Made by a program: the position numbers and the translations under genes. The notes beneath the pieces are model-generated. The model saw only the letters and a program-made list of their open reading frames with translations, was not told where the DNA came from and did no database searches. From a virus: a stretch of 64,000 nt of DNA. This document shows, in pieces, positions 1 to 64,000 of this stretch (the stretch's first letter is position 1; each line of letters opens with the position of its first letter). The stretch spans positions 1-64,000 of IMG/VR virus record IMGVR_UViG_3300007609_001486; one strand, given 5' to 3'.

Positions 1-1
1 A

Positions 2-1114
2 ACATTAGAAAATCCTGAATACACTGTTAAGGGAAACGATCCTTTATTTAATGCAGGAGTAGCACCAGAATACAATCCAATTCAAACAATAGATCCAAAT
101 TTAGATCTCACAATCGTGGATTTCGATACAGGAAATCCCATAGAAATTTCAGAACAAGAAAAAAAGCAGAATGCAAATAAGATAGTCAAAGAATTAACTA
201 AACAGGGAATCACTGACAAAAGAGAACAGGCAAATCTTTTAGCTGTCGTAGAAACCAAAAGTAAATTAAGTCCCCGTGCTGTAAAAAATTACAGTAATGC
301 ATCTGTGCAGGATATTCGCAGTGAATTTGGGTCAAGGATTGACGATATATCAGATACAGAGTTAACAAATCTAAAAGACAACCCTTCAGATTTCTATGAC
401 GAGGTGCTGAAAGATGTAGGTGGTAGCGAATATCAGGGAAGGGGATTTGTTCAACTTACGGGTCGAGATAATTATGTAGAAGTGGGCAATAGATTAAACA
501 TGGATCTTGCTAATAATCCTGAACTTGCATTTGATACAGACACTTCTGCAAAAATAGCCGCCGATTTTTACAAAGACCAAAACTCAAAAACCAATCTCAA
601 AAGCATAAGAAATTTGTTTAGTTCTATGTTTAGTTTTGATCCATTTACAACTACCGACCAATCCCTGCAATCTGGCGGCAAATCTATGCTGGAAAAAATA
701 CAGGCTTTAAGCGATTCCTGGTTAAGCCGATTAGAAAGTGCAGATCCTGTTCAGTTGTCCAACACCACTACTGAGATTGTGCAAGATAGAGATGGAGGCC
801 TCAGAGGAACTAGTGATAAGCCATTGCCAACAGGAAGAAGTTTACCTAGCCCTAATAATAATTTAGACATTGACGACAGTCTTTTAAACGAAATAGATTC
901 ACTGTCAGATAGTCCGTATAATGAACTTCTTGCACAAGAATATCTGGGCGAAGACGATCAAGGTAATATTATAGATATAAACACAGGTGAAATTTTTGGG
1001 GAGAAGCCTCTTGACAGCGAAATAGTCTATGACACAGAGGGTAATGTGTCTTTAAATAGATCAGGTTGGCGATTTGTTAATAACGGAAGCGGAGCAATAG
1101 AAGAAAATGTATAG
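2..1114 (+). CDS. Tail/baseplate-associated protein with GH19 (chitinase/lysozyme-like) domain; 5'-truncated by the window edge
   Basis: The frame is open from position 2, so GTG 116 is not the true start. Contains the GH19 signature YQGRGFVQLTGRDNY followed by LNMDLANNPEL. Lies directly upstream of the gp5-like gene. Confidence 0.75.
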   Translation, partial: TLENPEYTVKGNDPLFNAGVAPEYNPIQTIDPNLDLTIVDFDTGNPIEISEQEKKQNANKIVKELTKQGITDKREQANLLAVVETKSKLSPRAVKNYSNASVQDIRSEFGSRIDDISDTELTNLKDNPSDFYDEVLKDVGGSEYQGRGFVQLTGRDNYVEVGNRLNMDLANNPELAFDTDTSAKIAADFYKDQNSKTNLKSIRNLFSSMFSFDPFTTTDQSLQSGGKSMLEKIQALSDSWLSRLESADPVQLSNTTTEIVQDRDGGLRGTSDKPLPTGRSLPSPNNNLDIDDSLLNEIDSLSDSPYNELLAQEYLGEDDQGNIIDINTGEIFGEKPLDSEIVYDTEGNVSLNRSGWRFVNNGSGAIEENV

Positions 1115-3869
1115 CTATTCACGTACCACAGTTAAAGATGCTCCGATTAGAGGATCAGGACCATACGAGGCAATGATAGTAAATCATTTAGATCCTTACA
1201 TGCAAGGCAGCTTAGAAGTAGAACTTCTACGAAGAAATAGTGCAGCGAATTCGCCGCAACGCAGTGGGCAATTGGTTGTAGTAAAATACCTGTCTCCTTT
1301 TTATGGAGCTACTCCAGCTTCGGGTCTCAAAGAAAACGACGGATATGAAAACACCCAAAAGAGTTACGGGTTTTGGGCGGTGCCGCCAGATTTTGGCACA
1401 CGTGTGTTAGTAATCTTTGCAGAGGGCAATCCTGCTTACGGTTATTGGATAGGTTGTATACAAGACAGTAACATGAATTTCATGGTTCCTGATGGGAGGG
1501 CAAGCACAGCTGCCACTACTGATGCCACACCCGGCGAACTCCAAGGTAAAAAACTTCCAGTTGGTGAGTACAATAAAAAGTTAGAAACTGGCGGCAAAAT
1601 AGATCCTAATTTCTTTGACAAGCCCTACAATAAAGATTTCACCGGCGTATTGCAAACACAAGGGCTTCTGGATGATGAAGCTCGCGGAACAACCACGACC
1701 AGTTCAAGGAGAGAAGTTCCTAGCATGGTATTTGGGATAAGCACGCCCGGACCGTTGGATAAGCGCAGAGGCTCTCCCAAAGCAAAATACGGAACTACAG
1801 AAGATAGCGTAGAAATTCCATATAATAGATTGGGCGGATCCAGTTTTGTAATGGACGACGGTGATGAAAAATTCATCCGTGCAACTCATGCAGAAGATGG
1901 TCCTCCTATATACATTAATAGAACTAGAAATGAAGGCGGCGGCGACGAGACAATTCCTCAAAATGAACTCACACGAATCCGCACACGCACCGGACATCAA
2001 ATACTGTTACACAATTCAGAAGACTTAATTTATATAGCAAACTCCAGAGGCACTGCCTGGATAGAACTTACTTCTGACGGAAAGATTGATATTCATGCCC
2101 AAGACAGCATCAGCGTAATGAGTGATAATGATATAAACTTCACCGCCGAGCGTGATTTCAACGTTGACGCTGGCAGAAATGTTAACATCAAAGCCAGTGC
2201 TCGTTGGAGTGATTTTAAAAGCGTGGAAGAAGATCTTGAAAGCGGTAGAGTACAGATAGAAAGTGCATATAACACAAATCTACATGTGGGCAGAGATTAC
2301 AAGATAACAGTAAAACGAGATAAGCACCTATATATCGAAGATGAATATAAAACCAACGTAGGAGCAAGTATTAACACTAGCAGCGGCAGCGACATAATGA
2401 TGAAAAGTGCAGGAAGCATACATACAAGTGCTGGCGGAAGTGTTTTTACAACCAGCGACGGTAGCACACATAATATAACTGCTGGAGATATGTACACTAA
2501 AGTCGAAGGAAAAATACATAACCGTGCAGGAGAAACAATACAGACAAATGCAGGAACAGATATTCATACTATAGCAGGTGATAATATTTACGTCAAAACC
2601 TTGACAGGTGAAATTCACAGCATTGCAGAAACAAATGCTTACACAAGAACAAAAACTGGGGACATGCATCACATAGCCGAAGGGGGTATTTTTACAGAAG
2701 CAATTACACTGGGAATTCATAATACCGCTGCAGTTGATATTAGGAATGCCGCAGGCAACACCATTGATCTACAAGCTGGCACTTTGATAGCAGGCGACGC
2801 AGCGCAGATACATTGGAATAGCAACAAGTCTGACACAGCTATAATTGCACAAGAGGCCTCGGATGCAGAAGCAGCCAAATATGCAGTGCAAGCAGAAGAC
2901 CCAAAAAGTGATGCAGAACCTGTGAAACCTTTGCCTACTATTACACTGCCGTATGTGATGCCAGGTGTTGATCAGCCTATTCCTTATCCTAGTATTTTAG
3001 CAAGGGCGCCTCAGCACGAGCCATGGCCCCATCATGAAAATCTCAATCCCCTATCTTTCAAGCGTGACCAAACGGATAGGGAAGCAACTGGAGCATTAGT
3101 TACAGCCGATAGATTTGCTACTCCAGATACTTTTTTAAAGAATAAAACTATTGGCGAGTCTACTATACGAGTTATGGGCACCGGCGGCAATCTTAGCTCG
3201 CAAAACGTACCAGAAGACGGCGACGGAACGGGCTCCGACTATAGAAATAGTGACAGCTTTGATGATTCAGCCGGAATTGGCGAAGGACAAATTGATCCTA
3301 GGCTAAAAAATGAATCAGAAGTTACCGGATCGACGGATTTCGGTGAAGAAGGAACAGACAAATCAAACCTCAAATACGAAAACAAAAATGCGACTAGAAA
3401 TCTAGCACTTGAACCTGCTCTTGAAAACCTGTTAATTAAAGTAGCCACAGAGTTAGACGTCACAGCACACATAACAAGTGGGGGTCAAATGCCGTATGAC
3501 GAGTGTATTGCACGTGGTGGATATAAAGCGCAAAATTCCAAAAAATGGTACGTGGGCGGCAAAGCAGTGCGTACAGGATCAACAAGACACGACGGTGGAG
3601 CCGCCTGCGATCTTTACATTACCCGAGATGATGTGCAAATTCCAAGTAACAATCCTATATTCAACAAATTTGTAGAACTGTTTATGAAGTACGGCGGCAG
3701 AGCAGGAGGATCAAGTCCCGCTTATATGGGCCCATATGTAATGCATCTTGATATTGTAGGCTCAGACCGAGGGGGCGGCATTGTTTGGTTAAGCACAAGA
3801 GATTTTGAAAGGTCATTGCGCAAAGGACTTGCCCAGCAAACTGCGCCCATAAAGAGTGCATTTGTGTAG
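1107..3869 (+). CDS. gp5/VgrG-like baseplate hub/central spike with C-terminal M15-type Zn peptidase domain
   Basis: N-terminal OB-fold-like segment (DPYMQGSLEV...PPDFGTRVLVIF...YWIG), RTRTGHQILL motif, short Gly-containing beta-helix repeats (about 2100-2820), and C-terminal H-x6-D (HDGGAACD) plus MHLD. Precedes the gp25/gp6 homologues. Confidence 0.8.
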   Translation: MYSYSRTTVKDAPIRGSGPYEAMIVNHLDPYMQGSLEVELLRRNSAANSPQRSGQLVVVKYLSPFYGATPASGLKENDGYENTQKSYGFWAVPPDFGTRVLVIFAEGNPAYGYWIGCIQDSNMNFMVPDGRASTAATTDATPGELQGKKLPVGEYNKKLETGGKIDPNFFDKPYNKDFTGVLQTQGLLDDEARGTTTTSSRREVPSMVFGISTPGPLDKRRGSPKAKYGTTEDSVEIPYNRLGGSSFVMDDGDEKFIRATHAEDGPPIYINRTRNEGGGDETIPQNELTRIRTRTGHQILLHNSEDLIYIANSRGTAWIELTSDGKIDIHAQDSISVMSDNDINFTAERDFNVDAGRNVNIKASARWSDFKSVEEDLESGRVQIESAYNTNLHVGRDYKITVKRDKHLYIEDEYKTNVGASINTSSGSDIMMKSAGSIHTSAGGSVFTTSDGSTHNITAGDMYTKVEGKIHNRAGETIQTNAGTDIHTIAGDNIYVKTLTGEIHSIAETNAYTRTKTGDMHHIAEGGIFTEAITLGIHNTAAVDIRNAAGNTIDLQAGTLIAGDAAQIHWNSNKSDTAIIAQEASDAEAAKYAVQAEDPKSDAEPVKPLPTITLPYVMPGVDQPIPYPSILARAPQHEPWPHHENLNPLSFKRDQTDREATGALVTADRFATPDTFLKNKTIGESTIRVMGTGGNLSSQNVPEDGDGTGSDYRNSDSFDDSAGIGEGQIDPRLKNESEVTGSTDFGEEGTDKSNLKYENKNATRNLALEPALENLLIKVATELDVTAHITSGGQMPYDECIARGGYKAQNSKKWYVGGKAVRTGSTRHDGGAACDLYITRDDVQIPSNNPIFNKFVELFMKYGGRAGGSSPAYMGPYVMHLDIVGSDRGGGIVWLSTRDFERSLRKGLAQQTAPIKSAFV

Positions 3870-3870
3870 G

Positions 3871-3876
3871 TAAATA
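3871..3876 (+). promoter_or_regulatory. T4-late-type promoter box TAAATA, 5 nt before ATG 3882
   Basis: TAAATA-atgtt-ATG in a 12-bp intergenic gap with no SD sequence. Confidence 0.55.
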
Positions 3877-3881
3877 ATGTT

Positions 3882-4319
3882 ATGAGTTCGCTAGAAAAAA
3901 ATCTATATAAAAGAATAATAGTTCCTGGCAAGCCAGAGAAACCAAAACCTAGCACATCATATAGAGGATTTTCTACTATAAACGATGCGGCTGATAAATT
4001 TGCTCTGTATGATTTCGAATTGATAAAGCAAAATATCATAAATCATTTTCATATTCGCAAAGGAGAAAAATTAAGCGACCCAGAATTCGGTACTATAATA
4101 TGGGACATGTTATACGAGCCGTTCACGGACGCAGTAAGAGATGCTGTCTTGGATAATGTCACAGAAATCTGTAATTATGATCCTAGGGCACAAGTTGACC
4201 AAATTCTTGTGGATAGCTACGAAAATGGCATAGAAGTTGTGTGTTTCTTATCATATCTCCCCTTTAATATATCTGAACAATTGCAATTCAGATTTGATCA
4301 AGCCGCCGCATTAGATTAA
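3882..4319 (+). CDS. Baseplate wedge subunit, gp25-like
   Basis: 145 aa with the gp25 family motif RKGEK..DPEFGT.IWD.LYEP...YDPR; located between the gp5-like and gp6-like genes. Confidence 0.9.
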   Translation: MSSLEKNLYKRIIVPGKPEKPKPSTSYRGFSTINDAADKFALYDFELIKQNIINHFHIRKGEKLSDPEFGTIIWDMLYEPFTDAVRDAVLDNVTEICNYDPRAQVDQILVDSYENGIEVVCFLSYLPFNISEQLQFRFDQAAALD

Positions 4320-4340
4320 ATGCTAGTTTAATTTTTGCTG

Positions 4341-4347
4341 ATAAATA
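4341..4347 (+). promoter_or_regulatory. T4-late-type promoter box ATAAATA
   Basis: Intergenic, followed by AAGGA SD and ATG 4372. Confidence 0.6.
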
Positions 4348-4371
4348 TCTTATATTAAAAGGATTATCTCT

Positions 4372-7300
4372 ATGTCTTCTACTGATAGACAATCACGGTT
4401 ACTAGTAACCGAAGATTGGAAGAAAATATATCAAAGTTTCAGAAATGCGGACTTTCAAAGCTACGATTTTGACAATCTCCGCAGAACAATGATAAACTAT
4501 CTTAGACAGAACTATCCTGAAGACTTTAACGATTACATAGAAAGCTCTGAATATCTTGCACTGATTGATCTAATAGCATTCCTAGGACAAAATCTTTCAT
4601 TCAGGGTTGATCTAAATGCCAGAGAAAATTTCCTCGAAACCGCAGAGCGTAGAGAAAGCGTTTTAAGATTAGCCAAACTTATATCTTATAATCCTAGCAG
4701 AAACAAACCCGCAAATGGATTATTGAAGTTCGATACGGTAACGACCACAGAATCTGTCAAAGACAGCACTGGTTTGGATCTGGCAGGAACCACAGTAACG
4801 TGGAACGACAGAGCAAATCCTAATTACTTTGAGCAGTTTATCAAAATAATAAATGCGGCCCTGCCACAAGGGGGCGGAGTAGGCAGCCCGATCAAAACAG
4901 CAGATATACAAGGCATAAGCACAGAACAATACAGATTTAATGCCCTTAACACTGACATACCCTCATATGGTTTTAACAAACCAGTAGAAGGCCTTACCAC
5001 TAGATTTGAAGTTGTAAGCACTACTCTAAACGGAAACACAATTTTGGAAGAACCTCCTTTACCTGGAAACAGTCCTAGTTTTCTATACAGAGACGATGGT
5101 CAGGGTGCAGGAAGTTCTAATACTGGATTCTTCATGCATTTCAGACAAGGCACTCTAGAAAGTTCAAATTTCAACGTGCAAAATCCAATTCCTAATCAAG
5201 TTGTTAGCATAGATGACGAAAACATTAATAATTCTGATATTTGGGTGTATGGCACTGATTCCAATGGATTTGAAACTACTTTATGGACAAAATTAGATTC
5301 AGTAGAAGGAAACAATATTATCTACAACAGTATCTTCAAAGATACAAAAAATGTCTATTCGGTATCCACTAGGACTAACGATAGGATTAATTTGGTATTT
5401 TCTGATGGTGTTTTTGGTAATTTGCCGTCCGGCGGTTTCCGCATTTATTATAGAACCAGTGATAACAGGAACATGATAATCAGCCCAAGTGCTGTAACAA
5501 ACGTAAACATTGAAATACCATATATTAGCAGAGCAAACAGACAAGAAATACTCACAATAGGCCTCAGCCTCAAAACTACTGTTAACAATTCTCGACCAAG
5601 CGAATCTAATGCTGATATCAAAGCGGATGCCCCGTCAACCTATTATACGCAAAACAGATTGATAACAGCCGAAGACTATAACATAGGACCGCTAGGTATC
5701 GATCAAGATATCATTAAGACCAAGACAGTAAATAGAATCAGCAGCGGAATCAGCAAATATTTGGATCTAAGAGACCCTACTGGAAAATATTCAACAACAA
5801 AATTATATGCCAGCGACGGAGTAATCTATAAACAGGAATATACAGACAAATTTAATTTTGATTTTGTCACCCAGGCAGATATAGAAGGAGTTGTATATAC
5901 ACAACTTGAGCCTTTGATAAACAGCGAAGAAATTAAATCCTTTTATCAACAGAATTTTTCAAGACAAGATGTTACAGAGCTTAATGCTGTTTGGAGACAG
6001 ACCACAAATTCCACAAATAGAAGCACAGGATATTTACAAGAAATTCTAAACAGTAATCAGTTGTTAACCTCTGCCGCAGGAGTGCCGATTTCAAATGCTC
6101 AATTTTATCCTGTTGGATCGTTTGCCACAAACAATTTACAGTTTTTTGAAGTAGGTGCTCTTGTAAAGTTCAAAGCACCTCAAACTACCTCCACCGACGG
6201 CGCAATTGTTCAGCAGTATTTTTTAGAAAACAACACGCTCACAGTTGATTCCAACGCTTCCGGATCAAGTTTATACAAATGGGCAGTTGTGCAAGGAGTG
6301 AACGGTGACGGAACATTAATAGATGAAGACGGATTTGGAGCAATTACTTTCAATGATGTAATACCAGAGGGTTCTAAGGTCACTGAGATATTGCCCAGGT
6401 ATGTTAGAAATGTAGGAGCAGATACCAAAAGACAAATCATTGACAGAGCGTTTGCTTACAGAGACTTCGGCTTAAGATACAGTCAGACAGAACGGCAATG
6501 GAAAATTATCACCGCTGAAGACATTAACACTTTTAGTGGATTTTCTCTACAGACTGAAGGAAACACCATAGGTGAAAATCTTGACACAAGTTGGTTGTTC
6601 TATTTTCAGACTGATGGGTCTAAGTACACTGTTACATATAGGGCTCTTAGGTATGTTTTTGAAAGCGCAGACGAAATAAAGTTTTATTTTGATAATGCTG
6701 ACAAGATTTTTGACCCCAAAACAGGCAAAACACAAAAAGACAGTATCACGGTGCTGGGCATAAATCCAAGATCTAACTCACCTCAACCTTTTAATAAAGA
6801 TTTTGTATGGAGCATATCAAATGCATATAAAGATGCAGGAGGTTACAACGACACGCGAAAAATACAGTTGGCATTGTTTGACAGCGACGATGACGGCATC
6901 GCAGACAATCCTGATATTTTTTCCGATATAGTGAATGAACGTGCAAAAATAGAAAATAGATTCATCTTCCAGGAAAAATATTCAAATTCCGACGGAGTAG
7001 AAGATTTTAGATATGTGCCTAATCCAGGAATTAAAGTCTTACAAAATGAAAGCACTCCAATACAGCCCAGCGCAGAATCAGATGGGCAAGTTTTCTATTT
7101 TGTAGATTTTGATCTCTTCAAGGTTTTAGATAAAACACAAAATAACATGACAGTTAGCACCAATTACCGTGCATTTGTAGGTAGAGATAGATTGAAGTTT
7201 GAATATGTTCATGTTGCTGATCAAAATTATAGAATAGACCCTGCACGCAGCAACATACTTGATACTTTTTTGCTCACAAGGGGCTATGATAATGAAATGC

Positions 7301-8355
7301 GCAGTTATTTGCGCGGAGAAATTAATAATAAACCATTGCCGCCCAGCACCGACGAATTGTTTAGATCTTACGGTAGTGAAATTAACAAAATCAAAAGTAT
7401 AAGCGACGAGGTTGTATATCATCCAGTTAAGTATAAAATACTTTTTGGAAGCAAAGCAGACAGCGATTTGCAAGTTACCTTTAAAATTGTCAAGAACAGT
7501 GAGGTAGCCGTTAACAATAATGAACTAAAGGCAAATGTAATAGATCTAATCAATAGATATTTTTCTATAGAAAACTGGGATTTTGGTGAAACATTTTATT
7601 TTCAAGAGTTAGCAACCTATGTAATGAATAATCTGAGTCCAGATCTAGTCAGCTTCATCATAGTGCCGAAAAGAGCAGATCAAGGATTTGGAAGCTTATT
7701 CGAAATTAAATCTGAAACTGACGAAATATTTGCCAATGGTGCCACAGTGAATGACATCGAGATTATAAATCAACATACTGCTAGCAATCTGCAGAGTAAT
7801 GGCAAAGTTATCACCAGTATTTCATCTAATGCCACAGGAATACAAACACGCTCTCCTAGTGATCCAACAACCTTGCCTAGCACTACAGCAGGATCAGTGC
7901 TAGAAACCGGCAACACAGCGGGTACACTGAATCCTCCTTCACCACTGGAAGAACTAGATCTGTCTGAAAACGCAGATCCGTTTGAAGACGCAATCGGAAA
8001 TACTGCTCCAATAGATCCGACATATAATTTAAGAGTCATTCAAGTCAATAACACCAGCATTGCGGAGGACAATACAGGACCATTTGTTATACAAGAAGGT
8101 GATTCGTTTGTGATACAGCTGACAACCACTGATATATCCAACGGACAGACTATACCATACAATATATCTGGTTTAGATACATTTGATCTCAATGAGGCAC
8201 CGCTCACTGGACAATTTGTGATACAAAATAACACAGCTATAGCAGGATTCCAGTTGAGTGACACAATTGCATCTGATCGTCCTACAGTTTTCAAATTGAC
8301 TTTGAATGATCAACAAGTTTCCATAGAATTACCCATAGCAGGTTTACAGGCATAA
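4372..8355 (+). CDS. Baseplate wedge subunit, gp6-like, with C-terminal extension
   Basis: gp6-type N-terminus (DFDNLRRTMINYL...DFNDY..S...LID...ENFLETAERRESVLRLAKLISYNP) and the TQNRLITAEDY motif. 1327 aa. Confidence 0.85.
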   Translation: MSSTDRQSRLLVTEDWKKIYQSFRNADFQSYDFDNLRRTMINYLRQNYPEDFNDYIESSEYLALIDLIAFLGQNLSFRVDLNARENFLETAERRESVLRLAKLISYNPSRNKPANGLLKFDTVTTTESVKDSTGLDLAGTTVTWNDRANPNYFEQFIKIINAALPQGGGVGSPIKTADIQGISTEQYRFNALNTDIPSYGFNKPVEGLTTRFEVVSTTLNGNTILEEPPLPGNSPSFLYRDDGQGAGSSNTGFFMHFRQGTLESSNFNVQNPIPNQVVSIDDENINNSDIWVYGTDSNGFETTLWTKLDSVEGNNIIYNSIFKDTKNVYSVSTRTNDRINLVFSDGVFGNLPSGGFRIYYRTSDNRNMIISPSAVTNVNIEIPYISRANRQEILTIGLSLKTTVNNSRPSESNADIKADAPSTYYTQNRLITAEDYNIGPLGIDQDIIKTKTVNRISSGISKYLDLRDPTGKYSTTKLYASDGVIYKQEYTDKFNFDFVTQADIEGVVYTQLEPLINSEEIKSFYQQNFSRQDVTELNAVWRQTTNSTNRSTGYLQEILNSNQLLTSAAGVPISNAQFYPVGSFATNNLQFFEVGALVKFKAPQTTSTDGAIVQQYFLENNTLTVDSNASGSSLYKWAVVQGVNGDGTLIDEDGFGAITFNDVIPEGSKVTEILPRYVRNVGADTKRQIIDRAFAYRDFGLRYSQTERQWKIITAEDINTFSGFSLQTEGNTIGENLDTSWLFYFQTDGSKYTVTYRALRYVFESADEIKFYFDNADKIFDPKTGKTQKDSITVLGINPRSNSPQPFNKDFVWSISNAYKDAGGYNDTRKIQLALFDSDDDGIADNPDIFSDIVNERAKIENRFIFQEKYSNSDGVEDFRYVPNPGIKVLQNESTPIQPSAESDGQVFYFVDFDLFKVLDKTQNNMTVSTNYRAFVGRDRLKFEYVHVADQNYRIDPARSNILDTFLLTRGYDNEMRSYLRGEINNKPLPPSTDELFRSYGSEINKIKSISDEVVYHPVKYKILFGSKADSDLQVTFKIVKNSEVAVNNNELKANVIDLINRYFSIENWDFGETFYFQELATYVMNNLSPDLVSFIIVPKRADQGFGSLFEIKSETDEIFANGATVNDIEIINQHTASNLQSNGKVITSISSNATGIQTRSPSDPTTLPSTTAGSVLETGNTAGTLNPPSPLEELDLSENADPFEDAIGNTAPIDPTYNLRVIQVNNTSIAEDNTGPFVIQEGDSFVIQLTTTDISNGQTIPYNISGLDTFDLNEAPLTGQFVIQNNTAIAGFQLSDTIASDRPTVFKLTLNDQQVSIELPIAGLQA

Positions 8356-8367
8356 GGATAATAATTA

Positions 8368-11300
8368 ATGTCATCTAATGAACAAAATGAATTTGGATCA
8401 CCAACTCCAGGAGACAACAATCGTCAGAGTGCTCGTTTTCTCCCTAGATTCTTTAGATCAGAAGCCAATCTAAAATTTCTACAAGCAACAGTTGATCAGT
8501 TGACCCAGCCGGGTGTGGCAGAAAAACTGAGCGGATTCTTTGGTAGGACTATAGCGAAAGGATTTAAGTCTGAGGATAATTATATCGGTGATGTCAACAA
8601 AGACAGATTGGATTATCAGTTCGAACCTGCACTGGTTATCAAAGACGTATTTGACAATGTAACGTTCTACAAAGATTACAATGATTATATCAACACATTG
8701 AAGTTTTTTAATGTAAACACCGCTAATCATGACAAAATTAATCAACAAGAAAGTTATCCGTGGAATCCTAACATAGACTGGGACAAATTTGTAAATTTCA
8801 GAGAGTATTATTGGTTACCAGACGGTCCACTCAGCGTTCCGGTTCAAGGACAGGCTAGAGATGTCACTAGTACATTTACGGTAACCGTAGAGGAAGCTGA
8901 TGGAGATTTTGCATTTGTTTTTAACGGCAAAAATACAAGAAATCCAAGCCTTAGATTATTCAGAGGACAAAAATATAGATTTGAAATAGACACACCAGGG
9001 CATCCTTTTGCCGTTGCAGTAACAAGAAGTTTCACACCGGGCAACGCCGTAATTGTTGCCACACGAGAAGGTATTCGCCAAGACGGGTTATTTGATAGTC
9101 AACTGTATGGGGAAACCTACGACATTGGAGATTGGTTGGTTTTGCCACAGAGCGGTAGTGTTACATTTGAAGACGACGAAAATGTAAGCACTTTGTATCC
9201 TGATGGAATCCGCTACATTTCTGAAGCCGGCAACGAAATTGCTAATGTCTATATTGAAAAAGGAATACTGGAATTTACAGTGCCTTTTAATTCTCCTGAT
9301 CGTCTTTATTATATTTCACAAAACAGCATAGATACCAGCGGTTTATTCAAAATATACGATATCGAAGAAAACAGCTTTCTTGATGTAGAAGAAGACATTA
9401 TAGGAAAAAAATATTACACAAGCTCTAACGGAGTTGAATTTACTAATGGTTTAAAAGTGTCCTTCAGGGGAAATACACAACCAGAAGAATACAGCTCGGG
9501 CGAATACTATGTAGAAGGTGTCGGTAATTCAATTAAGTTGATCCCCAAAGAAAATTTAACAATAACCACATCATTTAACAATGATGTCCTACAACCGTTT
9601 GACGAGCAAGCGTTTGACGAGCTACCTTTTGGGTCAGCAAAGTCTTATCCGATCAAAAAAGATTATCTCACAGTCAGTCGAGAAAGTGCAGATCTTAATG
9701 CATGGAGTCGCAGTAATAGATGGTTTCATAGAACAGTCATAGAGGATAGTTTTAGATATAATGAAATTCCTATTGACTTGAAAGACAGCCAAAAAGCCAA
9801 AAGACCGATAATTGAATTCGAGCCCGGTTTAAAGTTATATAATTACGGAACATTTGCAAAACAATTTGTAGACGTAGTCGATACATTTACCAAAGATGTT
9901 TTTTCTACCATAGAAGGCTCTGTTGGTTACAACATTGACGGTGTTGATCTAATAGAAGGCATGAGAGTTTTGTTTACTGCTGATACGGACGTCTTGGTAA
10001 ATGGAGCAATATATGAAGTGAAATATGTAAACATTGACAACGCAAACAGAATCACCCTTATACCAACACTAGATACACTGCCACAACTTTTTGAAAATGT
10101 CTTAGTTCAGCAAGGTAAAACCTATGCTGGTAAAATATTCTTTTATAATGGATCTACATGGAAACTTGCACAAGACAAAACAGATGTTAATCAGGCACCT
10201 TTGTTTGACTTATGTTGTCCCCAAGGTGAGTTTTATGGCGATACTGAAATTTTTAATTCCACTTCATTCAAAGGTTGCAAGGTATTTTCTTACAAGCAGG
10301 GATCTGGAGCGGTTGACCCGGAGTTAGGATTTCCACTGAGTTATAGAAATATCAATAATACCGGGGATATAGTATTCGACTTTAATTTACTTACAGACAG
10401 TTTTAATCTGCAGATTAATGAAGAATTAGTTACAGTAAAAACCGATACAGCATTCTTAAGAAAATACTCTGACAGAACAAATTTCGTTTATCAGAATGGT
10501 TGGAGCAGTGTACCTGTTATCAGCAAACAAAAGGTTCTAAGACAATACACTGTAAGTCCTAGCCAAAGATCTGTTTTTGAAATAGATGTATATGAAAATG
10601 CAGCAATACTAGAAGATCTAGAAGTAAGCGTTTTTGTGAATAATGAAATTAGAACTGACTACAGCATTGATGTTTCCGGCGATCGTGTTGTGGTTCGTTT
10701 TACAAATTTGTTAGAGCTTGATGACGTAGTCTTATTGAAGACGCATTCATCTGCAGCTAAGAACAACACCGGACTTTATGAAATACCTAGCAATCTTGAA
10801 AAAAATCCTCTAAATGAAGACATTGTTGATTTTACTCTTGGTGAAGTGATAGATCATGTAGGCAGTATGATAGAAGATATTCCTGATTTTGCAGGAACAT
10901 TTCCTGGAAATAGCAATATTAGAGACCTGGGTAACTTGGATATATACGGAAAACGCTTCCTTAAACATTCCGGTCCTTGGAACCTGCCTGCATTTAGCAT
11001 CACCAGCAAAGAATTTAACATTGTAAGAGCAATCGAATACGGCAAAACAGAATACAGCAAGTTTAAAAGAAATTTTATTAAGATTGCAACTGATCTAGGA
11101 TTCACTGGAGAAACCAAACAGCACGTTGATAAAATATTAACAGAACTTAATTTAGAAAAAGTAAGCACACAACCATTTTATTTCTCTGACATGGTAGGCT
11201 ATAAAAGCGGCAACTCCATTCAATACGAAGTAATAGACGAAGAGAATCCATTTTATAATCTCACAGAGTTGTTTGCATTAGATAATCTCAACAATCAAGC

Positions 11301-14300
11301 GGTTAACATTTATTTAAACGGTGCTCAATTGTTATTCGACAGAGATTATTATTTCACCGCAGAAGGTTTTGCATATATCGACGCTGGTCAAAAACTTGGC
11401 GACACGATTGAAATTGTTGAATATAGCTCCACAGATGGAAGTTACATTCCGCCTACGCCTACAAAATTAGGACTTTATCCAAGATTTGAACCTGAAATAA
11501 CCATAGATGAACAGTGGTTAGACAGCACCGCAGATAATGTTGATGCCAGGATAGCCCATGCAATTTATGGAGAAAATCTCAATAATCATTTGCAAAGAGG
11601 TTGGTTTTATCCAGTTTATCTCGATCGCAAAACTGCCATGCAAAATGATGCCAACGAAACTGTTGTGGTGTTACGTCTTAAAGGATCAAGCAAAGTCTTT
11701 TATGCACCGGCTAATAAGTTTGTAGCAGGATCGCTTACTCCCACAGAAGAATACAAAGAATATCCTATTGGCCATGCATTTGTTACCGGACACGACGGAA
11801 GTTTTACAAAGTGTTATAAAGATTATAGAGATATTCTTTGGTTGGAACTTGAAAAAAGAATATACAACAACATCAAAATCGATTATGCAAAGACCCAGAT
11901 AAACATTCATGATTACGTGGGAGGAAGATTCCGTGACACCGGATTGACGGATTCAGATATAGACAGGATTCTCATTAAAGATTTCACAGCTTGGAATAGA
12001 ATCGTCAAGGCTGATTACACAGAAAATAAGTTTTTCCAAAATCAAAATCAATTCACTTTCAATTACAGTCAAACAAGCTCTGTGGTTGATGACAGAAATC
12101 TTCCGGGATTCTGGAGAGCCGTTTACAAAGATGCATTTGATACCGATCGTCCGCACACACATCCTTGGGAAATGCTAGGGTTTACTCGCAAGCCTATCTG
12201 GTGGGAGACACAATATGGAGCACCACCGTACACAAGCAACAACACAATTCTGTGGCGCGACCTTGAAGACGGCGTTATTAGAAAGCCCGATAGCACACCT
12301 GTTTTAGATTCTAAATATACTAGACCAGGTCTTAGAGATTTTTTACCTGTTGATTCGCAAGGACAATTGAAGCCTCCAGTAAGCGCAAATTATGCAAAAA
12401 ATATTATTGTGCGAAATCTTGATGACAGTTTCAAGTTTGGAGATAATGCTCCTGTAGAATCTGCATGGAGAAGAAGTTCTGAGTATGCGTTTTCTCTCAT
12501 AAAGGCAATTTTATTGAATCGTCCTTCAGACTTTTTAGGAAAAGGTTTTGATGTTGCAAGAATACAGAGAAATCTAGCAGGACAATTTGTTTACACGGAA
12601 ACTGGAAAAAATACCCAATTGACTAATTTGGTATTTCCTAACACATACTCGGACAATTTCCGAATACCCACAAGCGGGCTTGTAAATTACATATACAATC
12701 TCATAGGAAGCAATGTATTAAGTGTATACGATGACTACAAAAACAATATCAAAGCAATAAGAAATCAGCTGGGTTTTAAACTTGGCGGATTCACAGACAA
12801 ACAAAAAATAAATTTAATTTTGCAAAGCAAAAGCCCCAGTGAGGAAAATTCACAAGGTTTATTTGTACCACAAGATAATTTTGAAATATTCCTTAACACA
12901 AGCAGTCCTATTGACAATGTAAATTACAGTGGTGTAATAATCGAGCTACGGGCCGATGGATTTATTGTGCAAGGCTATGACTCTGAAACGCCCATATTCA
13001 AATACTACAAGACCATCTCCACGCAAGGCGACCCTACTGTGGTTGTAGGCGCAGAAGCAGAAGATGTTGTACAATGGACACCTAACAGGGTGTATGTCAA
13101 AGGACAAATTGTAGAAAATGCGTTTGCATATTACAGAGTTACCCAGGATTTTACCAGTGGCTCTTCATTTGACCTAGAAAATCTAGCAAAATTAAGCGAA
13201 CTTCCTGTAACAGGAGGCCAGCGTGCACAGTTTCGAAATGGTTTTGATAAAAATTTCATACTGGAATTAACATACGGATCCAAGTTAGCAGATGTGCAAA
13301 GTGTGGTGGACTTTATATTAGGCTACGGCGAATACCTCAAAGATCAAGGATTTATTTTCGATTATTTTGATACAGATTTTCAAAAAGTTGAAGATTGGAA
13401 GACTGCTGCCAAAGAGTTTTTATTCTGGAGTGCCCAAGGTTGGTCAGAGGGCACGGTCATTAGCGTTAGTCCTGCAGCTTACAAACTCATGCTGAAAAGA
13501 GACTTCAGTGTAGCAGATGACATTTTTGATCGATTTTATGAATACAGCTTGCTATCAGAAAACGGGAATCCTTTGCCTAGGGAATTTGGCACCATTCTCA
13601 GAGAAAAAAACAGTTTTAGTTTGTCAGTAGATAATACCGACAATGGCATATATAATCTCACTGTGCCCTTGGTACAAAAAGAACATGTGGTGTTACTGGA
13701 TAATAAAACAGTTTTCAGTGATATATTATATCAACCATACAGCGGTTATAGACAAGAAAGAATCAAGGTTCTAGGTTTTAGAAGTGACAACTGGAACGGA
13801 AGTTTGAATATTCCAGGGTTTGTTTTTGATGATGCAAAAGTCACAGAATGGGAGCCGTGGCAAGATTACGAAATAGGCAGTCTGGTTAAACACAAAGAAT
13901 TCTTTTATGTTGCTATAGAAACAGCATATGGGTCTGCAGAATTTAACTTCAATTTCTGGAATAGGCTATCGAATCAACCCGAACCGCAACTGATGACAAA
14001 TTTTGATTTCAGAGCAAATCAATTCACAGACTATTACGATGTTGACAGTATAGGATTTGACAGAGACCAACAGAGACTTGCACAACATCTTATTGGCTAC
14101 CAAAAAAGAGATTACCTGGCTAACATAATTAATGATGACGTAAGCCAATTCAAATTCTATCAAGGATTTATCAAAGACAAGGGAACAAGAAATGCTATAG
14201 ATAAATTGTTTGATGCTCTGGGCGGTAACGAAAGCGGCCTAGATTTCTACGAAGAGTGGGCTGTACAGAGCGGTATTTACGGACAGTCTGATAAAATACG

Positions 14301-17300
14301 GCAATTAGGTATACCTTTAAAAGAAGATAAAATACTGGAAAGTCCACAAGGTATAGAACTTGTAGATTATATTCCCAATGACATTTTTGATACAACATAT
14401 AGAGTTCGTCCCGATGATCTTATAACACGACCTGAAGATTTTAGTATAAATTGTTTCCCTACAAAACAGCTAGATGAATATATACTCACAGGCGGATATG
14501 TTCATGAAGATGACATAGACTATAAAATTGAAAGTGTATTAGAATTGCAAAATGTAGATGTAAACCTTATGAACATAGGTGAATACATTTGGGTCACTGA
14601 CGTTTCTCCTAATGATTGGAACGTGTTTAGAATTATAAATTCCAATATCACTGTTAATTCGCTTACTGTAAATCCTGAACAAAATACGTTGGGAGAAACC
14701 ACAGCTACAATAGAATTTGCATCCACCGAGTTACCTGATATACGAGAAAATGACGTTATTGCTATATTGGGTGCACAATTATACGATGTAACCGGTTTTT
14801 ACCAAATTACAGAAGCAGTGTCTGGAAATATTTTAGTTATCGAAATTCCAGAAGATAACAGCTTCCAAGATTTTGTTGATGAAGAATTTGAGTGTGTGGT
14901 CCTTAAGAGCGAACGGGTAGACTCTTTTGCTAATTTTAATGACGTTGCCCAAGAATCGAGACTGGATGATCAAAAAGTTTGGGTGGATTCGTTTAGATCT
15001 GATCTTGAATGGGCAATGTTGCAAAACACAAAAGTCTATTCTAAAATTACAGAGCAAATTAATCCTAATGACATAGAAGATTCCAGTGCCGCGCAGGACG
15101 TTTCTAATAGATTCGGAACCGATATTGCTAGTTCAAACGATAATAGATTTGTTTTTGTAAGTGCACCTGGATTCGCAGACGGAGAAGTATACTTCTATAG
15201 AAGAAATCAAGACACAGACGAATTAGTATTAAACGATTCTATAAACAATCCTGGATTTAATTTATATCAATTAGAACAAAGCAATTTTGGTCAAAGCATT
15301 TCTGTCAGTGACGACGGAGAATATCTTGCGATCGGTGCACCAGCTGCCAGCGAAGTAAAGACAAAATACAAAAAAGATTGGTTATCTACTAGAGAATATG
15401 CAAAAGGCGATATTGTGAGACATAAAGGCTCACTGTGGCGTGCACAGAGGACCATACTTCCGGAAGTCGGTGACAAAAAATACAAAACATTTGACAGTCA
15501 CTATTTAATGGAAGATAGGAAGAATGACAGTGCAGTTTTGCAAACGCTAATAACTGGTTCTCCTTTGTTGCCAGGCCGTCAGGTTAACCACCTACTTGTG
15601 AGAGCACCTGCTGATTTGTACTTGGCATCGACGCCCGGAGATTGGTTAAAGCTAGCATGGAATGAGTTTACTTATTTTAACGGACAAATAGATACAGCAC
15701 GTTATCCTTTTGACAACACCATACAGCAAATAGGATTCGACGGCCAAAATAATTTCCTAGATGGCTTCCATCAAATCAAAGAAAAAGTTGACAAGATATT
15801 TTTCTTACCACAATTTGATATTTTACTTCAAGTAGGAGACACAGTGCAAACCAACAGCGGTTTTGCAATAGTTTGTTATGTGGATTTTAGATTGGGCGAC
15901 ATGACAATATACCTTAAGGATATACGCGGCAATTTCGATGCCACGGGCACACTTGAAAGATTTAATTTTAGAGATGCCAGTGTTGAGATCATTGGCGAAT
16001 ATCAAGAAATAGATTATGGCTTTGTTGAGGATTTCAATGGTTTTTGGGCTATTGCGTTGGACTCTTCCGATGAAGGTATTGCATTTAACGACAATAACAC
16101 AAACTATTTTACCGACGATGTTTATTTTGACGAAGGCAAAGGCCTAGTTATTGCTGATTTAATCAAAGAATCGGTATATCCTGCTCAGAAAAACAGAAAC
16201 ACATACCTCAACATCACTGATGAAATAAAGCGTCTAGGGACCGTTACAACCACAAACTTGAAAGCAAGCATGTTACATAATCTAGGCGAATACTGGGTAG
16301 CACGTATGTCTACTTCGGTCACTGCGGAACTTTCTCAAAGAGACACAGTTGGATTTTATCTTAACGACGAAATATCAACACCTTATTTTGACCGAGTGGC
16401 AGAAATAGGTCTTGAATTTAGCCAACTTAATAAGATTGATCATGTCATTGAAGACATATGGGACGGGTACATTGATGTGACCGTTAATGCAGAAGATCCT
16501 AATACACGCGAACTTTTGTTATTTGCAGAAGGCGATATCGTGCGAGACAAACAACGCCCATTTAATATTTTCCAACAACCTGCAGATATTCCTCTTGATT
16601 TAGGCAACGAAGCAGAAGTTGTGTTTGTAAAAAATAATATTGGTGGCAGATTTGATAGACAAAGAATTTATATTAGAATACTCAACGGAAATTGGAACCT
16701 GCAAAATAATATCGCTGTAACAAATATTTCCAGAGAAAGACAGGAAAATGGAAACCTCGTAGAGAGGATTATGGGAGACATTGTTGATTACAGGAATGAT
16801 GTAGTGGTTCCAAACAGCAATGCAGGTATAGGAAAATTTTTAGTAGTAACCAGCGAGACTGTTTCGGGAGTAGATTTTGAAATTCAAGATGCAGAATATC
16901 ACATCAACAGTTTTTCAGAGTTAGATGCTCCGGCAATACCACCAAGTGTACCAAGCAGTTTAAACAGAGATTACGAACAGGTCTTTAATATTTCTGCTAA
17001 CACTGCTGGCATTGCAGGAGAGCAAAATACCGGTGCGGTTGTTATTTTAAGAAAGTCTGGACCAAATGCATATTCGTTAAGCAAAGTGATTACCAGTGAG
17101 AAGAATTTCGACATTGAGAATGCAGAATTTGGCAAGCAAGTGCGACTTGTTCAAAATGGTATAAATTACAGCCTGTATGTTTCCAGCAATGCCAATAACA
17201 GCGAATCTGGCTTTGTGGAAATTTTTGAACATGGGCCTGTTGCGGATTCGAATTTCAAAGGAACGTGGAATCCTGATTTGCCATATGTCAAGGACGACGT

Positions 17301-20300
17301 AGTGTTGCATCTGGGTAATTACTATCTAGCAAAAATTAACATTAACACACAAACACAAACAAGTATATTTAACACGAATTTTTGGACGGAAATTTCTTGG
17401 AGAAGATCAACCGATATAGATTTTAGAGGACAATGGACCCCCGGCGAAGAATACATAAAAGACAGTGTTGTGCAATATGAAAATGAGCTATACGTTGCGC
17501 TGACAAATATATCCTCCGCAAACAGTCAACAAAATCCTCAATTAGACAGCGACAGATGGCTGAGAAATAGCGAGTCTATCGTGATTGACGGATCTATAAC
17601 CGATTCCAGTGTGGACGAATTTGCAGAGGAGTTTGCAATAAACAACAGCGGCGACGTTTTAGTAATTAAATCCAAAACACTGTCACCTGATCCTGTCACA
17701 CAATTTTCGATTTATAGAAAAGCTCTGTCAGGAAATTATGTAAAACAAGATGCCACAATCAACATTCAATCTAGCGATGTAAATTTTGACCTTGACTATG
17801 AAGGCAACACATTGGCACTGGGTATTCCAGACAATAATGACGCAGGACAGAATGTTGGAAAGTTGATCATTTACAACTTGTCAGATCAAAGCCAAACTGT
17901 GATATATCCACCTGCCATTGAAAACCTAAGAAGCTTCGGTTACATGGTAGCATTTAATCAAACCAGCTTAATTGTAGGTGCAATTGATTTAGTTAGCGAC
18001 CAAGGAAAAGCTCTGGTTTACGAAGTACTGAGAAACCAATTTATATACAGCGAGATAATTGCATTTGACCGCCCTGTGGATTCAACTTCACAAAAATTGC
18101 ATGGAAGGAACAATCACATTTATGTTGGTGTACCTAACAGTGAAAATAATCTGTTTACGGGCTCATTTGTGGACTTTAGAAAAGATCAAAACAGTTTGGG
18201 TTGGACGGTTGCAAGGGAATTGATTCCATCGGTTGATCTAGAAAAAATCAACGGCGTATTCCTATACAACAAGAGAACAGAACAAAAAATTACTAGCCTT
18301 GATTACATAGATCCTGTACAAGGAAAAATTGCAGGACCAGCAGAACAAAACATCAGTTACAAGGTTCCTTACGATCCTGCACAATACAATGTAGGAGATA
18401 CGGCCAACGATGTTAACTGGGCAGAAGAACATGTGGGCAAGATATGGTGGAACACCGGCAATGCTAGGTTCACTTACGCATACCAAGGTGATATAAATTA
18501 TCAACGGTCCAATTGGAACGAACTACAACCGGGCGCAACCGTGGATGTATATGAATGGGTAGAATCTAATTTATTGCCCAGTAGTTGGGACAGTATAACA
18601 AACACCGCTCAAGGGGATGTGCTAGGCATTACAGGTGTAACACTATACGGCAACGACAGATACAGCAAACGTTTTACCTATGACAGAGAAAGTCAGACAT
18701 TCAGAGAAGTGTACTATTATTGGGTAAAGAACAAAAGAACAGTGCCTAATATAGAAGGCAGAACGCTTTCTGCATTGGATATTGCGAGGCTTATTGCTCA
18801 ACCAAGGGAACAAGGCTATCGTCATGTAAATTTCTTGTCCGACAACAGATTGGTTTTAAACAACTGCAAGCCTTTGATAGAAAACGAAGATGTGGTTTTG
18901 AATATCGATTATGTTTTGGACAAATTGGATGACCAAAACACTCACAGTGCCTATCAGATAATCACAGATGGTTTAGCATCCAGTGTTCCGCACACTGACA
19001 TCGAACAGAAATGGTTTGACAGTTTGATAGGCGTAGATAAAAATCAAAAGTCTGTTCCAGACATCAGCCTACCTGAAAATCAAAAATACGGTGTACAAAC
19101 AAGACCTCGCCAGTCAATGTTTAGAAACAGACCTGAGGCACTTAAACAGGTTATTACGAGAACAAATATTGCGTTAGAATCTAACTTGATTGTAGATGAC
19201 AGAGACATCAGTGATTTGTTACAAGCAGACGAGATTCCTAACCAAGCGTCTGGTCTTTACGATCTAAGTGTTGATACAAAAGACGAAATGCTGCTTTTAG
19301 GCGTTAAGTTCACACAAGCCGAATTAAAGCCGGTTATAATAAACGGAAGAATTATAAGGGTAGAAATCATAAACAGAGGTAGAGGTTATAAACTTCCGCC
19401 TTCTTATGTTGTGCAAGGAACTGGTTCAGAAGCAGCAATTGACCTTGATATCAATAATCTTGGCCAGATAACTGCTGCCAGGGTAACCAATCCTGGAAAA
19501 AATTATGATGGTAACACAAAAATAACAGTAAGGCCTTTTGCGGTTTTGGTCAACACCGATGAGGATGCACAAGGCAGATGGTCCATTTACAATTACCAAT
19601 CTGACAATGATAGTTGGTTTAGAACACGTATTCAAACCTTCGATGTAAGCAGATATTGGGAGTATGCAGATTGGTATGATCAAGGATTCAATCAACTCTC
19701 AGAAATTGATCATTATGTTGATGCACAGTATCAACTAAATGCGTTAGAGGATAACATAGGGGATACAATTAAAATAGCCAATGTGGGATCTGGAGGATGG
19801 TTGCTTCTCAGAAAAATAAACAATACCGATCAAAACTCCGCTGTGGACTACGAAGTAGTGGGCAGACAGAACGGAACAATCCAGTTCAAAGCCAGCTTGT
19901 ATGATTACAATCTAGGAGGTCCAGGCTTTGATAATCGCAGTTTTGGAGAATTATTCTATGATGATACTCCCACTACCGAACTGAGGATTATTCTAGAAAC
20001 CATAAGAGATAAATTGTTTACAGGAAATCTGCGCACAGAATATAACCAGCTATTCATAGCCAGTCTACGTTATGTTTTGAACGAGCAAAAAAATCCAGAT
20101 TGGTTTTTCAAAACCAGCTTTGTGAAATTAGCCCACTCAGCAGGCACCCTAGACCAAGATTTGACCTATAATTTTGACAACCTTCAAAGCTATGTAGATT
20201 ATGTGAATGAAGTAAAACCGTTCAGTACCGTAGTTAGAGAATTTGTAAGTCATTATACCAAGAATGAAGATTCAAACACTTCAGTGTCTGACTTTGATTT

Positions 20301-22446
20301 GCCTGCGTCCTACAACTTGTTGTCAGAAAAAATAGAGCCTGTGGATGTGTTTGTAACCGAAGGCATTGCTGTGCACGACAGCGAATTGCTGGAAAAATAT
20401 CCTAGGAAGTATTGGTTGGATAATTTTGGCTATTCGATAACAGAAATATCTTTGATAGATGGAGGTAGCTTATATACTACCGCTCCTAGGGTAACCATAA
20501 CCGGCGGGTTTGGCAAAGGTGCAAAAGCCCAGGCGTTTATTGGATATGGCAGTGTTACAAAGATAATTGTAACCCATCCTGGCACCGGATACACAAAGCG
20601 CCCGACGGTGGAAATTCAACCTCCGCCTAATTCAGCTGGTACTACAGCAAGAGCAGTTGCGAATTTAGGAGATTCGCCTGTAAGATCAGTTAGCACAAGA
20701 TTGAAATTTGACAGAAATACTATTTCGAATCTTTATACAGCTGAGACTCTTGCAGAGACAGAAATATTCACGGGCACGGGTGCAGACACAGACTTCACTT
20801 TGAAATGGCCAATGGATTTAAAAACCACCAGTATCTCTGTAACCATTGACGGACAGGACATTTTCCAAAGCCAATTTGAAATTGAAAACACAATTGACAG
20901 TAGTAAATCCTATACCAGACAGCTTGGAAAAATCAGATTTGCTAATCCTCCTGCTAAAGATGCTGTGATTATAATAAATTATCACAAGAATATTTCTTTG
21001 CTTAATGCGGTTGACAGAATAAAATTTGCATATACTCCGGATACAGGAATGTTTGGTGCACCGAAACTAGACGAGAACAAGTACGATTATAGTCAGCTAA
21101 TGGAAGGCGTAGACTTTGGCGGAGTGGAAATCAAGAGCTTTGATTTTGTTACCAGTTCTGGTTGGGACACAGAAGGTTGGTTCAACGACATTTGGGACGA
21201 CGCTGAACCACCAGAAGACGAAGTTGTAACACTGGATGACTCCACAAATATTATCATATTAAACGAGCCTCTAGAAGACGGTGTAACATACAACATATAT
21301 CGTGTAAGTTATAAGGTTAACACAGACGGCATAGAAGAAATATACTCTAACGTAAGATTGGACGATCCAAACTTCGGCACGCCAGGCCAGACAAATTTAA
21401 ATGCTGTGTGTGCGCCTTTACAAGGAGACGGAAGTACCCAAGTGGTGGATTTGGATGACCTTGGAATTCGCGTAGATCCCCAGGCAGAAGAAGACAGGGT
21501 CACAATTGTTGTGAGAAAAACTACTAGCGATGGCGCTATGACTCCGGATAGAAACATTTATGATGCAGACATAGATGGTGGTAGGTTAGATTATGGTAAT
21601 GCAAAAGGTGTAAATGCGGAAGAAATTGTTATAGATGGCGACGGATTCGTCACCGAATTCAATGCCGGCGGCGTAGAAGAACTGGTTCCTGGACAGATAT
21701 TGGATACTTTAGATATGCAAGTCACAACCAAAGGAGATGACTCAAGCACCGTGGTTAAGTATAGAATATTCAAAGACATATTGAACAGAACCAGTTATAA
21801 GAGAATTGACACGGCCGCCACTGTATTGACAGAGGCCCTAGGACAAGATGATCTCAGCATTGTGGTTGAAAGCACAGAAAACTTGCCCACTCCAAATCGT
21901 AATCGTAATTTACCAGGCGTGATTTGGTTAGGAAAAGAAAGAATAGAATATTTTGTAAAAGAAGAAAACAAGCTGAGACAAATACGCAGGGGTACACTAG
22001 GGACCGGAGTTGCAAATGTCCATCCAGTAGGCACGGAAGTATATGACCAAAGTGCGCTGAAAAACATACCATATAGAGATCTAGAACAAACTCAAACTGC
22101 AACTAATGTAGACGAAGTTGTGCTTAATTTCCGTCCTGCATCAGCCTCAGAATTTGAGATGTTTGTTAACGGAATTCGTTTAAATGGGCGCGATGTTGCT
22201 GAGTTTGATCCTGCTAAAGATCAAGATTCCCCAGAAGGCGATGTAATTCGCGCGGCAGATTTTGAATTGGATTACTCCAGCGAAGATGGAGATGTCAAGG
22301 TAATAATAACGAATTCTGATATTTTGGAAATGTCCACAAAAAATATCGTTATCGTAAGAAAGGCAGGCAGCCTATGGCAAAACCGCGGAGAGTCACTGGC
22401 TGAAACAAATACAAATATAGGATTTTTCTTAAGATCTGGAAACTAA
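8368..22446 (+). CDS. Giant (4692 aa) virion structural protein, likely baseplate wedge/fibre (gp7 position)
   Basis: Uninterrupted 14-kb ORF right after gp6. Has DWDKFVNFREYYWLP, five W-x5-Y-x2-G/D-x2-V carbohydrate-binding-like modules, propeller-like FG...S.S.DG..LAIGAP repeats and (N/D/H)xGxxY repeats typical of large myophage structural proteins. Confidence 0.75.
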   Translation: MSSNEQNEFGSPTPGDNNRQSARFLPRFFRSEANLKFLQATVDQLTQPGVAEKLSGFFGRTIAKGFKSEDNYIGDVNKDRLDYQFEPALVIKDVFDNVTFYKDYNDYINTLKFFNVNTANHDKINQQESYPWNPNIDWDKFVNFREYYWLPDGPLSVPVQGQARDVTSTFTVTVEEADGDFAFVFNGKNTRNPSLRLFRGQKYRFEIDTPGHPFAVAVTRSFTPGNAVIVATREGIRQDGLFDSQLYGETYDIGDWLVLPQSGSVTFEDDENVSTLYPDGIRYISEAGNEIANVYIEKGILEFTVPFNSPDRLYYISQNSIDTSGLFKIYDIEENSFLDVEEDIIGKKYYTSSNGVEFTNGLKVSFRGNTQPEEYSSGEYYVEGVGNSIKLIPKENLTITTSFNNDVLQPFDEQAFDELPFGSAKSYPIKKDYLTVSRESADLNAWSRSNRWFHRTVIEDSFRYNEIPIDLKDSQKAKRPIIEFEPGLKLYNYGTFAKQFVDVVDTFTKDVFSTIEGSVGYNIDGVDLIEGMRVLFTADTDVLVNGAIYEVKYVNIDNANRITLIPTLDTLPQLFENVLVQQGKTYAGKIFFYNGSTWKLAQDKTDVNQAPLFDLCCPQGEFYGDTEIFNSTSFKGCKVFSYKQGSGAVDPELGFPLSYRNINNTGDIVFDFNLLTDSFNLQINEELVTVKTDTAFLRKYSDRTNFVYQNGWSSVPVISKQKVLRQYTVSPSQRSVFEIDVYENAAILEDLEVSVFVNNEIRTDYSIDVSGDRVVVRFTNLLELDDVVLLKTHSSAAKNNTGLYEIPSNLEKNPLNEDIVDFTLGEVIDHVGSMIEDIPDFAGTFPGNSNIRDLGNLDIYGKRFLKHSGPWNLPAFSITSKEFNIVRAIEYGKTEYSKFKRNFIKIATDLGFTGETKQHVDKILTELNLEKVSTQPFYFSDMVGYKSGNSIQYEVIDEENPFYNLTELFALDNLNNQAVNIYLNGAQLLFDRDYYFTAEGFAYIDAGQKLGDTIEIVEYSSTDGSYIPPTPTKLGLYPRFEPEITIDEQWLDSTADNVDARIAHAIYGENLNNHLQRGWFYPVYLDRKTAMQNDANETVVVLRLKGSSKVFYAPANKFVAGSLTPTEEYKEYPIGHAFVTGHDGSFTKCYKDYRDILWLELEKRIYNNIKIDYAKTQINIHDYVGGRFRDTGLTDSDIDRILIKDFTAWNRIVKADYTENKFFQNQNQFTFNYSQTSSVVDDRNLPGFWRAVYKDAFDTDRPHTHPWEMLGFTRKPIWWETQYGAPPYTSNNTILWRDLEDGVIRKPDSTPVLDSKYTRPGLRDFLPVDSQGQLKPPVSANYAKNIIVRNLDDSFKFGDNAPVESAWRRSSEYAFSLIKAILLNRPSDFLGKGFDVARIQRNLAGQFVYTETGKNTQLTNLVFPNTYSDNFRIPTSGLVNYIYNLIGSNVLSVYDDYKNNIKAIRNQLGFKLGGFTDKQKINLILQSKSPSEENSQGLFVPQDNFEIFLNTSSPIDNVNYSGVIIELRADGFIVQGYDSETPIFKYYKTISTQGDPTVVVGAEAEDVVQWTPNRVYVKGQIVENAFAYYRVTQDFTSGSSFDLENLAKLSELPVTGGQRAQFRNGFDKNFILELTYGSKLADVQSVVDFILGYGEYLKDQGFIFDYFDTDFQKVEDWKTAAKEFLFWSAQGWSEGTVISVSPAAYKLMLKRDFSVADDIFDRFYEYSLLSENGNPLPREFGTILREKNSFSLSVDNTDNGIYNLTVPLVQKEHVVLLDNKTVFSDILYQPYSGYRQERIKVLGFRSDNWNGSLNIPGFVFDDAKVTEWEPWQDYEIGSLVKHKEFFYVAIETAYGSAEFNFNFWNRLSNQPEPQLMTNFDFRANQFTDYYDVDSIGFDRDQQRLAQHLIGYQKRDYLANIINDDVSQFKFYQGFIKDKGTRNAIDKLFDALGGNESGLDFYEEWAVQSGIYGQSDKIRQLGIPLKEDKILESPQGIELVDYIPNDIFDTTYRVRPDDLITRPEDFSINCFPTKQLDEYILTGGYVHEDDIDYKIESVLELQNVDVNLMNIGEYIWVTDVSPNDWNVFRIINSNITVNSLTVNPEQNTLGETTATIEFASTELPDIRENDVIAILGAQLYDVTGFYQITEAVSGNILVIEIPEDNSFQDFVDEEFECVVLKSERVDSFANFNDVAQESRLDDQKVWVDSFRSDLEWAMLQNTKVYSKITEQINPNDIEDSSAAQDVSNRFGTDIASSNDNRFVFVSAPGFADGEVYFYRRNQDTDELVLNDSINNPGFNLYQLEQSNFGQSISVSDDGEYLAIGAPAASEVKTKYKKDWLSTREYAKGDIVRHKGSLWRAQRTILPEVGDKKYKTFDSHYLMEDRKNDSAVLQTLITGSPLLPGRQVNHLLVRAPADLYLASTPGDWLKLAWNEFTYFNGQIDTARYPFDNTIQQIGFDGQNNFLDGFHQIKEKVDKIFFLPQFDILLQVGDTVQTNSGFAIVCYVDFRLGDMTIYLKDIRGNFDATGTLERFNFRDASVEIIGEYQEIDYGFVEDFNGFWAIALDSSDEGIAFNDNNTNYFTDDVYFDEGKGLVIADLIKESVYPAQKNRNTYLNITDEIKRLGTVTTTNLKASMLHNLGEYWVARMSTSVTAELSQRDTVGFYLNDEISTPYFDRVAEIGLEFSQLNKIDHVIEDIWDGYIDVTVNAEDPNTRELLLFAEGDIVRDKQRPFNIFQQPADIPLDLGNEAEVVFVKNNIGGRFDRQRIYIRILNGNWNLQNNIAVTNISRERQENGNLVERIMGDIVDYRNDVVVPNSNAGIGKFLVVTSETVSGVDFEIQDAEYHINSFSELDAPAIPPSVPSSLNRDYEQVFNISANTAGIAGEQNTGAVVILRKSGPNAYSLSKVITSEKNFDIENAEFGKQVRLVQNGINYSLYVSSNANNSESGFVEIFEHGPVADSNFKGTWNPDLPYVKDDVVLHLGNYYLAKININTQTQTSIFNTNFWTEISWRRSTDIDFRGQWTPGEEYIKDSVVQYENELYVALTNISSANSQQNPQLDSDRWLRNSESIVIDGSITDSSVDEFAEEFAINNSGDVLVIKSKTLSPDPVTQFSIYRKALSGNYVKQDATINIQSSDVNFDLDYEGNTLALGIPDNNDAGQNVGKLIIYNLSDQSQTVIYPPAIENLRSFGYMVAFNQTSLIVGAIDLVSDQGKALVYEVLRNQFIYSEIIAFDRPVDSTSQKLHGRNNHIYVGVPNSENNLFTGSFVDFRKDQNSLGWTVARELIPSVDLEKINGVFLYNKRTEQKITSLDYIDPVQGKIAGPAEQNISYKVPYDPAQYNVGDTANDVNWAEEHVGKIWWNTGNARFTYAYQGDINYQRSNWNELQPGATVDVYEWVESNLLPSSWDSITNTAQGDVLGITGVTLYGNDRYSKRFTYDRESQTFREVYYYWVKNKRTVPNIEGRTLSALDIARLIAQPREQGYRHVNFLSDNRLVLNNCKPLIENEDVVLNIDYVLDKLDDQNTHSAYQIITDGLASSVPHTDIEQKWFDSLIGVDKNQKSVPDISLPENQKYGVQTRPRQSMFRNRPEALKQVITRTNIALESNLIVDDRDISDLLQADEIPNQASGLYDLSVDTKDEMLLLGVKFTQAELKPVIINGRIIRVEIINRGRGYKLPPSYVVQGTGSEAAIDLDINNLGQITAARVTNPGKNYDGNTKITVRPFAVLVNTDEDAQGRWSIYNYQSDNDSWFRTRIQTFDVSRYWEYADWYDQGFNQLSEIDHYVDAQYQLNALEDNIGDTIKIANVGSGGWLLLRKINNTDQNSAVDYEVVGRQNGTIQFKASLYDYNLGGPGFDNRSFGELFYDDTPTTELRIILETIRDKLFTGNLRTEYNQLFIASLRYVLNEQKNPDWFFKTSFVKLAHSAGTLDQDLTYNFDNLQSYVDYVNEVKPFSTVVREFVSHYTKNEDSNTSVSDFDLPASYNLLSEKIEPVDVFVTEGIAVHDSELLEKYPRKYWLDNFGYSITEISLIDGGSLYTTAPRVTITGGFGKGAKAQAFIGYGSVTKIIVTHPGTGYTKRPTVEIQPPPNSAGTTARAVANLGDSPVRSVSTRLKFDRNTISNLYTAETLAETEIFTGTGADTDFTLKWPMDLKTTSISVTIDGQDIFQSQFEIENTIDSSKSYTRQLGKIRFANPPAKDAVIIINYHKNISLLNAVDRIKFAYTPDTGMFGAPKLDENKYDYSQLMEGVDFGGVEIKSFDFVTSSGWDTEGWFNDIWDDAEPPEDEVVTLDDSTNIIILNEPLEDGVTYNIYRVSYKVNTDGIEEIYSNVRLDDPNFGTPGQTNLNAVCAPLQGDGSTQVVDLDDLGIRVDPQAEEDRVTIVVRKTTSDGAMTPDRNIYDADIDGGRLDYGNAKGVNAEEIVIDGDGFVTEFNAGGVEELVPGQILDTLDMQVTTKGDDSSTVVKYRIFKDILNRTSYKRIDTAATVLTEALGQDDLSIVVESTENLPTPNRNRNLPGVIWLGKERIEYFVKEENKLRQIRRGTLGTGVANVHPVGTEVYDQSALKNIPYRDLEQTQTATNVDEVVLNFRPASASEFEMFVNGIRLNGRDVAEFDPAKDQDSPEGDVIRAADFELDYSSEDGDVKVIITNSDILEMSTKNIVIVRKAGSLWQNRGESLAETNTNIGFFLRSGN

Positions 22447-22452
22447 TAAATA
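22446..22452 (+). promoter_or_regulatory. T4-late-type promoter box ATAAATA
   Basis: Starts at the last base of the giant gene's stop codon; followed by AGGA SD and ATG 22472. Confidence 0.6.
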
Positions 22453-22471
22453 CACGTATAGGAAAACACAA

Positions 22472-23086
22472 ATGAACAGTCTAAAAGATTTAAATGGAAT
22501 TTCAGTGCAAGGTCATATAAAAATCTATGATCCGCAGAGCCAAGAAATTTACATCGAAAAAAGAAATGCAATCCATTACGAAAATATGAGTGTGGCCTTG
22601 GCAGAAAGTATTGCTAATCTAGGTCAAGGATTTATCTACGAAATCAGTTTCGGAAATGGAGGAACCAGTGTTGACCCAACCGGAATAATAGCATACTTGA
22701 CTCCTAACAGCACCGGAACCAACGCAGATTTATACAATCAGACATATTCCAAAGTGGTAGTAGATGACGGTACGCTGAACACAAATCCTGCACAGAACTT
22801 TATTGAAACAAGACATGTAAGCGGAACGAATTACACAGATGTTTTGGTAAGCGTGTTGCTAGACTACGATGAACCAGAAGGCCAAGAAGCCTTTGATAAT
22901 GCCACTGATATGGAGAGTAATTTTGTGTTCGACGAACTCGGACTGAGAAGCAGATCCGCCGACCCTAATGGCACCGGTAGGCTTATCACCCATGTGATTT
23001 TTCATCCCGTGCAAAAAAGTCTCAACAGACAAATTCAAATCGATTACACTGTGCGAATTCAAAGTCTGAGCGGAGGTAATCTATAA
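22472..23086 (+). CDS. Conserved virion/baseplate protein
   Basis: 204 aa in the structural operon. The FDELGL...LITHVIFHPVQKSLNR.I.IDYTVRI C-terminus resembles phage tail-fibre-attachment/baseplate domains. Confidence 0.6.
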   Translation: MNSLKDLNGISVQGHIKIYDPQSQEIYIEKRNAIHYENMSVALAESIANLGQGFIYEISFGNGGTSVDPTGIIAYLTPNSTGTNADLYNQTYSKVVVDDGTLNTNPAQNFIETRHVSGTNYTDVLVSVLLDYDEPEGQEAFDNATDMESNFVFDELGLRSRSADPNGTGRLITHVIFHPVQKSLNRQIQIDYTVRIQSLSGGNL

Positions 23087-25437
23087 TGCCCTACAGTATT
23101 AGATTCACAGATTTTCAAAACAAAGGCGAAATAGTAGTAGAAGATAGCACGTTAAACACAGACACAAGCCTAAGCATTCCTGGCAAAGGTGCCACAGGAT
23201 ATGGAAAATCTGTGGCAGAGAATTTCCTACATCTTCTAGAAAATTTCGCAGGGTCTAATGAACCTACTAATCCGATAGAAGGTCAACTATGGTACGACAC
23301 TAGCAATGGTGTCGACCAACTTAAAATTTATGATGCTACCCAATGGAGAACTGCTAGCGGATTTACCAAAAGTGGAAGCCAACCTGCCGCGTCACAGAGC
23401 GAAGCAGGAGATCTATGGGTAGATGTTAACAACCAACAATTATTTGTTTACACCGGAAACAGTTGGCAACTTATTGGACCAGAATTTGGTTCGGGTTTGC
23501 TTACTGGAGGCCAGGCAGAAAAAGTCATTGACATTGACAATATTGAAAGACAGGTATTCACTGTAAAGATTGACGATGTACCTTTTCTAATCTTAAGTGG
23601 CATTGAGTTCACTCCAAAAGCCAAAATTCCAGGATTTACAACTATCAAACAGGGGTTCAACCTAAAGAATGACAATCCACTGGTCGCAAATAATCCCATT
23701 AAATTTGTCGGTGTAGCAGAATCTGCTAAATCTTTGACCGTAGAAACAGATTCAGGGTCACAGAATGTGCAGTCTGAAAACTTTATTAGAAAAGACGCCC
23801 CTGGGATAATAGATGAGACGCTGAAAATTAAGAACAATGCAGGTATTAATGTAGGAGTTGATGATCAATTTGGTCTAGTAATTAACCAGAACAGTGTTGA
23901 GTTGCGCAATAATGTAAACGTAAGTTCTGTAGACGTCATCCTCAGGGATAGAAATGCATTTAATAACATTCTCAGGGTCAAAAGTGATAAAAGAGTGGGC
24001 ATTAATAATTTGGCGCCTGAAGCTGAGTTGGATGTGGTGGGTAACATCAAAGTATCTCCATTTTCTGACAATGTTGACAGCGGAAAAATTCTAATCACAA
24101 ACAAGACAGACAGCACTGCATTTGACAGCGGTTCATTTGTCACACAAGGCGGCGCTGGCGTTGCGATGAATTTGAATGTAGGCGCCGATCTAGGAGTGAA
24201 CGGGGTGAGCACATTCAACAACGATCTTAAACCGTTACCTGGTAGCCGTCCTAACATAGGCGAGCAGTCTAACATCTTTGGAAATGTATATGCGGACAGT
24301 TTTGTAGGAAATCTGCAAGGAGATGTAACTGGCAGACTGAGTGGTATATCTGAGTTCGCAAACCAGCTTACTAATGCTACAACCTTCAACGTTAATGGTG
24401 ATGTGGAAAGTGACAGTTTTGATTTTGACGGCGCAACCGGCGGCAACACCAAGACATTTAATATTTCTATCAAAAACAGTTTTATTGCAAACAAAACACA
24501 GATAAGCAGTGTGGATAATTCAGACGAATTAATCGTAAACAAGGTCACTGGTAACACAGGTGTGTTTAAAGTAAGCAAGATTGATTTCTTAAAAAGTGTG
24601 CCGGTTACTCCGATAGGAACTCTAGTACCTTACGCAGGACAAACTGCGCCCACAGGTTGGTTGTTATGTGACGGTTCTGTGGTTCTTAAGAGCGATTACA
24701 ACGATTTATGGCAAACTATCGGCCACAGTTTTAGAGATCCTACCCTGCTCGAAGACGGCGGCGCACTCAGTTTTGCGTTACCTGACATGCGAGGCCGTTT
24801 CCCATTAGGTGTAGACAACATGGGCGGCCAAGCGGCAAACAGAGTAACTAGTTCAATCCAGAGTTTTACAAATGTGCGTGGCGAAAACACGATTGGAACG
24901 GGCTTCAATGCTGTGTTTAATGTGCAGTCCAGCGTGGGTGTATATAGTGTACAAATTGCACAGGCAGGACAAAACTATCAAGTAGGTGACAGAATTTTAA
25001 TCACAGGTGACATATTCGGTGGTGCTAGTCCTACCCACGATCTTGCAATTACAGTTACTAATGTTACTAATGGTGCAATTACGAATTTTACATTCGATGG
25101 TACAGCGTTCCAAGGCGCTGGGCCAGATCAAGTAGGATCTAATGCTGGACTTCAAAGCAGAGCAATTGAAGTAAGGAATCTGCCAGAGCACGAGCACGAC
25201 TTACAAGGCGATCAAAGCCAATTCTATGCAGTTTCACAAAGACCGCAAGATCCCGATAATCCGGGACAATTGCAAACAGATAACGATGCTATTCCTATTG
25301 CGCTTGAGCCAGGCGCTACAGGATTCCAAGGTGTTCCTAACACAGGGGGCGTAGACGCATCTACTACGCTGGGAGTGCCACTTAATGTAATGAATCCGTA
25401 TTTGGCTTTGAATTATCTAATTTATGCAGGGACCTAA
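23086..25437 (+). CDS. Tail fibre protein with phage tail-collar domain
   Basis: Tail-collar motif PIGTLVPYAGQTAPTGWLLCDG...LWQTIG...FALPDMRGRFPLG, then NLPEHEH and a NVMNPYLALNYLI terminus. N-terminus shared with the next two genes. Confidence 0.85.
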   Translation: MPYSIRFTDFQNKGEIVVEDSTLNTDTSLSIPGKGATGYGKSVAENFLHLLENFAGSNEPTNPIEGQLWYDTSNGVDQLKIYDATQWRTASGFTKSGSQPAASQSEAGDLWVDVNNQQLFVYTGNSWQLIGPEFGSGLLTGGQAEKVIDIDNIERQVFTVKIDDVPFLILSGIEFTPKAKIPGFTTIKQGFNLKNDNPLVANNPIKFVGVAESAKSLTVETDSGSQNVQSENFIRKDAPGIIDETLKIKNNAGINVGVDDQFGLVINQNSVELRNNVNVSSVDVILRDRNAFNNILRVKSDKRVGINNLAPEAELDVVGNIKVSPFSDNVDSGKILITNKTDSTAFDSGSFVTQGGAGVAMNLNVGADLGVNGVSTFNNDLKPLPGSRPNIGEQSNIFGNVYADSFVGNLQGDVTGRLSGISEFANQLTNATTFNVNGDVESDSFDFDGATGGNTKTFNISIKNSFIANKTQISSVDNSDELIVNKVTGNTGVFKVSKIDFLKSVPVTPIGTLVPYAGQTAPTGWLLCDGSVVLKSDYNDLWQTIGHSFRDPTLLEDGGALSFALPDMRGRFPLGVDNMGGQAANRVTSSIQSFTNVRGENTIGTGFNAVFNVQSSVGVYSVQIAQAGQNYQVGDRILITGDIFGGASPTHDLAITVTNVTNGAITNFTFDGTAFQGAGPDQVGSNAGLQSRAIEVRNLPEHEHDLQGDQSQFYAVSQRPQDPDNPGQLQTDNDAIPIALEPGATGFQGVPNTGGVDASTTLGVPLNVMNPYLALNYLIYAGT

Positions 25438-25439
25438 AC

Positions 25440-27308
25440 ATGAGTTATCAACTTAATAAGACAGACGGCACAATATTAGTTGAATTAGTAGATGGAAGAT
25501 TAGATACTAGTTCAACAAATTTAACTTTAGTAGGAAGGGGGTATCGTGGATACGGTGAAGTCTTCAATGAAAACTTCATAAAACTTCTAGAAAATTTTGC
25601 AAACACTTCTGCACCAAGTAATCCTCTTAGGGGACAAATATGGTGGGATACTGCAAACGATAAACTAAACATTTGGACAGGAGATCAATGGCGGGCGAAT
25701 GCAGAGCCTTACGTGCAGGCCACACAGCCACTAGACTTGTTGCCGGGGGAATTTTGGTATAACAGCAGAGATAACCAATTGTTCTTCACAAATAATTCTA
25801 GTGATCCTGTATTGATAGGTCCTTCATTTACATCCAGTCAGGGAAAAAGCGGTCTTTTTGTTGAAAATATATTAAGTGCTGAAAATCAAACTTTCGCTAT
25901 TGTTAAATTATTTATTGCTAATTTAGCAGTTGGAGTTTTCAGCAACAGTGAATTTACTCCTGCTATTGAAAATAGAATCGAGGAATTAGTATCGGCCGAT
26001 AACCCCTTGGGAATTATTTTCAAAGGTTTTAATGCGTTTGACAAGGCACAATTCAAATACATAGGCACCGCCGAAAATGCTACAAAGCTTGAAGCACCTG
26101 ACGGAAGTTTGATTTCTGCAGATCAATTCTTGAGAGCGGATCAAAATTCTCTCATGCGCGGATCTTTGGAAATTAGAAACCAAAATGGATTGGTGTTCTC
26201 AACCGCAGGCGCAAGATATGTAAACATGCGACCTCAAGGGGAAAACTTTTTCATAGAAAATCAGCTAGCAAATTCCGACATTGCGTTAAGAGTGCGATCA
26301 CAAAAATTTCAAGGTAGTATTGTAAATGCTTTGTATGTGGATGCTAGCGAAGGCAGGATTGGAATTTTCAACAGAAGCCGCTTACCGGCATACACATTGG
26401 ATGTAGAAGGGGATATCAGAGTTACAGGCGACTTGTTAGTAGAAGGGACCAATTTAATAACCCAGACAGAAACAGTGCAGATTGAGGACAAAAATCTAGA
26501 GATTGGCCTTGTCTCAAGTCCGACAGATACTACAGCAGCCGATGGCGGCATCATTCTTAAAGGCACAACGGATAAAACAATCCTGTGGAAGCAAGATACC
26601 GGATCTTGGACGTTCAGTGAAAGCATTAATATTGATGATGCAGGAAATAGCTTATCAATAAATGGGAGCGAAAAGCTTTCTAACAACGCACTCACAAACA
26701 TAGAATTTGCCACAGATTTAAAAGAAATTGGCACTTTGGAATTCTTGAATGTGGATAATATTGGCATTGATGGAAATGATATCAGCAGCAGTTCTAATTT
26801 GCAATTAACAGCTGCGGATGATATTATCCTTACCACTACAGGACCAATGCAGTTTGCATCACCCAGACAGATCAAAAACGTTGCAACTCCAACAGGAGTA
26901 AATGATGTAACTAACAAAGCATATGTAGATTCTGAGATTGAATTGAGTCCAATAGTGATGACCTGGGATGTTACAGGATTAGATACAATACCCACATTCC
27001 TACTGGATTTGGCCGAATTTATAGACGACTTATATCCAGCGAACACAGCAAATGTGGGCAAGGTAGCTAGGTTACATACTTACAGCTACTCAGCAGTATC
27101 CTATACAGTGCCAAGCACCATTGCAAATGTGTTAGTAGATGCTAACGGCACATTGAATCAACAGGTAGTAGAAGCAATAGCATTTCAAAATATTCCATTT
27201 GGTAACCCCAATAGGAAGCTAGAAGAATTTGAAGTACAGTTGGTTGATCCAGGCACAGGAACACCTGTTCCTACATGGGTTCATCAGTCTACATTGCGAG
27301 ATTATTAA
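25440..27308 (+). CDS. Tail fibre / baseplate-attached fibre protein (paralogous N-terminus)
   Basis: N-terminus GYGE..NENF..LLENFA...P..P..GQ.WWDT. Contains IGI....P.YTLDV.G and NVATPT..NDVTNKAYVD fibre repeats. Confidence 0.75.
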   Translation: MSYQLNKTDGTILVELVDGRLDTSSTNLTLVGRGYRGYGEVFNENFIKLLENFANTSAPSNPLRGQIWWDTANDKLNIWTGDQWRANAEPYVQATQPLDLLPGEFWYNSRDNQLFFTNNSSDPVLIGPSFTSSQGKSGLFVENILSAENQTFAIVKLFIANLAVGVFSNSEFTPAIENRIEELVSADNPLGIIFKGFNAFDKAQFKYIGTAENATKLEAPDGSLISADQFLRADQNSLMRGSLEIRNQNGLVFSTAGARYVNMRPQGENFFIENQLANSDIALRVRSQKFQGSIVNALYVDASEGRIGIFNRSRLPAYTLDVEGDIRVTGDLLVEGTNLITQTETVQIEDKNLEIGLVSSPTDTTAADGGIILKGTTDKTILWKQDTGSWTFSESINIDDAGNSLSINGSEKLSNNALTNIEFATDLKEIGTLEFLNVDNIGIDGNDISSSSNLQLTAADDIILTTTGPMQFASPRQIKNVATPTGVNDVTNKAYVDSEIELSPIVMTWDVTGLDTIPTFLLDLAEFIDDLYPANTANVGKVARLHTYSYSAVSYTVPSTIANVLVDANGTLNQQVVEAIAFQNIPFGNPNRKLEEFEVQLVDPGTGTPVPTWVHQSTLRDY

Positions 27309-27309
27309 G

Positions 27310-27316
27310 ATAAATA
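27310..27316 (+). promoter_or_regulatory. T4-late-type promoter box ATAAATA
   Basis: Intergenic, followed by AGGGG SD-like sequence and ATG 27344. Confidence 0.6.
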
Positions 27317-27343
27317 TACTTTATAACAGGGGTTAAAAAAACA

Positions 27344-28864
27344 ATGGCTTACCAAATTGACAGATTCGACAATTCTTTGCTTACCACAGTTGAGGATGGA
27401 ACGCTTGATCAAACAACCAATTTAAAATTTATTGGAAAAAATTATGCCGGTTATGGCGAAATACAAAACGAAAATTTTCTTTTCCTTTTAGAAAATTTTG
27501 CAGGCGGAAATGCACCTACTAGAGCAATCCGTGGACAGCTTTGGTTCGACACAGCAGAAACAAAATTGAAATATTTTGTTGCAAGCGATGGAGCCGATCC
27601 TGGTGTAGGATATTGGAAAAGCACAGGTGGATCCAGCGTATCAGCTTCCCAACCAACAGGACTTACAGAAGGCGATTTTTGGTGGGACAGCATCAATGGA
27701 CAGTTATATGTCCGCAACGCTGACGGCAATTTTGTGCTTATCGGTCCACAATTGGCAGGCAGTGGCGTAACCAGTATGGTAAGTGATGAAGTGCAGGACA
27801 GTTCAGGTGTTTTGAGAAGCATAATCAAAGCGGTTGTAAATGATGATGTAATTTATATTATAAGCCCTACGGAGTTCTCACTCAACGAATTAACTCCGAT
27901 AGAAGGGTATGATAGGATTAAAAAAGGACTTACATTAAAGTGGACCAAAGTCTTAGATAATGGCGTTACAAACAGCGTAGGCGATAATACTAAAAATTAC
28001 GAATTCCACGGCACTGCCTCTAATGCGCAGAAACTAGGCGGAGTAGCATTTGACCAGTTTGTCCTCAAGAGTAATCTTAACTTTTCAGGGTTGGTTGCTT
28101 TTGACGATGCAGGCTTAACCGTAGGTAATAATGTAATAAGAATTTACACCGAAGACACTGATAAAGGTGTAATTGGAAATCAAATCAGTGCATCTAACAG
28201 TGAAATTAGAATCAAAACCACAGACGGCTCTGGAACTGCAACACATACATGGACTTTCGATATCACCGGGTTCAAACCAAAGCAAGACAATGCATTTGAC
28301 ATTGGCGGAGCAAACAATCGAGTCAAGGAAATCTATGCCGAACGTCTCAGAGGAGAAGCAGACGAATCCCGCACATTAAGAACTGACGGTGCATCTACCA
28401 CACACGTTTCGGCTGATGTAGCGGCTACTCCTGAAAAAATTGCAACCAGAGACAGTAACGGTAATATCAACGCAAATCTTTTCCAAGGCACTGCAACGCA
28501 AGCTAGATTTGCTGACTTGGCAGAAAAATATACCACAGGCGAAGAGCTATCAGTAGGCACAGCGGTTGCAGTTTGTGCACACGGTGATCACGAAGTTCAT
28601 CCAGCAAAGGCAAGCGATATATGCGTTGGCGTAATTTCACACAAGCCTGCATATTTGATGAACGCAGAAGCAGAAGGGCAAGCAGTAGGATTGAAAGGCA
28701 GGGTTCCTGTTAGGGTAACAGGACCAGTGTCAAAAGGCATGGCTGTGTATGCATACGATAATGGCGTATGTTCAACGATTGCCAGTGCTGCACTGGTAGG
28801 TATAGCATTGGAAACAAATCAAGACGAGGGCGAAAAACTAGTAGAGTGTATACTTAAAGTATAA
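27344..28864 (+). CDS. Tail fibre/spike with C-terminal peptidase-G2-like intramolecular chaperone (autocleavage) domain
   Basis: Shares the fibre N-terminus. C-terminal ADLAEKY...GVIS.KPAYLMN...VGLKGRVPVRV.G.V.KG...VGIALE. Confidence 0.75.
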   Translation: MAYQIDRFDNSLLTTVEDGTLDQTTNLKFIGKNYAGYGEIQNENFLFLLENFAGGNAPTRAIRGQLWFDTAETKLKYFVASDGADPGVGYWKSTGGSSVSASQPTGLTEGDFWWDSINGQLYVRNADGNFVLIGPQLAGSGVTSMVSDEVQDSSGVLRSIIKAVVNDDVIYIISPTEFSLNELTPIEGYDRIKKGLTLKWTKVLDNGVTNSVGDNTKNYEFHGTASNAQKLGGVAFDQFVLKSNLNFSGLVAFDDAGLTVGNNVIRIYTEDTDKGVIGNQISASNSEIRIKTTDGSGTATHTWTFDITGFKPKQDNAFDIGGANNRVKEIYAERLRGEADESRTLRTDGASTTHVSADVAATPEKIATRDSNGNINANLFQGTATQARFADLAEKYTTGEELSVGTAVAVCAHGDHEVHPAKASDICVGVISHKPAYLMNAEAEGQAVGLKGRVPVRVTGPVSKGMAVYAYDNGVCSTIASAALVGIALETNQDEGEKLVECILKV

Positions 28865-28874
28865 GGAATAGGTT

Positions 28875-29969
28875 ATGGCCGTCGGCGATTTAGTTACAGC
28901 ATCAAGATTTAATAGTTTACAGAACAGAATATCCAGCATTTTAGGATTCGGAGCAGGCAACACTGGTTACGGACAAGGACTGTCTGGCTACGGGAGCAGT
29001 GTGTCAAGTTTGGAGGTTTCGAATGACGATCAACAAACAAATAATCAGATCTTAACTGACAATGCCAACAGTCTATATATTGATCTTATTAGGGCAAGAA
29101 TTCATCAGATAGGCCCAAATGACGCAGAAATACAAACCATTGTTGATAGTTTGTTAACTGATGACAGACCTATCCTATTCCAGAAAGATAAAAATATCGT
29201 AGCAGAAGAAACATCTACATTTGTAGAGATTCCAGAACAAGGTGATCCTGATCAAAGCTACGAAAGAGAAGACCCTCTAGGGGCATTCAAAGGTTTTGCA
29301 GATTTCGAAAGGCTAATGGACGGAATTGAGCAGGATAAATTTCTAATGGACCCTACTCAAGGACAGTACGAACAAGGTTTACAAGACTCATTTTCAAACT
29401 CATGGAATAACCTCAGAACACACGAAATAAAAGTTACGTTTCGAAGTCCAGACCATCGTCGACATTTTTTTAATGCAGGCGGCGAAATCAGATTAGAATT
29501 TGATTTGACACCGTCAGGGTCCGACGCCAAATCGTTGGAATGGCAAAATCTTTTAAGCACAGCAGGGGTTGTTATTTTTAATTACAATTCCACAACAAGA
29601 AAACAGTCTAACGACCCTAACGCATATCAAGGTGCTGTATCCCCAACCGAAACCTCTATCGGAAATTCACAACTTGTTAGTTCCTATCAAGTGATTTACC
29701 AGAAGACCAGTAACTCTTTTGTAGCCGCCGGAATATATTCACAAAATCTTGTTAAGGTTCGTGCAAAAGAATTAAGCCCAACAGAAATTCAATTTGAAGT
29801 TAGATTTGAAGACCTTTCACAAGACCCTGTTATAGATAATACTGTAAATGGCACACTTACCAGTACTATAGGCCACTTCAGAGCTAAAGGAAGCTTCACT
29901 GAAGCTAATGAGGCATATCTTAACATAGAAGTTCCTGCTCCAGTATACGAAACTGTTTCAAGTTTATAA
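28875..29969 (+). CDS. Virion structural protein (paralog of 30030..31001)
   Basis: Shares FN.LQ.RI..ILG.....GYGQ, DL.RARIHQ.G and RRHFFNAGGEIR with the next gene; lies in the tail operon. Confidence 0.6.
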   Translation: MAVGDLVTASRFNSLQNRISSILGFGAGNTGYGQGLSGYGSSVSSLEVSNDDQQTNNQILTDNANSLYIDLIRARIHQIGPNDAEIQTIVDSLLTDDRPILFQKDKNIVAEETSTFVEIPEQGDPDQSYEREDPLGAFKGFADFERLMDGIEQDKFLMDPTQGQYEQGLQDSFSNSWNNLRTHEIKVTFRSPDHRRHFFNAGGEIRLEFDLTPSGSDAKSLEWQNLLSTAGVVIFNYNSTTRKQSNDPNAYQGAVSPTETSIGNSQLVSSYQVIYQKTSNSFVAAGIYSQNLVKVRAKELSPTEIQFEVRFEDLSQDPVIDNTVNGTLTSTIGHFRAKGSFTEANEAYLNIEVPAPVYETVSSL

Positions 29970-30541
29970 ATTCAAAACGGTGTTCCAGATAATTAATTTT
30001 GTATTAAATAAGCATAACAAGGATTTTCTATGAGCCAAACCCTAATCACTGTAGCGAAGTTTAACGAATTGCAAGAAAGAATTACAGCTATTTTGGGCAC
30101 TTCGACAACAGGAGCTCCGCAGTCTGGATATGGTCAGACATTGGAAAGCAGTGTGCATTATCCCGTAGAAGCTACAGTTGATTTAATAACAGCTCAGCAG
30201 TATGAAGATATCTATATTGATTTAGTCCGGGCAAGAATTCATCAGGTAGGTGCATCTGCTTTTTCAGTAGATCCTTTTGTGATTGGAAGCGGTGCAGCTG
30301 GAACCGGAGCAGACAAAGCAGAGCTTGCTTACATAACAGATTTAGAAACTCTAATGACTACGATAGAACAGAATAAGTTTGATATAGATTCTACACAAAT
30401 TAGTTTGGAGTTATTTGATCCAGGAAGCACAGGGTATACAGATCAGAGAACATCAAGTTGGCGTAATCGAATACAACATATATTTCGAATACAATTTGCA
30501 TCAGTAACAGACAGGCGACATTTTTTTAATGCAGGCGGCGA
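29460..30541 (+). repeat. 26-bp exact direct repeat shared by the two paralogous structural genes (29460-29485 and 30516-30541)
   Basis: cgacatttttttaatgcaggcggcga occurs in both genes. A second 17-bp identity, gggcaagaattcatcag, is at 29092-29108 and 30229-30245. Confidence 0.85.
30005..30010 (+). promoter_or_regulatory. T4-late-type promoter box TAAATA
   Basis: Intergenic, followed by AAGGA SD and ATG 30030. Confidence 0.5.
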
Positions 30542-31001
30542 GATTAGATTCGAATCAGATTTGGTGTCTGCATCTGGAAATAAGGCATTAGACTGGGCCG
30601 ACTTATTGGACTCAATGGGAGTAATCAGTTTCGATCATACTGCAACTTCATCATCTGGTGCAGGCACAGGATCTACCATAGGAAATTATGATCTAACTGC
30701 AAGCAATCAATTGCTGTTCAGAAAAAACAGCAATGCTATTAATAGCAGCGGAGCTTATTCTTCGAACTTTTTTGAATTATATGGTAGAAACATAAATGAT
30801 TCAACAATAGAATTCTTAATGGATTTTAGAGATGCCGCAGGTGATAATGTTATTGACGACTTTGCTAGCGGAACTGTTAGAACCTTCATAAGATCAGCAA
30901 CGCCATTCGGCACTGCTTCTATAAATGGAACTACATACGACACAGTGAAGCTATCTGATCCTGTTTACTCAATAGTTACTAGTTTAACATCCGGTAATTG
31001 A
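30030..31001 (+). CDS. Virion structural protein (paralog of 28875..29969)
   Basis: Same motifs as the preceding gene; last gene of the structural module. Confidence 0.6.
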   Translation: MSQTLITVAKFNELQERITAILGTSTTGAPQSGYGQTLESSVHYPVEATVDLITAQQYEDIYIDLVRARIHQVGASAFSVDPFVIGSGAAGTGADKAELAYITDLETLMTTIEQNKFDIDSTQISLELFDPGSTGYTDQRTSSWRNRIQHIFRIQFASVTDRRHFFNAGGEIRFESDLVSASGNKALDWADLLDSMGVISFDHTATSSSGAGTGSTIGNYDLTASNQLLFRKNSNAINSSGAYSSNFFELYGRNINDSTIEFLMDFRDAAGDNVIDDFASGTVRTFIRSATPFGTASINGTTYDTVKLSDPVYSIVTSLTSGN

Positions 31002-31026
31002 CAACTGTAGATAATCCTGTTATACT
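30998..31026 (+). promoter_or_regulatory. Near-consensus sigma70 promoter with extended -10
   Basis: TTGACA (30998-31003), 17-bp spacer ending in TGT, TATACT (31021-31026); AGGAGG SD at 31036-31041. Confidence 0.8.
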
Positions 31027-31046
31027 ATTTAGGATAGGAGGACTAT

Positions 31047-31397
31047 ATGGACCAACGACTTTCAAAAGCTCTCGAGTTTGCAAACTATTCTCTCACATTA
31101 AGCAATCAGAAAAGAATTCTGCAGGAAAAGTTCTTTGAAGACTGTTTGTATTTCGCACAAGGCAGACAGTTTACAGTTACACCAGTATTAATAAATTTTG
31201 TTTCTTTATTATCCAAAGAATCCAGAGATAACAGTGCAATTATAATTGACGATAACAATACTCCTGTAATAATTTCTGATCTAGAATCCTTTTTGAGTGA
31301 TATTCTTGAATGTTATAGCACAGCCTCTCAAGAATATCACGATAAGTATCTAGAATTATCTAAAAAAAGAAGTGTTGAGAGCTTGATAGATGAATAA
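31047..31397 (+). CDS. Hypothetical protein (116 aa)
   Basis: Strong SD; first gene after the sigma70 promoter; overlaps the next gene. Confidence 0.7.
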   Translation: MDQRLSKALEFANYSLTLSNQKRILQEKFFEDCLYFAQGRQFTVTPVLINFVSLLSKESRDNSAIIIDDNNTPVIISDLESFLSDILECYSTASQEYHDKYLELSKKRSVESLIDE

Positions 31398-32229
31398 TGG
31401 CGCAATACTAGTAGCTAATAATAATGGCCAGATTGACTATGTAAAACAGGCTGTTTTTCTGTCTACTAGAATTAAGAAATATCTAGATTTACCAACTACC
31501 GTTATTACGGATTCTCCCGAATATTTAAAAAATAAATTTGATGTGAGCAATATTGATCAAATTTTAGAGATTCCCTATGTAAACACTGACAACAAAAGAT
31601 TCTATTTTGATGGATCTACTAAACATAAAACACTAATGTTCAAAAACCAATCTAGAACATTGGCGTACTTCATGTCGCCTTATGATAAAACAATAGTGTT
31701 AGACACTGATTTTATTGTATCAAACAGTTTGTTGAAAAATTGCTTCGACAGCCCGAACGATTTAATGATGTATAAAGAAGCCCATGATTTGGCTAATGTA
31801 AGAGATATGCACGAATTTTCGTATGTAAGTGATAAAGGAATAGAATTCTACTGGGCTACAGTAATATATTTTCAAAAAAATAAGAAAAATGATATATTCT
31901 TTGATTTGGTATCCTATATAGAAGATAATTGGCAGCATTATCGGAAAGTATATCAAATCAGTAACTCTATGTTTAGAAACGACTTTGCCTTTAGTATTGC
32001 AATTAATATAATGCAAAATTTTTATCCGGATCAAAGCATAGTAACAAAACTTCCTGGTAAACACTTTTTTACAATAGACAAGGACATCTTATATAAGATT
32101 CATGACGATTATATGATGTTTTTGGTTGAGAAAAAAGATATTATCGGCGAGTACACTCCTATTTCTACAAAGGGTTTAAATGTACATGTTATGAATAAAT
32201 TTAGTTTGGAAAGGTGCATTAATGAGTAG
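31390..32229 (+). CDS. GT-A fold glycosyltransferase-like (nucleotide-diphospho-sugar transferase)
   Basis: SPYDKTIVLDTD (DxD after a hydrophobic strand), WATVIYF, RND.AFSIA, HVMNK. Confidence 0.7.
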   Translation: MNNGAILVANNNGQIDYVKQAVFLSTRIKKYLDLPTTVITDSPEYLKNKFDVSNIDQILEIPYVNTDNKRFYFDGSTKHKTLMFKNQSRTLAYFMSPYDKTIVLDTDFIVSNSLLKNCFDSPNDLMMYKEAHDLANVRDMHEFSYVSDKGIEFYWATVIYFQKNKKNDIFFDLVSYIEDNWQHYRKVYQISNSMFRNDFAFSIAINIMQNFYPDQSIVTKLPGKHFFTIDKDILYKIHDDYMMFLVEKKDIIGEYTPISTKGLNVHVMNKFSLERCINE

Positions 32230-33061
32230 AGGATTTCTTGTGTTGGCGCAAGATGAAAATACATCGGAAGATAAAAAATTAAGTTATATATCTCAGGCCT
32301 GTCTTCTTGCAAAAACTTTAAAAAAACATAATGCGGAAGAAAAAATTTCTGTGGTTACAAATAACAAGATCCAGACTAAGGATTTGAAATACTTTGATAA
32401 AGTTATTTCAATTCCGGGTAACGACGATGCAACAAGTACACAATGGAAAATAGAAAATAGGCATAAACTTTATCAGTGCACTCCTTACGATAACACAATT
32501 GTAATGGACGTTGACATGGTTGTACTTGAGGATATAAGTAGATGGTGGACCTATTTAGAAAAATATGATTTATTTTTTACATCAAATGTAAAAACATATA
32601 GACAAGAACTTGTAACGGAGGATTCTTATAGAAAGGTTTTTACTGCAAATAATCTTCCTAATATTTACACAGGATTACATTACTTTAAAAAATCTAAAAC
32701 CGCAGAAGAGTTTTATAATATGTTAGAACTAATTTGCAATAATTGGAAAGTTTTTTTTGCAGAGTGTTTGCCAAAAAATACGCCACCTGTGTTGAGTATC
32801 GATGTTGCTGCCAGTTTAGCAATAAAAATTTTAGGGATAGAATCACAAGTTCTCACCCCCAAATCCAGCGTCACCTTTACGCATATGAAATCATTGATAC
32901 AAAATTGGAAAACTTATTCAGGAAGCTGGCAAGATAATGTATCTCCATACATAGGACGTAACGGTGATTTAAAAATTGGCAACAGTTTACAAAAAGGTGT
33001 TTTACACTACACAGAAGAAACTTTCCTAGACTGTCCGGGGATAGAAAATTTACATGAATAA
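32222..33061 (+). CDS. GT-A fold glycosyltransferase-like
   Basis: TPYDNTIVMDVD (DxD), LPNIYTGLHYF, FTHMK. Paralogous to the preceding gene. Confidence 0.7.
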   Translation: MSRGFLVLAQDENTSEDKKLSYISQACLLAKTLKKHNAEEKISVVTNNKIQTKDLKYFDKVISIPGNDDATSTQWKIENRHKLYQCTPYDNTIVMDVDMVVLEDISRWWTYLEKYDLFFTSNVKTYRQELVTEDSYRKVFTANNLPNIYTGLHYFKKSKTAEEFYNMLELICNNWKVFFAECLPKNTPPVLSIDVAASLAIKILGIESQVLTPKSSVTFTHMKSLIQNWKTYSGSWQDNVSPYIGRNGDLKIGNSLQKGVLHYTEETFLDCPGIENLHE

Positions 33062-33701
33062 TTTAACAAGTGTTTTTGAAAAAATTAATAAATCGTTGAA
33101 GCAAGAAGTTACTAACTTCGTTTATTACGATAAACAAGGAGATATCAAAAGAATATCTAATACTTTTGAAAAGGATTCTGTTCTGAAATGCATAGAAGTC
33201 CCTCATAATTTAGTAAAAAATTTAATAATTGGAAAACATAAGTTTAGTGAGTATATGGTCTCATATGATAATTCTACAAAATTATTTTCGGTTGTTAATA
33301 AAAAAATAAAATTTCAGTCTTGTCAACTGATATATCAAATTCCTAAATTACAGTTAGACGGCACGGCTTGTAGTATTAATCAGCTCAGAGACAACAACGA
33401 CATGGTAGTAATTCAAAATCTTAAAAACAATGTATGGCAAATTTACATTTCAAAAATCATACTGGCAAATATAAAAAAATATTATAACACTGATTTAAAA
33501 AAACTTATACATATTAGCATTACTGAAGAAAATGATCCTCATATATTTCTAAATTATGTTGATTTACCTACTAATGGTTTTCTAGGCAACGGCCCTATCG
33601 AAATTCCTTTTACAACGTTATTAGAACAAGAAAATAATGGAGTAAGTTTATTTGTTGAGAAATATTTTGATTCATATATCCACGGAGTCCTAAATGACTA
33701 A
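33054..33701 (+). CDS. Hypothetical protein (215 aa)
   Basis: Overlaps both neighbours in the operon; no motif recognised. Confidence 0.6.
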   Translation: MNNLTSVFEKINKSLKQEVTNFVYYDKQGDIKRISNTFEKDSVLKCIEVPHNLVKNLIIGKHKFSEYMVSYDNSTKLFSVVNKKIKFQSCQLIYQIPKLQLDGTACSINQLRDNNDMVVIQNLKNNVWQIYISKIILANIKKYYNTDLKKLIHISITEENDPHIFLNYVDLPTNGFLGNGPIEIPFTTLLEQENNGVSLFVEKYFDSYIHGVLND

Positions 33702-35337
33702 TAAAAAATTTAAAGTAATAGATTATGATATTGTTTATCTCAGTTATGACGAACCAAATGCTGAAAAAAATTATGCCGATTTGTTAACGAAAGTACCTTG
33801 GGCTAAACGTGTACACGGTGTAGAAGGTTCTGATGCAGCACATAAAGAGTGCGCTCGTGTATCAGAGACTGAGAGATTTATCACTATTGACGGGGATAAT
33901 ATCATAAATCCTGAATTTTTGAATCAGGAAATAGACTTTGGGGATAAACAAGGTTTAGAAAACAGTGTTATTAGTTGGGTAGGAAAAAACCAAATTAATG
34001 GACTGATGTATGGCAACGGCGGAATAAAATGCTGGCCAAAAGACTTAGTACTAAATATGCGGACGCATGAACACGCGGATCCTAATAATCCGCATGCACA
34101 AGTAGATTTCTGTTGGGATATTGAATATATTCAGATGAATACTTGTTTTTCTGAGGTGCATAATAATGCAACCCCGCAACAAGCATGGCGAGCAGGTTTT
34201 AGAGAAGGTGTTAAGATGGCCTTAGTTGAAGGAGTAAGGCCCTCGAAAGACGAGTTCTTAAATGGACATTGGAAAAATCTTAACAGACTATGGATTTGGT
34301 TAATGGTAGGCGCTGATGTAAAAAATGGTATGTGGGCGATTTATGGAGCACGTCATGGGCTATATAAAACCATGTGTACAGATTGGGATTATGTAAATGT
34401 AAGAGACTTTGAATACCTTAATAGTTTATGGCGCGAAATAGAAACCGAATTTGACAGTGCTTCTGGAGTTTACGAAGATACTATTGCATATGGAAATATG
34501 TTGCAACAAGAGTTAGATATTCCTATTGCAAGTGAACCTCTGAATCCAGAACAAAGTATTTTCTTTAAAACTGTGTATCAGAATCCAGTCAGGACGCATG
34601 GGCAGTTTATAAAAGAAAGTAAGTCTAATGCAACAGCTACAGAAGAATATGATATTGTAATGATTACATATGGCGAGCCTAATGCAGATGAAAATTACGA
34701 AAATCTAAAATTAAGGTTCCCCCGTGCAAAACGTGTTGATAATGTCGAAGGAATACACAATGCACACAAAAAAGCTGCTACCATTTGTAATACAGATATG
34801 TTTTGGGTAGTAGACGGCGATGCTAAAATAAAAGAAGATTTTAATTTTGAGTATAACGTACCAGAATCTGATAAAAACACTGTACATGTCTGGCGTTGTG
34901 AGAATCCTGTAAATGGATTAATTTACGGATATGGAGGTATTAAGTTATTACCTAGACATCTTACAGAAAACATGGATACAAGCAAGCCCGATATGACCAC
35001 TAGTATTAGTAGGCATTTTAAAGTCGTTAATGAACTATCTAACATTACCAGTTTTAACACAGATGAATTTAATGCATGGCGAAGTGGATTCAGAGAGTGC
35101 TGTAAGTTAGCTTCTAAGGTAATCGATAGGCAAAAGACAGACGAAACAGAAGAACGGCTCAATATCTGGTGTACAGTAGGTGCAGATAAACCGTTTGGTA
35201 ATTTTGCTATTGCTGGCGCAATTGCTGGAAGAAAATATGGCCAAGAGCACACTGGTAATATAGACGCACTTAAAAAAATAAATGATTTTGATTGGTTGAG
35301 AAGACACTATGACGAATACTACAGAAACAACGCTTAA
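33694..35337 (+). CDS. Tandem two-domain glycosyltransferase-like protein
   Basis: Two homologous halves, each with YDIV..xY.EPNA..NY, RV..VEG...AHK, DGD, NGL.YG.GGIK and AWR.GFRE. Confidence 0.65.
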   Translation: MTNKKFKVIDYDIVYLSYDEPNAEKNYADLLTKVPWAKRVHGVEGSDAAHKECARVSETERFITIDGDNIINPEFLNQEIDFGDKQGLENSVISWVGKNQINGLMYGNGGIKCWPKDLVLNMRTHEHADPNNPHAQVDFCWDIEYIQMNTCFSEVHNNATPQQAWRAGFREGVKMALVEGVRPSKDEFLNGHWKNLNRLWIWLMVGADVKNGMWAIYGARHGLYKTMCTDWDYVNVRDFEYLNSLWREIETEFDSASGVYEDTIAYGNMLQQELDIPIASEPLNPEQSIFFKTVYQNPVRTHGQFIKESKSNATATEEYDIVMITYGEPNADENYENLKLRFPRAKRVDNVEGIHNAHKKAATICNTDMFWVVDGDAKIKEDFNFEYNVPESDKNTVHVWRCENPVNGLIYGYGGIKLLPRHLTENMDTSKPDMTTSISRHFKVVNELSNITSFNTDEFNAWRSGFRECCKLASKVIDRQKTDETEERLNIWCTVGADKPFGNFAIAGAIAGRKYGQEHTGNIDALKKINDFDWLRRHYDEYYRNNA

Positions 35338-36163
35338 TTGGGTCAGAGGCCTTTCTTCATATTTTGAATATGAAGGTGATCAAGAAGCTTACAAATTTAT
35401 GCAGTTTTTAGAAAAAGCAATGTATTCAGATAATCCTGTTATTGATACTACAAACCCTAGTGGAATGATTGAGTTTATTAGCATTTTGCGAAAGTTTGCT
35501 CCTAACAAAATTTTTGATATTTTTCACAAATATTATAGGCTAGACAACGATCCGGTTGCTTTACAAGATGCTTTCAGCAGGGGACAAGTCCTAAGTAAAA
35601 TTTGGATAATACAAGAACTAAAAAAAATAAAGGAAGGCAATTTAGGAAATATTTTAGTTTTAGCAGGATGGTTTGGCCAATTTATTTCTTATATCGATAA
35701 CTTTGACTTCGATGATGCAAGAATAATCGAATTAGATAAATCTGCATGTATAGCAAGTGATAGAATATTTAACTTAGACCATATTGAAGGTCATAAAGTC
35801 AAATCTGTTTTAGCTAATATAAATAATCTTGAATTGAATAAGAACGGTTATAATTTAAATGTAAAAACATACCATTCCGATAACGACGAAGGTTATACAC
35901 AACAATTTTTACCTAATCTTATAGTTAACACTAGTTCAGAACATATGTCAGAAGAATGGTTTTTTCAGCTTAAATTTAAAGAGTTAAATTCTGATCCACT
36001 GGTAATAATACAGTCTAACAATTTATTTGACATTGAAGAACACGTAAATTGTGTACACAGCATCGATCACATGAAGAAAAAATATCCCTTTGATCAAATT
36101 TTGTACGAAGGCGAATTAGAACTTTATGGATATAAAAGATTTATGTTAATAGGAAGACCATGA
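35309..36163 (+). CDS. Class I SAM-dependent methyltransferase-like
   Basis: ILVLAGWFG glycine loop, IIELD acidic motif, LIVNTSSEHM, C-terminal YKRFMLIG. Confidence 0.6.
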   Translation: MTNTTETTLNWVRGLSSYFEYEGDQEAYKFMQFLEKAMYSDNPVIDTTNPSGMIEFISILRKFAPNKIFDIFHKYYRLDNDPVALQDAFSRGQVLSKIWIIQELKKIKEGNLGNILVLAGWFGQFISYIDNFDFDDARIIELDKSACIASDRIFNLDHIEGHKVKSVLANINNLELNKNGYNLNVKTYHSDNDEGYTQQFLPNLIVNTSSEHMSEEWFFQLKFKELNSDPLVIIQSNNLFDIEEHVNCVHSIDHMKKKYPFDQILYEGELELYGYKRFMLIGRP

Positions 36164-36387
36164 AATTAGATAATCTTACACTGCGGGAACTGCAAAAAGA
36201 AAGTGCCAGGGCATTAAGCACGATGCAGGCGACAAATAATAACATTTATCAATTTAACAAAGAAGCCCATCATAATAGTCACAATTGGTACAAAGCAGTA
36301 ATAAAATGGTATGTAGCCCAATATGGAGATTTACCAAGCAATATTGGACCTGGTAAAGATATTCAATTAATAGCAGGTGAAAAATGA
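36160..36387 (+). CDS. Small hypothetical protein (75 aa)
   Basis: ATGA overlaps with the genes on both sides. Confidence 0.6.
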   Translation: MKLDNLTLRELQKESARALSTMQATNNNIYQFNKEAHHNSHNWYKAVIKWYVAQYGDLPSNIGPGKDIQLIAGEK

Positions 36388-37109
36388 ATAAAAAGACAAT
36401 TGCTGTTATAGGTTGTAGCTTTAGTCTTCATAGACACAAATATGATACAAAGGTATGGCCCCAACTCCTTGCAGAACGTGTGTCCCCGCAAATAATAGTA
36501 AAAAATTTTTCAATGTTTTGTAACAGTGTGTCTAACCAGTGTCTACAAGCATTGGAAATTGTTAAATCTAAACCAGATTTAATTATAATCCAGTGGACCA
36601 CAGATGGTCGTGTTACCTTTATAGAGGACGCAAACAAGTATAAGCATTTTTTATCCAGCAAAAAATACATGCGAGAATACTCGAAAGGATATTACGAGTA
36701 TGATAGAAATTATTTAGTTACCAAAGAGCAAAAAGCAAAAGGAAATTTTGATAATTACTGTATTCATTTCAATCCTGCAGATTTAGAATTGTATAAAAAT
36801 AAATTTATAGATACATACCAAACTATGTTACTGCACGGAGTAGGACCTTTAGGCGAATTCTCTGATAGATATTCTTATCTGCTTAAATCTTCTATTGCAC
36901 ACGAATGTAAAGAAAATGAGATAGGCTTGATAATGTTTGATTTCTTGGATAGATATCGTAATTGTCAAACACAGCACCTGGATTTCGTTGCAGAGAGAGA
37001 AATAGTTGATTTTCCTAAAAAAGTTGTAGATACAGGGTTTCATTTAGGTCAAGATGGTCATAAAGAATTATCTAAAATTATGTATCCAAAAGTTAACAAG
37101 TTTATTTAG
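36384..37109 (+). CDS. SGNH/GDSL-hydrolase-like protein (esterase/acyltransferase)
   Basis: N-terminal VIGCSFS (block I Ser), IIIQWT...R, and C-terminal DTGFHLGQDGH catalytic-His region. Confidence 0.6.
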   Translation: MNKKTIAVIGCSFSLHRHKYDTKVWPQLLAERVSPQIIVKNFSMFCNSVSNQCLQALEIVKSKPDLIIIQWTTDGRVTFIEDANKYKHFLSSKKYMREYSKGYYEYDRNYLVTKEQKAKGNFDNYCIHFNPADLELYKNKFIDTYQTMLLHGVGPLGEFSDRYSYLLKSSIAHECKENEIGLIMFDFLDRYRNCQTQHLDFVAEREIVDFPKKVVDTGFHLGQDGHKELSKIMYPKVNKFI

Positions 37110-37117
37110 GTTCTATA

Positions 37118-38074
37118 ATGAAGAAATTAAAAGTAGAAAGAGCATCTATAGAAATTTTTGGTGGCTGTAACTATAAATGCGTAATGTGTCCCCAGTCGAA
37201 AGGAAGGGGCTCGTCGTGGACTCGGAAAATGCCATTACCACATTTTGTAAAATTGCTCGATCAATTAGACGGCAATCCTCTTATACAATTAGAAGGTTCG
37301 GGAGAAGCGTTTCTTGCAAAAGACTTAGATTTATATATTGCTGAATGTTCTAAAAGAAATATGAAAACATTCGTTAAAACAAATGGCTCTTTCAACACAA
37401 CTCTTATGGATAAATGTCTAAAAGCGGGGTTGACGTACATCAGATTTAGCGTAATAGGGCATGACAGACTTTCATATAAGAAAAATATGTCTGTTGATAA
37501 CTTTGACTTGATCATGGATAATATAACATATTGTATTGATCAAATAAGAAAAAAGCATTACAATTGCGAAATTAGCATATATCACATTTTATTGTCTTCT
37601 GATGACGAGGAACTCCAAAAATATAAAACAATAGCAAAAAAACTAAACTGTAAATCATATGTTTGGAAAATGCACAATTGGAGCGGTAACATTGATAGTA
37701 AAAATAGAAAAATTGTTAATAAGCGCAGAACTTGTGGCCGACCTTTTGCTAATGAAATTACAATTAGAGCAGGAGGAGAACCGGGCAGATATGGTGCGGT
37801 AACACCCTGCGCACAAACACTAGGACCGCCCAATGAGACAAAGAGTGTATTAGGATATTCTGACAAAGAAAGTTTACATGATATATGGAATGGAGCTTTA
37901 TACAACGAACTAAGAGAAAAACATCTCAAGGAAGACTTTGATAATATAGATTATTGTAAAAAATGTGACTTTTTATATGATGATCCTGACGTGTTAGTTT
38001 GGACAAATGATGAGGCTACCGATGTAGGTGATATACAAGGGACTAGCCTAAATTTATTAAGGCATTTAAAATGA
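37118..38074 (+). CDS. Radical SAM protein with C-terminal SPASM/Twitch domain (rSAM #1)
   Basis: CNYKCVMC (CX3CX2C), GSGE, C-terminal CGRPF...PC...LG...IWNG...LRE...CKKC. Confidence 0.9.
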   Translation: MKKLKVERASIEIFGGCNYKCVMCPQSKGRGSSWTRKMPLPHFVKLLDQLDGNPLIQLEGSGEAFLAKDLDLYIAECSKRNMKTFVKTNGSFNTTLMDKCLKAGLTYIRFSVIGHDRLSYKKNMSVDNFDLIMDNITYCIDQIRKKHYNCEISIYHILLSSDDEELQKYKTIAKKLNCKSYVWKMHNWSGNIDSKNRKIVNKRRTCGRPFANEITIRAGGEPGRYGAVTPCAQTLGPPNETKSVLGYSDKESLHDIWNGALYNELREKHLKEDFDNIDYCKKCDFLYDDPDVLVWTNDEATDVGDIQGTSLNLLRHLK

Positions 38075-39021
38075 AACTTGACCGAGACATATCCGACTTA
38101 CCTCGTTTACCCAACGAAGCATACGAATGCTTCAAAAATTATTTCTTTTATTACTTACCAAAATACCCCACTAGAAATATCTTAAAACAAGCGTTATGGG
38201 ATCCAAACAGAGTGCCCGAATATGCTGAGCCTCACCGTTATTTAAATTTGGATTATAAAATGATGAAATTTTATCATACAGTGCCGGCGATAAAAAGTTA
38301 TGCAGAACAATTGTGGTTTTTAGTTTCAAGCATAGATCAAAAAGGAATACAAAGTCCATTATGTTCGGAGAATCTTAAAACTTTCCATCCTGGGGGTAAA
38401 AGGTATGCAATTGCAGGTTATTTAGATATTCCCACAATGCCTGTACTTTTACAATCAACCAAAAAAATTCAAGAATATAACAGTCGGCAATTGCATCATT
38501 TATTTGAAATTACAAATTTATATAATAATCAGTGTAGTATGAAAGTTAGAAAAGACACTGGTGCCTTGGAAGTTTCTTGGCATGGCGAAACTTCAATGCG
38601 TGACAATAATGGTTATGATGATTGGAGGAAAAAAGCAGACAATGTGCTATCAAATACGAATACGAATACAAATTTTAACATACCAAAGTTTTTGCTACAA
38701 AACGGACTAGATGTTGTTAATAAATTTAGGGTAGGAACAAAAATTGACGGTATTTTTAAGACAAATTATTGTAGGAAATCTAATAGCCCTATCAAAATTA
38801 TAATTGATGATATCAAGTATATTGATTTAGATTTGTGGGAGCTATATTTTCATATAGATCCCACTGTGCATTTGAAGGTAGATAAATCAAGTTACATACA
38901 GATTGTAAATGAAATTGCTTCTAAAGACATTGTTTATAATAACTGTAGATTATTAGAAACATTAACTAGAAAAAAAATTTTTACAGCAGAGACTGTGTTA
39001 CTAAACAGAAAAGGCAGATAA
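38071..39021 (+). CDS. Hypothetical protein, possible ParB/Srx-like N-terminal fold
   Basis: SIDQKGIQSPL...HPGGKRY.IA.YL.....PV resembles the ParB-N/sulfiredoxin pattern; weak match. Confidence 0.45.
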   Translation: MKLDRDISDLPRLPNEAYECFKNYFFYYLPKYPTRNILKQALWDPNRVPEYAEPHRYLNLDYKMMKFYHTVPAIKSYAEQLWFLVSSIDQKGIQSPLCSENLKTFHPGGKRYAIAGYLDIPTMPVLLQSTKKIQEYNSRQLHHLFEITNLYNNQCSMKVRKDTGALEVSWHGETSMRDNNGYDDWRKKADNVLSNTNTNTNFNIPKFLLQNGLDVVNKFRVGTKIDGIFKTNYCRKSNSPIKIIIDDIKYIDLDLWELYFHIDPTVHLKVDKSSYIQIVNEIASKDIVYNNCRLLETLTRKKIFTAETVLLNRKGR

Positions 39022-40103
39022 TGTATACATATGATGATATAAAAGAAGTTCATTTAGAAGTAACACAGCGGTGTCAAGCATCTTGTCCTATGTGTGACCG
39101 TAATATGAACGGCGGTGCAGATAATCCACATATAACAAACGCAGAACTAACACTTGCAGATTGCAAACGTATATTCAAACCAGAATTTATCAAACAATTA
39201 AAAACGATGTACATGTGCGGCAATTTAGGCGATCCTATTGTTGCTAGAGATACGCTGGATATTTTTAAATATTTCAGGCAGCATAATCCAAGCATGTGGC
39301 TCAGTATGAATACAAATGCAGGAGCAAGGGACGAAGACTGGTGGACTGAACTAGCTGATACATTGGGAAGAATGGGTGCTGTCATTTTTAGTGTAGACGG
39401 ACTGAAAGACACTAATCATATATATAGGCAAGGAGTGAATTGGGAAATCGTAGAAAGGTCAATGCAGTCATTTATAAGGGCAGGCGGCCGAGCTAGGTGG
39501 GATTTTTTAATTTTTCAACACAATGAACATCAGGTCGAAGAAGCAGAACAACTTGCAAGATCCTGGGGAGTAGAAAGATTTATAAAAAAGAAATCAGGCA
39601 GATTTGTTACATCAGATATTAAACCAAAAGAACTGCATCAAGCAATTAACAGAAAAGGTGAACATACGGCCAAAATAGCAAAGCCAAGTAAAGAAGTTAA
39701 TGTTAATCTTGCGTTACAAAAGCAAAAAGAAATTGAAAAAACATATGGTAGTATGAAAGAGTATCTTAACAAATGTTCAATTAATTGCAAGGTTGCAGAA
39801 CAAGGTAGTATATTCATAACGGCAGAAGGTTTACTGATGCCATGCTGTTGGACAGCAGGTCGTATGTACAAATGGTGGCACCAAGATCCTAGGGTAGAGC
39901 AAATTTGGGATCACATAGAAATGGCCGGCGGCAAAGAGGGCATAAACGTAATAAATAACGATATACAAGATGTAATTAATGGTAACCTAATAAAAAGTAT
40001 TAGTGATAGCTGGTCGCTCACTGGAGTGGAAAATGGAAAATTAGGAGTTTGCGCTCAGAAGTGCGGTTCCGATTTTGATCCATTTTCTGAACAGTTCAAA
40101 TAA
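39021..40103 (+). CDS. Radical SAM protein, subfamily B (rSAM #2)
   Basis: HLEVTQRCQASCPMCDR, CGNLGDP, FSVDGL...YR, HNEHQ, C-terminal C...PCC...C..KC. Confidence 0.9.
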   Translation: MYTYDDIKEVHLEVTQRCQASCPMCDRNMNGGADNPHITNAELTLADCKRIFKPEFIKQLKTMYMCGNLGDPIVARDTLDIFKYFRQHNPSMWLSMNTNAGARDEDWWTELADTLGRMGAVIFSVDGLKDTNHIYRQGVNWEIVERSMQSFIRAGGRARWDFLIFQHNEHQVEEAEQLARSWGVERFIKKKSGRFVTSDIKPKELHQAINRKGEHTAKIAKPSKEVNVNLALQKQKEIEKTYGSMKEYLNKCSINCKVAEQGSIFITAEGLLMPCCWTAGRMYKWWHQDPRVEQIWDHIEMAGGKEGINVINNDIQDVINGNLIKSISDSWSLTGVENGKLGVCAQKCGSDFDPFSEQFK

Positions 40104-41329
40104 AATTCTCTAAGTTCAGGAAACGTAGATGTAAAATCTGTGTTTCTCAGCGCATCAAATTTTTGTAGACTGCTAGCAAATCTAGTTTTTGCAACATGTA
40201 ATTTATTATCAGCTTCTCTTGTGTTTAGAAATGATTTAAGATGTGCTATATTCCAAGAATTGTTTCCTTGTATAATATTATTCAAAATATCTAGTTGTTG
40301 ATTGGCTTGTGCAAATAATTCTTCGTCTACCTGTAAAAACTTTGCAGTGTATGGTAAAGGATCGTACCAAGGATTTATTTTTCTATCTCTTCGGTCGACT
40401 TTAGTATTGTCGTCATACCATTGATATAGTTCTGCCAAGTGTAGTGCATTAAATACACTATAACAAGTTTGAATATTTACATTAACATTTGCATTTTGCA
40501 AATTATTCAAAGTTTCTAACCATTTCTGCTGTTTTAGTCCGTAACGAACATATTCACCTTGTTTGCCATGTCCGTCGTGGCTGATAGTTATAATGCACTT
40601 TTTACCCCATCTTGCGAGGTAGTCGTCAATAATGTTTATGCTTTTGTATTTGCTTATACTGCCATTAGTGTGAGACCAGATTGTAATTTTTTTATGAAGA
40701 TTGTGTTTTATCATTATTTCTAAAAGCTCATGGACATCTTCTTGCATAAAAGGTTCGCCGCCGTTTAGATGTATTTTTTCTATACTGTCTTGATGCTTTA
40801 GAATATAGTCTATTTTATTATCATTATTATTTCTCCATAATTTTGAATTTAGACTATCGCTATTGCATCCGTGTGCTAAGGCAAAAGCCTCGTTATAATT
40901 TTGTGCAATAGTGCTAGATAGTTCTCCATTACAACCAAGGCATGCAAAGTTACATTTATTGGTCCATAAAAAATCTAACATCACTGGAAATTGTTGCTGC
41001 ATATACCCGGTTGAATCGGTTGCAATTATTGCCTCTTTAATTTTCGATCTTCCAAATTTATTAGAGGCATCTCTTACATCTGCAATTGAGCCTGTTTCTT
41101 TTTCAAAATTAGAACATGTATCGCATTCTTTAGGGAAAGTATTGTTGAGGAAAGATTTTCTGATATTCTTAAATTTCTCATTGTTAACAATAGATTCTAG
41201 ATCTGCTTGATGTGTAGATCCTAATTCTGTATACATTGCACAACATGCAGTTACTTTACCAAACTGTCCTTCGTATAGAGAAGTAAATGGCGCAGCACAA
41301 AACTTGTCGCCCATTTTGTTAGATACCAT
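40055..41329 (-). CDS. Radical SAM protein with N-terminal Twitch-like domain (rSAM #3)
   Basis: CAAPF...CC...C..C precedes CNFACLGC; GGEPF; TNG; C-terminal TFPEL. Confidence 0.9.
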   Translation of the reverse strand: MVSNKMGDKFCAAPFTSLYEGQFGKVTACCAMYTELGSTHQADLESIVNNEKFKNIRKSFLNNTFPKECDTCSNFEKETGSIADVRDASNKFGRSKIKEAIIATDSTGYMQQQFPVMLDFLWTNKCNFACLGCNGELSSTIAQNYNEAFALAHGCNSDSLNSKLWRNNNDNKIDYILKHQDSIEKIHLNGGEPFMQEDVHELLEIMIKHNLHKKITIWSHTNGSISKYKSINIIDDYLARWGKKCIITISHDGHGKQGEYVRYGLKQQKWLETLNNLQNANVNVNIQTCYSVFNALHLAELYQWYDDNTKVDRRDRKINPWYDPLPYTAKFLQVDEELFAQANQQLDILNNIIQGNNSWNIAHLKSFLNTREADNKLHVAKTRFASSLQKFDALRNTDFTSTFPELREFYLNCSENGSKSEPHF

Positions 41330-41350
41330 AAAAATAATTTCCTTAAATAC

Positions 41351-41379
41351 TTGACCTAAATATTTATAAAGTGTATTAT
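41351..41379 (+). promoter_or_regulatory. sigma70-type promoter for the split rSAM gene
   Basis: TTGACC (41351-41356), 17 bp, TATTAT (41374-41379); ATG 41386 lies at about the expected +1. Confidence 0.6.
41361..41368 (-). promoter_or_regulatory. Perfect T4 late promoter consensus TATAAATA for the minus-strand rSAM #3
   Basis: Plus-strand tatttata reads TATAAATA on the minus strand; AAGGA SD lies between it and ATG 41329. Confidence 0.6.
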
Positions 41380-41385
41380 AGTGTA

Positions 41386-42463
41386 ATGTTTGAATTAGAG
41401 TCTCTTAATAAAATTGAATTAGAAATTACTAGTAATTGTAATGCTGCTTGTCCGGGTTGTGCAAGAACGCTTAATCCTGATAAATTTTCAATCAATACGA
41501 TAACTTTTGCCGATATAAAACAAATGTTCCCTTCACGTAGCACAATCGAAGGTAAAAAATTTAAATTCTGCGGAGTTTTAGGAGATCCTGCTTTTAATAA
41601 AGAATGTGTAGATATGGTAGATTACCTAGTTTCGTATGACGGGTTTTGTGAAATTAGCACAAACGGAGGAATACAGTCGGCCGACTGGTGGTCTAAATTA
41701 GGCAAAATAGCCTCAAGTAGTCCTAACTTACTCCATATACATTTTTGCGTCGACGGTTACAAAGAAACTAATCATATATATCGTGTTAACACAATATATG
41801 ATGTTATTGATAGAAATATGCAAGCATTTTGTGATTCAGCTCCTCCTAATCACGCTAGTTGGATTTATATAGTATTCGATCATAATGAACACGAATTACT
41901 ATTAGCTGAACAACGTGCAAAAGAATTAAATTTTATGTTTGCAACTAGAACCGGTATGCGTAATAGTTACAACGAATGGATTGCTCAAATTAAGAAGAAA
42001 AAAAATGTCTAACAAAATAATAATAACAACAACAGGTTCTAAAGAACACAGTAAAAAAGATATAGTACAAGAACTAGATAATTTTATTAAAGAATATGAA
42101 GATCATAACCTTGATGAGGAAAAACTCAAAGAAGTTCTTAATAGTATTGTATGCAAATATGTGCACGAAGGAGAAATTTTTATTGCTAGCGATAAAACAG
42201 TTTGGCCGTGCTGCTTTCTCTGGGATAGTTATTTTAGAAACAAAGACAATATAAAAGAAACATTTTCTGACTTTAGAGAAAACTGGAATAGTTTACAGGA
42301 AAATAACATTGATGATATTTTGTCTCATCCTTGGTTTAAAACCATACTAGGAGAAAGTTGGGACCCTCGACACCCCAAGCATATTAGTCGTTGTATTAGA
42401 ACGTGTGCTAAGAATAAAGCATACCACAATGAAATAAATTACAAAGATACCACGAACAAATAA
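41386..42463 (+). pseudogene. Radical SAM subfamily B gene split by a frameshift in an A8 tract (rSAM #4): core 41386..42012 and SPASM-like half 42005..42463
   Basis: The N-half has ELEITSNCNAACPGCAR and CGVLGDP. The C-half has C...IFI...VWPCC...C.RTC. Paralogs 39021 and 50121 carry both halves in one ORF. Removing one A from 41998-42005 fuses the frames. Confidence 0.7.
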
Positions 42464-42481
42464 CATACTGATGTATAAAGG

Positions 42482-42487
42482 TAAGTA
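42482..42487 (+). promoter_or_regulatory. Late-box variant TAAGTA, 5 nt before ATG 42493
   Basis: TAAGTA-aattt-ATG, the same spacing as at 3871 and 54648. Confidence 0.45.
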
Positions 42488-42492
42488 AATTT

Positions 42493-43905
42493 ATGAAAAA
42501 TAAAATATCCGATACCTGGTGCATTCTGCCCTGGGTACATTTAAGCACTCGGCCTGATGGAAGTATGAGGGTATGTTGTACAGCAAATGCAAGTTCGGTA
42601 GGTCCTACTAACGATAAAGAACACGGCGGACAAGTTGGTATACTAAAAACTGAAGACGGAAAACCTAACAATCTAAATGTAAGCGACTTTGAAACAGCAT
42701 GGAATAGCACATACATGCGCAATGTGCGCAAACAAATGCTTAATGGCGAAATACCTCCGAGTTGTGTGAAATGTTTTAAAGAAGAAGCAGCCGGTCATAA
42801 CAGTAAAAGAATGTGGGAAACACACTACTGGAGCCAACGAGTTGATGTAGATAAGTTAATTCAAAATACTGCCGAGGACGGTAGTGTTCCTCCTCAGTTG
42901 GCATATATTGATTTGCGATTTGGTACTAAGTGTCAATTAGCGTGTGTAATGTGTTCTCCCCATGACAGTTCGGGCTGGATTAAAGACTATAAAGCAATTT
43001 TTCCAGCAGTAGAAAATGCATCACTAAAAGAAACTATGCAGTGGCAGGACAAAGGAAGTTATAACGGAAGTAGTTATAATTGGCATAAACAGAATCCTGT
43101 ATTCTGGGAGCAGTTCTATGAGCAAATGCCAAATATGCAGCAAATTTATTTTGCAGGCGGCGAAAGTCTTATTATCGAAGAGCATTACGAAATATTAGAG
43201 CATGCAATAAAAATGGGATATGCGAAAGATCTTGAATTGCGTTATAATTCGAATGGTGTCGAATGGCGAGAAGATTTATTTGATTTGTGGAAAGAGTTTA
43301 AATTAGTTCGATTCCATTATAGTGTTGATAGTATACACAAAATGAATGACTATATTCGTTATCCAAGCAAATGGGACAGAACACGAGAAGTGTTCCATAT
43401 TTTAGATAAAGAAACATCAAATAATGTCGAAGTTACTGTTGCTTGTGCAGTACAAGCATTAAACATTTATTATATTCCTGATTTCATTCGTTGGAAACTA
43501 GAAGAAGGATTTAATAAAATTAACATGTGGCCATTTGGAGCGGGCGGTGTTAACTATCATTTTGTATATCATCCTCCGCACTTAAATGTTAAAGTATTAC
43601 CCAAATGGTTTAAAGAAGAAGTACGCAGAAAATATGAAGAATTTTATCCATGGTGGGAAGAAAATTGGGAATTAGGTGTCCCTAATTGGCATCGAGGCAA
43701 AGTTACAAAGGAACAGTTTATGGAAGCAGGATATGGGATTAAACGCTTGAAAGGAATGCTACAGTTTATGGAAAGTGAAGACTGGAGTATACGTTTACCT
43801 GAAATGAAAGAATTTTTAGATTTATGCGATAAACAGCGCGGAATAACATTTGCAGAAACATTTCCAGAGATGAAAAATATTTTTAGTGAGGACCCTAATG
43901 TTTGA
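42493..43905 (+). CDS. N-terminal-Twitch radical SAM protein (rSAM #5)
   Basis: CILPW...RVCC...WNS...R..ML....PSCVKC, then DLRFGTKCQLACVMC, FAGGE, YIRYPSKW, TFPE. Confidence 0.92.
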   Translation: MKNKISDTWCILPWVHLSTRPDGSMRVCCTANASSVGPTNDKEHGGQVGILKTEDGKPNNLNVSDFETAWNSTYMRNVRKQMLNGEIPPSCVKCFKEEAAGHNSKRMWETHYWSQRVDVDKLIQNTAEDGSVPPQLAYIDLRFGTKCQLACVMCSPHDSSGWIKDYKAIFPAVENASLKETMQWQDKGSYNGSSYNWHKQNPVFWEQFYEQMPNMQQIYFAGGESLIIEEHYEILEHAIKMGYAKDLELRYNSNGVEWREDLFDLWKEFKLVRFHYSVDSIHKMNDYIRYPSKWDRTREVFHILDKETSNNVEVTVACAVQALNIYYIPDFIRWKLEEGFNKINMWPFGAGGVNYHFVYHPPHLNVKVLPKWFKEEVRRKYEEFYPWWEENWELGVPNWHRGKVTKEQFMEAGYGIKRLKGMLQFMESEDWSIRLPEMKEFLDLCDKQRGITFAETFPEMKNIFSEDPNV

Positions 43906-44725
43906 AGATAATAATCTACTTTACAAAGACTTACATGAAAACTTAATCAAAGAAACAATTAGTGGTTTAGATATCTATCTAGATCCAAACTGGAAAAAAA
44001 TTGCAGTAAATCTCAGTGGCGGTGCAGACAGTGCATTACTAACCTATATAGTTTGCAGTATCATTAAAAAATACAAACTCAACATTCGAGTAAATGTTAT
44101 TACATACCAAAGATGCTGGACAACTAGACCTTGGCAAGGATGGTGGAGTATACAGGTTTATAACAAGCTAAAAAGTTATTTTCCAAATATTATTGCAGAT
44201 AGAATTACAAATTATATTCCTCCTGAATTAGAATATGGAGTTTCTGGACCTATTATAGACGGTAGAAGTGGAGATCAAATTATTGTTGGAAGTTTCAATA
44301 AATTTGCTGCATGGGAATATAATCTAGATGCAATTTTTAATGCTACAAGTAAGAACCCTGATAACGATACTAGAAGTGATAGAATGAATAATAGAGACGG
44401 TGATGCTGCTAGTGGAAATGTAAAAGATGTGTGGTCTCATAACGATACATTAAATGTTGTATTGGCGCATCCGTTTAAATATGTACAAAAGGATTGGATA
44501 GTAACACAATATCATGTGTTAGATATTATAGAATTGTACGATACAACAAGAAGTTGCGAGGGAGACATTAATCTTCATTCAGAAATTAAAAGAGCAGTAC
44601 CCTCGGCGACTGATTATGTAGAAGGCATGAAGATTCCAACTTGTGGAGAATGTTGGTGGTGTTACGAACGAGAATGGGCAGAGAGTAGAGTACAAACAAT
44701 GATGGAAGCTCTTAACAATGTCTGA
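43898..44725 (+). CDS. QueC-like PP-loop ATPase (7-cyano-7-deazaguanine synthase-like fold)
   Basis: LSGGADS PP-loop; C-terminal TRSC...CGECWWCYER Zn-site pattern. Start moved to ATG 43898, which follows GAGGA. Confidence 0.7.
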   Translation: MFEDNNLLYKDLHENLIKETISGLDIYLDPNWKKIAVNLSGGADSALLTYIVCSIIKKYKLNIRVNVITYQRCWTTRPWQGWWSIQVYNKLKSYFPNIIADRITNYIPPELEYGVSGPIIDGRSGDQIIVGSFNKFAAWEYNLDAIFNATSKNPDNDTRSDRMNNRDGDAASGNVKDVWSHNDTLNVVLAHPFKYVQKDWIVTQYHVLDIIELYDTTRSCEGDINLHSEIKRAVPSATDYVEGMKIPTCGECWWCYEREWAESRVQTMMEALNNV

Positions 44726-46037
44726 CACATTTTGTCCTATACCTTGGATATTTCAGGCTGCTAGGGCAAACGGAGATCTGCGAGTTTGTTGTCAAGCCAA
44801 TGTTACAGAAAATAGGGGCGTAATACGGAAATCCAACGGGAATGCTTACAATGCGGGATCGGATGACTTAGACGAAGCAAGAAACGCAGATATTATGAAA
44901 GAAATGCGTATTAACATGCTCCAAGGTGTTTGGAATAACGAATGCGGAAGATGCAAAGCAGAGGAAGAAGCAGGTCTAAATAGTAGAAGACAATACGAAA
45001 ATGAAAATTGGAATTTTTCTGTTCAAGATGCAGCATTAGTGACTGATGCAGATGGCACAATTGATGTAGAACAATCTCCTGTCCAATATTATGATTTACG
45101 GTTTGGAAATTTTTGTAATCTAAAATGCCGTATGTGCGGACCAACCGATAGCAATGCCTGGTACGATGATTGGATTAAACTTACAGGTTCTAATTTTTTT
45201 AAAGAAACAAGCGGCAATGTAGAAATAAAAGAAGTAAACGGAAAATTGTGTGCGAGCGAATATGACTGGCCCAATCATGAACCGTTTTGGGAATATCTTG
45301 AAAAACATATTGAAAACATTGGACATATCTATTTTGCCGGCGGCGAGCCAATGTTGATTGAACGTCATTATGATTTCCTACAACGCTGTATAGATCAAGG
45401 ACATGCAAAGAATATAATTATTGAATACAATACTAATATGAGTACACTACCGCCTAGAGTATCAAAGATGTGGGAGAGTTTTAAACAAGTTCGTGTTGGC
45501 GCAAGCGTCGACGGTTACGGTAAAGTTTTAGAGTATCAAAGATATCCTGCAAAGTGGGAAAAAATATATAAAAACTTGCAAACGCTAGACGCTATGCCAA
45601 AAAATATCTATGGGTGGTTAGCGTTTACTGTTACAGCATACAATGTAAATCATATGATAGATTTTATGAAATGGAAACTGACTGAAAGTGGATTTACGAC
45701 TATCAATAGTACATTAAAACGTCCTGTTATTACGCATCATGTTGCTCATCATCCTAAGCACCTGAATATTAGAGTCTTGCCAGAAGATGCAAAACAAAAA
45801 TTAACAAAACGTTTTGAAGAATTTATAAAATGGATTAATGATAATAATTTTGAAAGCCATGTGGTAAAACATGCTACAGATATAGCAACTGGTGTTTGTA
45901 ATTATATGAATTCTGAAAGTTATTACGACACACATTGGAACGAATTTAAAACTTATACGAAGAAGCTAGATACCATGCGTAACGAAAGTTTATTTGAAAT
46001 AGAACCTGCATTTAAGGAATATATAGATGAGTTTTGA
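44718..46037 (+). CDS. N-terminal-Twitch radical SAM protein (rSAM #6)
   Basis: CPIPW...RVCC...CGRC, then DLRFGNFCNLKCRMC, FAGGEP, YNTN. Confidence 0.92.
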   Translation: MSDTFCPIPWIFQAARANGDLRVCCQANVTENRGVIRKSNGNAYNAGSDDLDEARNADIMKEMRINMLQGVWNNECGRCKAEEEAGLNSRRQYENENWNFSVQDAALVTDADGTIDVEQSPVQYYDLRFGNFCNLKCRMCGPTDSNAWYDDWIKLTGSNFFKETSGNVEIKEVNGKLCASEYDWPNHEPFWEYLEKHIENIGHIYFAGGEPMLIERHYDFLQRCIDQGHAKNIIIEYNTNMSTLPPRVSKMWESFKQVRVGASVDGYGKVLEYQRYPAKWEKIYKNLQTLDAMPKNIYGWLAFTVTAYNVNHMIDFMKWKLTESGFTTINSTLKRPVITHHVAHHPKHLNIRVLPEDAKQKLTKRFEEFIKWINDNNFESHVVKHATDIATGVCNYMNSESYYDTHWNEFKTYTKKLDTMRNESLFEIEPAFKEYIDEF

Positions 46038-47238
46038 TACAATTGATTTACTTACAGGGGGAGTATTTCAGGTAACTTGGGATACAGGTCGTAGATGTAA
46101 TTACGATTGTTCATACTGCCCCGCAATACGGCACGATAATTTTTCTCCGCATGCAACATTAGAAGAATTAAAAAATAACACAGACTTCCTATTTGAATAT
46201 ATTGACTTGCATATGCAGTATAGAAAATATAAGTCTGCTAATATAGGGTTTACTGGAGGAGAGCCCACCGTTAATCCTAATTTTATTCCATTTGCCAAAT
46301 ACCTTAAAACAGAATACGAAAACAAATACAGAGATAAATGGAACTGCGGATTTGCGCTTACGACAAATGGTGCAATGGGTAAAAAAATGGCCAATGCGGT
46401 CATGGAAAACTTTGGCTTTGCAACAGTTAGTTATCATGCTGAGAGTGATAACAAATTAAAACAGCAGGTTAGAGACAGAATTATGCAATTCCATACCGAA
46501 GGACCTGACCACAATTTTGGTGTTAGTGTTAATGTAATGTTTCATGCAGCCTACTTTGACGAATGTAAAGACCTATGTGATTTCCTACATGATAATGGTG
46601 TTAAATATGTGCCTCGTGTAATAGGAGAAGAACCAGGAAGTCGAAGTAATTTTGCTCACACCTATTCAGACGATCAACTTGATTACATGAAAAATTATTG
46701 GCAATACAAAAATGCTGAATTAAATGGAGAGAAAGAAGTTTCAGACCGTCTTAGGGCCACAGGCGAACCGACTCCAGAAGAAATAAAAGCCAAAGAATTA
46801 GAAATAATAAAGAAAAAAGAATCCGAAAAGAAAGGTTATAAAATAGGAAGGCCGTGTTGCGGAAGCAGAGAAATGTGTCTAAGTAACGCGGGCGAAAGCA
46901 GAAAGAGTACTTTCGTTGACTTTAGAGAGTTTAAAGGTTGGCATTGCAGTGTAAATTGGTTCTTCCTGCATCTAGAGCAACAAACAGATAGTGTATTCCA
47001 TCATCAAACCTGTCAAGCAAGGTTTGATAAAACTAGAGGGCCTATAGGAAAAATTAGTGAAGGAAAAAAACTTATAGCCCAATTAAAACAACAAATGGAA
47101 AGCGGAACTTTACCTACTGTGATATGTCCTAAACATACATGCGGATGCGGATTATGTGCACCTAAAAGCCAGTATGAAGAGAATTACTACGATGTTATTA
47201 AAGGTCATATAGATACAAATATTATTGGAAAAGCATAA
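46027..47238 (+). CDS. Radical SAM protein, subfamily C (rSAM #7)
   Basis: VTWDTGRRCNYDCSYC, FTGGEPT, TTNG, C-terminal FKGWHC...C...CPKHTCGCGLC. Confidence 0.9.
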   Translation: MSFDTIDLLTGGVFQVTWDTGRRCNYDCSYCPAIRHDNFSPHATLEELKNNTDFLFEYIDLHMQYRKYKSANIGFTGGEPTVNPNFIPFAKYLKTEYENKYRDKWNCGFALTTNGAMGKKMANAVMENFGFATVSYHAESDNKLKQQVRDRIMQFHTEGPDHNFGVSVNVMFHAAYFDECKDLCDFLHDNGVKYVPRVIGEEPGSRSNFAHTYSDDQLDYMKNYWQYKNAELNGEKEVSDRLRATGEPTPEEIKAKELEIIKKKESEKKGYKIGRPCCGSREMCLSNAGESRKSTFVDFREFKGWHCSVNWFFLHLEQQTDSVFHHQTCQARFDKTRGPIGKISEGKKLIAQLKQQMESGTLPTVICPKHTCGCGLCAPKSQYEENYYDVIKGHIDTNIIGKA

Positions 47239-47242
47239 AGTT

Positions 47243-48469
47243 ATGTCAAGAAATACATATTGTAAATATCCCTTTAAACAACTGGCAATGAAAAATTTTG
47301 AAAATAATAAAGCAAGGTCGTTTTGGCCTTGTTGTAACATGCCAAACACTCAAGAAGGAGTTTATGATCCTGATGTTTTAGGTACCGGAGAAATAAGCAA
47401 TTTGACTCCGGAAGAAATGTTTAATCATCCTAGAATGGACCAATTGCGCAATAATCTTATTGCAGGAATAAGAGATCCTGCATGTAGTGTATGCTGGAAA
47501 ATGGAAGATAAAGGACTTAAATCATATAGAAATAATTCTTTTGACGAAAACACCGCTCTAGATTATGAAAAAAATCTAGAAATAATTGATGTGACTATTT
47601 CAAATATTTGTAACCTTAGGTGTAGAATGTGCACCCCTGGTAACAGTAATCTGTTAATGAAAGACCACAAATACTTCGAAGAAAACAATTTATTATCAGA
47701 ATTAGGCGATGCAATTAAAGACAGATGGAGCGCAAGTGTACCGCATGCTACACACCAGTCTCCTCAGTGGAAATGGCTTTTAGAAAATCCTAGTAAAATT
47801 AAAATGCTTAAAATGTCAGGAGGAGAACCATTTTATGATAAAGAAGTGATCAAACTTTTGCAAAGCTATATTGACAATGACACTGCAAAGGATATAGTCT
47901 TAGCCTTTCACACAAACGGAACACAATTTGACGATAATCTGATAAGCATGCTTCAACAATTTAAAGGAAATAAACATACACTCAGCATAGACGGCGTCAA
48001 CAAGGTTTATGACTATATCAGATATCCAGGAACATTTAAAGAAATAGAAAATCAGTTACCAAAATATATCAGTGAAGTTGTTGACGTAGAAGATTGGGTT
48101 GATTTTAATTTTGTTTTGACCTCTCTAAATGTGCTTAATGCTGGCGATTACATAAAATGGTGTTTATCCCTTGTGCAAAAGCCTGCTCTTGTTTTTACAG
48201 AAGTATATCCTACCGAGCGTGGCATTGCAATTAAAAGACTGCCTTGCTATATATTAGAGGAAGCAAAACGCAGAATTATACCTTATATGGATGTTCCTTA
48301 TGTAGATTACGCAGTGAGCGAACTTATAAATCAAATTAATTGGGCAATAAAGAATAATAACGAAGATAAGAGTTTATTGCTAAAGGAAATTACATTGTTT
48401 GATAGATCGAGGAATCAATATTTTGGAGATTATATAGATCCATTGCTTACAGATTGGTTAGAATCATGA
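47243..48469 (+). CDS. N-terminal-Twitch radical SAM protein (rSAM #8)
   Basis: CKYPF...PCC...CSVC, then CNLRCRMC, GGEPF, HTNGT, YIRYPG. Start reassigned to ATG 47243. Confidence 0.9.
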   Translation: MSRNTYCKYPFKQLAMKNFENNKARSFWPCCNMPNTQEGVYDPDVLGTGEISNLTPEEMFNHPRMDQLRNNLIAGIRDPACSVCWKMEDKGLKSYRNNSFDENTALDYEKNLEIIDVTISNICNLRCRMCTPGNSNLLMKDHKYFEENNLLSELGDAIKDRWSASVPHATHQSPQWKWLLENPSKIKMLKMSGGEPFYDKEVIKLLQSYIDNDTAKDIVLAFHTNGTQFDDNLISMLQQFKGNKHTLSIDGVNKVYDYIRYPGTFKEIENQLPKYISEVVDVEDWVDFNFVLTSLNVLNAGDYIKWCLSLVQKPALVFTEVYPTERGIAIKRLPCYILEEAKRRIIPYMDVPYVDYAVSELINQINWAIKNNNEDKSLLLKEITLFDRSRNQYFGDYIDPLLTDWLES

Positions 48470-49020
48470 TAATAACCGGAAATCCAAATCAAGGACTAGC
48501 CCGAGCACTATCTAAAATTTTTCCGACTGCAGAATTTTTCAGTAAGTCGACCGGATGGGATTTATGCAAAACAGAACACCAGCAACAATTTGCAAAACTC
48601 TGTCTATCCCATGACACAATTATAAACTGTGTAGCACTATGGCGGTTTGAACAAACCACCCTCTTAGACGCAATATATAGGTCGTGTGTGGACGCAAATC
48701 ATACTCCGCATATAGTATGCATAGGAAGCACAACTGACAGAGTAAAAAACGGAAAGCCTTGGCTATATAATGCAGAGAAAAAAGCACTCAGGGATTACAG
48801 TAACACTTTAGCTATAGGCGGAGTGTGGTCTGACAAACCAAAAGTAAGTTATATTAGTTTTGGCACACTTTCAAACAAGCAAGAAAAACATACTGATAGA
48901 AAGTGTCTTGATATAGACACAGCTGCTCAGTACGTTCAGTGGTTGATAGAACAACCTAAACATGTTAATATAAATGAGATAAGTATAGATCCTATGCAAT
49001 GCGAGAAATGGTATGAATGA
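48466..49020 (+). CDS. Short-chain dehydrogenase/reductase-like (Rossmann fold)
   Basis: IITGNPNQGLA, IINC, IGST, Y-x3-K (YNAEK). ATGA-coupled start at 48466. Confidence 0.7.
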   Translation: MIITGNPNQGLARALSKIFPTAEFFSKSTGWDLCKTEHQQQFAKLCLSHDTIINCVALWRFEQTTLLDAIYRSCVDANHTPHIVCIGSTTDRVKNGKPWLYNAEKKALRDYSNTLAIGGVWSDKPKVSYISFGTLSNKQEKHTDRKCLDIDTAAQYVQWLIEQPKHVNINEISIDPMQCEKWYE

Positions 49021-50128
49021 AGATCTCAAATGGAGTAATTACGATTTTACGAAAATTCCCTTTCATGATATTACGCAAGTAGGCCAGCGCACACTTTTAT
49101 ACAGAGATATCTTCACAGTGTCGTGGCTCCTTGGAAGATTCTGTAATTATAGATGTAGCTATTGCTGGCCATACGCCAGATCTGACAAAAAAGATCATCG
49201 ACCGACAGAACTTTGTCTTAAAACAATAGATGAAATAAAGCGCCAAGCACGGGATAACGGATTTAACAGTTTTCATTTTAGTCTCAGCGGTGGAGAACCA
49301 ACTTTTCATCCAGGATATTTAGATATTTTAAAATACCTTGCAGACGATGTACAGAATACTAATTATACCAGTATTCATATGACTAGTAATTGTAGTCGAA
49401 ATATGAAATGGTTTGAAGAATATGTGGAAAGCGCAAAACCCTTCCACCGTGCAAGTATAACTGCAAGCTTACACACAGAGCATGTAAACACTCCGGAAAA
49501 AATGCAGGAATTTGCGGACAAATTAATCTTTTGCCAAGAACATGATGTTCAAGTGACCATTAACCAAGTAATGGTCCCAGACTGGTTTGAACGAGATTGG
49601 GAAAATGCTCTTTTCTTTCATGAGCAGGGCATAAATGTAACGTTAAAACCTCAGAGCGACCCCACGGCCAGCAGGGTTGTTGATGGGTATACCGAAGACA
49701 TGTTAAAACGATTATATAACGGAATGCCTCAGAGAGCATATACAGAATTAAAAAGAAAATGGGCAGGTAGACCCAAGCCCAACTTTCAAATTCCAGTTGG
49801 AGTAAACGGAAAAAATGATGCTAGTGTGCCGTGGCATATGCAAGTTGAGTTTAAAGATTCCACCGGCAAAAAATGGTACATGGATCAAGCAGAAAGGTTT
49901 AATGCATTCAACTTTAACAAATTTAAAGGTTGGAACTGCAATGCAGGCTTCCAAGGTATTATAATTAGAGAGCCCGACGGAAGCGTTAAACGGTCTTATA
50001 GTTGCCATGATGTTCCTTTAGGAAATATAGAAACAGGATTTAATTTATTTGACCAACCGATGCCTTGCATAACTGAAAGTTGTGTAAGTTCTGCAGATAG
50101 CAAGATTCCAAAAAGAAAAGATGTATAA
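49013..50128 (+). CDS. Radical SAM protein, subfamily C (rSAM #9)
   Basis: VSWLLGRFCNYRCSYC, SGGEPT, FKGWNCNAG...C...C....C..SAD..IPK. Confidence 0.9.
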   Translation: MNEDLKWSNYDFTKIPFHDITQVGQRTLLYRDIFTVSWLLGRFCNYRCSYCWPYARSDKKDHRPTELCLKTIDEIKRQARDNGFNSFHFSLSGGEPTFHPGYLDILKYLADDVQNTNYTSIHMTSNCSRNMKWFEEYVESAKPFHRASITASLHTEHVNTPEKMQEFADKLIFCQEHDVQVTINQVMVPDWFERDWENALFFHEQGINVTLKPQSDPTASRVVDGYTEDMLKRLYNGMPQRAYTELKRKWAGRPKPNFQIPVGVNGKNDASVPWHMQVEFKDSTGKKWYMDQAERFNAFNFNKFKGWNCNAGFQGIIIREPDGSVKRSYSCHDVPLGNIETGFNLFDQPMPCITESCVSSADSKIPKRKDV

Positions 50129-51173
50129 TGTAAACGATGTTCGGGAATTACATATTGAGCTGACAGATAAATGCCAGGCGCAATGTCCTATGTGTGCTAG
50201 GAATTATAACGGATATGGCACTAGAACTTTTATTGAAAATAGAGAAATATCATTCAACGAGTTTAAAGAATGGTTCCCTGAAGAATTCCTAGCACGATTA
50301 GATAATTTTTACAGTTGTGGTAACTATGGTGATCCTGCATTTGCTAGTGACTGTCTAGAAATATTTGCATATGCTCGCAAATGTAATCCTACCGCCAAAA
50401 TGTCATTACATACTAATGGCGGCATGCGCAATCCGAAATGGTGGTCCGAACTTGCAAAACATAATATTGAGGTTGTATTTGCGGTAGACGGATTCAAGGG
50501 TAAACATGAACTTTATCGTAAAAATACAAAATTTGAAAAGGTAATTGAAAACTTAAAAGCATTTATCGATGCAGGCGGAAGTGCCTGTGTTGATAGTTTA
50601 GTATTTGCACATAACGAATTTGAAACAGAATTATTAGAAGATTATTTGTTAAAATTAGGTGTCAAATACGTAAACTTTGTTAGCACTACTAGGTTTTACG
50701 AAATGAAAGAATTCTATGTTTATAACGAAGATAAAAATTTTCAATATTCGTTAAAGCCACCAACATTACCTCCTTATAAACGGGAACCTAATAATACATT
50801 AGAGTCTTTATTAAACCATAACGTAAGAAAACAAGTAGTACACGATGCTGTAATTTCTCCAAAATGTACTAGTGTAAAAGGAATCTACGTTGATCCAAGG
50901 GGAAACTTATATCCCTGCTGTCTAATAGGACACGATTATATTGAGGATGACGTAAAGGAAATTCTGCCAGTACACACCTTACATAATATTTCAATAAAAC
51001 ACACTAAGAATATTCTTGGTAAAGTAGGATTACAAAACTGTAAAGATAGAATATTATATACAAATGAAGTTTTATTTAAAGATTTTGATAAAACATGGAG
51101 TAATGAAGACAAATGTTTAACATGTGTAAATGCTTGCTCTAAAACAGTATACGAGTATACAAAAAATGTCTAA
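50121..51173 (+). CDS. Radical SAM protein, subfamily B (rSAM #10)
   Basis: HIELTDKCQAQCPMCAR, CGNYGDP, HTNGG, YPCC...CLTC..AC. Confidence 0.9.
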   Translation: MYNVNDVRELHIELTDKCQAQCPMCARNYNGYGTRTFIENREISFNEFKEWFPEEFLARLDNFYSCGNYGDPAFASDCLEIFAYARKCNPTAKMSLHTNGGMRNPKWWSELAKHNIEVVFAVDGFKGKHELYRKNTKFEKVIENLKAFIDAGGSACVDSLVFAHNEFETELLEDYLLKLGVKYVNFVSTTRFYEMKEFYVYNEDKNFQYSLKPPTLPPYKREPNNTLESLLNHNVRKQVVHDAVISPKCTSVKGIYVDPRGNLYPCCLIGHDYIEDDVKEILPVHTLHNISIKHTKNILGKVGLQNCKDRILYTNEVLFKDFDKTWSNEDKCLTCVNACSKTVYEYTKNV

Positions 51174-52485
51174 GATAGATAAATTGAAAAAAGAAATAGA
51201 GGAAAAAACAGGATCTACTACATTCTGTGCGTTACCTTGGACGCATGTTGCGACAGAAACAAACGGCTCTATGCGGTTGTGCTGTGCATCTAATACTAAA
51301 GGCATTGTATCTAATCCTAAAAATACCGGCACTCAGGCAACTTTAGACAATACTACAATCACTAAAGAATGGAATAACGAATATTACAAGAATATTCGTA
51401 ACAAAATGTTATCAAATGAAGAGCCCTTAGATTGTCAAAAGTGTTTCCAACAAGAAAAATTAGGGATTATCTCTAAACGACTTTGGGAAACCAGAGAATG
51501 GCTTAATAGACGTTTGGATACATCTTTCCTATCTGAGATTGCAGAGCCACCAGTATACTTAGATTTACGTTTAGGCAATAGCTGTAATTTAAAATGCGTA
51601 ATGTGCTCTCCGCATGACAGTTCACAGTGGGTAAAGGATTATAAAAATTTAAACGCAGAAACCAAAGCACTGGTAGATTGGGATCAAGAAACAAAAAATC
51701 CTTTTTGGCATAGAAATAAACCTTTTATACACGATCTTTATAAATTAATACCTACCTTGGAACAAGTTCAGTTTGCAGGCGGAGAGCCTTTAATGATCCC
51801 TGAACATTTTAATTTATTAAACGAAATTATAAATGAAGGACGAAGTCACCATGTAGTTTTGAAATATAATACCAATGGTACAATTGTTAATGATGAGATC
51901 TTAGACATATGGAAAAATTTTAAAAAAGTCAAAGTTTCTATAAGTTTAGACGGAATAGAGGGCAGAGGTGAATATATCAGACACCCGATGGCTTGGGAGC
52001 AAATTAAAGAAAATCTACAAATCCTTGATAAATCACCGGAAAACATTGATGTAAATTTAGCTGTCACAGTTCAATTATTAAACATAAAACATTTGCCTGA
52101 TTTTGCGAAATGGAAAATTGCACAAAAATTTAAAAAAATTAATTTAGAAATTATAGAAGGATATCAAATAGGCGCAGGTATTTTTAACATGCATCTCCTT
52201 TATATTCCTACCTTTTTAAGTATTCAGTGTTTACCAGAACAAGATAAAAAAGAAGTGGAAGAAAGTTTTTTACAATTTAAAAAGTGGCTTAAAGACAATT
52301 ATAACCAATCATTTTGGCATAATCCTGTTGGCTGGCAAAAATGGCAATCATTGTTAGATTACATGTATAAACACGATGGATCCGACCAAATTCCTAATTT
52401 TCAAAAATATATTTTAAATTTAGATTCTATAAGAGGAACTGATGCAAAAGAAATATTTCCTGAACTATCACATCTTTTTCTTTGA
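51166..52485 (+). CDS. N-terminal-Twitch radical SAM protein (rSAM #11)
   Basis: CALPW...RLCC...CQKC, then DLRLGNSCNLKCVMCSPHDSS, FAGGEP, IFPEL. Closest to #5. Start reassigned to ATG 51166. Confidence 0.92.
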   Translation: MSKIDKLKKEIEEKTGSTTFCALPWTHVATETNGSMRLCCASNTKGIVSNPKNTGTQATLDNTTITKEWNNEYYKNIRNKMLSNEEPLDCQKCFQQEKLGIISKRLWETREWLNRRLDTSFLSEIAEPPVYLDLRLGNSCNLKCVMCSPHDSSQWVKDYKNLNAETKALVDWDQETKNPFWHRNKPFIHDLYKLIPTLEQVQFAGGEPLMIPEHFNLLNEIINEGRSHHVVLKYNTNGTIVNDEILDIWKNFKKVKVSISLDGIEGRGEYIRHPMAWEQIKENLQILDKSPENIDVNLAVTVQLLNIKHLPDFAKWKIAQKFKKINLEIIEGYQIGAGIFNMHLLYIPTFLSIQCLPEQDKKEVEESFLQFKKWLKDNYNQSFWHNPVGWQKWQSLLDYMYKHDGSDQIPNFQKYILNLDSIRGTDAKEIFPELSHLFL

Positions 52486-53361
52486 TATAGGAATATCGCC
52501 TGCACAAGTGCACCAATTTCGTGTGCAAATTACAGGTTCTTCAGGAACTTCAAAACTACCTTCATAGATATTACCTAAACTCCCCCCAACTCTGCATGTA
52601 GCACGATGCACTTCTCCGTCCCAGTTTATCATTAAACTTTCTAATCCCACATTGCAACTCCATCCCTTGAATTTATTGAGGTGATTCTTTATAATTTCGT
52701 TTGCGTGCATGGTTGATGTATCATCTATAACACAATTTGGCCTTGCAGTTCCAGTGTTTTGTAGAATCCAGTCTAAATCTTCTGTAGCATACTTTAAATC
52801 GTCAAACCAGTCATGATCGCCATTAGTCCATCTTATGCGTCTTATTACTGTAGGAATATTCATTGATTGCAACATTTCCCATGCTCTTTTTACCATATCC
52901 ATATATTCGTGGTGTGCCATTAAATGTACTATTACGTCTCTATCAAATACTTTACCTACATTAATTGCATTGTTTAAACTTTTAGACCATAACTCGTTGT
53001 CAAAGTGTAGACTGAATACGTATTGATTCACAGGCTGATCAAGGTACCATTGCACATTACGTAACCCGTTTGAAGTTACATTTATCCATTTAACATGCAT
53101 TGATTCATCTATATGATTTATAAGTTCTTCAATTTTAGGGTGAACAGTTGGCTCGCCCCCGGTCAGACTCATTCTTACAGGTTTTGCAAGTTCTTCTAAT
53201 TTATCTACAGCATCTAACATATGCTTAATTTCGGCATGGGGACTAAAATTATCATGTATACTCGGAGGACAATAGGCACAATCTAAATTGCATCTTTTAC
53301 CTATATTCCATTCTACTTTAACAGTGTCAGTATTGTCGTAAACATTTTCGACTTTAAACAT
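52468..53361 (-). CDS. Radical SAM protein, subfamily C (rSAM #12)
   Basis: VEWNIGKRCNLDCAYC, TGGEPT, FKGWSC...C...CTRNWCTC..DI.I.K. Confidence 0.9.
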   Translation of the reverse strand: MFKVENVYDNTDTVKVEWNIGKRCNLDCAYCPPSIHDNFSPHAEIKHMLDAVDKLEELAKPVRMSLTGGEPTVHPKIEELINHIDESMHVKWINVTSNGLRNVQWYLDQPVNQYVFSLHFDNELWSKSLNNAINVGKVFDRDVIVHLMAHHEYMDMVKRAWEMLQSMNIPTVIRRIRWTNGDHDWFDDLKYATEDLDWILQNTGTARPNCVIDDTSTMHANEIIKNHLNKFKGWSCNVGLESLMINWDGEVHRATCRVGGSLGNIYEGSFEVPEEPVICTRNWCTCAGDIPISKKKM

Positions 53362-54619
53362 ATTTCTTAAACTCTGGATTGATATGTTCGAAAGGTCCCT
53401 GCGATCTAGTTTTATCTAATGCGCGATTAAACTCAATAGTTTCCCGCCATAAATGATGTTGATCAGTGGCTTTTATATATGTTATTACGTCGTTAATTTG
53501 GTTAATTGTAAATTCCAATAACTTACCATTATCTTTGACAAGTTTAAAATTTGGAACTTTTTCTTTAACCTGTTCTAGTCTTTTCACTACTTCTTGTTTT
53601 AGATCTTTTGGTAATACTTGAGCAGAAAGAACCCTAGGATGGTCGACACTTTTAGCATAAAATATTATGCCCAAATCATCTAAGAAATATTCTATCATTT
53701 TATCTAAGACCATAATGTTATTTACTTGGAATGCAACTGCTCCTACAATACGATTAATATTGGGAATATCTTGCATTACTTTTATATTTTTTATTAGGGT
53801 TTCCCAATCACCATTTCCTCTTACATATTCATAACTTTTACCTATTCCATCTATGCTAACATTTACAGCGACACTTTTAAATCTAGGCCAGTAATCGTGT
53901 ATATTCCTGCCACCTTTTATACCTAAAATCGTCCCATTAGTTGCATATTTAATTTCGATATTTTCTCCGTATGTGGAAAGCATATCTAAGATCTTATAAT
54001 GGTGCGGGTCCATGAGAGGCTCGCCTCCGGCAAATTCAACCCTTCGGAAATATGGCAACAACTTTTCAAAACTGTTCCACCAGTTTGTGTTATCTTCAAA
54101 ATGACCTAAATAAGGATTCTTTTTGAGGTTTAAATTATCTACCATGTTAGGTAAGAAAACATCGTCGTCCTTATAGTAACCTTCGATAGAATCCCAATCT
54201 TTCCACGAAGTGCTGTCAACAGGATTGCACATTCTGCACTTTAAATTACATAGATTGTTAATTTTAATTTCAATGGTAGGGATTTCAAAAGGCATTGAGT
54301 AATCTTCATTAAGGTTGTCTAAAGCATTAGGATAAAGATTTATTCTTGACTCTGGAATAACATTCTCTATATGTCGTTGTCGTAAACTTTGTACTCCTTG
54401 ATCCTCCAACATATAACAGGGTAAACATTCAGGCGGCCTCTCATCATTTAACACCTGCTGTCTGATACGTAGCATATTTTCGTTATTCCAAATTTCTTCT
54501 AAACTTTCATCTTGAATGTAGCCAACAGGGTGACTGCGGCAGCATATTTTTACTGCGCCGTCCTCTCGGGTAGCAAGTCCAGTAAAAGGGTGCATACAAA
54601 ATGTACAGGATTTTTTCAT
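53354..54619 (-). CDS. N-terminal-Twitch radical SAM protein (rSAM #13)
   Basis: CMHPF...KICC...IWN...CLPC, then CNLKCRMC, FAGGEP, YATNG. Confidence 0.92.
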   Translation of the reverse strand: MKKSCTFCMHPFTGLATREDGAVKICCRSHPVGYIQDESLEEIWNNENMLRIRQQVLNDERPPECLPCYMLEDQGVQSLRQRHIENVIPESRINLYPNALDNLNEDYSMPFEIPTIEIKINNLCNLKCRMCNPVDSTSWKDWDSIEGYYKDDDVFLPNMVDNLNLKKNPYLGHFEDNTNWWNSFEKLLPYFRRVEFAGGEPLMDPHHYKILDMLSTYGENIEIKYATNGTILGIKGGRNIHDYWPRFKSVAVNVSIDGIGKSYEYVRGNGDWETLIKNIKVMQDIPNINRIVGAVAFQVNNIMVLDKMIEYFLDDLGIIFYAKSVDHPRVLSAQVLPKDLKQEVVKRLEQVKEKVPNFKLVKDNGKLLEFTINQINDVITYIKATDQHHLWRETIEFNRALDKTRSQGPFEHINPEFKKYV

Positions 54620-54624
54620 AATGT

Positions 54625-54653
54625 TACTTATCTCATATGGCTAATTATAAATA
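54625..54653. promoter_or_regulatory. Back-to-back late-type promoters: TAAGTA (minus, 54625-54630) and TATAAATA (plus, 54646-54653)
   Basis: Each box ends exactly 5 nt before its ATG (54619 on minus, 54659 on plus) in a 39-bp divergent gap. Confidence 0.6.
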
Positions 54654-54658
54654 ATTTT

Positions 54659-55327
54659 ATGATAACTCCCACTATGTATTCATTAGACGAAAATATTTTA
54701 CAAGAAGCAGTCAATTCTTTACCTCAAATAAGTTTTAAACTTTCCTTAAATCACCCTACAGAAGATTTTTTTTATAGTCCATGGGTTATAAAAGACGAAT
54801 ATAAAGGCACGGTATGGAACGACGTTTTGAAAAGTTTACCAGAAATGCAGGGAGAAGCTAGATTAATAAAACTAGATCCTGGATTTTGTTATTATGCTCA
54901 TGCTGATATAGATGACAGATGGCACTTATCGTTACAAGCCGAACATTCCTTTTTAGTTGACATACAAAATGAAAAACTACATAAAGTACAAGTTGATGGA
55001 AAATGGTATTATTTCGAAGCAACTAATATTCATAGCGCAACAAACTTTAGTAACAAACCTCGTATTCAATTAGTTGTGAGAAAATTATTGCAAAAAAATA
55101 AAATTATAGATCCCATATGTGTAAATTTAATTTTAAAAGAGTATAGACATGATTATAGATATCTATTTGATAGCACAGTAAGCCCATGGTTAAATAAAGC
55201 TAATAAAACTGGATATATCTCTAACTTTGAAAAGAAAGATAAATCTGTAAAATTTATAATTTCCGAGTATGCGCTAAGTTCGCTTAAACAAATTTTACCA
55301 AAGGAGTTTGAATTAAGATGTCTGTAA
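54659..55327 (+). CDS. 2OG-Fe(II) oxygenase, aspartyl/asparaginyl beta-hydroxylase-like
   Basis: ARLIKL.PG..Y.AHAD (HxD)...HSATN....RIQLVV. The real start is ATG 54659; the upstream part of the called ORF overlaps the antisense gene. Confidence 0.75.
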   Translation: MITPTMYSLDENILQEAVNSLPQISFKLSLNHPTEDFFYSPWVIKDEYKGTVWNDVLKSLPEMQGEARLIKLDPGFCYYAHADIDDRWHLSLQAEHSFLVDIQNEKLHKVQVDGKWYYFEATNIHSATNFSNKPRIQLVVRKLLQKNKIIDPICVNLILKEYRHDYRYLFDSTVSPWLNKANKTGYISNFEKKDKSVKFIISEYALSSLKQILPKEFELRCL

Positions 55328-55866
55328 GGTTTGTAGGAAATTGTAAGACAGTAAACTGGCAAGAATTAATCGAATCAATAAGCCGTATAGACGGAGACGT
55401 AAGAACATATGGAGTAAACTTTTATCAAGATTCTAATCAAAATTTTAATGAGATAATAGATTTATGGAAGACTGCAGGATACGATAAAACAGAAACAGTA
55501 GAATGGATAAATTATTATCCAGGAAAACATTTTGGAACCCATTACGTAACACAATTTGAAGAGTATACTGATACTTTATGTGCACGTGCTTGGATTAGTA
55601 AAATACGTCCTGGGAAGTATGCGCCTTATCATAAAGATATCGATGATAATATAGAAGAATACCTAGCCAGGGGAGATTTAGTACGATATACCGCGCATCC
55701 TTGTATTCCTAAAAAAGGACAAATCTTAATTATAGACGAAACCGTATTACATTTAGAAGAACAAGGAAATGTGTACAAGTGGTCAGATTACTTTGCATGG
55801 CATGGCGGCGGAAATATAAGTTTTGAACCTAAATACTTATTCAATTATCTAGGAGTCAAAAAATGA
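55318..55866 (+). CDS. 2OG-Fe(II) oxygenase-like (double-stranded beta-helix)
   Basis: WISKIRPG..APYHKD...WHGGGN...KYLFN. Confidence 0.7.
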   Translation: MSVRFVGNCKTVNWQELIESISRIDGDVRTYGVNFYQDSNQNFNEIIDLWKTAGYDKTETVEWINYYPGKHFGTHYVTQFEEYTDTLCARAWISKIRPGKYAPYHKDIDDNIEEYLARGDLVRYTAHPCIPKKGQILIIDETVLHLEEQGNVYKWSDYFAWHGGGNISFEPKYLFNYLGVKK

Positions 55867-56396
55867 GATTTATAGGTAACAGTAGTGAAGTAATTGATTG
55901 GGATCAGTATGTAAATTTGATCGAATGTGATCAAGGAAGAATTAGGGGAACAGCTCAAAGAGATGATATTCATCATAATCCTAAGGTTGCCGAATTAAAA
56001 AATATATGGGAAGTAGCTGGCTACACAAATAATAATGCTGTTGGCTGGATAGATTACGAAATATCACAGGATATAGTTGACAAATTTGCATTTTGGGCAG
56101 GAATGAATCCAATAGCTGGTTGGATTACTAGTGTTCCGCCAGGCTATTGTGTTCCGTGGCATCCCGACTATACAGATGACGAGGAAAAAATACTTTCTAA
56201 CGGTGAGGTATTTAGATTCACCTGTCATATTGGTAAGCCAAGATGGGGCCAAGTCTTTGTACTAGAAGAGCATGTATTTCATATGGAGTCGCAAGGAAAC
56301 TCATATCAATGGTCGGACTGGCAGGACTGGCACGGCGGATTAAATATGGGGTTACACTCTAAACTCCTCTTTAACTTTTTGGGATATAAGCGTTGA
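55863..56396 (+). CDS. 2OG-Fe(II) oxygenase-like, tandem paralog of 55318
   Basis: WITSVPPG..VPWHPD...WHGGLN...KLLFNF; both start RF.GN. Confidence 0.7.
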   Translation: MRFIGNSSEVIDWDQYVNLIECDQGRIRGTAQRDDIHHNPKVAELKNIWEVAGYTNNNAVGWIDYEISQDIVDKFAFWAGMNPIAGWITSVPPGYCVPWHPDYTDDEEKILSNGEVFRFTCHIGKPRWGQVFVLEEHVFHMESQGNSYQWSDWQDWHGGLNMGLHSKLLFNFLGYKR

Positions 56397-56962
56397 AAAA
56401 TAAATTTTGTTTCGATTTAAAACTTCCAATTAGCGGACCATTAAATAATTTTAAATGTATATACAGGAACGATGCAGAGCCAGACATTTTCTTCATAGAT
56501 CATTCTGACGTAAGCGAAGATTATAAAAATTGGATAAGTGAATGTGGATTAATAATGACATATCCGCCTTTGATTTTTTATACACCCATTGGACATCAAA
56601 TAGGTGTTCACATAGACGGTCCTGGCAAAGTTATGGATAGGGCTTGTATGAACTGGTGCGTACAAGGAGCAGGGAGTCTAATGCACTGGTACGAAGTTAA
56701 AGCAGGGTGTTCTCCATTTGAAGAAACAGAGACACAAGCCGGCACACCATATACACAATACCATCCTAAGGATCTAAATCATCTTCATAGTCAAACTGTT
56801 AAATGGCCTAGTGTTGTTCAAACAGGAATACCCCACAATGTTCATAATAGCACTTGGGAGCCTAGGTGGACAATTAGTTGCGATCTAAGTTTTAAAGATA
56901 CTCCTGAACAAGGACTCACAATGTTTCAAGCACAGGAAATATTTTTTAAATGGATGATTTAG
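56393..56962 (+). CDS. 2OG-Fe(II) oxygenase-like / cupin protein
   Basis: HID...PHNVHN....RWTIS; TTG start overlapping the previous stop. Confidence 0.6.
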   Translation: MKNKFCFDLKLPISGPLNNFKCIYRNDAEPDIFFIDHSDVSEDYKNWISECGLIMTYPPLIFYTPIGHQIGVHIDGPGKVMDRACMNWCVQGAGSLMHWYEVKAGCSPFEETETQAGTPYTQYHPKDLNHLHSQTVKWPSVVQTGIPHNVHNSTWEPRWTISCDLSFKDTPEQGLTMFQAQEIFFKWMI

Positions 56963-57663
56963 ATATTCAATTTTACAAAGCTAATAAAAATAAAACCTTC
57001 AAATTAGAACAATTACCGGATGGAACTTATGAGTATCAAGCTATGTGGATTATGGAGCAAAGACACATTGGGTGGTTAGAACTGGAATGCAATCACCCAG
57101 TTGAAATCTACAATGAATTGGAATATTATCTTCATAGAGGACACGAAACACATGTTGGGTGGAGCAGTGTGTGTTTACATGGGCTTGGAGCTGATAAAAT
57201 AGCTACTGCTCCTACATATGGTTATAATGAGTTTACTGCTCCTTACACTTTTACAGATATTTCAACATATTTTCCTAAAACCGTTGAATATTGGAAAAAA
57301 TTTCCTGCAGAGCGGTTTACAAGAATACGATTTATGAAACTTGAAGCAGGGGGGAGCATTAGTGTACACAATGACAACTATGAAAATGTACCAGAAGATT
57401 TTAATCCTTTAGATGGTATACTGCCTATTAATGTTGCAATAGTTCATCCTGATAATTGCGATATGATTATAGAAGATTGCGGGTCAGTGCCTTTTACTTC
57501 TGGCAAAGTTTTTCTAATTAACGTAGCAAAAAATCACATGGTAGTAAATAACTCCAACAAAGATAGAATACACCTTATATCAAACATTATTTTAGGAAAT
57601 AAACGAAGTGAATTTTGTAAATTACTGGTAAGAAGTTATGAAAAATGTTATAACCTTCAATAA
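56950..57663 (+). CDS. Aspartyl/asparaginyl beta-hydroxylase-like 2OG-Fe(II) oxygenase
   Basis: RIRFMKLEAGG.I..HND...HMVVNNS..DRIHLI. Confidence 0.8.
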   Translation: MDDLDIQFYKANKNKTFKLEQLPDGTYEYQAMWIMEQRHIGWLELECNHPVEIYNELEYYLHRGHETHVGWSSVCLHGLGADKIATAPTYGYNEFTAPYTFTDISTYFPKTVEYWKKFPAERFTRIRFMKLEAGGSISVHNDNYENVPEDFNPLDGILPINVAIVHPDNCDMIIEDCGSVPFTSGKVFLINVAKNHMVVNNSNKDRIHLISNIILGNKRSEFCKLLVRSYEKCYNLQ

Positions 57664-59050
57664 AACATCCCAAGAAATAGTATTTTGTATTGTAGATAAC
57701 ACTGCAAAAATAAAACATGATTGGACCAGAGAAATTATTAAAAACTTATCTGATTTTGTCTTATCGAATATAATACAAAAAGGCTATACTGTATTACAGG
57801 GTGTTTCTGAGGAAGCATTGTTAAGAGAAAGTGCGTCAAAGTATAAACATGCTGTAGTTATATCCACCGGAACAGAGTTTTTAAATGGAGATAATTTTTT
57901 TAAAGCTATTGAAAAGGCAACTTTTCAAGATTATTTTATACAAGGTCATGTTGCTGATAGAAAGGATGGTTACTATGAACTACACGATCAATGTTATTTA
58001 ATTAATTTAAGTATCTATAAGAAGTTAGGTTATCCTTCAATTGGTAGCTTTTCTTATTACGATTCACATGAACAAATAGAACCACATAGAAGTGATGAAA
58101 ACATTCACGATGATTATACGCCAGTGTGGATAAAACCGGGCTCATCAAGGCGGAGATACGAGCATAAGTGGCATGGATGGAATATATTATCAATTGCATT
58201 AGATAATAATTTACCTGTAATAGTATTCAATGAAGATATAAGAAATAATAAAAAATTTTATTATCCTGATTATGAACCTTCATTTCAACTGGCTCATGAG
58301 TACTTGTATGGCAAGCAAATTATAAGTAGCCAGGCTTTCTTTTATCCTTTCAACACTGAACAATACAATACTTCGAATGTAGATTCTATAAATCAGTTAG
58401 TAACACAGGCAAGTGGCCTTAATTGGATCGATTACTTAATTAATAATAATTATTCTAAAGGAACAATTGTAAATTTTGTAGACAATAATACATTTGCATT
58501 AGAAACAATGAAATATATCACTGAATGGAACGGCGAAGATTATCCCCAAATGCTTGAAGACTACGTGCTATCTAGAAGTAGTTTTATGAAGGTATCAAAA
58601 AATAATAGATTAGCAAATATGGATGATCCTTTAACTACATGTTGGGAATATTTTCTAGAACAACATCCTAATTGGAAGGATACGTGGCAAGATATCAAAC
58701 ATAAGGTACAATTTAAATTCACTCATGCAGACTTAGTCCTTAATAAATCACTACCGATTGAACATTGGTTAGAGGAAAAAACAAACACACTTATTAATTT
58801 AAGTCATATTTTTAATTATGATCCAGTTGCTCCATTTATTCCTCTTCAATTGCGTGTAAATAATGAGAATAATCTTATAAAGAAGATTAGACAATATATG
58901 CCTGATGCAACTATTATATTTAGCGCAAGATCTGCAGAAGGTTTTTTTGATTCGTCACCTAACCATTATGTATGCCAAGCAAGTAAAATGCCTTTGGTTA
59001 CCATAAAGGATTTGACTTTCCCCACATGGCGTTATGGGGAGTGGTTATGA
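57638..59050 (+). CDS. Hypothetical protein (470 aa), possibly transferase-like
   Basis: Long ORF overlapping both neighbours; no diagnostic motif recognised. Confidence 0.55.
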   Translation: MKNVITFNKTSQEIVFCIVDNTAKIKHDWTREIIKNLSDFVLSNIIQKGYTVLQGVSEEALLRESASKYKHAVVISTGTEFLNGDNFFKAIEKATFQDYFIQGHVADRKDGYYELHDQCYLINLSIYKKLGYPSIGSFSYYDSHEQIEPHRSDENIHDDYTPVWIKPGSSRRRYEHKWHGWNILSIALDNNLPVIVFNEDIRNNKKFYYPDYEPSFQLAHEYLYGKQIISSQAFFYPFNTEQYNTSNVDSINQLVTQASGLNWIDYLINNNYSKGTIVNFVDNNTFALETMKYITEWNGEDYPQMLEDYVLSRSSFMKVSKNNRLANMDDPLTTCWEYFLEQHPNWKDTWQDIKHKVQFKFTHADLVLNKSLPIEHWLEEKTNTLINLSHIFNYDPVAPFIPLQLRVNNENNLIKKIRQYMPDATIIFSARSAEGFFDSSPNHYVCQASKMPLVTIKDLTFPTWRYGEWL

Positions 59051-59640
59051 AGATAGCAATTACGGGGCACACAAGCGGTATAGGTAAAGGTATATATACC
59101 TTTTATAGACGTAGAGCAGTTGAAGTGAAAGGATATAGTTTAGATAATGGCTATAATATTAATGAATACGAATCTATTCTTAAAGATAGTGCAGATTGTA
59201 ACATTTTTATAAACAATGCCTATAGTCATTATAAGCAAAGTGAGATAATTTCTACTTGGGGCGAAATGCATAAAAATTATAAACATTTAATTATTAGTAC
59301 AAGTAGTATAGCTGCAGAGCCGCTATTAGAAATAGAAAAAATATTTCCCCATCTCGTACCATACGGCGAAGAAAAATATGCTATTAATAAAGCAAGTTGG
59401 TTTTTAAATCACAGCGGCTCTAGATGTAAATCCAGCGTTATTATGCCAGGGGTAGTAGAAACTAATTTTTATAATCCCTACGACACAGAAGACGAAAACG
59501 GAATAGAATTATATAATCAAGTCATGAATACCAATAGTATAATCACTGTTGACGATTTAGTTAAGACTGTAGATTTTATTATTCAAAGTTGGAACGGAAG
59601 AAACTTTATAGCAAGTATGACGGTGTTAAATGCTTATTAA
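59047..59640 (+). CDS. Short-chain dehydrogenase/reductase
   Basis: KIAITGHTSGIG, FINNA, TSS, Y-x3-K (YAINK), PGVVET. Confidence 0.8.
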   Translation: MKIAITGHTSGIGKGIYTFYRRRAVEVKGYSLDNGYNINEYESILKDSADCNIFINNAYSHYKQSEIISTWGEMHKNYKHLIISTSSIAAEPLLEIEKIFPHLVPYGEEKYAINKASWFLNHSGSRCKSSVIMPGVVETNFYNPYDTEDENGIELYNQVMNTNSIITVDDLVKTVDFIIQSWNGRNFIASMTVLNAY

Positions 59641-60049
59641 AGATTGGATAGATAGAATTTCAAAACCGCAAGAATTACTAGGAGGATATTCAGTGTGTCC
59701 TTATTCTAGGCATGCGCAGTATGAAATAGTACAAGTATATGGGCGTAATATAGTTGTTCCAAATGCAGACTTTGACTTAATAATTTATATACTTTCGGAT
59801 AACTTTTCTCAAATACAAGTTGAAAGTATAGCAAAGGAGTATAATCTACTGTACAAGGAATTGGTTTTCTTACCAGATCCTAAAGATCGATATACAGAAA
59901 TCAATGGCGTAAAAACAAATAATGGTGAACAGAATCTAATACTTTGCCAACCAAGAGCTAAATTAAGAAAAGCAAGAGAAAATCTGTCTAAAACAGATTA
60001 TTATAGTTTCTGGAGTGAAGATTATCTTCGGGAGATCTTAGATACATGA
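59630..60049 (+). CDS. Hypothetical protein (139 aa) with N-terminal CPY motif
   Basis: WI...S.....LGG.SVCPY and C-terminal YYSFWS; in-operon overlaps. Confidence 0.55.
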   Translation: MLIKDWIDRISKPQELLGGYSVCPYSRHAQYEIVQVYGRNIVVPNADFDLIIYILSDNFSQIQVESIAKEYNLLYKELVFLPDPKDRYTEINGVKTNNGEQNLILCQPRAKLRKARENLSKTDYYSFWSEDYLREILDT

Positions 60050-61119
60050 CATGCTGGACAGAGTACGATCCGTTAAAGGAAATAATTGTAGGAGATTGTA
60101 ATCAGCCCGGCGATTTTGATTGGTTCCTTGACGAAAGAGTAAAATCAAAATTCAATCTAATACTAGAAGAAACAAAAGAAGATTTACAAAATCTTAGCGA
60201 GTATCTATCCGGTTTAGGTATTCGTGTGCATAGGCCTAAACCTACAAAGTTTGAAAGTCGAGTCAGTTTAGGAAGTTTTACAATCCCTAATCCTGCAAGT
60301 CCTATAGTTCCCAGGGATCAGTATTTGGCATACAATAATATTATCATACAAACTTATACAAGTATGGTAGATAGATATTTAGATAGTGCAACATATTACC
60401 ACATCTTTAAAGAACAATTTGATAAGGGCATTAATTGGATTAGTATGCCACCGCCTGTGTTAATAGATATAGGAGAAACAGAAAAGTGGTGGATAAAGGG
60501 CGAAGAAATTTATCATGATATATTAAAAGATAGATTGCTATGGCATACAGCAACCATGTATAAATTAGGTGATACATTGATTACAAACACAAAAGGTCCT
60601 GGTAATTATAACGGTTTAGAATGGATGACAAGGAATCTTCCTAATATTAAAATTATCGAAAATACACAAACGCATCAGCAAGGATATGGGCATATTGATC
60701 ACGGCTGGTTTATGACAGACGACGAAACAGTATTTTGTGTTGATAAAAGTTGGGTTCCATTAGTGCTCCTTGACAAAGAGATTATTGAGTTGCATAAATT
60801 TTTTGATCCTTTTGACGATCAAAAATTCTTTATGGATTACAATAGTACTGGCGGAAAATACAGTGTAGATTGGTTAGATAAATGGTTAAACGGCTGGAAG
60901 GGTTACGCACAGGAATGTTTTTTTGATACCAACGTTTTAGTCCTAGATAAGGAAAATATACTATTCACAAACGAACAACCTCGTATATTTAAATTAATGG
61001 AAAATAGAGGAATCAACTGTCACGTAGTTCCGCAAAGACACAGTTTCTTCTGGGAGGGCGGCGTTCATTGCTTAACTTTAGATTTGGTCAGGGATGGCAG
61101 TTGTAGATCGGTTATATGA
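60046..61119 (+). CDS. Amidinotransferase (glycine / inosamine-phosphate amidinotransferase family)
   Basis: EYDPLKEIIVG, PRD, HID and the catalytic GGVHCLTLD terminus of the pentein fold. Confidence 0.85.
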   Translation: MTCWTEYDPLKEIIVGDCNQPGDFDWFLDERVKSKFNLILEETKEDLQNLSEYLSGLGIRVHRPKPTKFESRVSLGSFTIPNPASPIVPRDQYLAYNNIIIQTYTSMVDRYLDSATYYHIFKEQFDKGINWISMPPPVLIDIGETEKWWIKGEEIYHDILKDRLLWHTATMYKLGDTLITNTKGPGNYNGLEWMTRNLPNIKIIENTQTHQQGYGHIDHGWFMTDDETVFCVDKSWVPLVLLDKEIIELHKFFDPFDDQKFFMDYNSTGGKYSVDWLDKWLNGWKGYAQECFFDTNVLVLDKENILFTNEQPRIFKLMENRGINCHVVPQRHSFFWEGGVHCLTLDLVRDGSCRSVI

Positions 61120-62322
61120 TGCTAGTGCACTTATAAGTCTCTTTGATAACTCTATAAAATAATCATCAGTTGCAGATAATGGGATAATTATCAAAAGTCC
61201 ATCCCCTGCTTCGTTAAACATACCGCTGCTCAATCCAAACTTTTTAAAATGACTTTCCAGGGTATCTTGATTTTCTAAGTAATTTTCATTTAACAGATTA
61301 AGATTAAATACCAGTCCGTGGTTGTTAAAGCCTTTTATAAGATTCTCTTGTTTTAGTTTTTCGAATAAAGAAACGGCTGAATTTTTTATCGCAGAATGAT
61401 TTTTTAGAATTTGTTCTTTTTCTAGAATATCCATATATTCTAAAACACTGTAGATGCCACTTAGGCTGAAACTATATGAGAATCCATGCAGTAACGGCAA
61501 ATTCATTATTGTTTGGTATATAATGTCATTTACAAGTGTTGCACTCAATGGATAAAAGCCACCTGTAAACCCTTTACCCATTGTGAATATATCAGGCTGT
61601 ATCAAAGTTTCCCCATGTTCGTTTTTCCATCCAAACATGTTTCCGGTTTTTCCTCCGCACATTGCAATATCGTCAACTATCAAAATCACATCGTTTTCAG
61701 TGCAGACACGTCTAAGTTTTTGCCAAAATTCCTGTGTCACAGGCTTCAGTCCATCCTGCCAGCTACAAGTCTCAATGACAACACATAGTGTGTTACTCCA
61801 GTCTCTGTCCAGGTCTGTTTCCTGTCTTCTCAAAGTAACACAATTACCTTCTCTGCCATATATATGATGCATGTCTCTGGTATCTGCAATACTGCTACTT
61901 AAGAATGTGCTACCGTGATAACTGTTTTCAAAACCTATTATCTCTTTCCTGTCTTGATTTTTTGCAACATTATATAGATGTGCAACTCTAATTGCACCCT
62001 CTATGGCATCACTGCCCGATAAGCTGAAAATACTACGATACCCGCCGCTTAAGTCAAACAGTTTAGATGCAAGTGTCTGAATGACTGAGTTAGAAGTTTT
62101 GAACTCGCCGCTACAAAAAGGTGTGTCTTTTATTTTTTCGCCTACCTTATCAACAATATCAGTTCTATCAAACCCTAGTGTAAAACACCCGCAGTTCCCC
62201 ATACTGAGATCAATAAAATTAACATTGTCCTCATAAAAACCAAAAGACCAGTATTTTTCTAAAAGTCTATATTCTTCTAGATTATCGTTTATTGCGTAAG
62301 GAAAAAGTGCTCGGGATATCAT
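61078..62322 (-). CDS. Class III PLP-dependent aminotransferase
   Basis: SGSDAIEGA, SYHGST, LIVDDIAMCGGKTG, PDIFTMGKGFTGG (PLP Lys), HGFSY. Confidence 0.9.
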   Translation of the reverse strand: MISRALFPYAINDNLEEYRLLEKYWSFGFYEDNVNFIDLSMGNCGCFTLGFDRTDIVDKVGEKIKDTPFCSGEFKTSNSVIQTLASKLFDLSGGYRSIFSLSGSDAIEGAIRVAHLYNVAKNQDRKEIIGFENSYHGSTFLSSSIADTRDMHHIYGREGNCVTLRRQETDLDRDWSNTLCVVIETCSWQDGLKPVTQEFWQKLRRVCTENDVILIVDDIAMCGGKTGNMFGWKNEHGETLIQPDIFTMGKGFTGGFYPLSATLVNDIIYQTIMNLPLLHGFSYSFSLSGIYSVLEYMDILEKEQILKNHSAIKNSAVSLFEKLKQENLIKGFNNHGLVFNLNLLNENYLENQDTLESHFKKFGLSSGMFNEAGDGLLIIIPLSATDDYFIELSKRLISALASYNRSTTAIPDQI

Positions 62323-62347
62323 AATTTTTTACTAATATACTTTTTGC

Positions 62348-62956
62348 TTATATTACACTTAAGGTTAAAGATATTCTTTTACTACCTGGATTTATATTTT
62401 CTACACTATGGATTTTATTTGCTGGTAATAAATGCCATCTGTCTAATGGCACTTTTATTTCTTCCTTCTTTGTAACTTTATCATAAGGAATAAACATTTG
62501 TGGGTGTATCCAGGTATTATCCTTGTAGTCATTTAATTCATAAAATATTAACGAAACATCTCCGCCTGTTTGTATCAGATAATTATAAGCCTTGGATCTT
62601 AATTCGTCTATGTGAGGAGGTATAATCGATCCTTCTTCCATTACTTGAATATTAATGGAATCGTATTTGATTGGAATATGTGTATTAACCCATTTACTTA
62701 TAGTGTCAGATACATCTATAAAACTATATTTTACTAGTCCGGGAAATCTTTCACGTGCTTCTTGTCCGCTGTACCCTAGTTTAGATTTGTTAATATTAGG
62801 ATCATATGCATTTTCTACTAAGTTTAGAATCTCCTCAGAAGAACTTATAAGAAGTGTGTCCAAACGAGTATTTTCGCTTTTAGCTACTACATCAAATATT
62901 TCTTGTTTTATTTCTTCAGGCATTAAGGGATATGCAGGATATTTTAAGTATGCCAT
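62348..62956 (-). CDS. 2OG-Fe(II) oxygenase-like protein
   Basis: IPPHID...IHSVEN....RISLTL. Confidence 0.65.
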   Translation of the reverse strand: MAYLKYPAYPLMPEEIKQEIFDVVAKSENTRLDTLLISSSEEILNLVENAYDPNINKSKLGYSGQEARERFPGLVKYSFIDVSDTISKWVNTHIPIKYDSINIQVMEEGSIIPPHIDELRSKAYNYLIQTGGDVSLIFYELNDYKDNTWIHPQMFIPYDKVTKKEEIKVPLDRWHLLPANKIHSVENINPGSKRISLTLSVI

Positions 62957-62964
62957 TATTTGTT

Positions 62965-63999
62965 TTATATACCTTCCTTGTTCGTCCGAAAATAACCATG
63001 CAGGACAGCATCTGTATTAGTCTTACAACTAGACATATTTCGAATCTGTATTTTTTTCCATGCCTCAAAATCTTTAATAATTTCCACTTCTCTTCCTGTG
63101 ATATGATTTTTTGCAACCTGTTTATTTATAAAGCCCAACCCTGCAAGAATCTGATTCCATGCATTATATCCTATACTATTTTCTTTGTTAGGAACATCAG
63201 ATGCTGTAAGTAAACGAGTCTTAGAAATGTCAATAATATTTTTAACGAAATCTGTAGCAATGTCAGATTTCTTTATGTAATCCCAAAACGGAGATCCTGA
63301 TTTTCCCCCTAAATAATGCAAAATTATAAAATCTTTGATTTCGTCATACATTTCTGTAATTTCTTCGTTATATTTTTTGAAGTCATTTGAACCTATATAA
63401 TCTACAAATTTTTGTATTTGAATTATTGTTGCATGTATGCTCGTGGCCTCTAACGGTTCAATAAAAGCACTAGCTAACCCTAATGCCAAACAATTTTTCC
63501 GCCAAGGCGCATCTAATCTTCCTGAATCAAACTTAATTTGTTTTATAGGGGTTATTTCGTGTCCTAATAAGGCTTCGATTTCATTTTGTGCTTCATTAAA
63601 GGTTATAAACTTGTCACAAAATACGTAGCCGCATCCGAACCTTTCTGCAGTTGGTATCTGCCACATCCAGCCCGCACTTAAGGCTTTTGAAATGGTCAAG
63701 GGTTTAGGCCAAACTGGCGGAACATAGTCTAAAACAAATGGCATAGCACTGTTCATAAGTAGGTGTCTGTTATAACTTACCCATTTTGCACCTAGGCTCT
63801 TCATTAAAGTTTGCGCAAATCCTGTGCAATCTATAAAGAAATCCCCAGGTATAGTCATATTATTAGATAACTTTAATGAGTCTATAGCGTTATTTTCATT
63901 ATGGATTATTTTTTCAACTGTTGCATCAATAACTGAACCGCCCATAGAGAGAACACGCTTTTTAAAAAATTTGCCAACTTTACTTCCGTCAAAATGAAA
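62965..63999 (-). CDS. Flavin-dependent halogenase (tryptophan 7-halogenase/PrnA family); 5'-truncated by the window edge
   Basis: The frame is open to the window end (FHFDG...). Contains FFIDCTGF, GWMWQIP (WxWxIP), GYVF and GLASAFIEPLEATSIH. Confidence 0.88.
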   Translation of the reverse strand, partial: FHFDGSKVGKFFKKRVLSMGGSVIDATVEKIIHNENNAIDSLKLSNNMTIPGDFFIDCTGFAQTLMKSLGAKWVSYNRHLLMNSAMPFVLDYVPPVWPKPLTISKALSAGWMWQIPTAERFGCGYVFCDKFITFNEAQNEIEALLGHEITPIKQIKFDSGRLDAPWRKNCLALGLASAFIEPLEATSIHATIIQIQKFVDYIGSNDFKKYNEEITEMYDEIKDFIILHYLGGKSGSPFWDYIKKSDIATDFVKNIIDISKTRLLTASDVPNKENSIGYNAWNQILAGLGFINKQVAKNHITGREVEIIKDFEAWKKIQIRNMSSCKTNTDAVLHGYFRTNKEGI

Positions 64000-64000
64000 A

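Follow-up and report, generated by a model that had tools for sequence, protein, structure and literature searches.

An enzyme island of predicted sugar-tailoring function in the tail-fibre region of a jumbo myovirus

Here we describe an enzyme island whose role is most probably to build and vary an unusual sugar decoration; we show which genes it contains, the folds of their products, where it lies, how it is conserved and what its counterparts in bacteria are. Our preferred reading is of a genuine phage-borne, hypervariable sugar- or glycan-building and tailoring island in the tail-fibre region of an uncultured jumbo myovirus, whose product may coat the adsorption apparatus of the virion; we give this reading as a whole a probability of roughly 0.35. 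The window analysed, 64,000 nucleotides long, makes up the opening 64 kb of a phage contig of 82.5 kb, itself about 23% of a genome of roughly 356 kb. As originally described, the island begins at 31047, after the baseplate and fibre genes; it does not end with the window, however, and runs for about 44 kb to contig position 75457, where an Mtd_N fibre-like gene closes it.

A phage-borne island with a small conserved core

The break in coverage or read pairing near 31000 that would mark a chimeric join was looked for and not seen: a separate, independent assembly from the source run covers 28816-34209 with no differences and even depth. Since this assembly bridges the junction and an island occupies the equivalent place in three other phage lineages, the island is phage-borne and not a chimera. 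Two of these lineages (G001 and G005) have the identical gene order fibre-island-Mtd_N-DUF2201/MoxR, with structural proteins merely 35-55% identical to those of the window, and the third, the cultured Ralstonia phage RsoM2USA, carries a minimal version behind ORF361, ORF359 and ORF356, which are virion proteins confirmed by mass spectrometry (PMC8504454). The proposed linkage to tail genes held in every lineage examined, the island adjoining fibre genes in each, and in three phages its GC content lies below that of both flanks.

What is conserved is a small core of two GT8 genes, a GT-A-like pair, one gene of methyltransferase fold and three radical SAM genes; the tailoring genes vary between close relatives. 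Among 40 related loci, 42493 is kept in all 40, 39021 in 36 and 36160 in 35 (at about 75% identity and always directly upstream of 39021), and most other radical SAM genes have no orthologue. The halves of 33694 are separate genes in G001, G005, RsoM2USA and bacteria, and the 35309 homologue always adjoins that of the C-terminal half, in phages and bacteria alike.

Gene content

Between 31047 and 64000 lie 36-37 open reading frames, most overlapping their neighbours by a few bases, in keeping with the tight coupling first described (Table 1). Thirteen of the 16 radical SAM genes of the island fall inside the window, a count confirmed by Pfam PF04055 (11 of the 13 exceed its cut-off), by NF033640 (cut-off 170 bits) and by one split gene: 41371 and 41939 are a single gene interrupted by a frameshift at an A8 run, a shift also found in Logan's contig from the source run, and relatives have one uninterrupted frame. 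The CX3CX2C motif is invariant across the six N-terminal-twitch paralogues. Beyond the window, as far as 75457, the island encodes three more radical SAM enzymes and another halogenase, together with a 2OG oxygenase, an AdoMet decarboxylase and a methyltransferase.

Other proposed assignments fared unevenly. The glycosyltransferase-like genes were borne out by a GT8 fold (32222), by homology (31390) and by a GT-A fold (33694), and profile or PDB matches back the amidinotransferase, aminotransferase and halogenase. Two of six proposed HxD..H oxygenases (54512 and 56950) match PF05118; the other four carry the motif, with an ESM Atlas lead for 55318. Sub-cut-off or motif evidence suggests the methyltransferase, the QueC-like protein and the two SDRs, and a motif the SGNH-like protein. 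Searches of the island found no NRPS/PKS, transporter or replication gene, as first noted, and no membrane protein, flippase or GT-C enzyme.

Table 1. Island features within the window. Genes are named in the text by their lower coordinate; percentages are identities.
Position	Strand	Assignment	Evidence and relatives
30998..31026	+	Candidate sigma-70-like promoter	Consensus match, TTGACA-17-TATACT, TG-extended; then AGGAGG and ATG of first island gene
31047..31397	+	Small conserved phage-specific protein, opens island	30-44% at same position in G001, G005, RsoM2USA; no Pfam family; bacterial homologue searched, none found
31390..32229	+	GT8-like GT-A glycosyltransferase 1	Homology to paralogue 32222; invariant PYD..T..LD.D; 35-47% in G001, G005, RsoM2USA
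32222..33061	+	GT8-like GT-A glycosyltransferase 2	AlphaFold pTM 0.73; Foldseek glycogenin E 2.2e-8, LgtC 2.6e-6, LH3 GT domain; invariant DxD
33054..33701	+	Conserved phage-specific protein, no assigned function	25-28% at same position in G001, G005; no family match in profile searches
33694..35337	+	GT-A/nucleotide-diphospho-sugar-transferase-fold core protein, tandem duplicated	Alignment; DGD in each half; model pLDDT 85; Foldseek SunS 1.4e-5, WrtF, PBCV-1 A64R; at least 8000 environmental homologues, some with PF00535 fusion
35309..36163	+	Putative methyltransferase-fold core protein	Spermine_synth E 0.0078, below cut-off
36160..36387	+	75-aa protein	Uniformly conserved over whole length; bacterial homologue searched, none found
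36384..37109	+	SGNH/GDSL-like candidate, lineage-specific	GCSFS motif; no profile match; absent from 40 related loci
37118..38074	+	Radical SAM with C-terminal SPASM domain, lineage-specific	PF04055 1.4e-11, PF13186 1.1e-8; absent from 40 related loci
38071..39021	+	Lineage-specific protein, no assigned function	No family match
39021..40103	+	Radical SAM, subfamily B, core trio	PF04055; 63% in G001/G005; 42-45% in Bdellovibrionota, adjoining 42493 and 49013 orthologues
40055..41329	-	N-terminal-twitch radical SAM	NF033640 237.5 bits; below PF04055 cut-off; TATAAATA box at 41368-41361, 32 nt upstream of ATG
41371..42463	+	Radical SAM, subfamily B, split in two frames	41371-42012 and 41939-42463; TTGACC-17-TATTAT upstream of in-frame ATG at 41386
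42493..43905	+	N-terminal-twitch radical SAM, best conserved island gene, core trio	NF033640 417 bits; 84-90% in 262 IMG/VR contigs; 55-63% in Bdellovibrionota
43886..44725	+	Putative PP-loop ATPase, QueC-like	SGGADS (SGGxDS), C-terminal CGECWWC (CxxCxxC); PHROG QueC-like E 4e-4; homologues in bacterial arrays
44718..46037	+	N-terminal-twitch radical SAM	NF033640 373.7 bits; up to 48-51% in Bdellovibrionota
46027..47238	+	Radical SAM, subfamily C	PF04055 4.5e-10; ~40% in Bdellovibrionota
47225..48469	+	N-terminal-twitch radical SAM	NF033640 238.3 bits
48454..49020	+	Putative short Rossmann/SDR-like protein	Motif; no Pfam match; 37-42% inside bacterial arrays
49013..50128	+	Radical SAM, subfamily C, core trio	PF04055 1.6e-13; 83-87% in G001/G005, 59-66% in Bdellovibrionota
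50121..51173	+	Radical SAM, subfamily B	PF04055 9.2e-12; 34.5% to 39021
51130..52485	+	N-terminal-twitch radical SAM	NF033640 378.9 bits
52468..53361	-	Radical SAM, subfamily C	PF04055 1.9e-11
53354..54619	-	N-terminal-twitch radical SAM	NF033640 330.9 bits; SPASM and Radical_SAM
54646..55327 (with upstream box)	+	Asp/Asn-beta-hydroxylase-type oxygenase (ORF 54512)	PF05118 3.8e-5; likely start ATG 54659; TATAAATA box 54646-54653, 5 nt before ATG
55318..56396	+	Two paralogous small HxD-motif proteins (55318-55866, 55863-56396), possibly divergent Asp/Arg-hydroxylase-like cupins (lead)	33% mutual identity; ESM Atlas matches to viral clusters; in one, 19% of members have PF05118
56393..56962	+	HxD-motif oxygenase candidate	Motif; no profile or PDB support
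56950..57663	+	Asp/Asn-beta-hydroxylase-type Fe/2OG oxygenase	PF05118 3.1e-10; 39% homologue in the G007 bacterial array, there part of an 808-aa fusion protein
57638..59050	+	Viral family protein, no assigned function	Weak likeness to Fringe/GT2-type GT-A enzymes (lead): ESM Atlas TM 0.40 to Fringe cluster, 0.37/0.55 to GT2-bearing cluster
59026..59640	+	Putative SDR-like protein	TGHTSGIG, YxxxK; PHROG FabG-like E 0.0039
59630..60049	+	Small protein, no assigned function	Weakly conserved, ~25% in G001 and G005
60046..61119	+	Amidinotransferase, C-terminal GGVHC	PDB phmmer HsvA 8.5e-23, StrB1 6.8e-18, also SxtG, AGAT; paralogues in G001, G005, bacterial arrays
61078..62322	-	Class III (omega-type) aminotransferase	PF00202 1.2e-41; nearest solved structures BioA and omega-, putrescine and polyamine:pyruvate transaminases
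62348..62956	-	HxD-motif oxygenase candidate	Motif; no support among PDB sequences
62965..64000	-	Flavin-dependent halogenase family (Trp-halogenase), C-terminal 344 aa	PF04820 2.8e-63; gene extends to contig position 64449, full length 6.9e-88

Bacterial counterparts and published islands

Judged by sequence, the core enzymes are orthologues of a cassette widespread in Bdellovibrionota chromosomes and not phage inventions. These chromosomes cluster the same core genes (42493 at 59-63%, 49013 at 59-66%, 39021 at 42-45%, 33694-like at 34-44% and 35309-like at about 30%), and the phage clade of 42493 is nested among bacterial orthologues. GT2 families (9, 8, 5 and 4 members) lead the 98 non-radical-SAM neighbours of the bacterial core, which also include GDSL (3), PMT_2 (3), ABC-2 transporter pairs (2) and QueC-like proteins (2, by Pfam). 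It is because the core enzymes stand beside GT2, PMT_2, GDSL and ABC-2 transporter genes in Bdellovibrionota that we read the island as glycan-tailoring. To our knowledge no NF033640 enzyme has a known substrate, so the probable assignment of these enzymes to sugar comes entirely from gene neighbourhood.

The original description of a candidate new system was an overstatement, given this bacterial cassette and the similar islands already published. Hypervariable islands that combine GT8 genes with radical-SAM cassettes beside fibre genes have been described, the closest account being that of the pelagimyophage "host recognition cluster" (PMC7029224), and 12 radical SAMs have been recorded in a marine T4-like genome (PMC5332604). 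The island type was known earlier; its chemistry and target here are predictions.

Proposed pathway and acceptor

The best reading of an island dominated by tailoring-type enzymes with glycosyltransferases remains the one first suggested, a glycan or sugar adduct that carries heavy decoration. What follows is inferred: that the substrate is a sugar, in which sequence the steps run and what serves as acceptor. An unusual sugar unit would be made or edited by the conserved core, comprising the two-halved GT-A-fold protein, the methyltransferase-fold protein, the 75-aa partner and three radical SAMs of different subfamilies. A variable complement of further enzymes would diversify this unit: radical SAMs, Fe/2OG hydroxylases and halogenases, aminotransferases and amidinotransferases, SDRs and methyltransferases, and a PP-loop enzyme resembling amidotransferases. 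The two soluble, phage-specific GT8 enzymes encoded at the fibre-proximal end would transfer it to an acceptor accessible in the cytoplasm. Counting against this scheme, Pfam recognised no gene for sugar-nucleotide synthesis across the island (no nucleotidyltransferase, 4,6-dehydratase or DegT-type aminotransferase), and the fold of 33694 is ambiguous, residues 4-160 matching GT-A and nucleotidyltransferase folds (VIA Z 9.7-8) such that it is indistinguishable from a sugar nucleotidyltransferase.

As the most likely acceptor we tentatively choose the fibre and baseplate proteins of the virion. A virion acceptor is argued for by the lack of any membrane protein, flippase or GT-C enzyme in the island, by the phage-specificity of the GT8 pair and of 31047 and 33054, and by the protein-glycosylating glycogenin and LH3 among the nearest GT8 structures. 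It is further suggested by the seven TATAAATA boxes of the contig, four of which stand at unit heads, three before enzyme sub-operons and one before the Mtd_N fibre gene. There is precedent in mycobacteriophages, whose virions are glycosylated by glycosyltransferase operons beside structural genes, and in chloroviruses and mimiviruses, which encode their own glycan machinery. The fibre sequences themselves revealed no feature pointing to a glycosylation motif.

The alternative that the target is a glycan of the host envelope is about equally likely. GT8 enzymes are classically LPS-core enzymes, and seroconversion genes also adjoin tailspike genes in known phages. A strong sigma-70-type promoter, predicted by consensus at the island head in two of three lineages (in G005 an equivalent arrangement with TTGACA-17-TACAAT), would fit early expression and a host-directed role. 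The host envelope is also the target in the published reading of the similar pelagimyophage islands (PMC7029224). Modification of a peptide instead of a sugar would likewise suit part of the enzyme set; that chemistry, too, typically employs Asp/Asn hydroxylases, halogenases and SPASM/twitch radical SAMs. Should the acceptor instead be the fibre and baseplate proteins, as we prefer, the island would give the phage's adsorption apparatus a changeable covering.

Position and borders of the island

The window comprises bases 1-64000 of a linear IMG/VR contig of 82,510 bases, for which CheckV gives a completeness of 23%, implying a genome of roughly 356 kb. The original prediction described about 34 tightly coupled genes following the last structural gene, and we confirm this arrangement, with 36-37 densely packed ORFs from 31047 to the window end (genes are named here by their start coordinates). 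On the contig the island extends over 31047-75457 (44.4 kb), contains 16 radical SAM genes and is flanked at either end by fibre-type genes. The gp6-like baseplate protein of this phage is 33-35% identical to jumbo-phage counterparts, for example those of Salicola SCTP-2, Agrobacterium Atu_ph07 and Serratia BF, and megablast against cultured phages returned no close relative of the window. Three of the fibre genes at 23086-31001 have in common an N-terminal domain of 200-300 amino acids and differ in their C-terminal parts, so that the set looks like alternative receptor-binding proteins on one attachment domain.

Two related phage contigs, G001 (256 kb) and G005 (147 kb), have structural proteins 35-55% identical to those of the window and the same gene order: giant protein, fibre paralogues, genes resembling 31047, 31390, 32222, 33054 and the N-terminal half of 33694 (33694N), the enzyme array, the Mtd_N gene and the DUF2201/MoxR pair. 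In all three phages the island lies between the fibre paralogues and the Mtd_N fibre-like gene, measuring 44 kb here, 56 kb in G001 and about 50 kb in G005, or 12-16% of the estimated genome. The giant protein of 4692 amino acids is 42% identical to proteins of 4639-4806 amino acids in G001 and G005, and is a distant relative of ORF361 of the cultured Ralstonia phage RsoM2USA. Island GC content is below that of both flanks in all three phages, and in the window it falls from about 0.39 to 0.34 at the 31-kb junction; a dip of this kind is usual for flexible islands. The DUF2201/MoxR pair is 66-82% identical in G001 and G005.

A tblastn search of 50,697 phage records with 33694 matched RsoM2USA alone. 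Its locus runs from the giant ORF361 through a fibre gene with the shared N-terminal domain to ORF354-347, which comprise homologues of 31047 and 31390 (35%), 32222 (36%) and 33694N (45%), one twitch radical SAM, and homologues of the C-terminal half of 33694 (33694C, 41.5%) and of 35309 (26%); the gene in the place of 33054 has no detectable similarity to it. ORF361, 359 and 356 were found in virions by mass spectrometry, in a paper that leaves the enzymes of ORF354-347 unmentioned (PMC8504454). Two other candidates were rejected: the first match in RsoM2USA to the N-terminal-twitch radical SAM family N_Twi (NF033640), which is a lone paralogue, the mini-island lying elsewhere in the genome, and the 349-kb contig G006:C34, considered as a whole jumbo phage, which belongs to the Bdellovibrionota genome sample and lacks a baseplate homologue.

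Features of the contig around and within the island. Positions are those of the window unless marked; L001 is the rest of the contig beyond the window.
Feature	Position	Strand	Remarks
Lysozyme-domain protein, baseplate hub, gp25-like wedge, gp6-like wedge	within 1-31001	+	gp6-like: PHROG 10646, 989 bits
Giant structural protein, 4692 aa	8368-22446	+	within the 1-31001 structural block
Three fibre paralogues, common N-terminal part	23086-28864	+	
Two further paralogues (28875, 30030)	28875-31001	+	33% identical to each other
Full halogenase and 2OG-Fe(II) oxygenase	L001		Pfam
Class I methyltransferase and second halogenase	L001 (halogenase contig 65796-67343)		halogenase PF04820, 1.3e-88
Radical SAM with HMPTM-type zinc ribbon	L001		
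AdoMet decarboxylase	L001 (contig 71173-71607)		
Two paralogous radical SAMs, about 540 aa	L001		
Mtd_N-domain fibre-like gene	L001 12808-14046 = contig 75407-76645	-	closes the island; Mtd_N is the N-terminal domain of the BPP-1 major tropism determinant
DUF2201 metallopeptidase/VWA-like protein and MoxR-type AAA ATPase pair	L001 15644-18130 = contig 78243-80729	-	just outside the island
Unit headed by TATAAATA	40055-41329	-	
Unit headed by TATAAATA	54659 onward		
Unit headed by TATAAATA	contig 65161 onward		
Unit headed by TATAAATA	Mtd_N fibre gene		

Conserved core, variable enzymes and bacterial counterparts

Pfam and NCBIfam agree on the 13 radical SAM genes predicted for the window (37118-54619). 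Eleven of the 13 exceed the PF04055 gathering score of 29.5 bits; 40055(-) reaches 26.8 bits, yet scores 237 bits with NF033640, and the frameshifted 41371, at 22.9 bits, is 33% identical to 39021. NF033640 matches of 417, 379, 374, 331, 238 and 237 bits over model positions 1-398 stand above the curated cut-off of 170 bits. All-against-all BLAST grouped six N-terminal twitch/SPASM-like paralogues and delineated a subfamily B (39021, 41371/41939 and 50121) and a subfamily C (46027, 49013 and 52468(-)); C147, C151 and C154 of the CX3CX2C motif are invariant across the six twitch paralogues. The twitch domain precedes the radical SAM core, with Pfam SPASM at residues about 10-100 followed by Radical_SAM, and 37118 is the single classical radical SAM/SPASM gene of the window. 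NF033640 is a sequence model only and we know of no characterised member, so that no substrate or reaction can be assigned from it. Against PDB sequences 49013 gave marginal anSME and PqqE matches only; a search for longer fusions containing 42493 was negative, which is weak evidence, and the N-terminal extension of a 716-residue bacterial N_Twi protein had no match. The island holds two or three radical SAM subfamilies without a characterised member. At an A8 run (about 41996-42003) the gene at 41371-42463 breaks into two overlapping frames; its relatives have one frame, and the frameshift recurs in the Logan contig of the source run. A real pseudogene, a slippage site and a homopolymer error common to both assemblies are each possible explanations of the split.

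Fold prediction supports the glycosyltransferase-like genes of the original prediction. The paralogues 32222 and 31390, for which Pfam Glyco_transf_8 gave no match at E<=0.01, are probably GT8-like by predicted fold (glycogenin, E 2e-8; LgtC, 2.6e-6), with an invariant D96/D98 (DxD); the TM value of 32222 is only 0.4 because its C-terminal third is poorly modelled. Each half of 33694 has a predicted GT-A or nucleotide-diphospho-sugar-transferase domain with an invariant DGD. Foldseek matches for 33694 are led by SunS and include WrtF, A64R of PBCV-1 and TarS/P, and VIA gives it equal Z (8-9.7) to glycosyltransferases and to cytidylyl/guanylyltransferases. Although 33694 itself has no Pfam match, some of its homologues, of which there are at least 8000 in environmental sequences, are fused to PF00535.

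Among the other enzymes that had been predicted, the amidinotransferase belongs to the GME superfamily (HsvA, 8.5e-23; StrB1, 6.8e-18; SxtG and AGAT; C-terminal GGVHC), the class III aminotransferase has a Pfam profile match, and 62965-64449(-) belongs by profile to the flavin-dependent Trp-type halogenase family (PF04820, 6.9e-88 over model positions 1-450). Two of the six proposed oxygenases, 54512 and 56950, are of the Asp/Asn-hydroxylase type by Pfam profile; the other four rest on motifs or weak matches, as do the methyltransferase, the QueC-like protein, the two SDRs and the SGNH-like protein. For 54512 the ATG at 54659 fits better than the annotated TTG start, which is probably wrong. 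Single-sequence hhalign among the putative oxygenases linked only obvious paralogue pairs, ten ORFs of unknown function gave almost nothing against PHROGs, and 43886, 32222, 62348 and 56393 had no meaningful match among PDB sequences. As predicted, Pfam found no NRPS/PKS, transporter or replication gene in the island, and no transmembrane protein is predicted in it. Near the distal end of the G001 island there is a polytopic membrane protein with at least nine hydrophobic segments (G001:C1:187613-188902), which has no equivalent in the islands of the window or G005.

Orthologues of 42493 at 84-90% identity occur in 262 IMG/VR contigs, and radical SAM genes number 8-19 in each of five long relatives. 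In a census of 40 loci, covering 10 kb on either side of 42493 and counting as orthologues proteins of at least 60% identity, 42493 was present in 40/40, 39021 in 36/40, 36160 in 35/40, 49013 in 24/40 and 46027 in 20/40; 37118, 36384 and 38071 had orthologues in none, and the other twitch paralogues had paralogue-level matches only (22-37%). The core radical SAMs are 63-87% identical between the window phage, G001 and G005, a higher conservation than that of the baseplate and fibre proteins, whereas the amidinotransferase, aminotransferase and halogenase genes fall in the variable part, outside the conserved core (two GT8 genes, the GT-A-like pair of 33694, methyltransferase-fold 35309 and the radical SAM trio 39021/42493/49013). 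The halves of 33694 are separate genes in G001, G005 and RsoM2USA, a twitch radical SAM directly follows the N-half, and variable cassettes totalling about 15 kb separate the two halves in G001 and G005. Insertions into a GT-N, radical SAM, GT-C and methyltransferase unit seem to be the way in which the island grows.

A 75-residue protein without cysteine, encoded by 36160-36387, always immediately precedes the 39021-type radical SAM and is about 75% conserved along its full length in 35/40 loci; partner, carrier and substrate are its candidate roles. The Logan contigs of the source run have several loose ends at 34180-36213, and one weak joint, with 23 letters on its shorter side, skips 34824-36191. 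These are either assembly breaks from the internal repeat of 33694 or strain differences in the 33694C/35309 segment.

Of 301 sampled Bdellovibrionota genomes, 79 have NF033640 matches above the cut-off, often in multiple copies, against 4 of 401 Bacteroidota and none of 14 controls. One of the four Bacteroidota matches is probably a mis-binned phage contig. Two sequences binned in Flavobacteriales MAGs (PXYQ01000183.1 and JBDNIA010000282.1; Arcticimaribacter and Crocinitomicaceae) carry 82% identical 42493 orthologues in a phage-like gene order, and probably represent phage sequence that was misplaced in binning by its composition or coverage.

On long bacterial chromosomal contigs the phage core is found clustered, with homologues of 42493 (59-63%), 49013 (59-66%), 39021 (42-45%) and 44718 (up to 51%), accompanied by homologues of 46027 (about 40%) and by 33694-like (34-44%), 35309-like (about 30%) and 48454-like (37-42%) genes. 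One such contig, G007:C50, is chromosomal by its PEPCK, polyphosphate kinase, Ppx and ETF-QO genes. The loci examined contained no homologue of 31047, 31390, 32222, 33054 or 36160. In a quick maximum-likelihood search sampling two phyla, all phage 42493 orthologues formed one clade (SH-aLRT 100), which was nested among Bdellovibrionota when the tree was rooted on paralogues, with deeper supports of 84-93; this fits acquisition in one transfer from Bdellovibrionota-type bacteria. The Pfam matches of 98 non-radical-SAM neighbours, pooled over 14 bacterial loci, were led by GT2 families (9, 8, 5 and 4 members), followed by GDSL (3), PMT_2 (3), ABC_tran with ABC2_membrane (2 each) and QueC (2). 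On this gene content the bacterial neighbourhoods read as ABC-transporter-type envelope-glycan loci, and it is mainly because of these neighbours that we read the island radical SAMs as sugar-tailoring enzymes and not as peptide maturases. In the phage, the membrane-bound end of the pathway is apparently replaced by the soluble GT8 enzymes.

Many Bdellovibrionota genomes contain multiple N-terminal-twitch arrays, with up to about 36 first-look candidates (for example G171:C1 1.40-1.43 Mb, G280:C15 0.63-0.67 Mb and G008:C275). Such arrays appear to be an undescribed hallmark of the phylum and give a hint of the origin of the phage genes or of the host range of the phage lineage; literature searches on Bdellovibrio with radical SAM and LPS, or on twitch-domain radical SAM sugar epimerases, returned nothing relevant.

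Proposed product, acceptor and expression of the island

According to the model we propose, the core unit would make or edit a sugar, the variable enzymes would diversify it, and the GT8 pair would transfer the tailored sugar to an acceptor. We favour the virion as acceptor, through decoration of the fibres or baseplate, with a probability of about 0.35. This was the preferred target of the original prediction; the host envelope is close to it in probability. The virion is favoured by the solubility of all the enzymes, the phage-specific GT8 genes, late boxes common to the fibre gene, and the precedents of mycobacteriophages and giant viruses. More tentatively, radical-SAM-tailored glycans on tail fibres or baseplate could form a new class of virion modification, in which the three-enzyme core would build an unprecedented sugar and swappable cassettes would diversify it; the sugar chemistry of N_Twi (NF033640) would then be new, and the same pathway would decorate the envelope of the predatory Bdellovibrionota.

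The expression signals considered here are read from motifs. Within the 46 nt that precede 31047 stands the region's strongest sigma-70-type match (TTGACA-17-TATACT with TG, then AGGAGG); at the homologous place G005 has TTGACA-17-TACAAT, and G001 nothing clear. Sigma-70-type matches in the island are not enriched over shuffles, and the best one is suggestive by its position only. The island head may be read by the host polymerase. The sequence TATAAATA, the T4 late-promoter box, occurs seven times on the contig, and four of these boxes head a transcription unit, 5-31 nt ahead of its first ATG; with 4 in the window against 9.5 expected it is rarer than chance, and its significance derives from position alone. 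Two of the boxes (window 54646-54661 and contig 65148-65163) stand only 5 nt before the ATG, without a Shine-Dalgarno sequence, and this spacing suggests leaderless late messages for the units at 54659 and 65161. Parts of the island are thus probably expressed late, like the fibre gene.

That the sugar tailoring is directed at the host envelope is nearly as probable as the virion reading. In this case the soluble enzymes would act at the inner membrane face and change nascent precursors of LPS core, O-antigen or capsule, which the host would then export, and the receptor of the neighbouring fibres would be changed, giving serotype conversion, superinfection exclusion or fewer progeny lost on debris. 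Such a role accords with the bacterial loci, whose GT2, PMT_2 (ArnT/PMT-type GT-C), GDSL and ABC-2 exporter genes mark them as envelope-glycan loci, and with the GT8 assignment, this being a classical LPS-core family with LgtC among the fold matches. The sigma-70-like promoter at the island head would fit early expression, the G001 island has its one 9-TM protein, and the host envelope is the published interpretation of the pelagimyophage "host recognition cluster" (HRC), which also contains GT8 genes and radical-SAM cassettes (PMC7029224). However, membrane proteins, flippases, polymerases and GT-C enzymes are all missing from the islands of the window and G005, the late-type TATAAATA box of the fibre gene is also found at several sub-operons, and the fraction of the genome occupied would be a heavy cost for exclusion. 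Moreover, the host of RsoM2USA, Ralstonia, is outside the phylum of the bacterial cassette, and plugging into a host homologue is therefore not general.

It is improbable that the product is a free small molecule without attachment to a macromolecule, released at lysis or retained in the cell, such as an aminoglycoside- or nucleoside-like compound or an amidinated, hydroxylated or halogenated polyamine. The amidinotransferase, nearest to HsvA and StrB1, the omega/putrescine-type transaminase, the AdoMet decarboxylase together with the spermine-synthase-like fold of 35309, and the halogenases and many tailoring oxygenases would all suit such a product, and a cyanophage trio of amidinotransferase, aminotransferase and radical SAM described in 2025 was interpreted as "antibiotic synthesis" (PMC12801897). 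Against this, no scaffold synthase (cyclitol synthase, NRPS or PKS), resistance gene or exporter is found in the island, the amidino, amino and halogenase genes are variable, the minimal RsoM2USA island adds to its GT-like genes no more than a single radical SAM and one gene of methyltransferase fold, and the fixed place between fibre genes would be left unexplained.

More improbable still is the modification of peptide or protein side chains, whether RiPP-like or as cross-linking, epimerisation or methylation of fibres, with sugars added later by the glycosyltransferases. The SPASM/twitch radical SAMs match many NCBIfam peptide-maturase models, but every match is weak and far below its cut-off; SunS, the top Foldseek match of 33694, is a peptide S-glycosyltransferase, and Asp/Asn beta-hydroxylase and Trp-halogenase family members are present. 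The 75-residue protein adjoins a core radical SAM, yet it is evenly conserved along its length and is the sole small conserved ORF. We saw no precursor-like ORF with a variable core, no intergenic gaps free for one, and no RRE, leader peptidase or exporter in the island, and the bacterial neighbourhoods are dominated by glycosyltransferases and not by RiPP families. A protein substrate may be encoded elsewhere, outside the island.

Known pathways of DNA hypermodification include glycosyltransferases, a PLP enzyme and radical SAMs, and all are present in the island together with a QueC-like PP-loop enzyme; hypermodification of phage DNA bases with glycosyl, aminoalkyl or 7-deazapurine-type adducts is nevertheless very improbable, as Pfam identified no TGT/DpdA, dNMP hydroxymethylase, kinase or other nucleotide-metabolism gene in the island, which lies in the structural and not the replication module and has its bacterial counterparts in glycan-type loci. 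Finally, a cellular contig artificially joined to a phage contig near 31 kb would account for the GC drop at the junction and the close bacterial relatives of the core genes, but has next to no probability, since phage genes lie on both flanks, the same junction genes recur in G001, G005 and the complete RsoM2USA genome, the GC dip is also seen in the related phages, and a Logan contig of 5394 bases bridges 28816-34209 with 0 differences and an even depth of 7-9x over 25000-44500. No break of the kind expected at such a join was seen. The Logan evidence comes from one run holding the stretch, probably the source sample, and is therefore independent of the assembler but not of the data.

Relation to known systems and significance

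The island has a published counterpart in kind. The HRC of pelagimyophages and cyanomyophages is a hypervariable, glycosyltransferase-rich region with a mean size of 44.6 kb, set within the structural region, where it follows a giant structural gene and adjoins tail-fibre genes; GT8 is its commonest family, its radical-SAM cassettes vary among close relatives, and Asp/Asn beta-hydroxylases occur in these phages (Zaragoza-Solas et al., 2020; PMC7029224). Here too there is a large non-syntenic island in the structural module that contains or abuts tail-fibre genes, and the likeness extends to size, position, GT8 content, radical-SAM cassettes and variability, the function of both being putative. 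The HRC lies between VrlC and the neck gene gp14 of T4-like (Tevenvirinae-type) genomes of 140-250 kb with SAR11 or cyanobacterial hosts, whereas here the giant gene, which may be the counterpart of VrlC, precedes the fibres, no gp14 is seen on the contig, and the phage, with its genome of roughly 356 kb, is distantly related to T4-like phages and has its closest kin among jumbo phages of the SCTP-2, Atu_ph07 and RsoM2USA type. The density of radical SAM genes, 16 here, is far above that of the HRC, for which a conserved core and orthology to Bdellovibrionota cassettes have not been described. A marine T4-like genome with 12 radical SAMs was reported in 2017 (PMC5332604). The original proposal of a candidate new system was thus overstated: this kind of island is already known and its product is putative, whereas its full extent and both borders, the fused form of 33694, the separation of a conserved core from a lineage-specific periphery of oxygenase, halogenase, amidino and amino genes, and the direct evidence against chimerism are new here.

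Mycobacteriophage virion glycosylation operons and the capsid and fibril glycan machinery of chloroviruses and mimiviruses combine soluble GT-A enzymes and methyltransferases beside structural genes, a likeness to the island that extends to PBCV-1 A64R in the fold matches of 33694. They differ in having few glycosyltransferases and ordinary sugar nucleotides or a handful of sugar-modifying enzymes. Glycans on the virion of the present phage are putative. To our knowledge, none of these virion glycan systems has radical SAM arrays, halogenases or amidinotransferases. Such virion glycosylation is reportedly treated by Freeman et al. (2023), cited in PMC12801897. With aminoglycoside and guanidino-sugar clusters the island has in common a StrB1/HsvA-related amidinotransferase, an omega-type transaminase, SDRs and twitch-type radical SAMs in one cluster, but it has no cyclitol or scaffold synthase, the genes in common fall in its variable part, and the twitch domain is N-terminal where that of BtrN is C-terminal. 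O-antigen conversion by GtrABC likewise links phage glycan modification to the tailspike or fibre region and to receptor specificity, and depends on three membrane proteins of temperate phages (the flippase GtrA, the bactoprenol GT2 GtrB and a type-specific GT-C); the island encodes no predicted transmembrane protein and has no GT2, GtrA or GT-C Pfam match.

Our analysis ties a phage hypervariable region to a chromosomal cassette of about one quarter of the sampled Bdellovibrionota genomes. The 262 IMG/VR contigs with a core enzyme orthologue, and the homologues of the GT-like protein, are all annotated as "hypothetical". ORF354-347 of RsoM2USA provide a cultured and genetically approachable minimal version, in which product and attachment can be addressed directly. 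Decoration of virions or receptors by the product would mean that a layer of phage-host specificity has been overlooked in aquatic systems, and if radical-SAM-tailored glycans are indeed carried on the fibres or baseplate, the island would be a determinant of host range or anti-defence that evolves like receptor-binding proteins.
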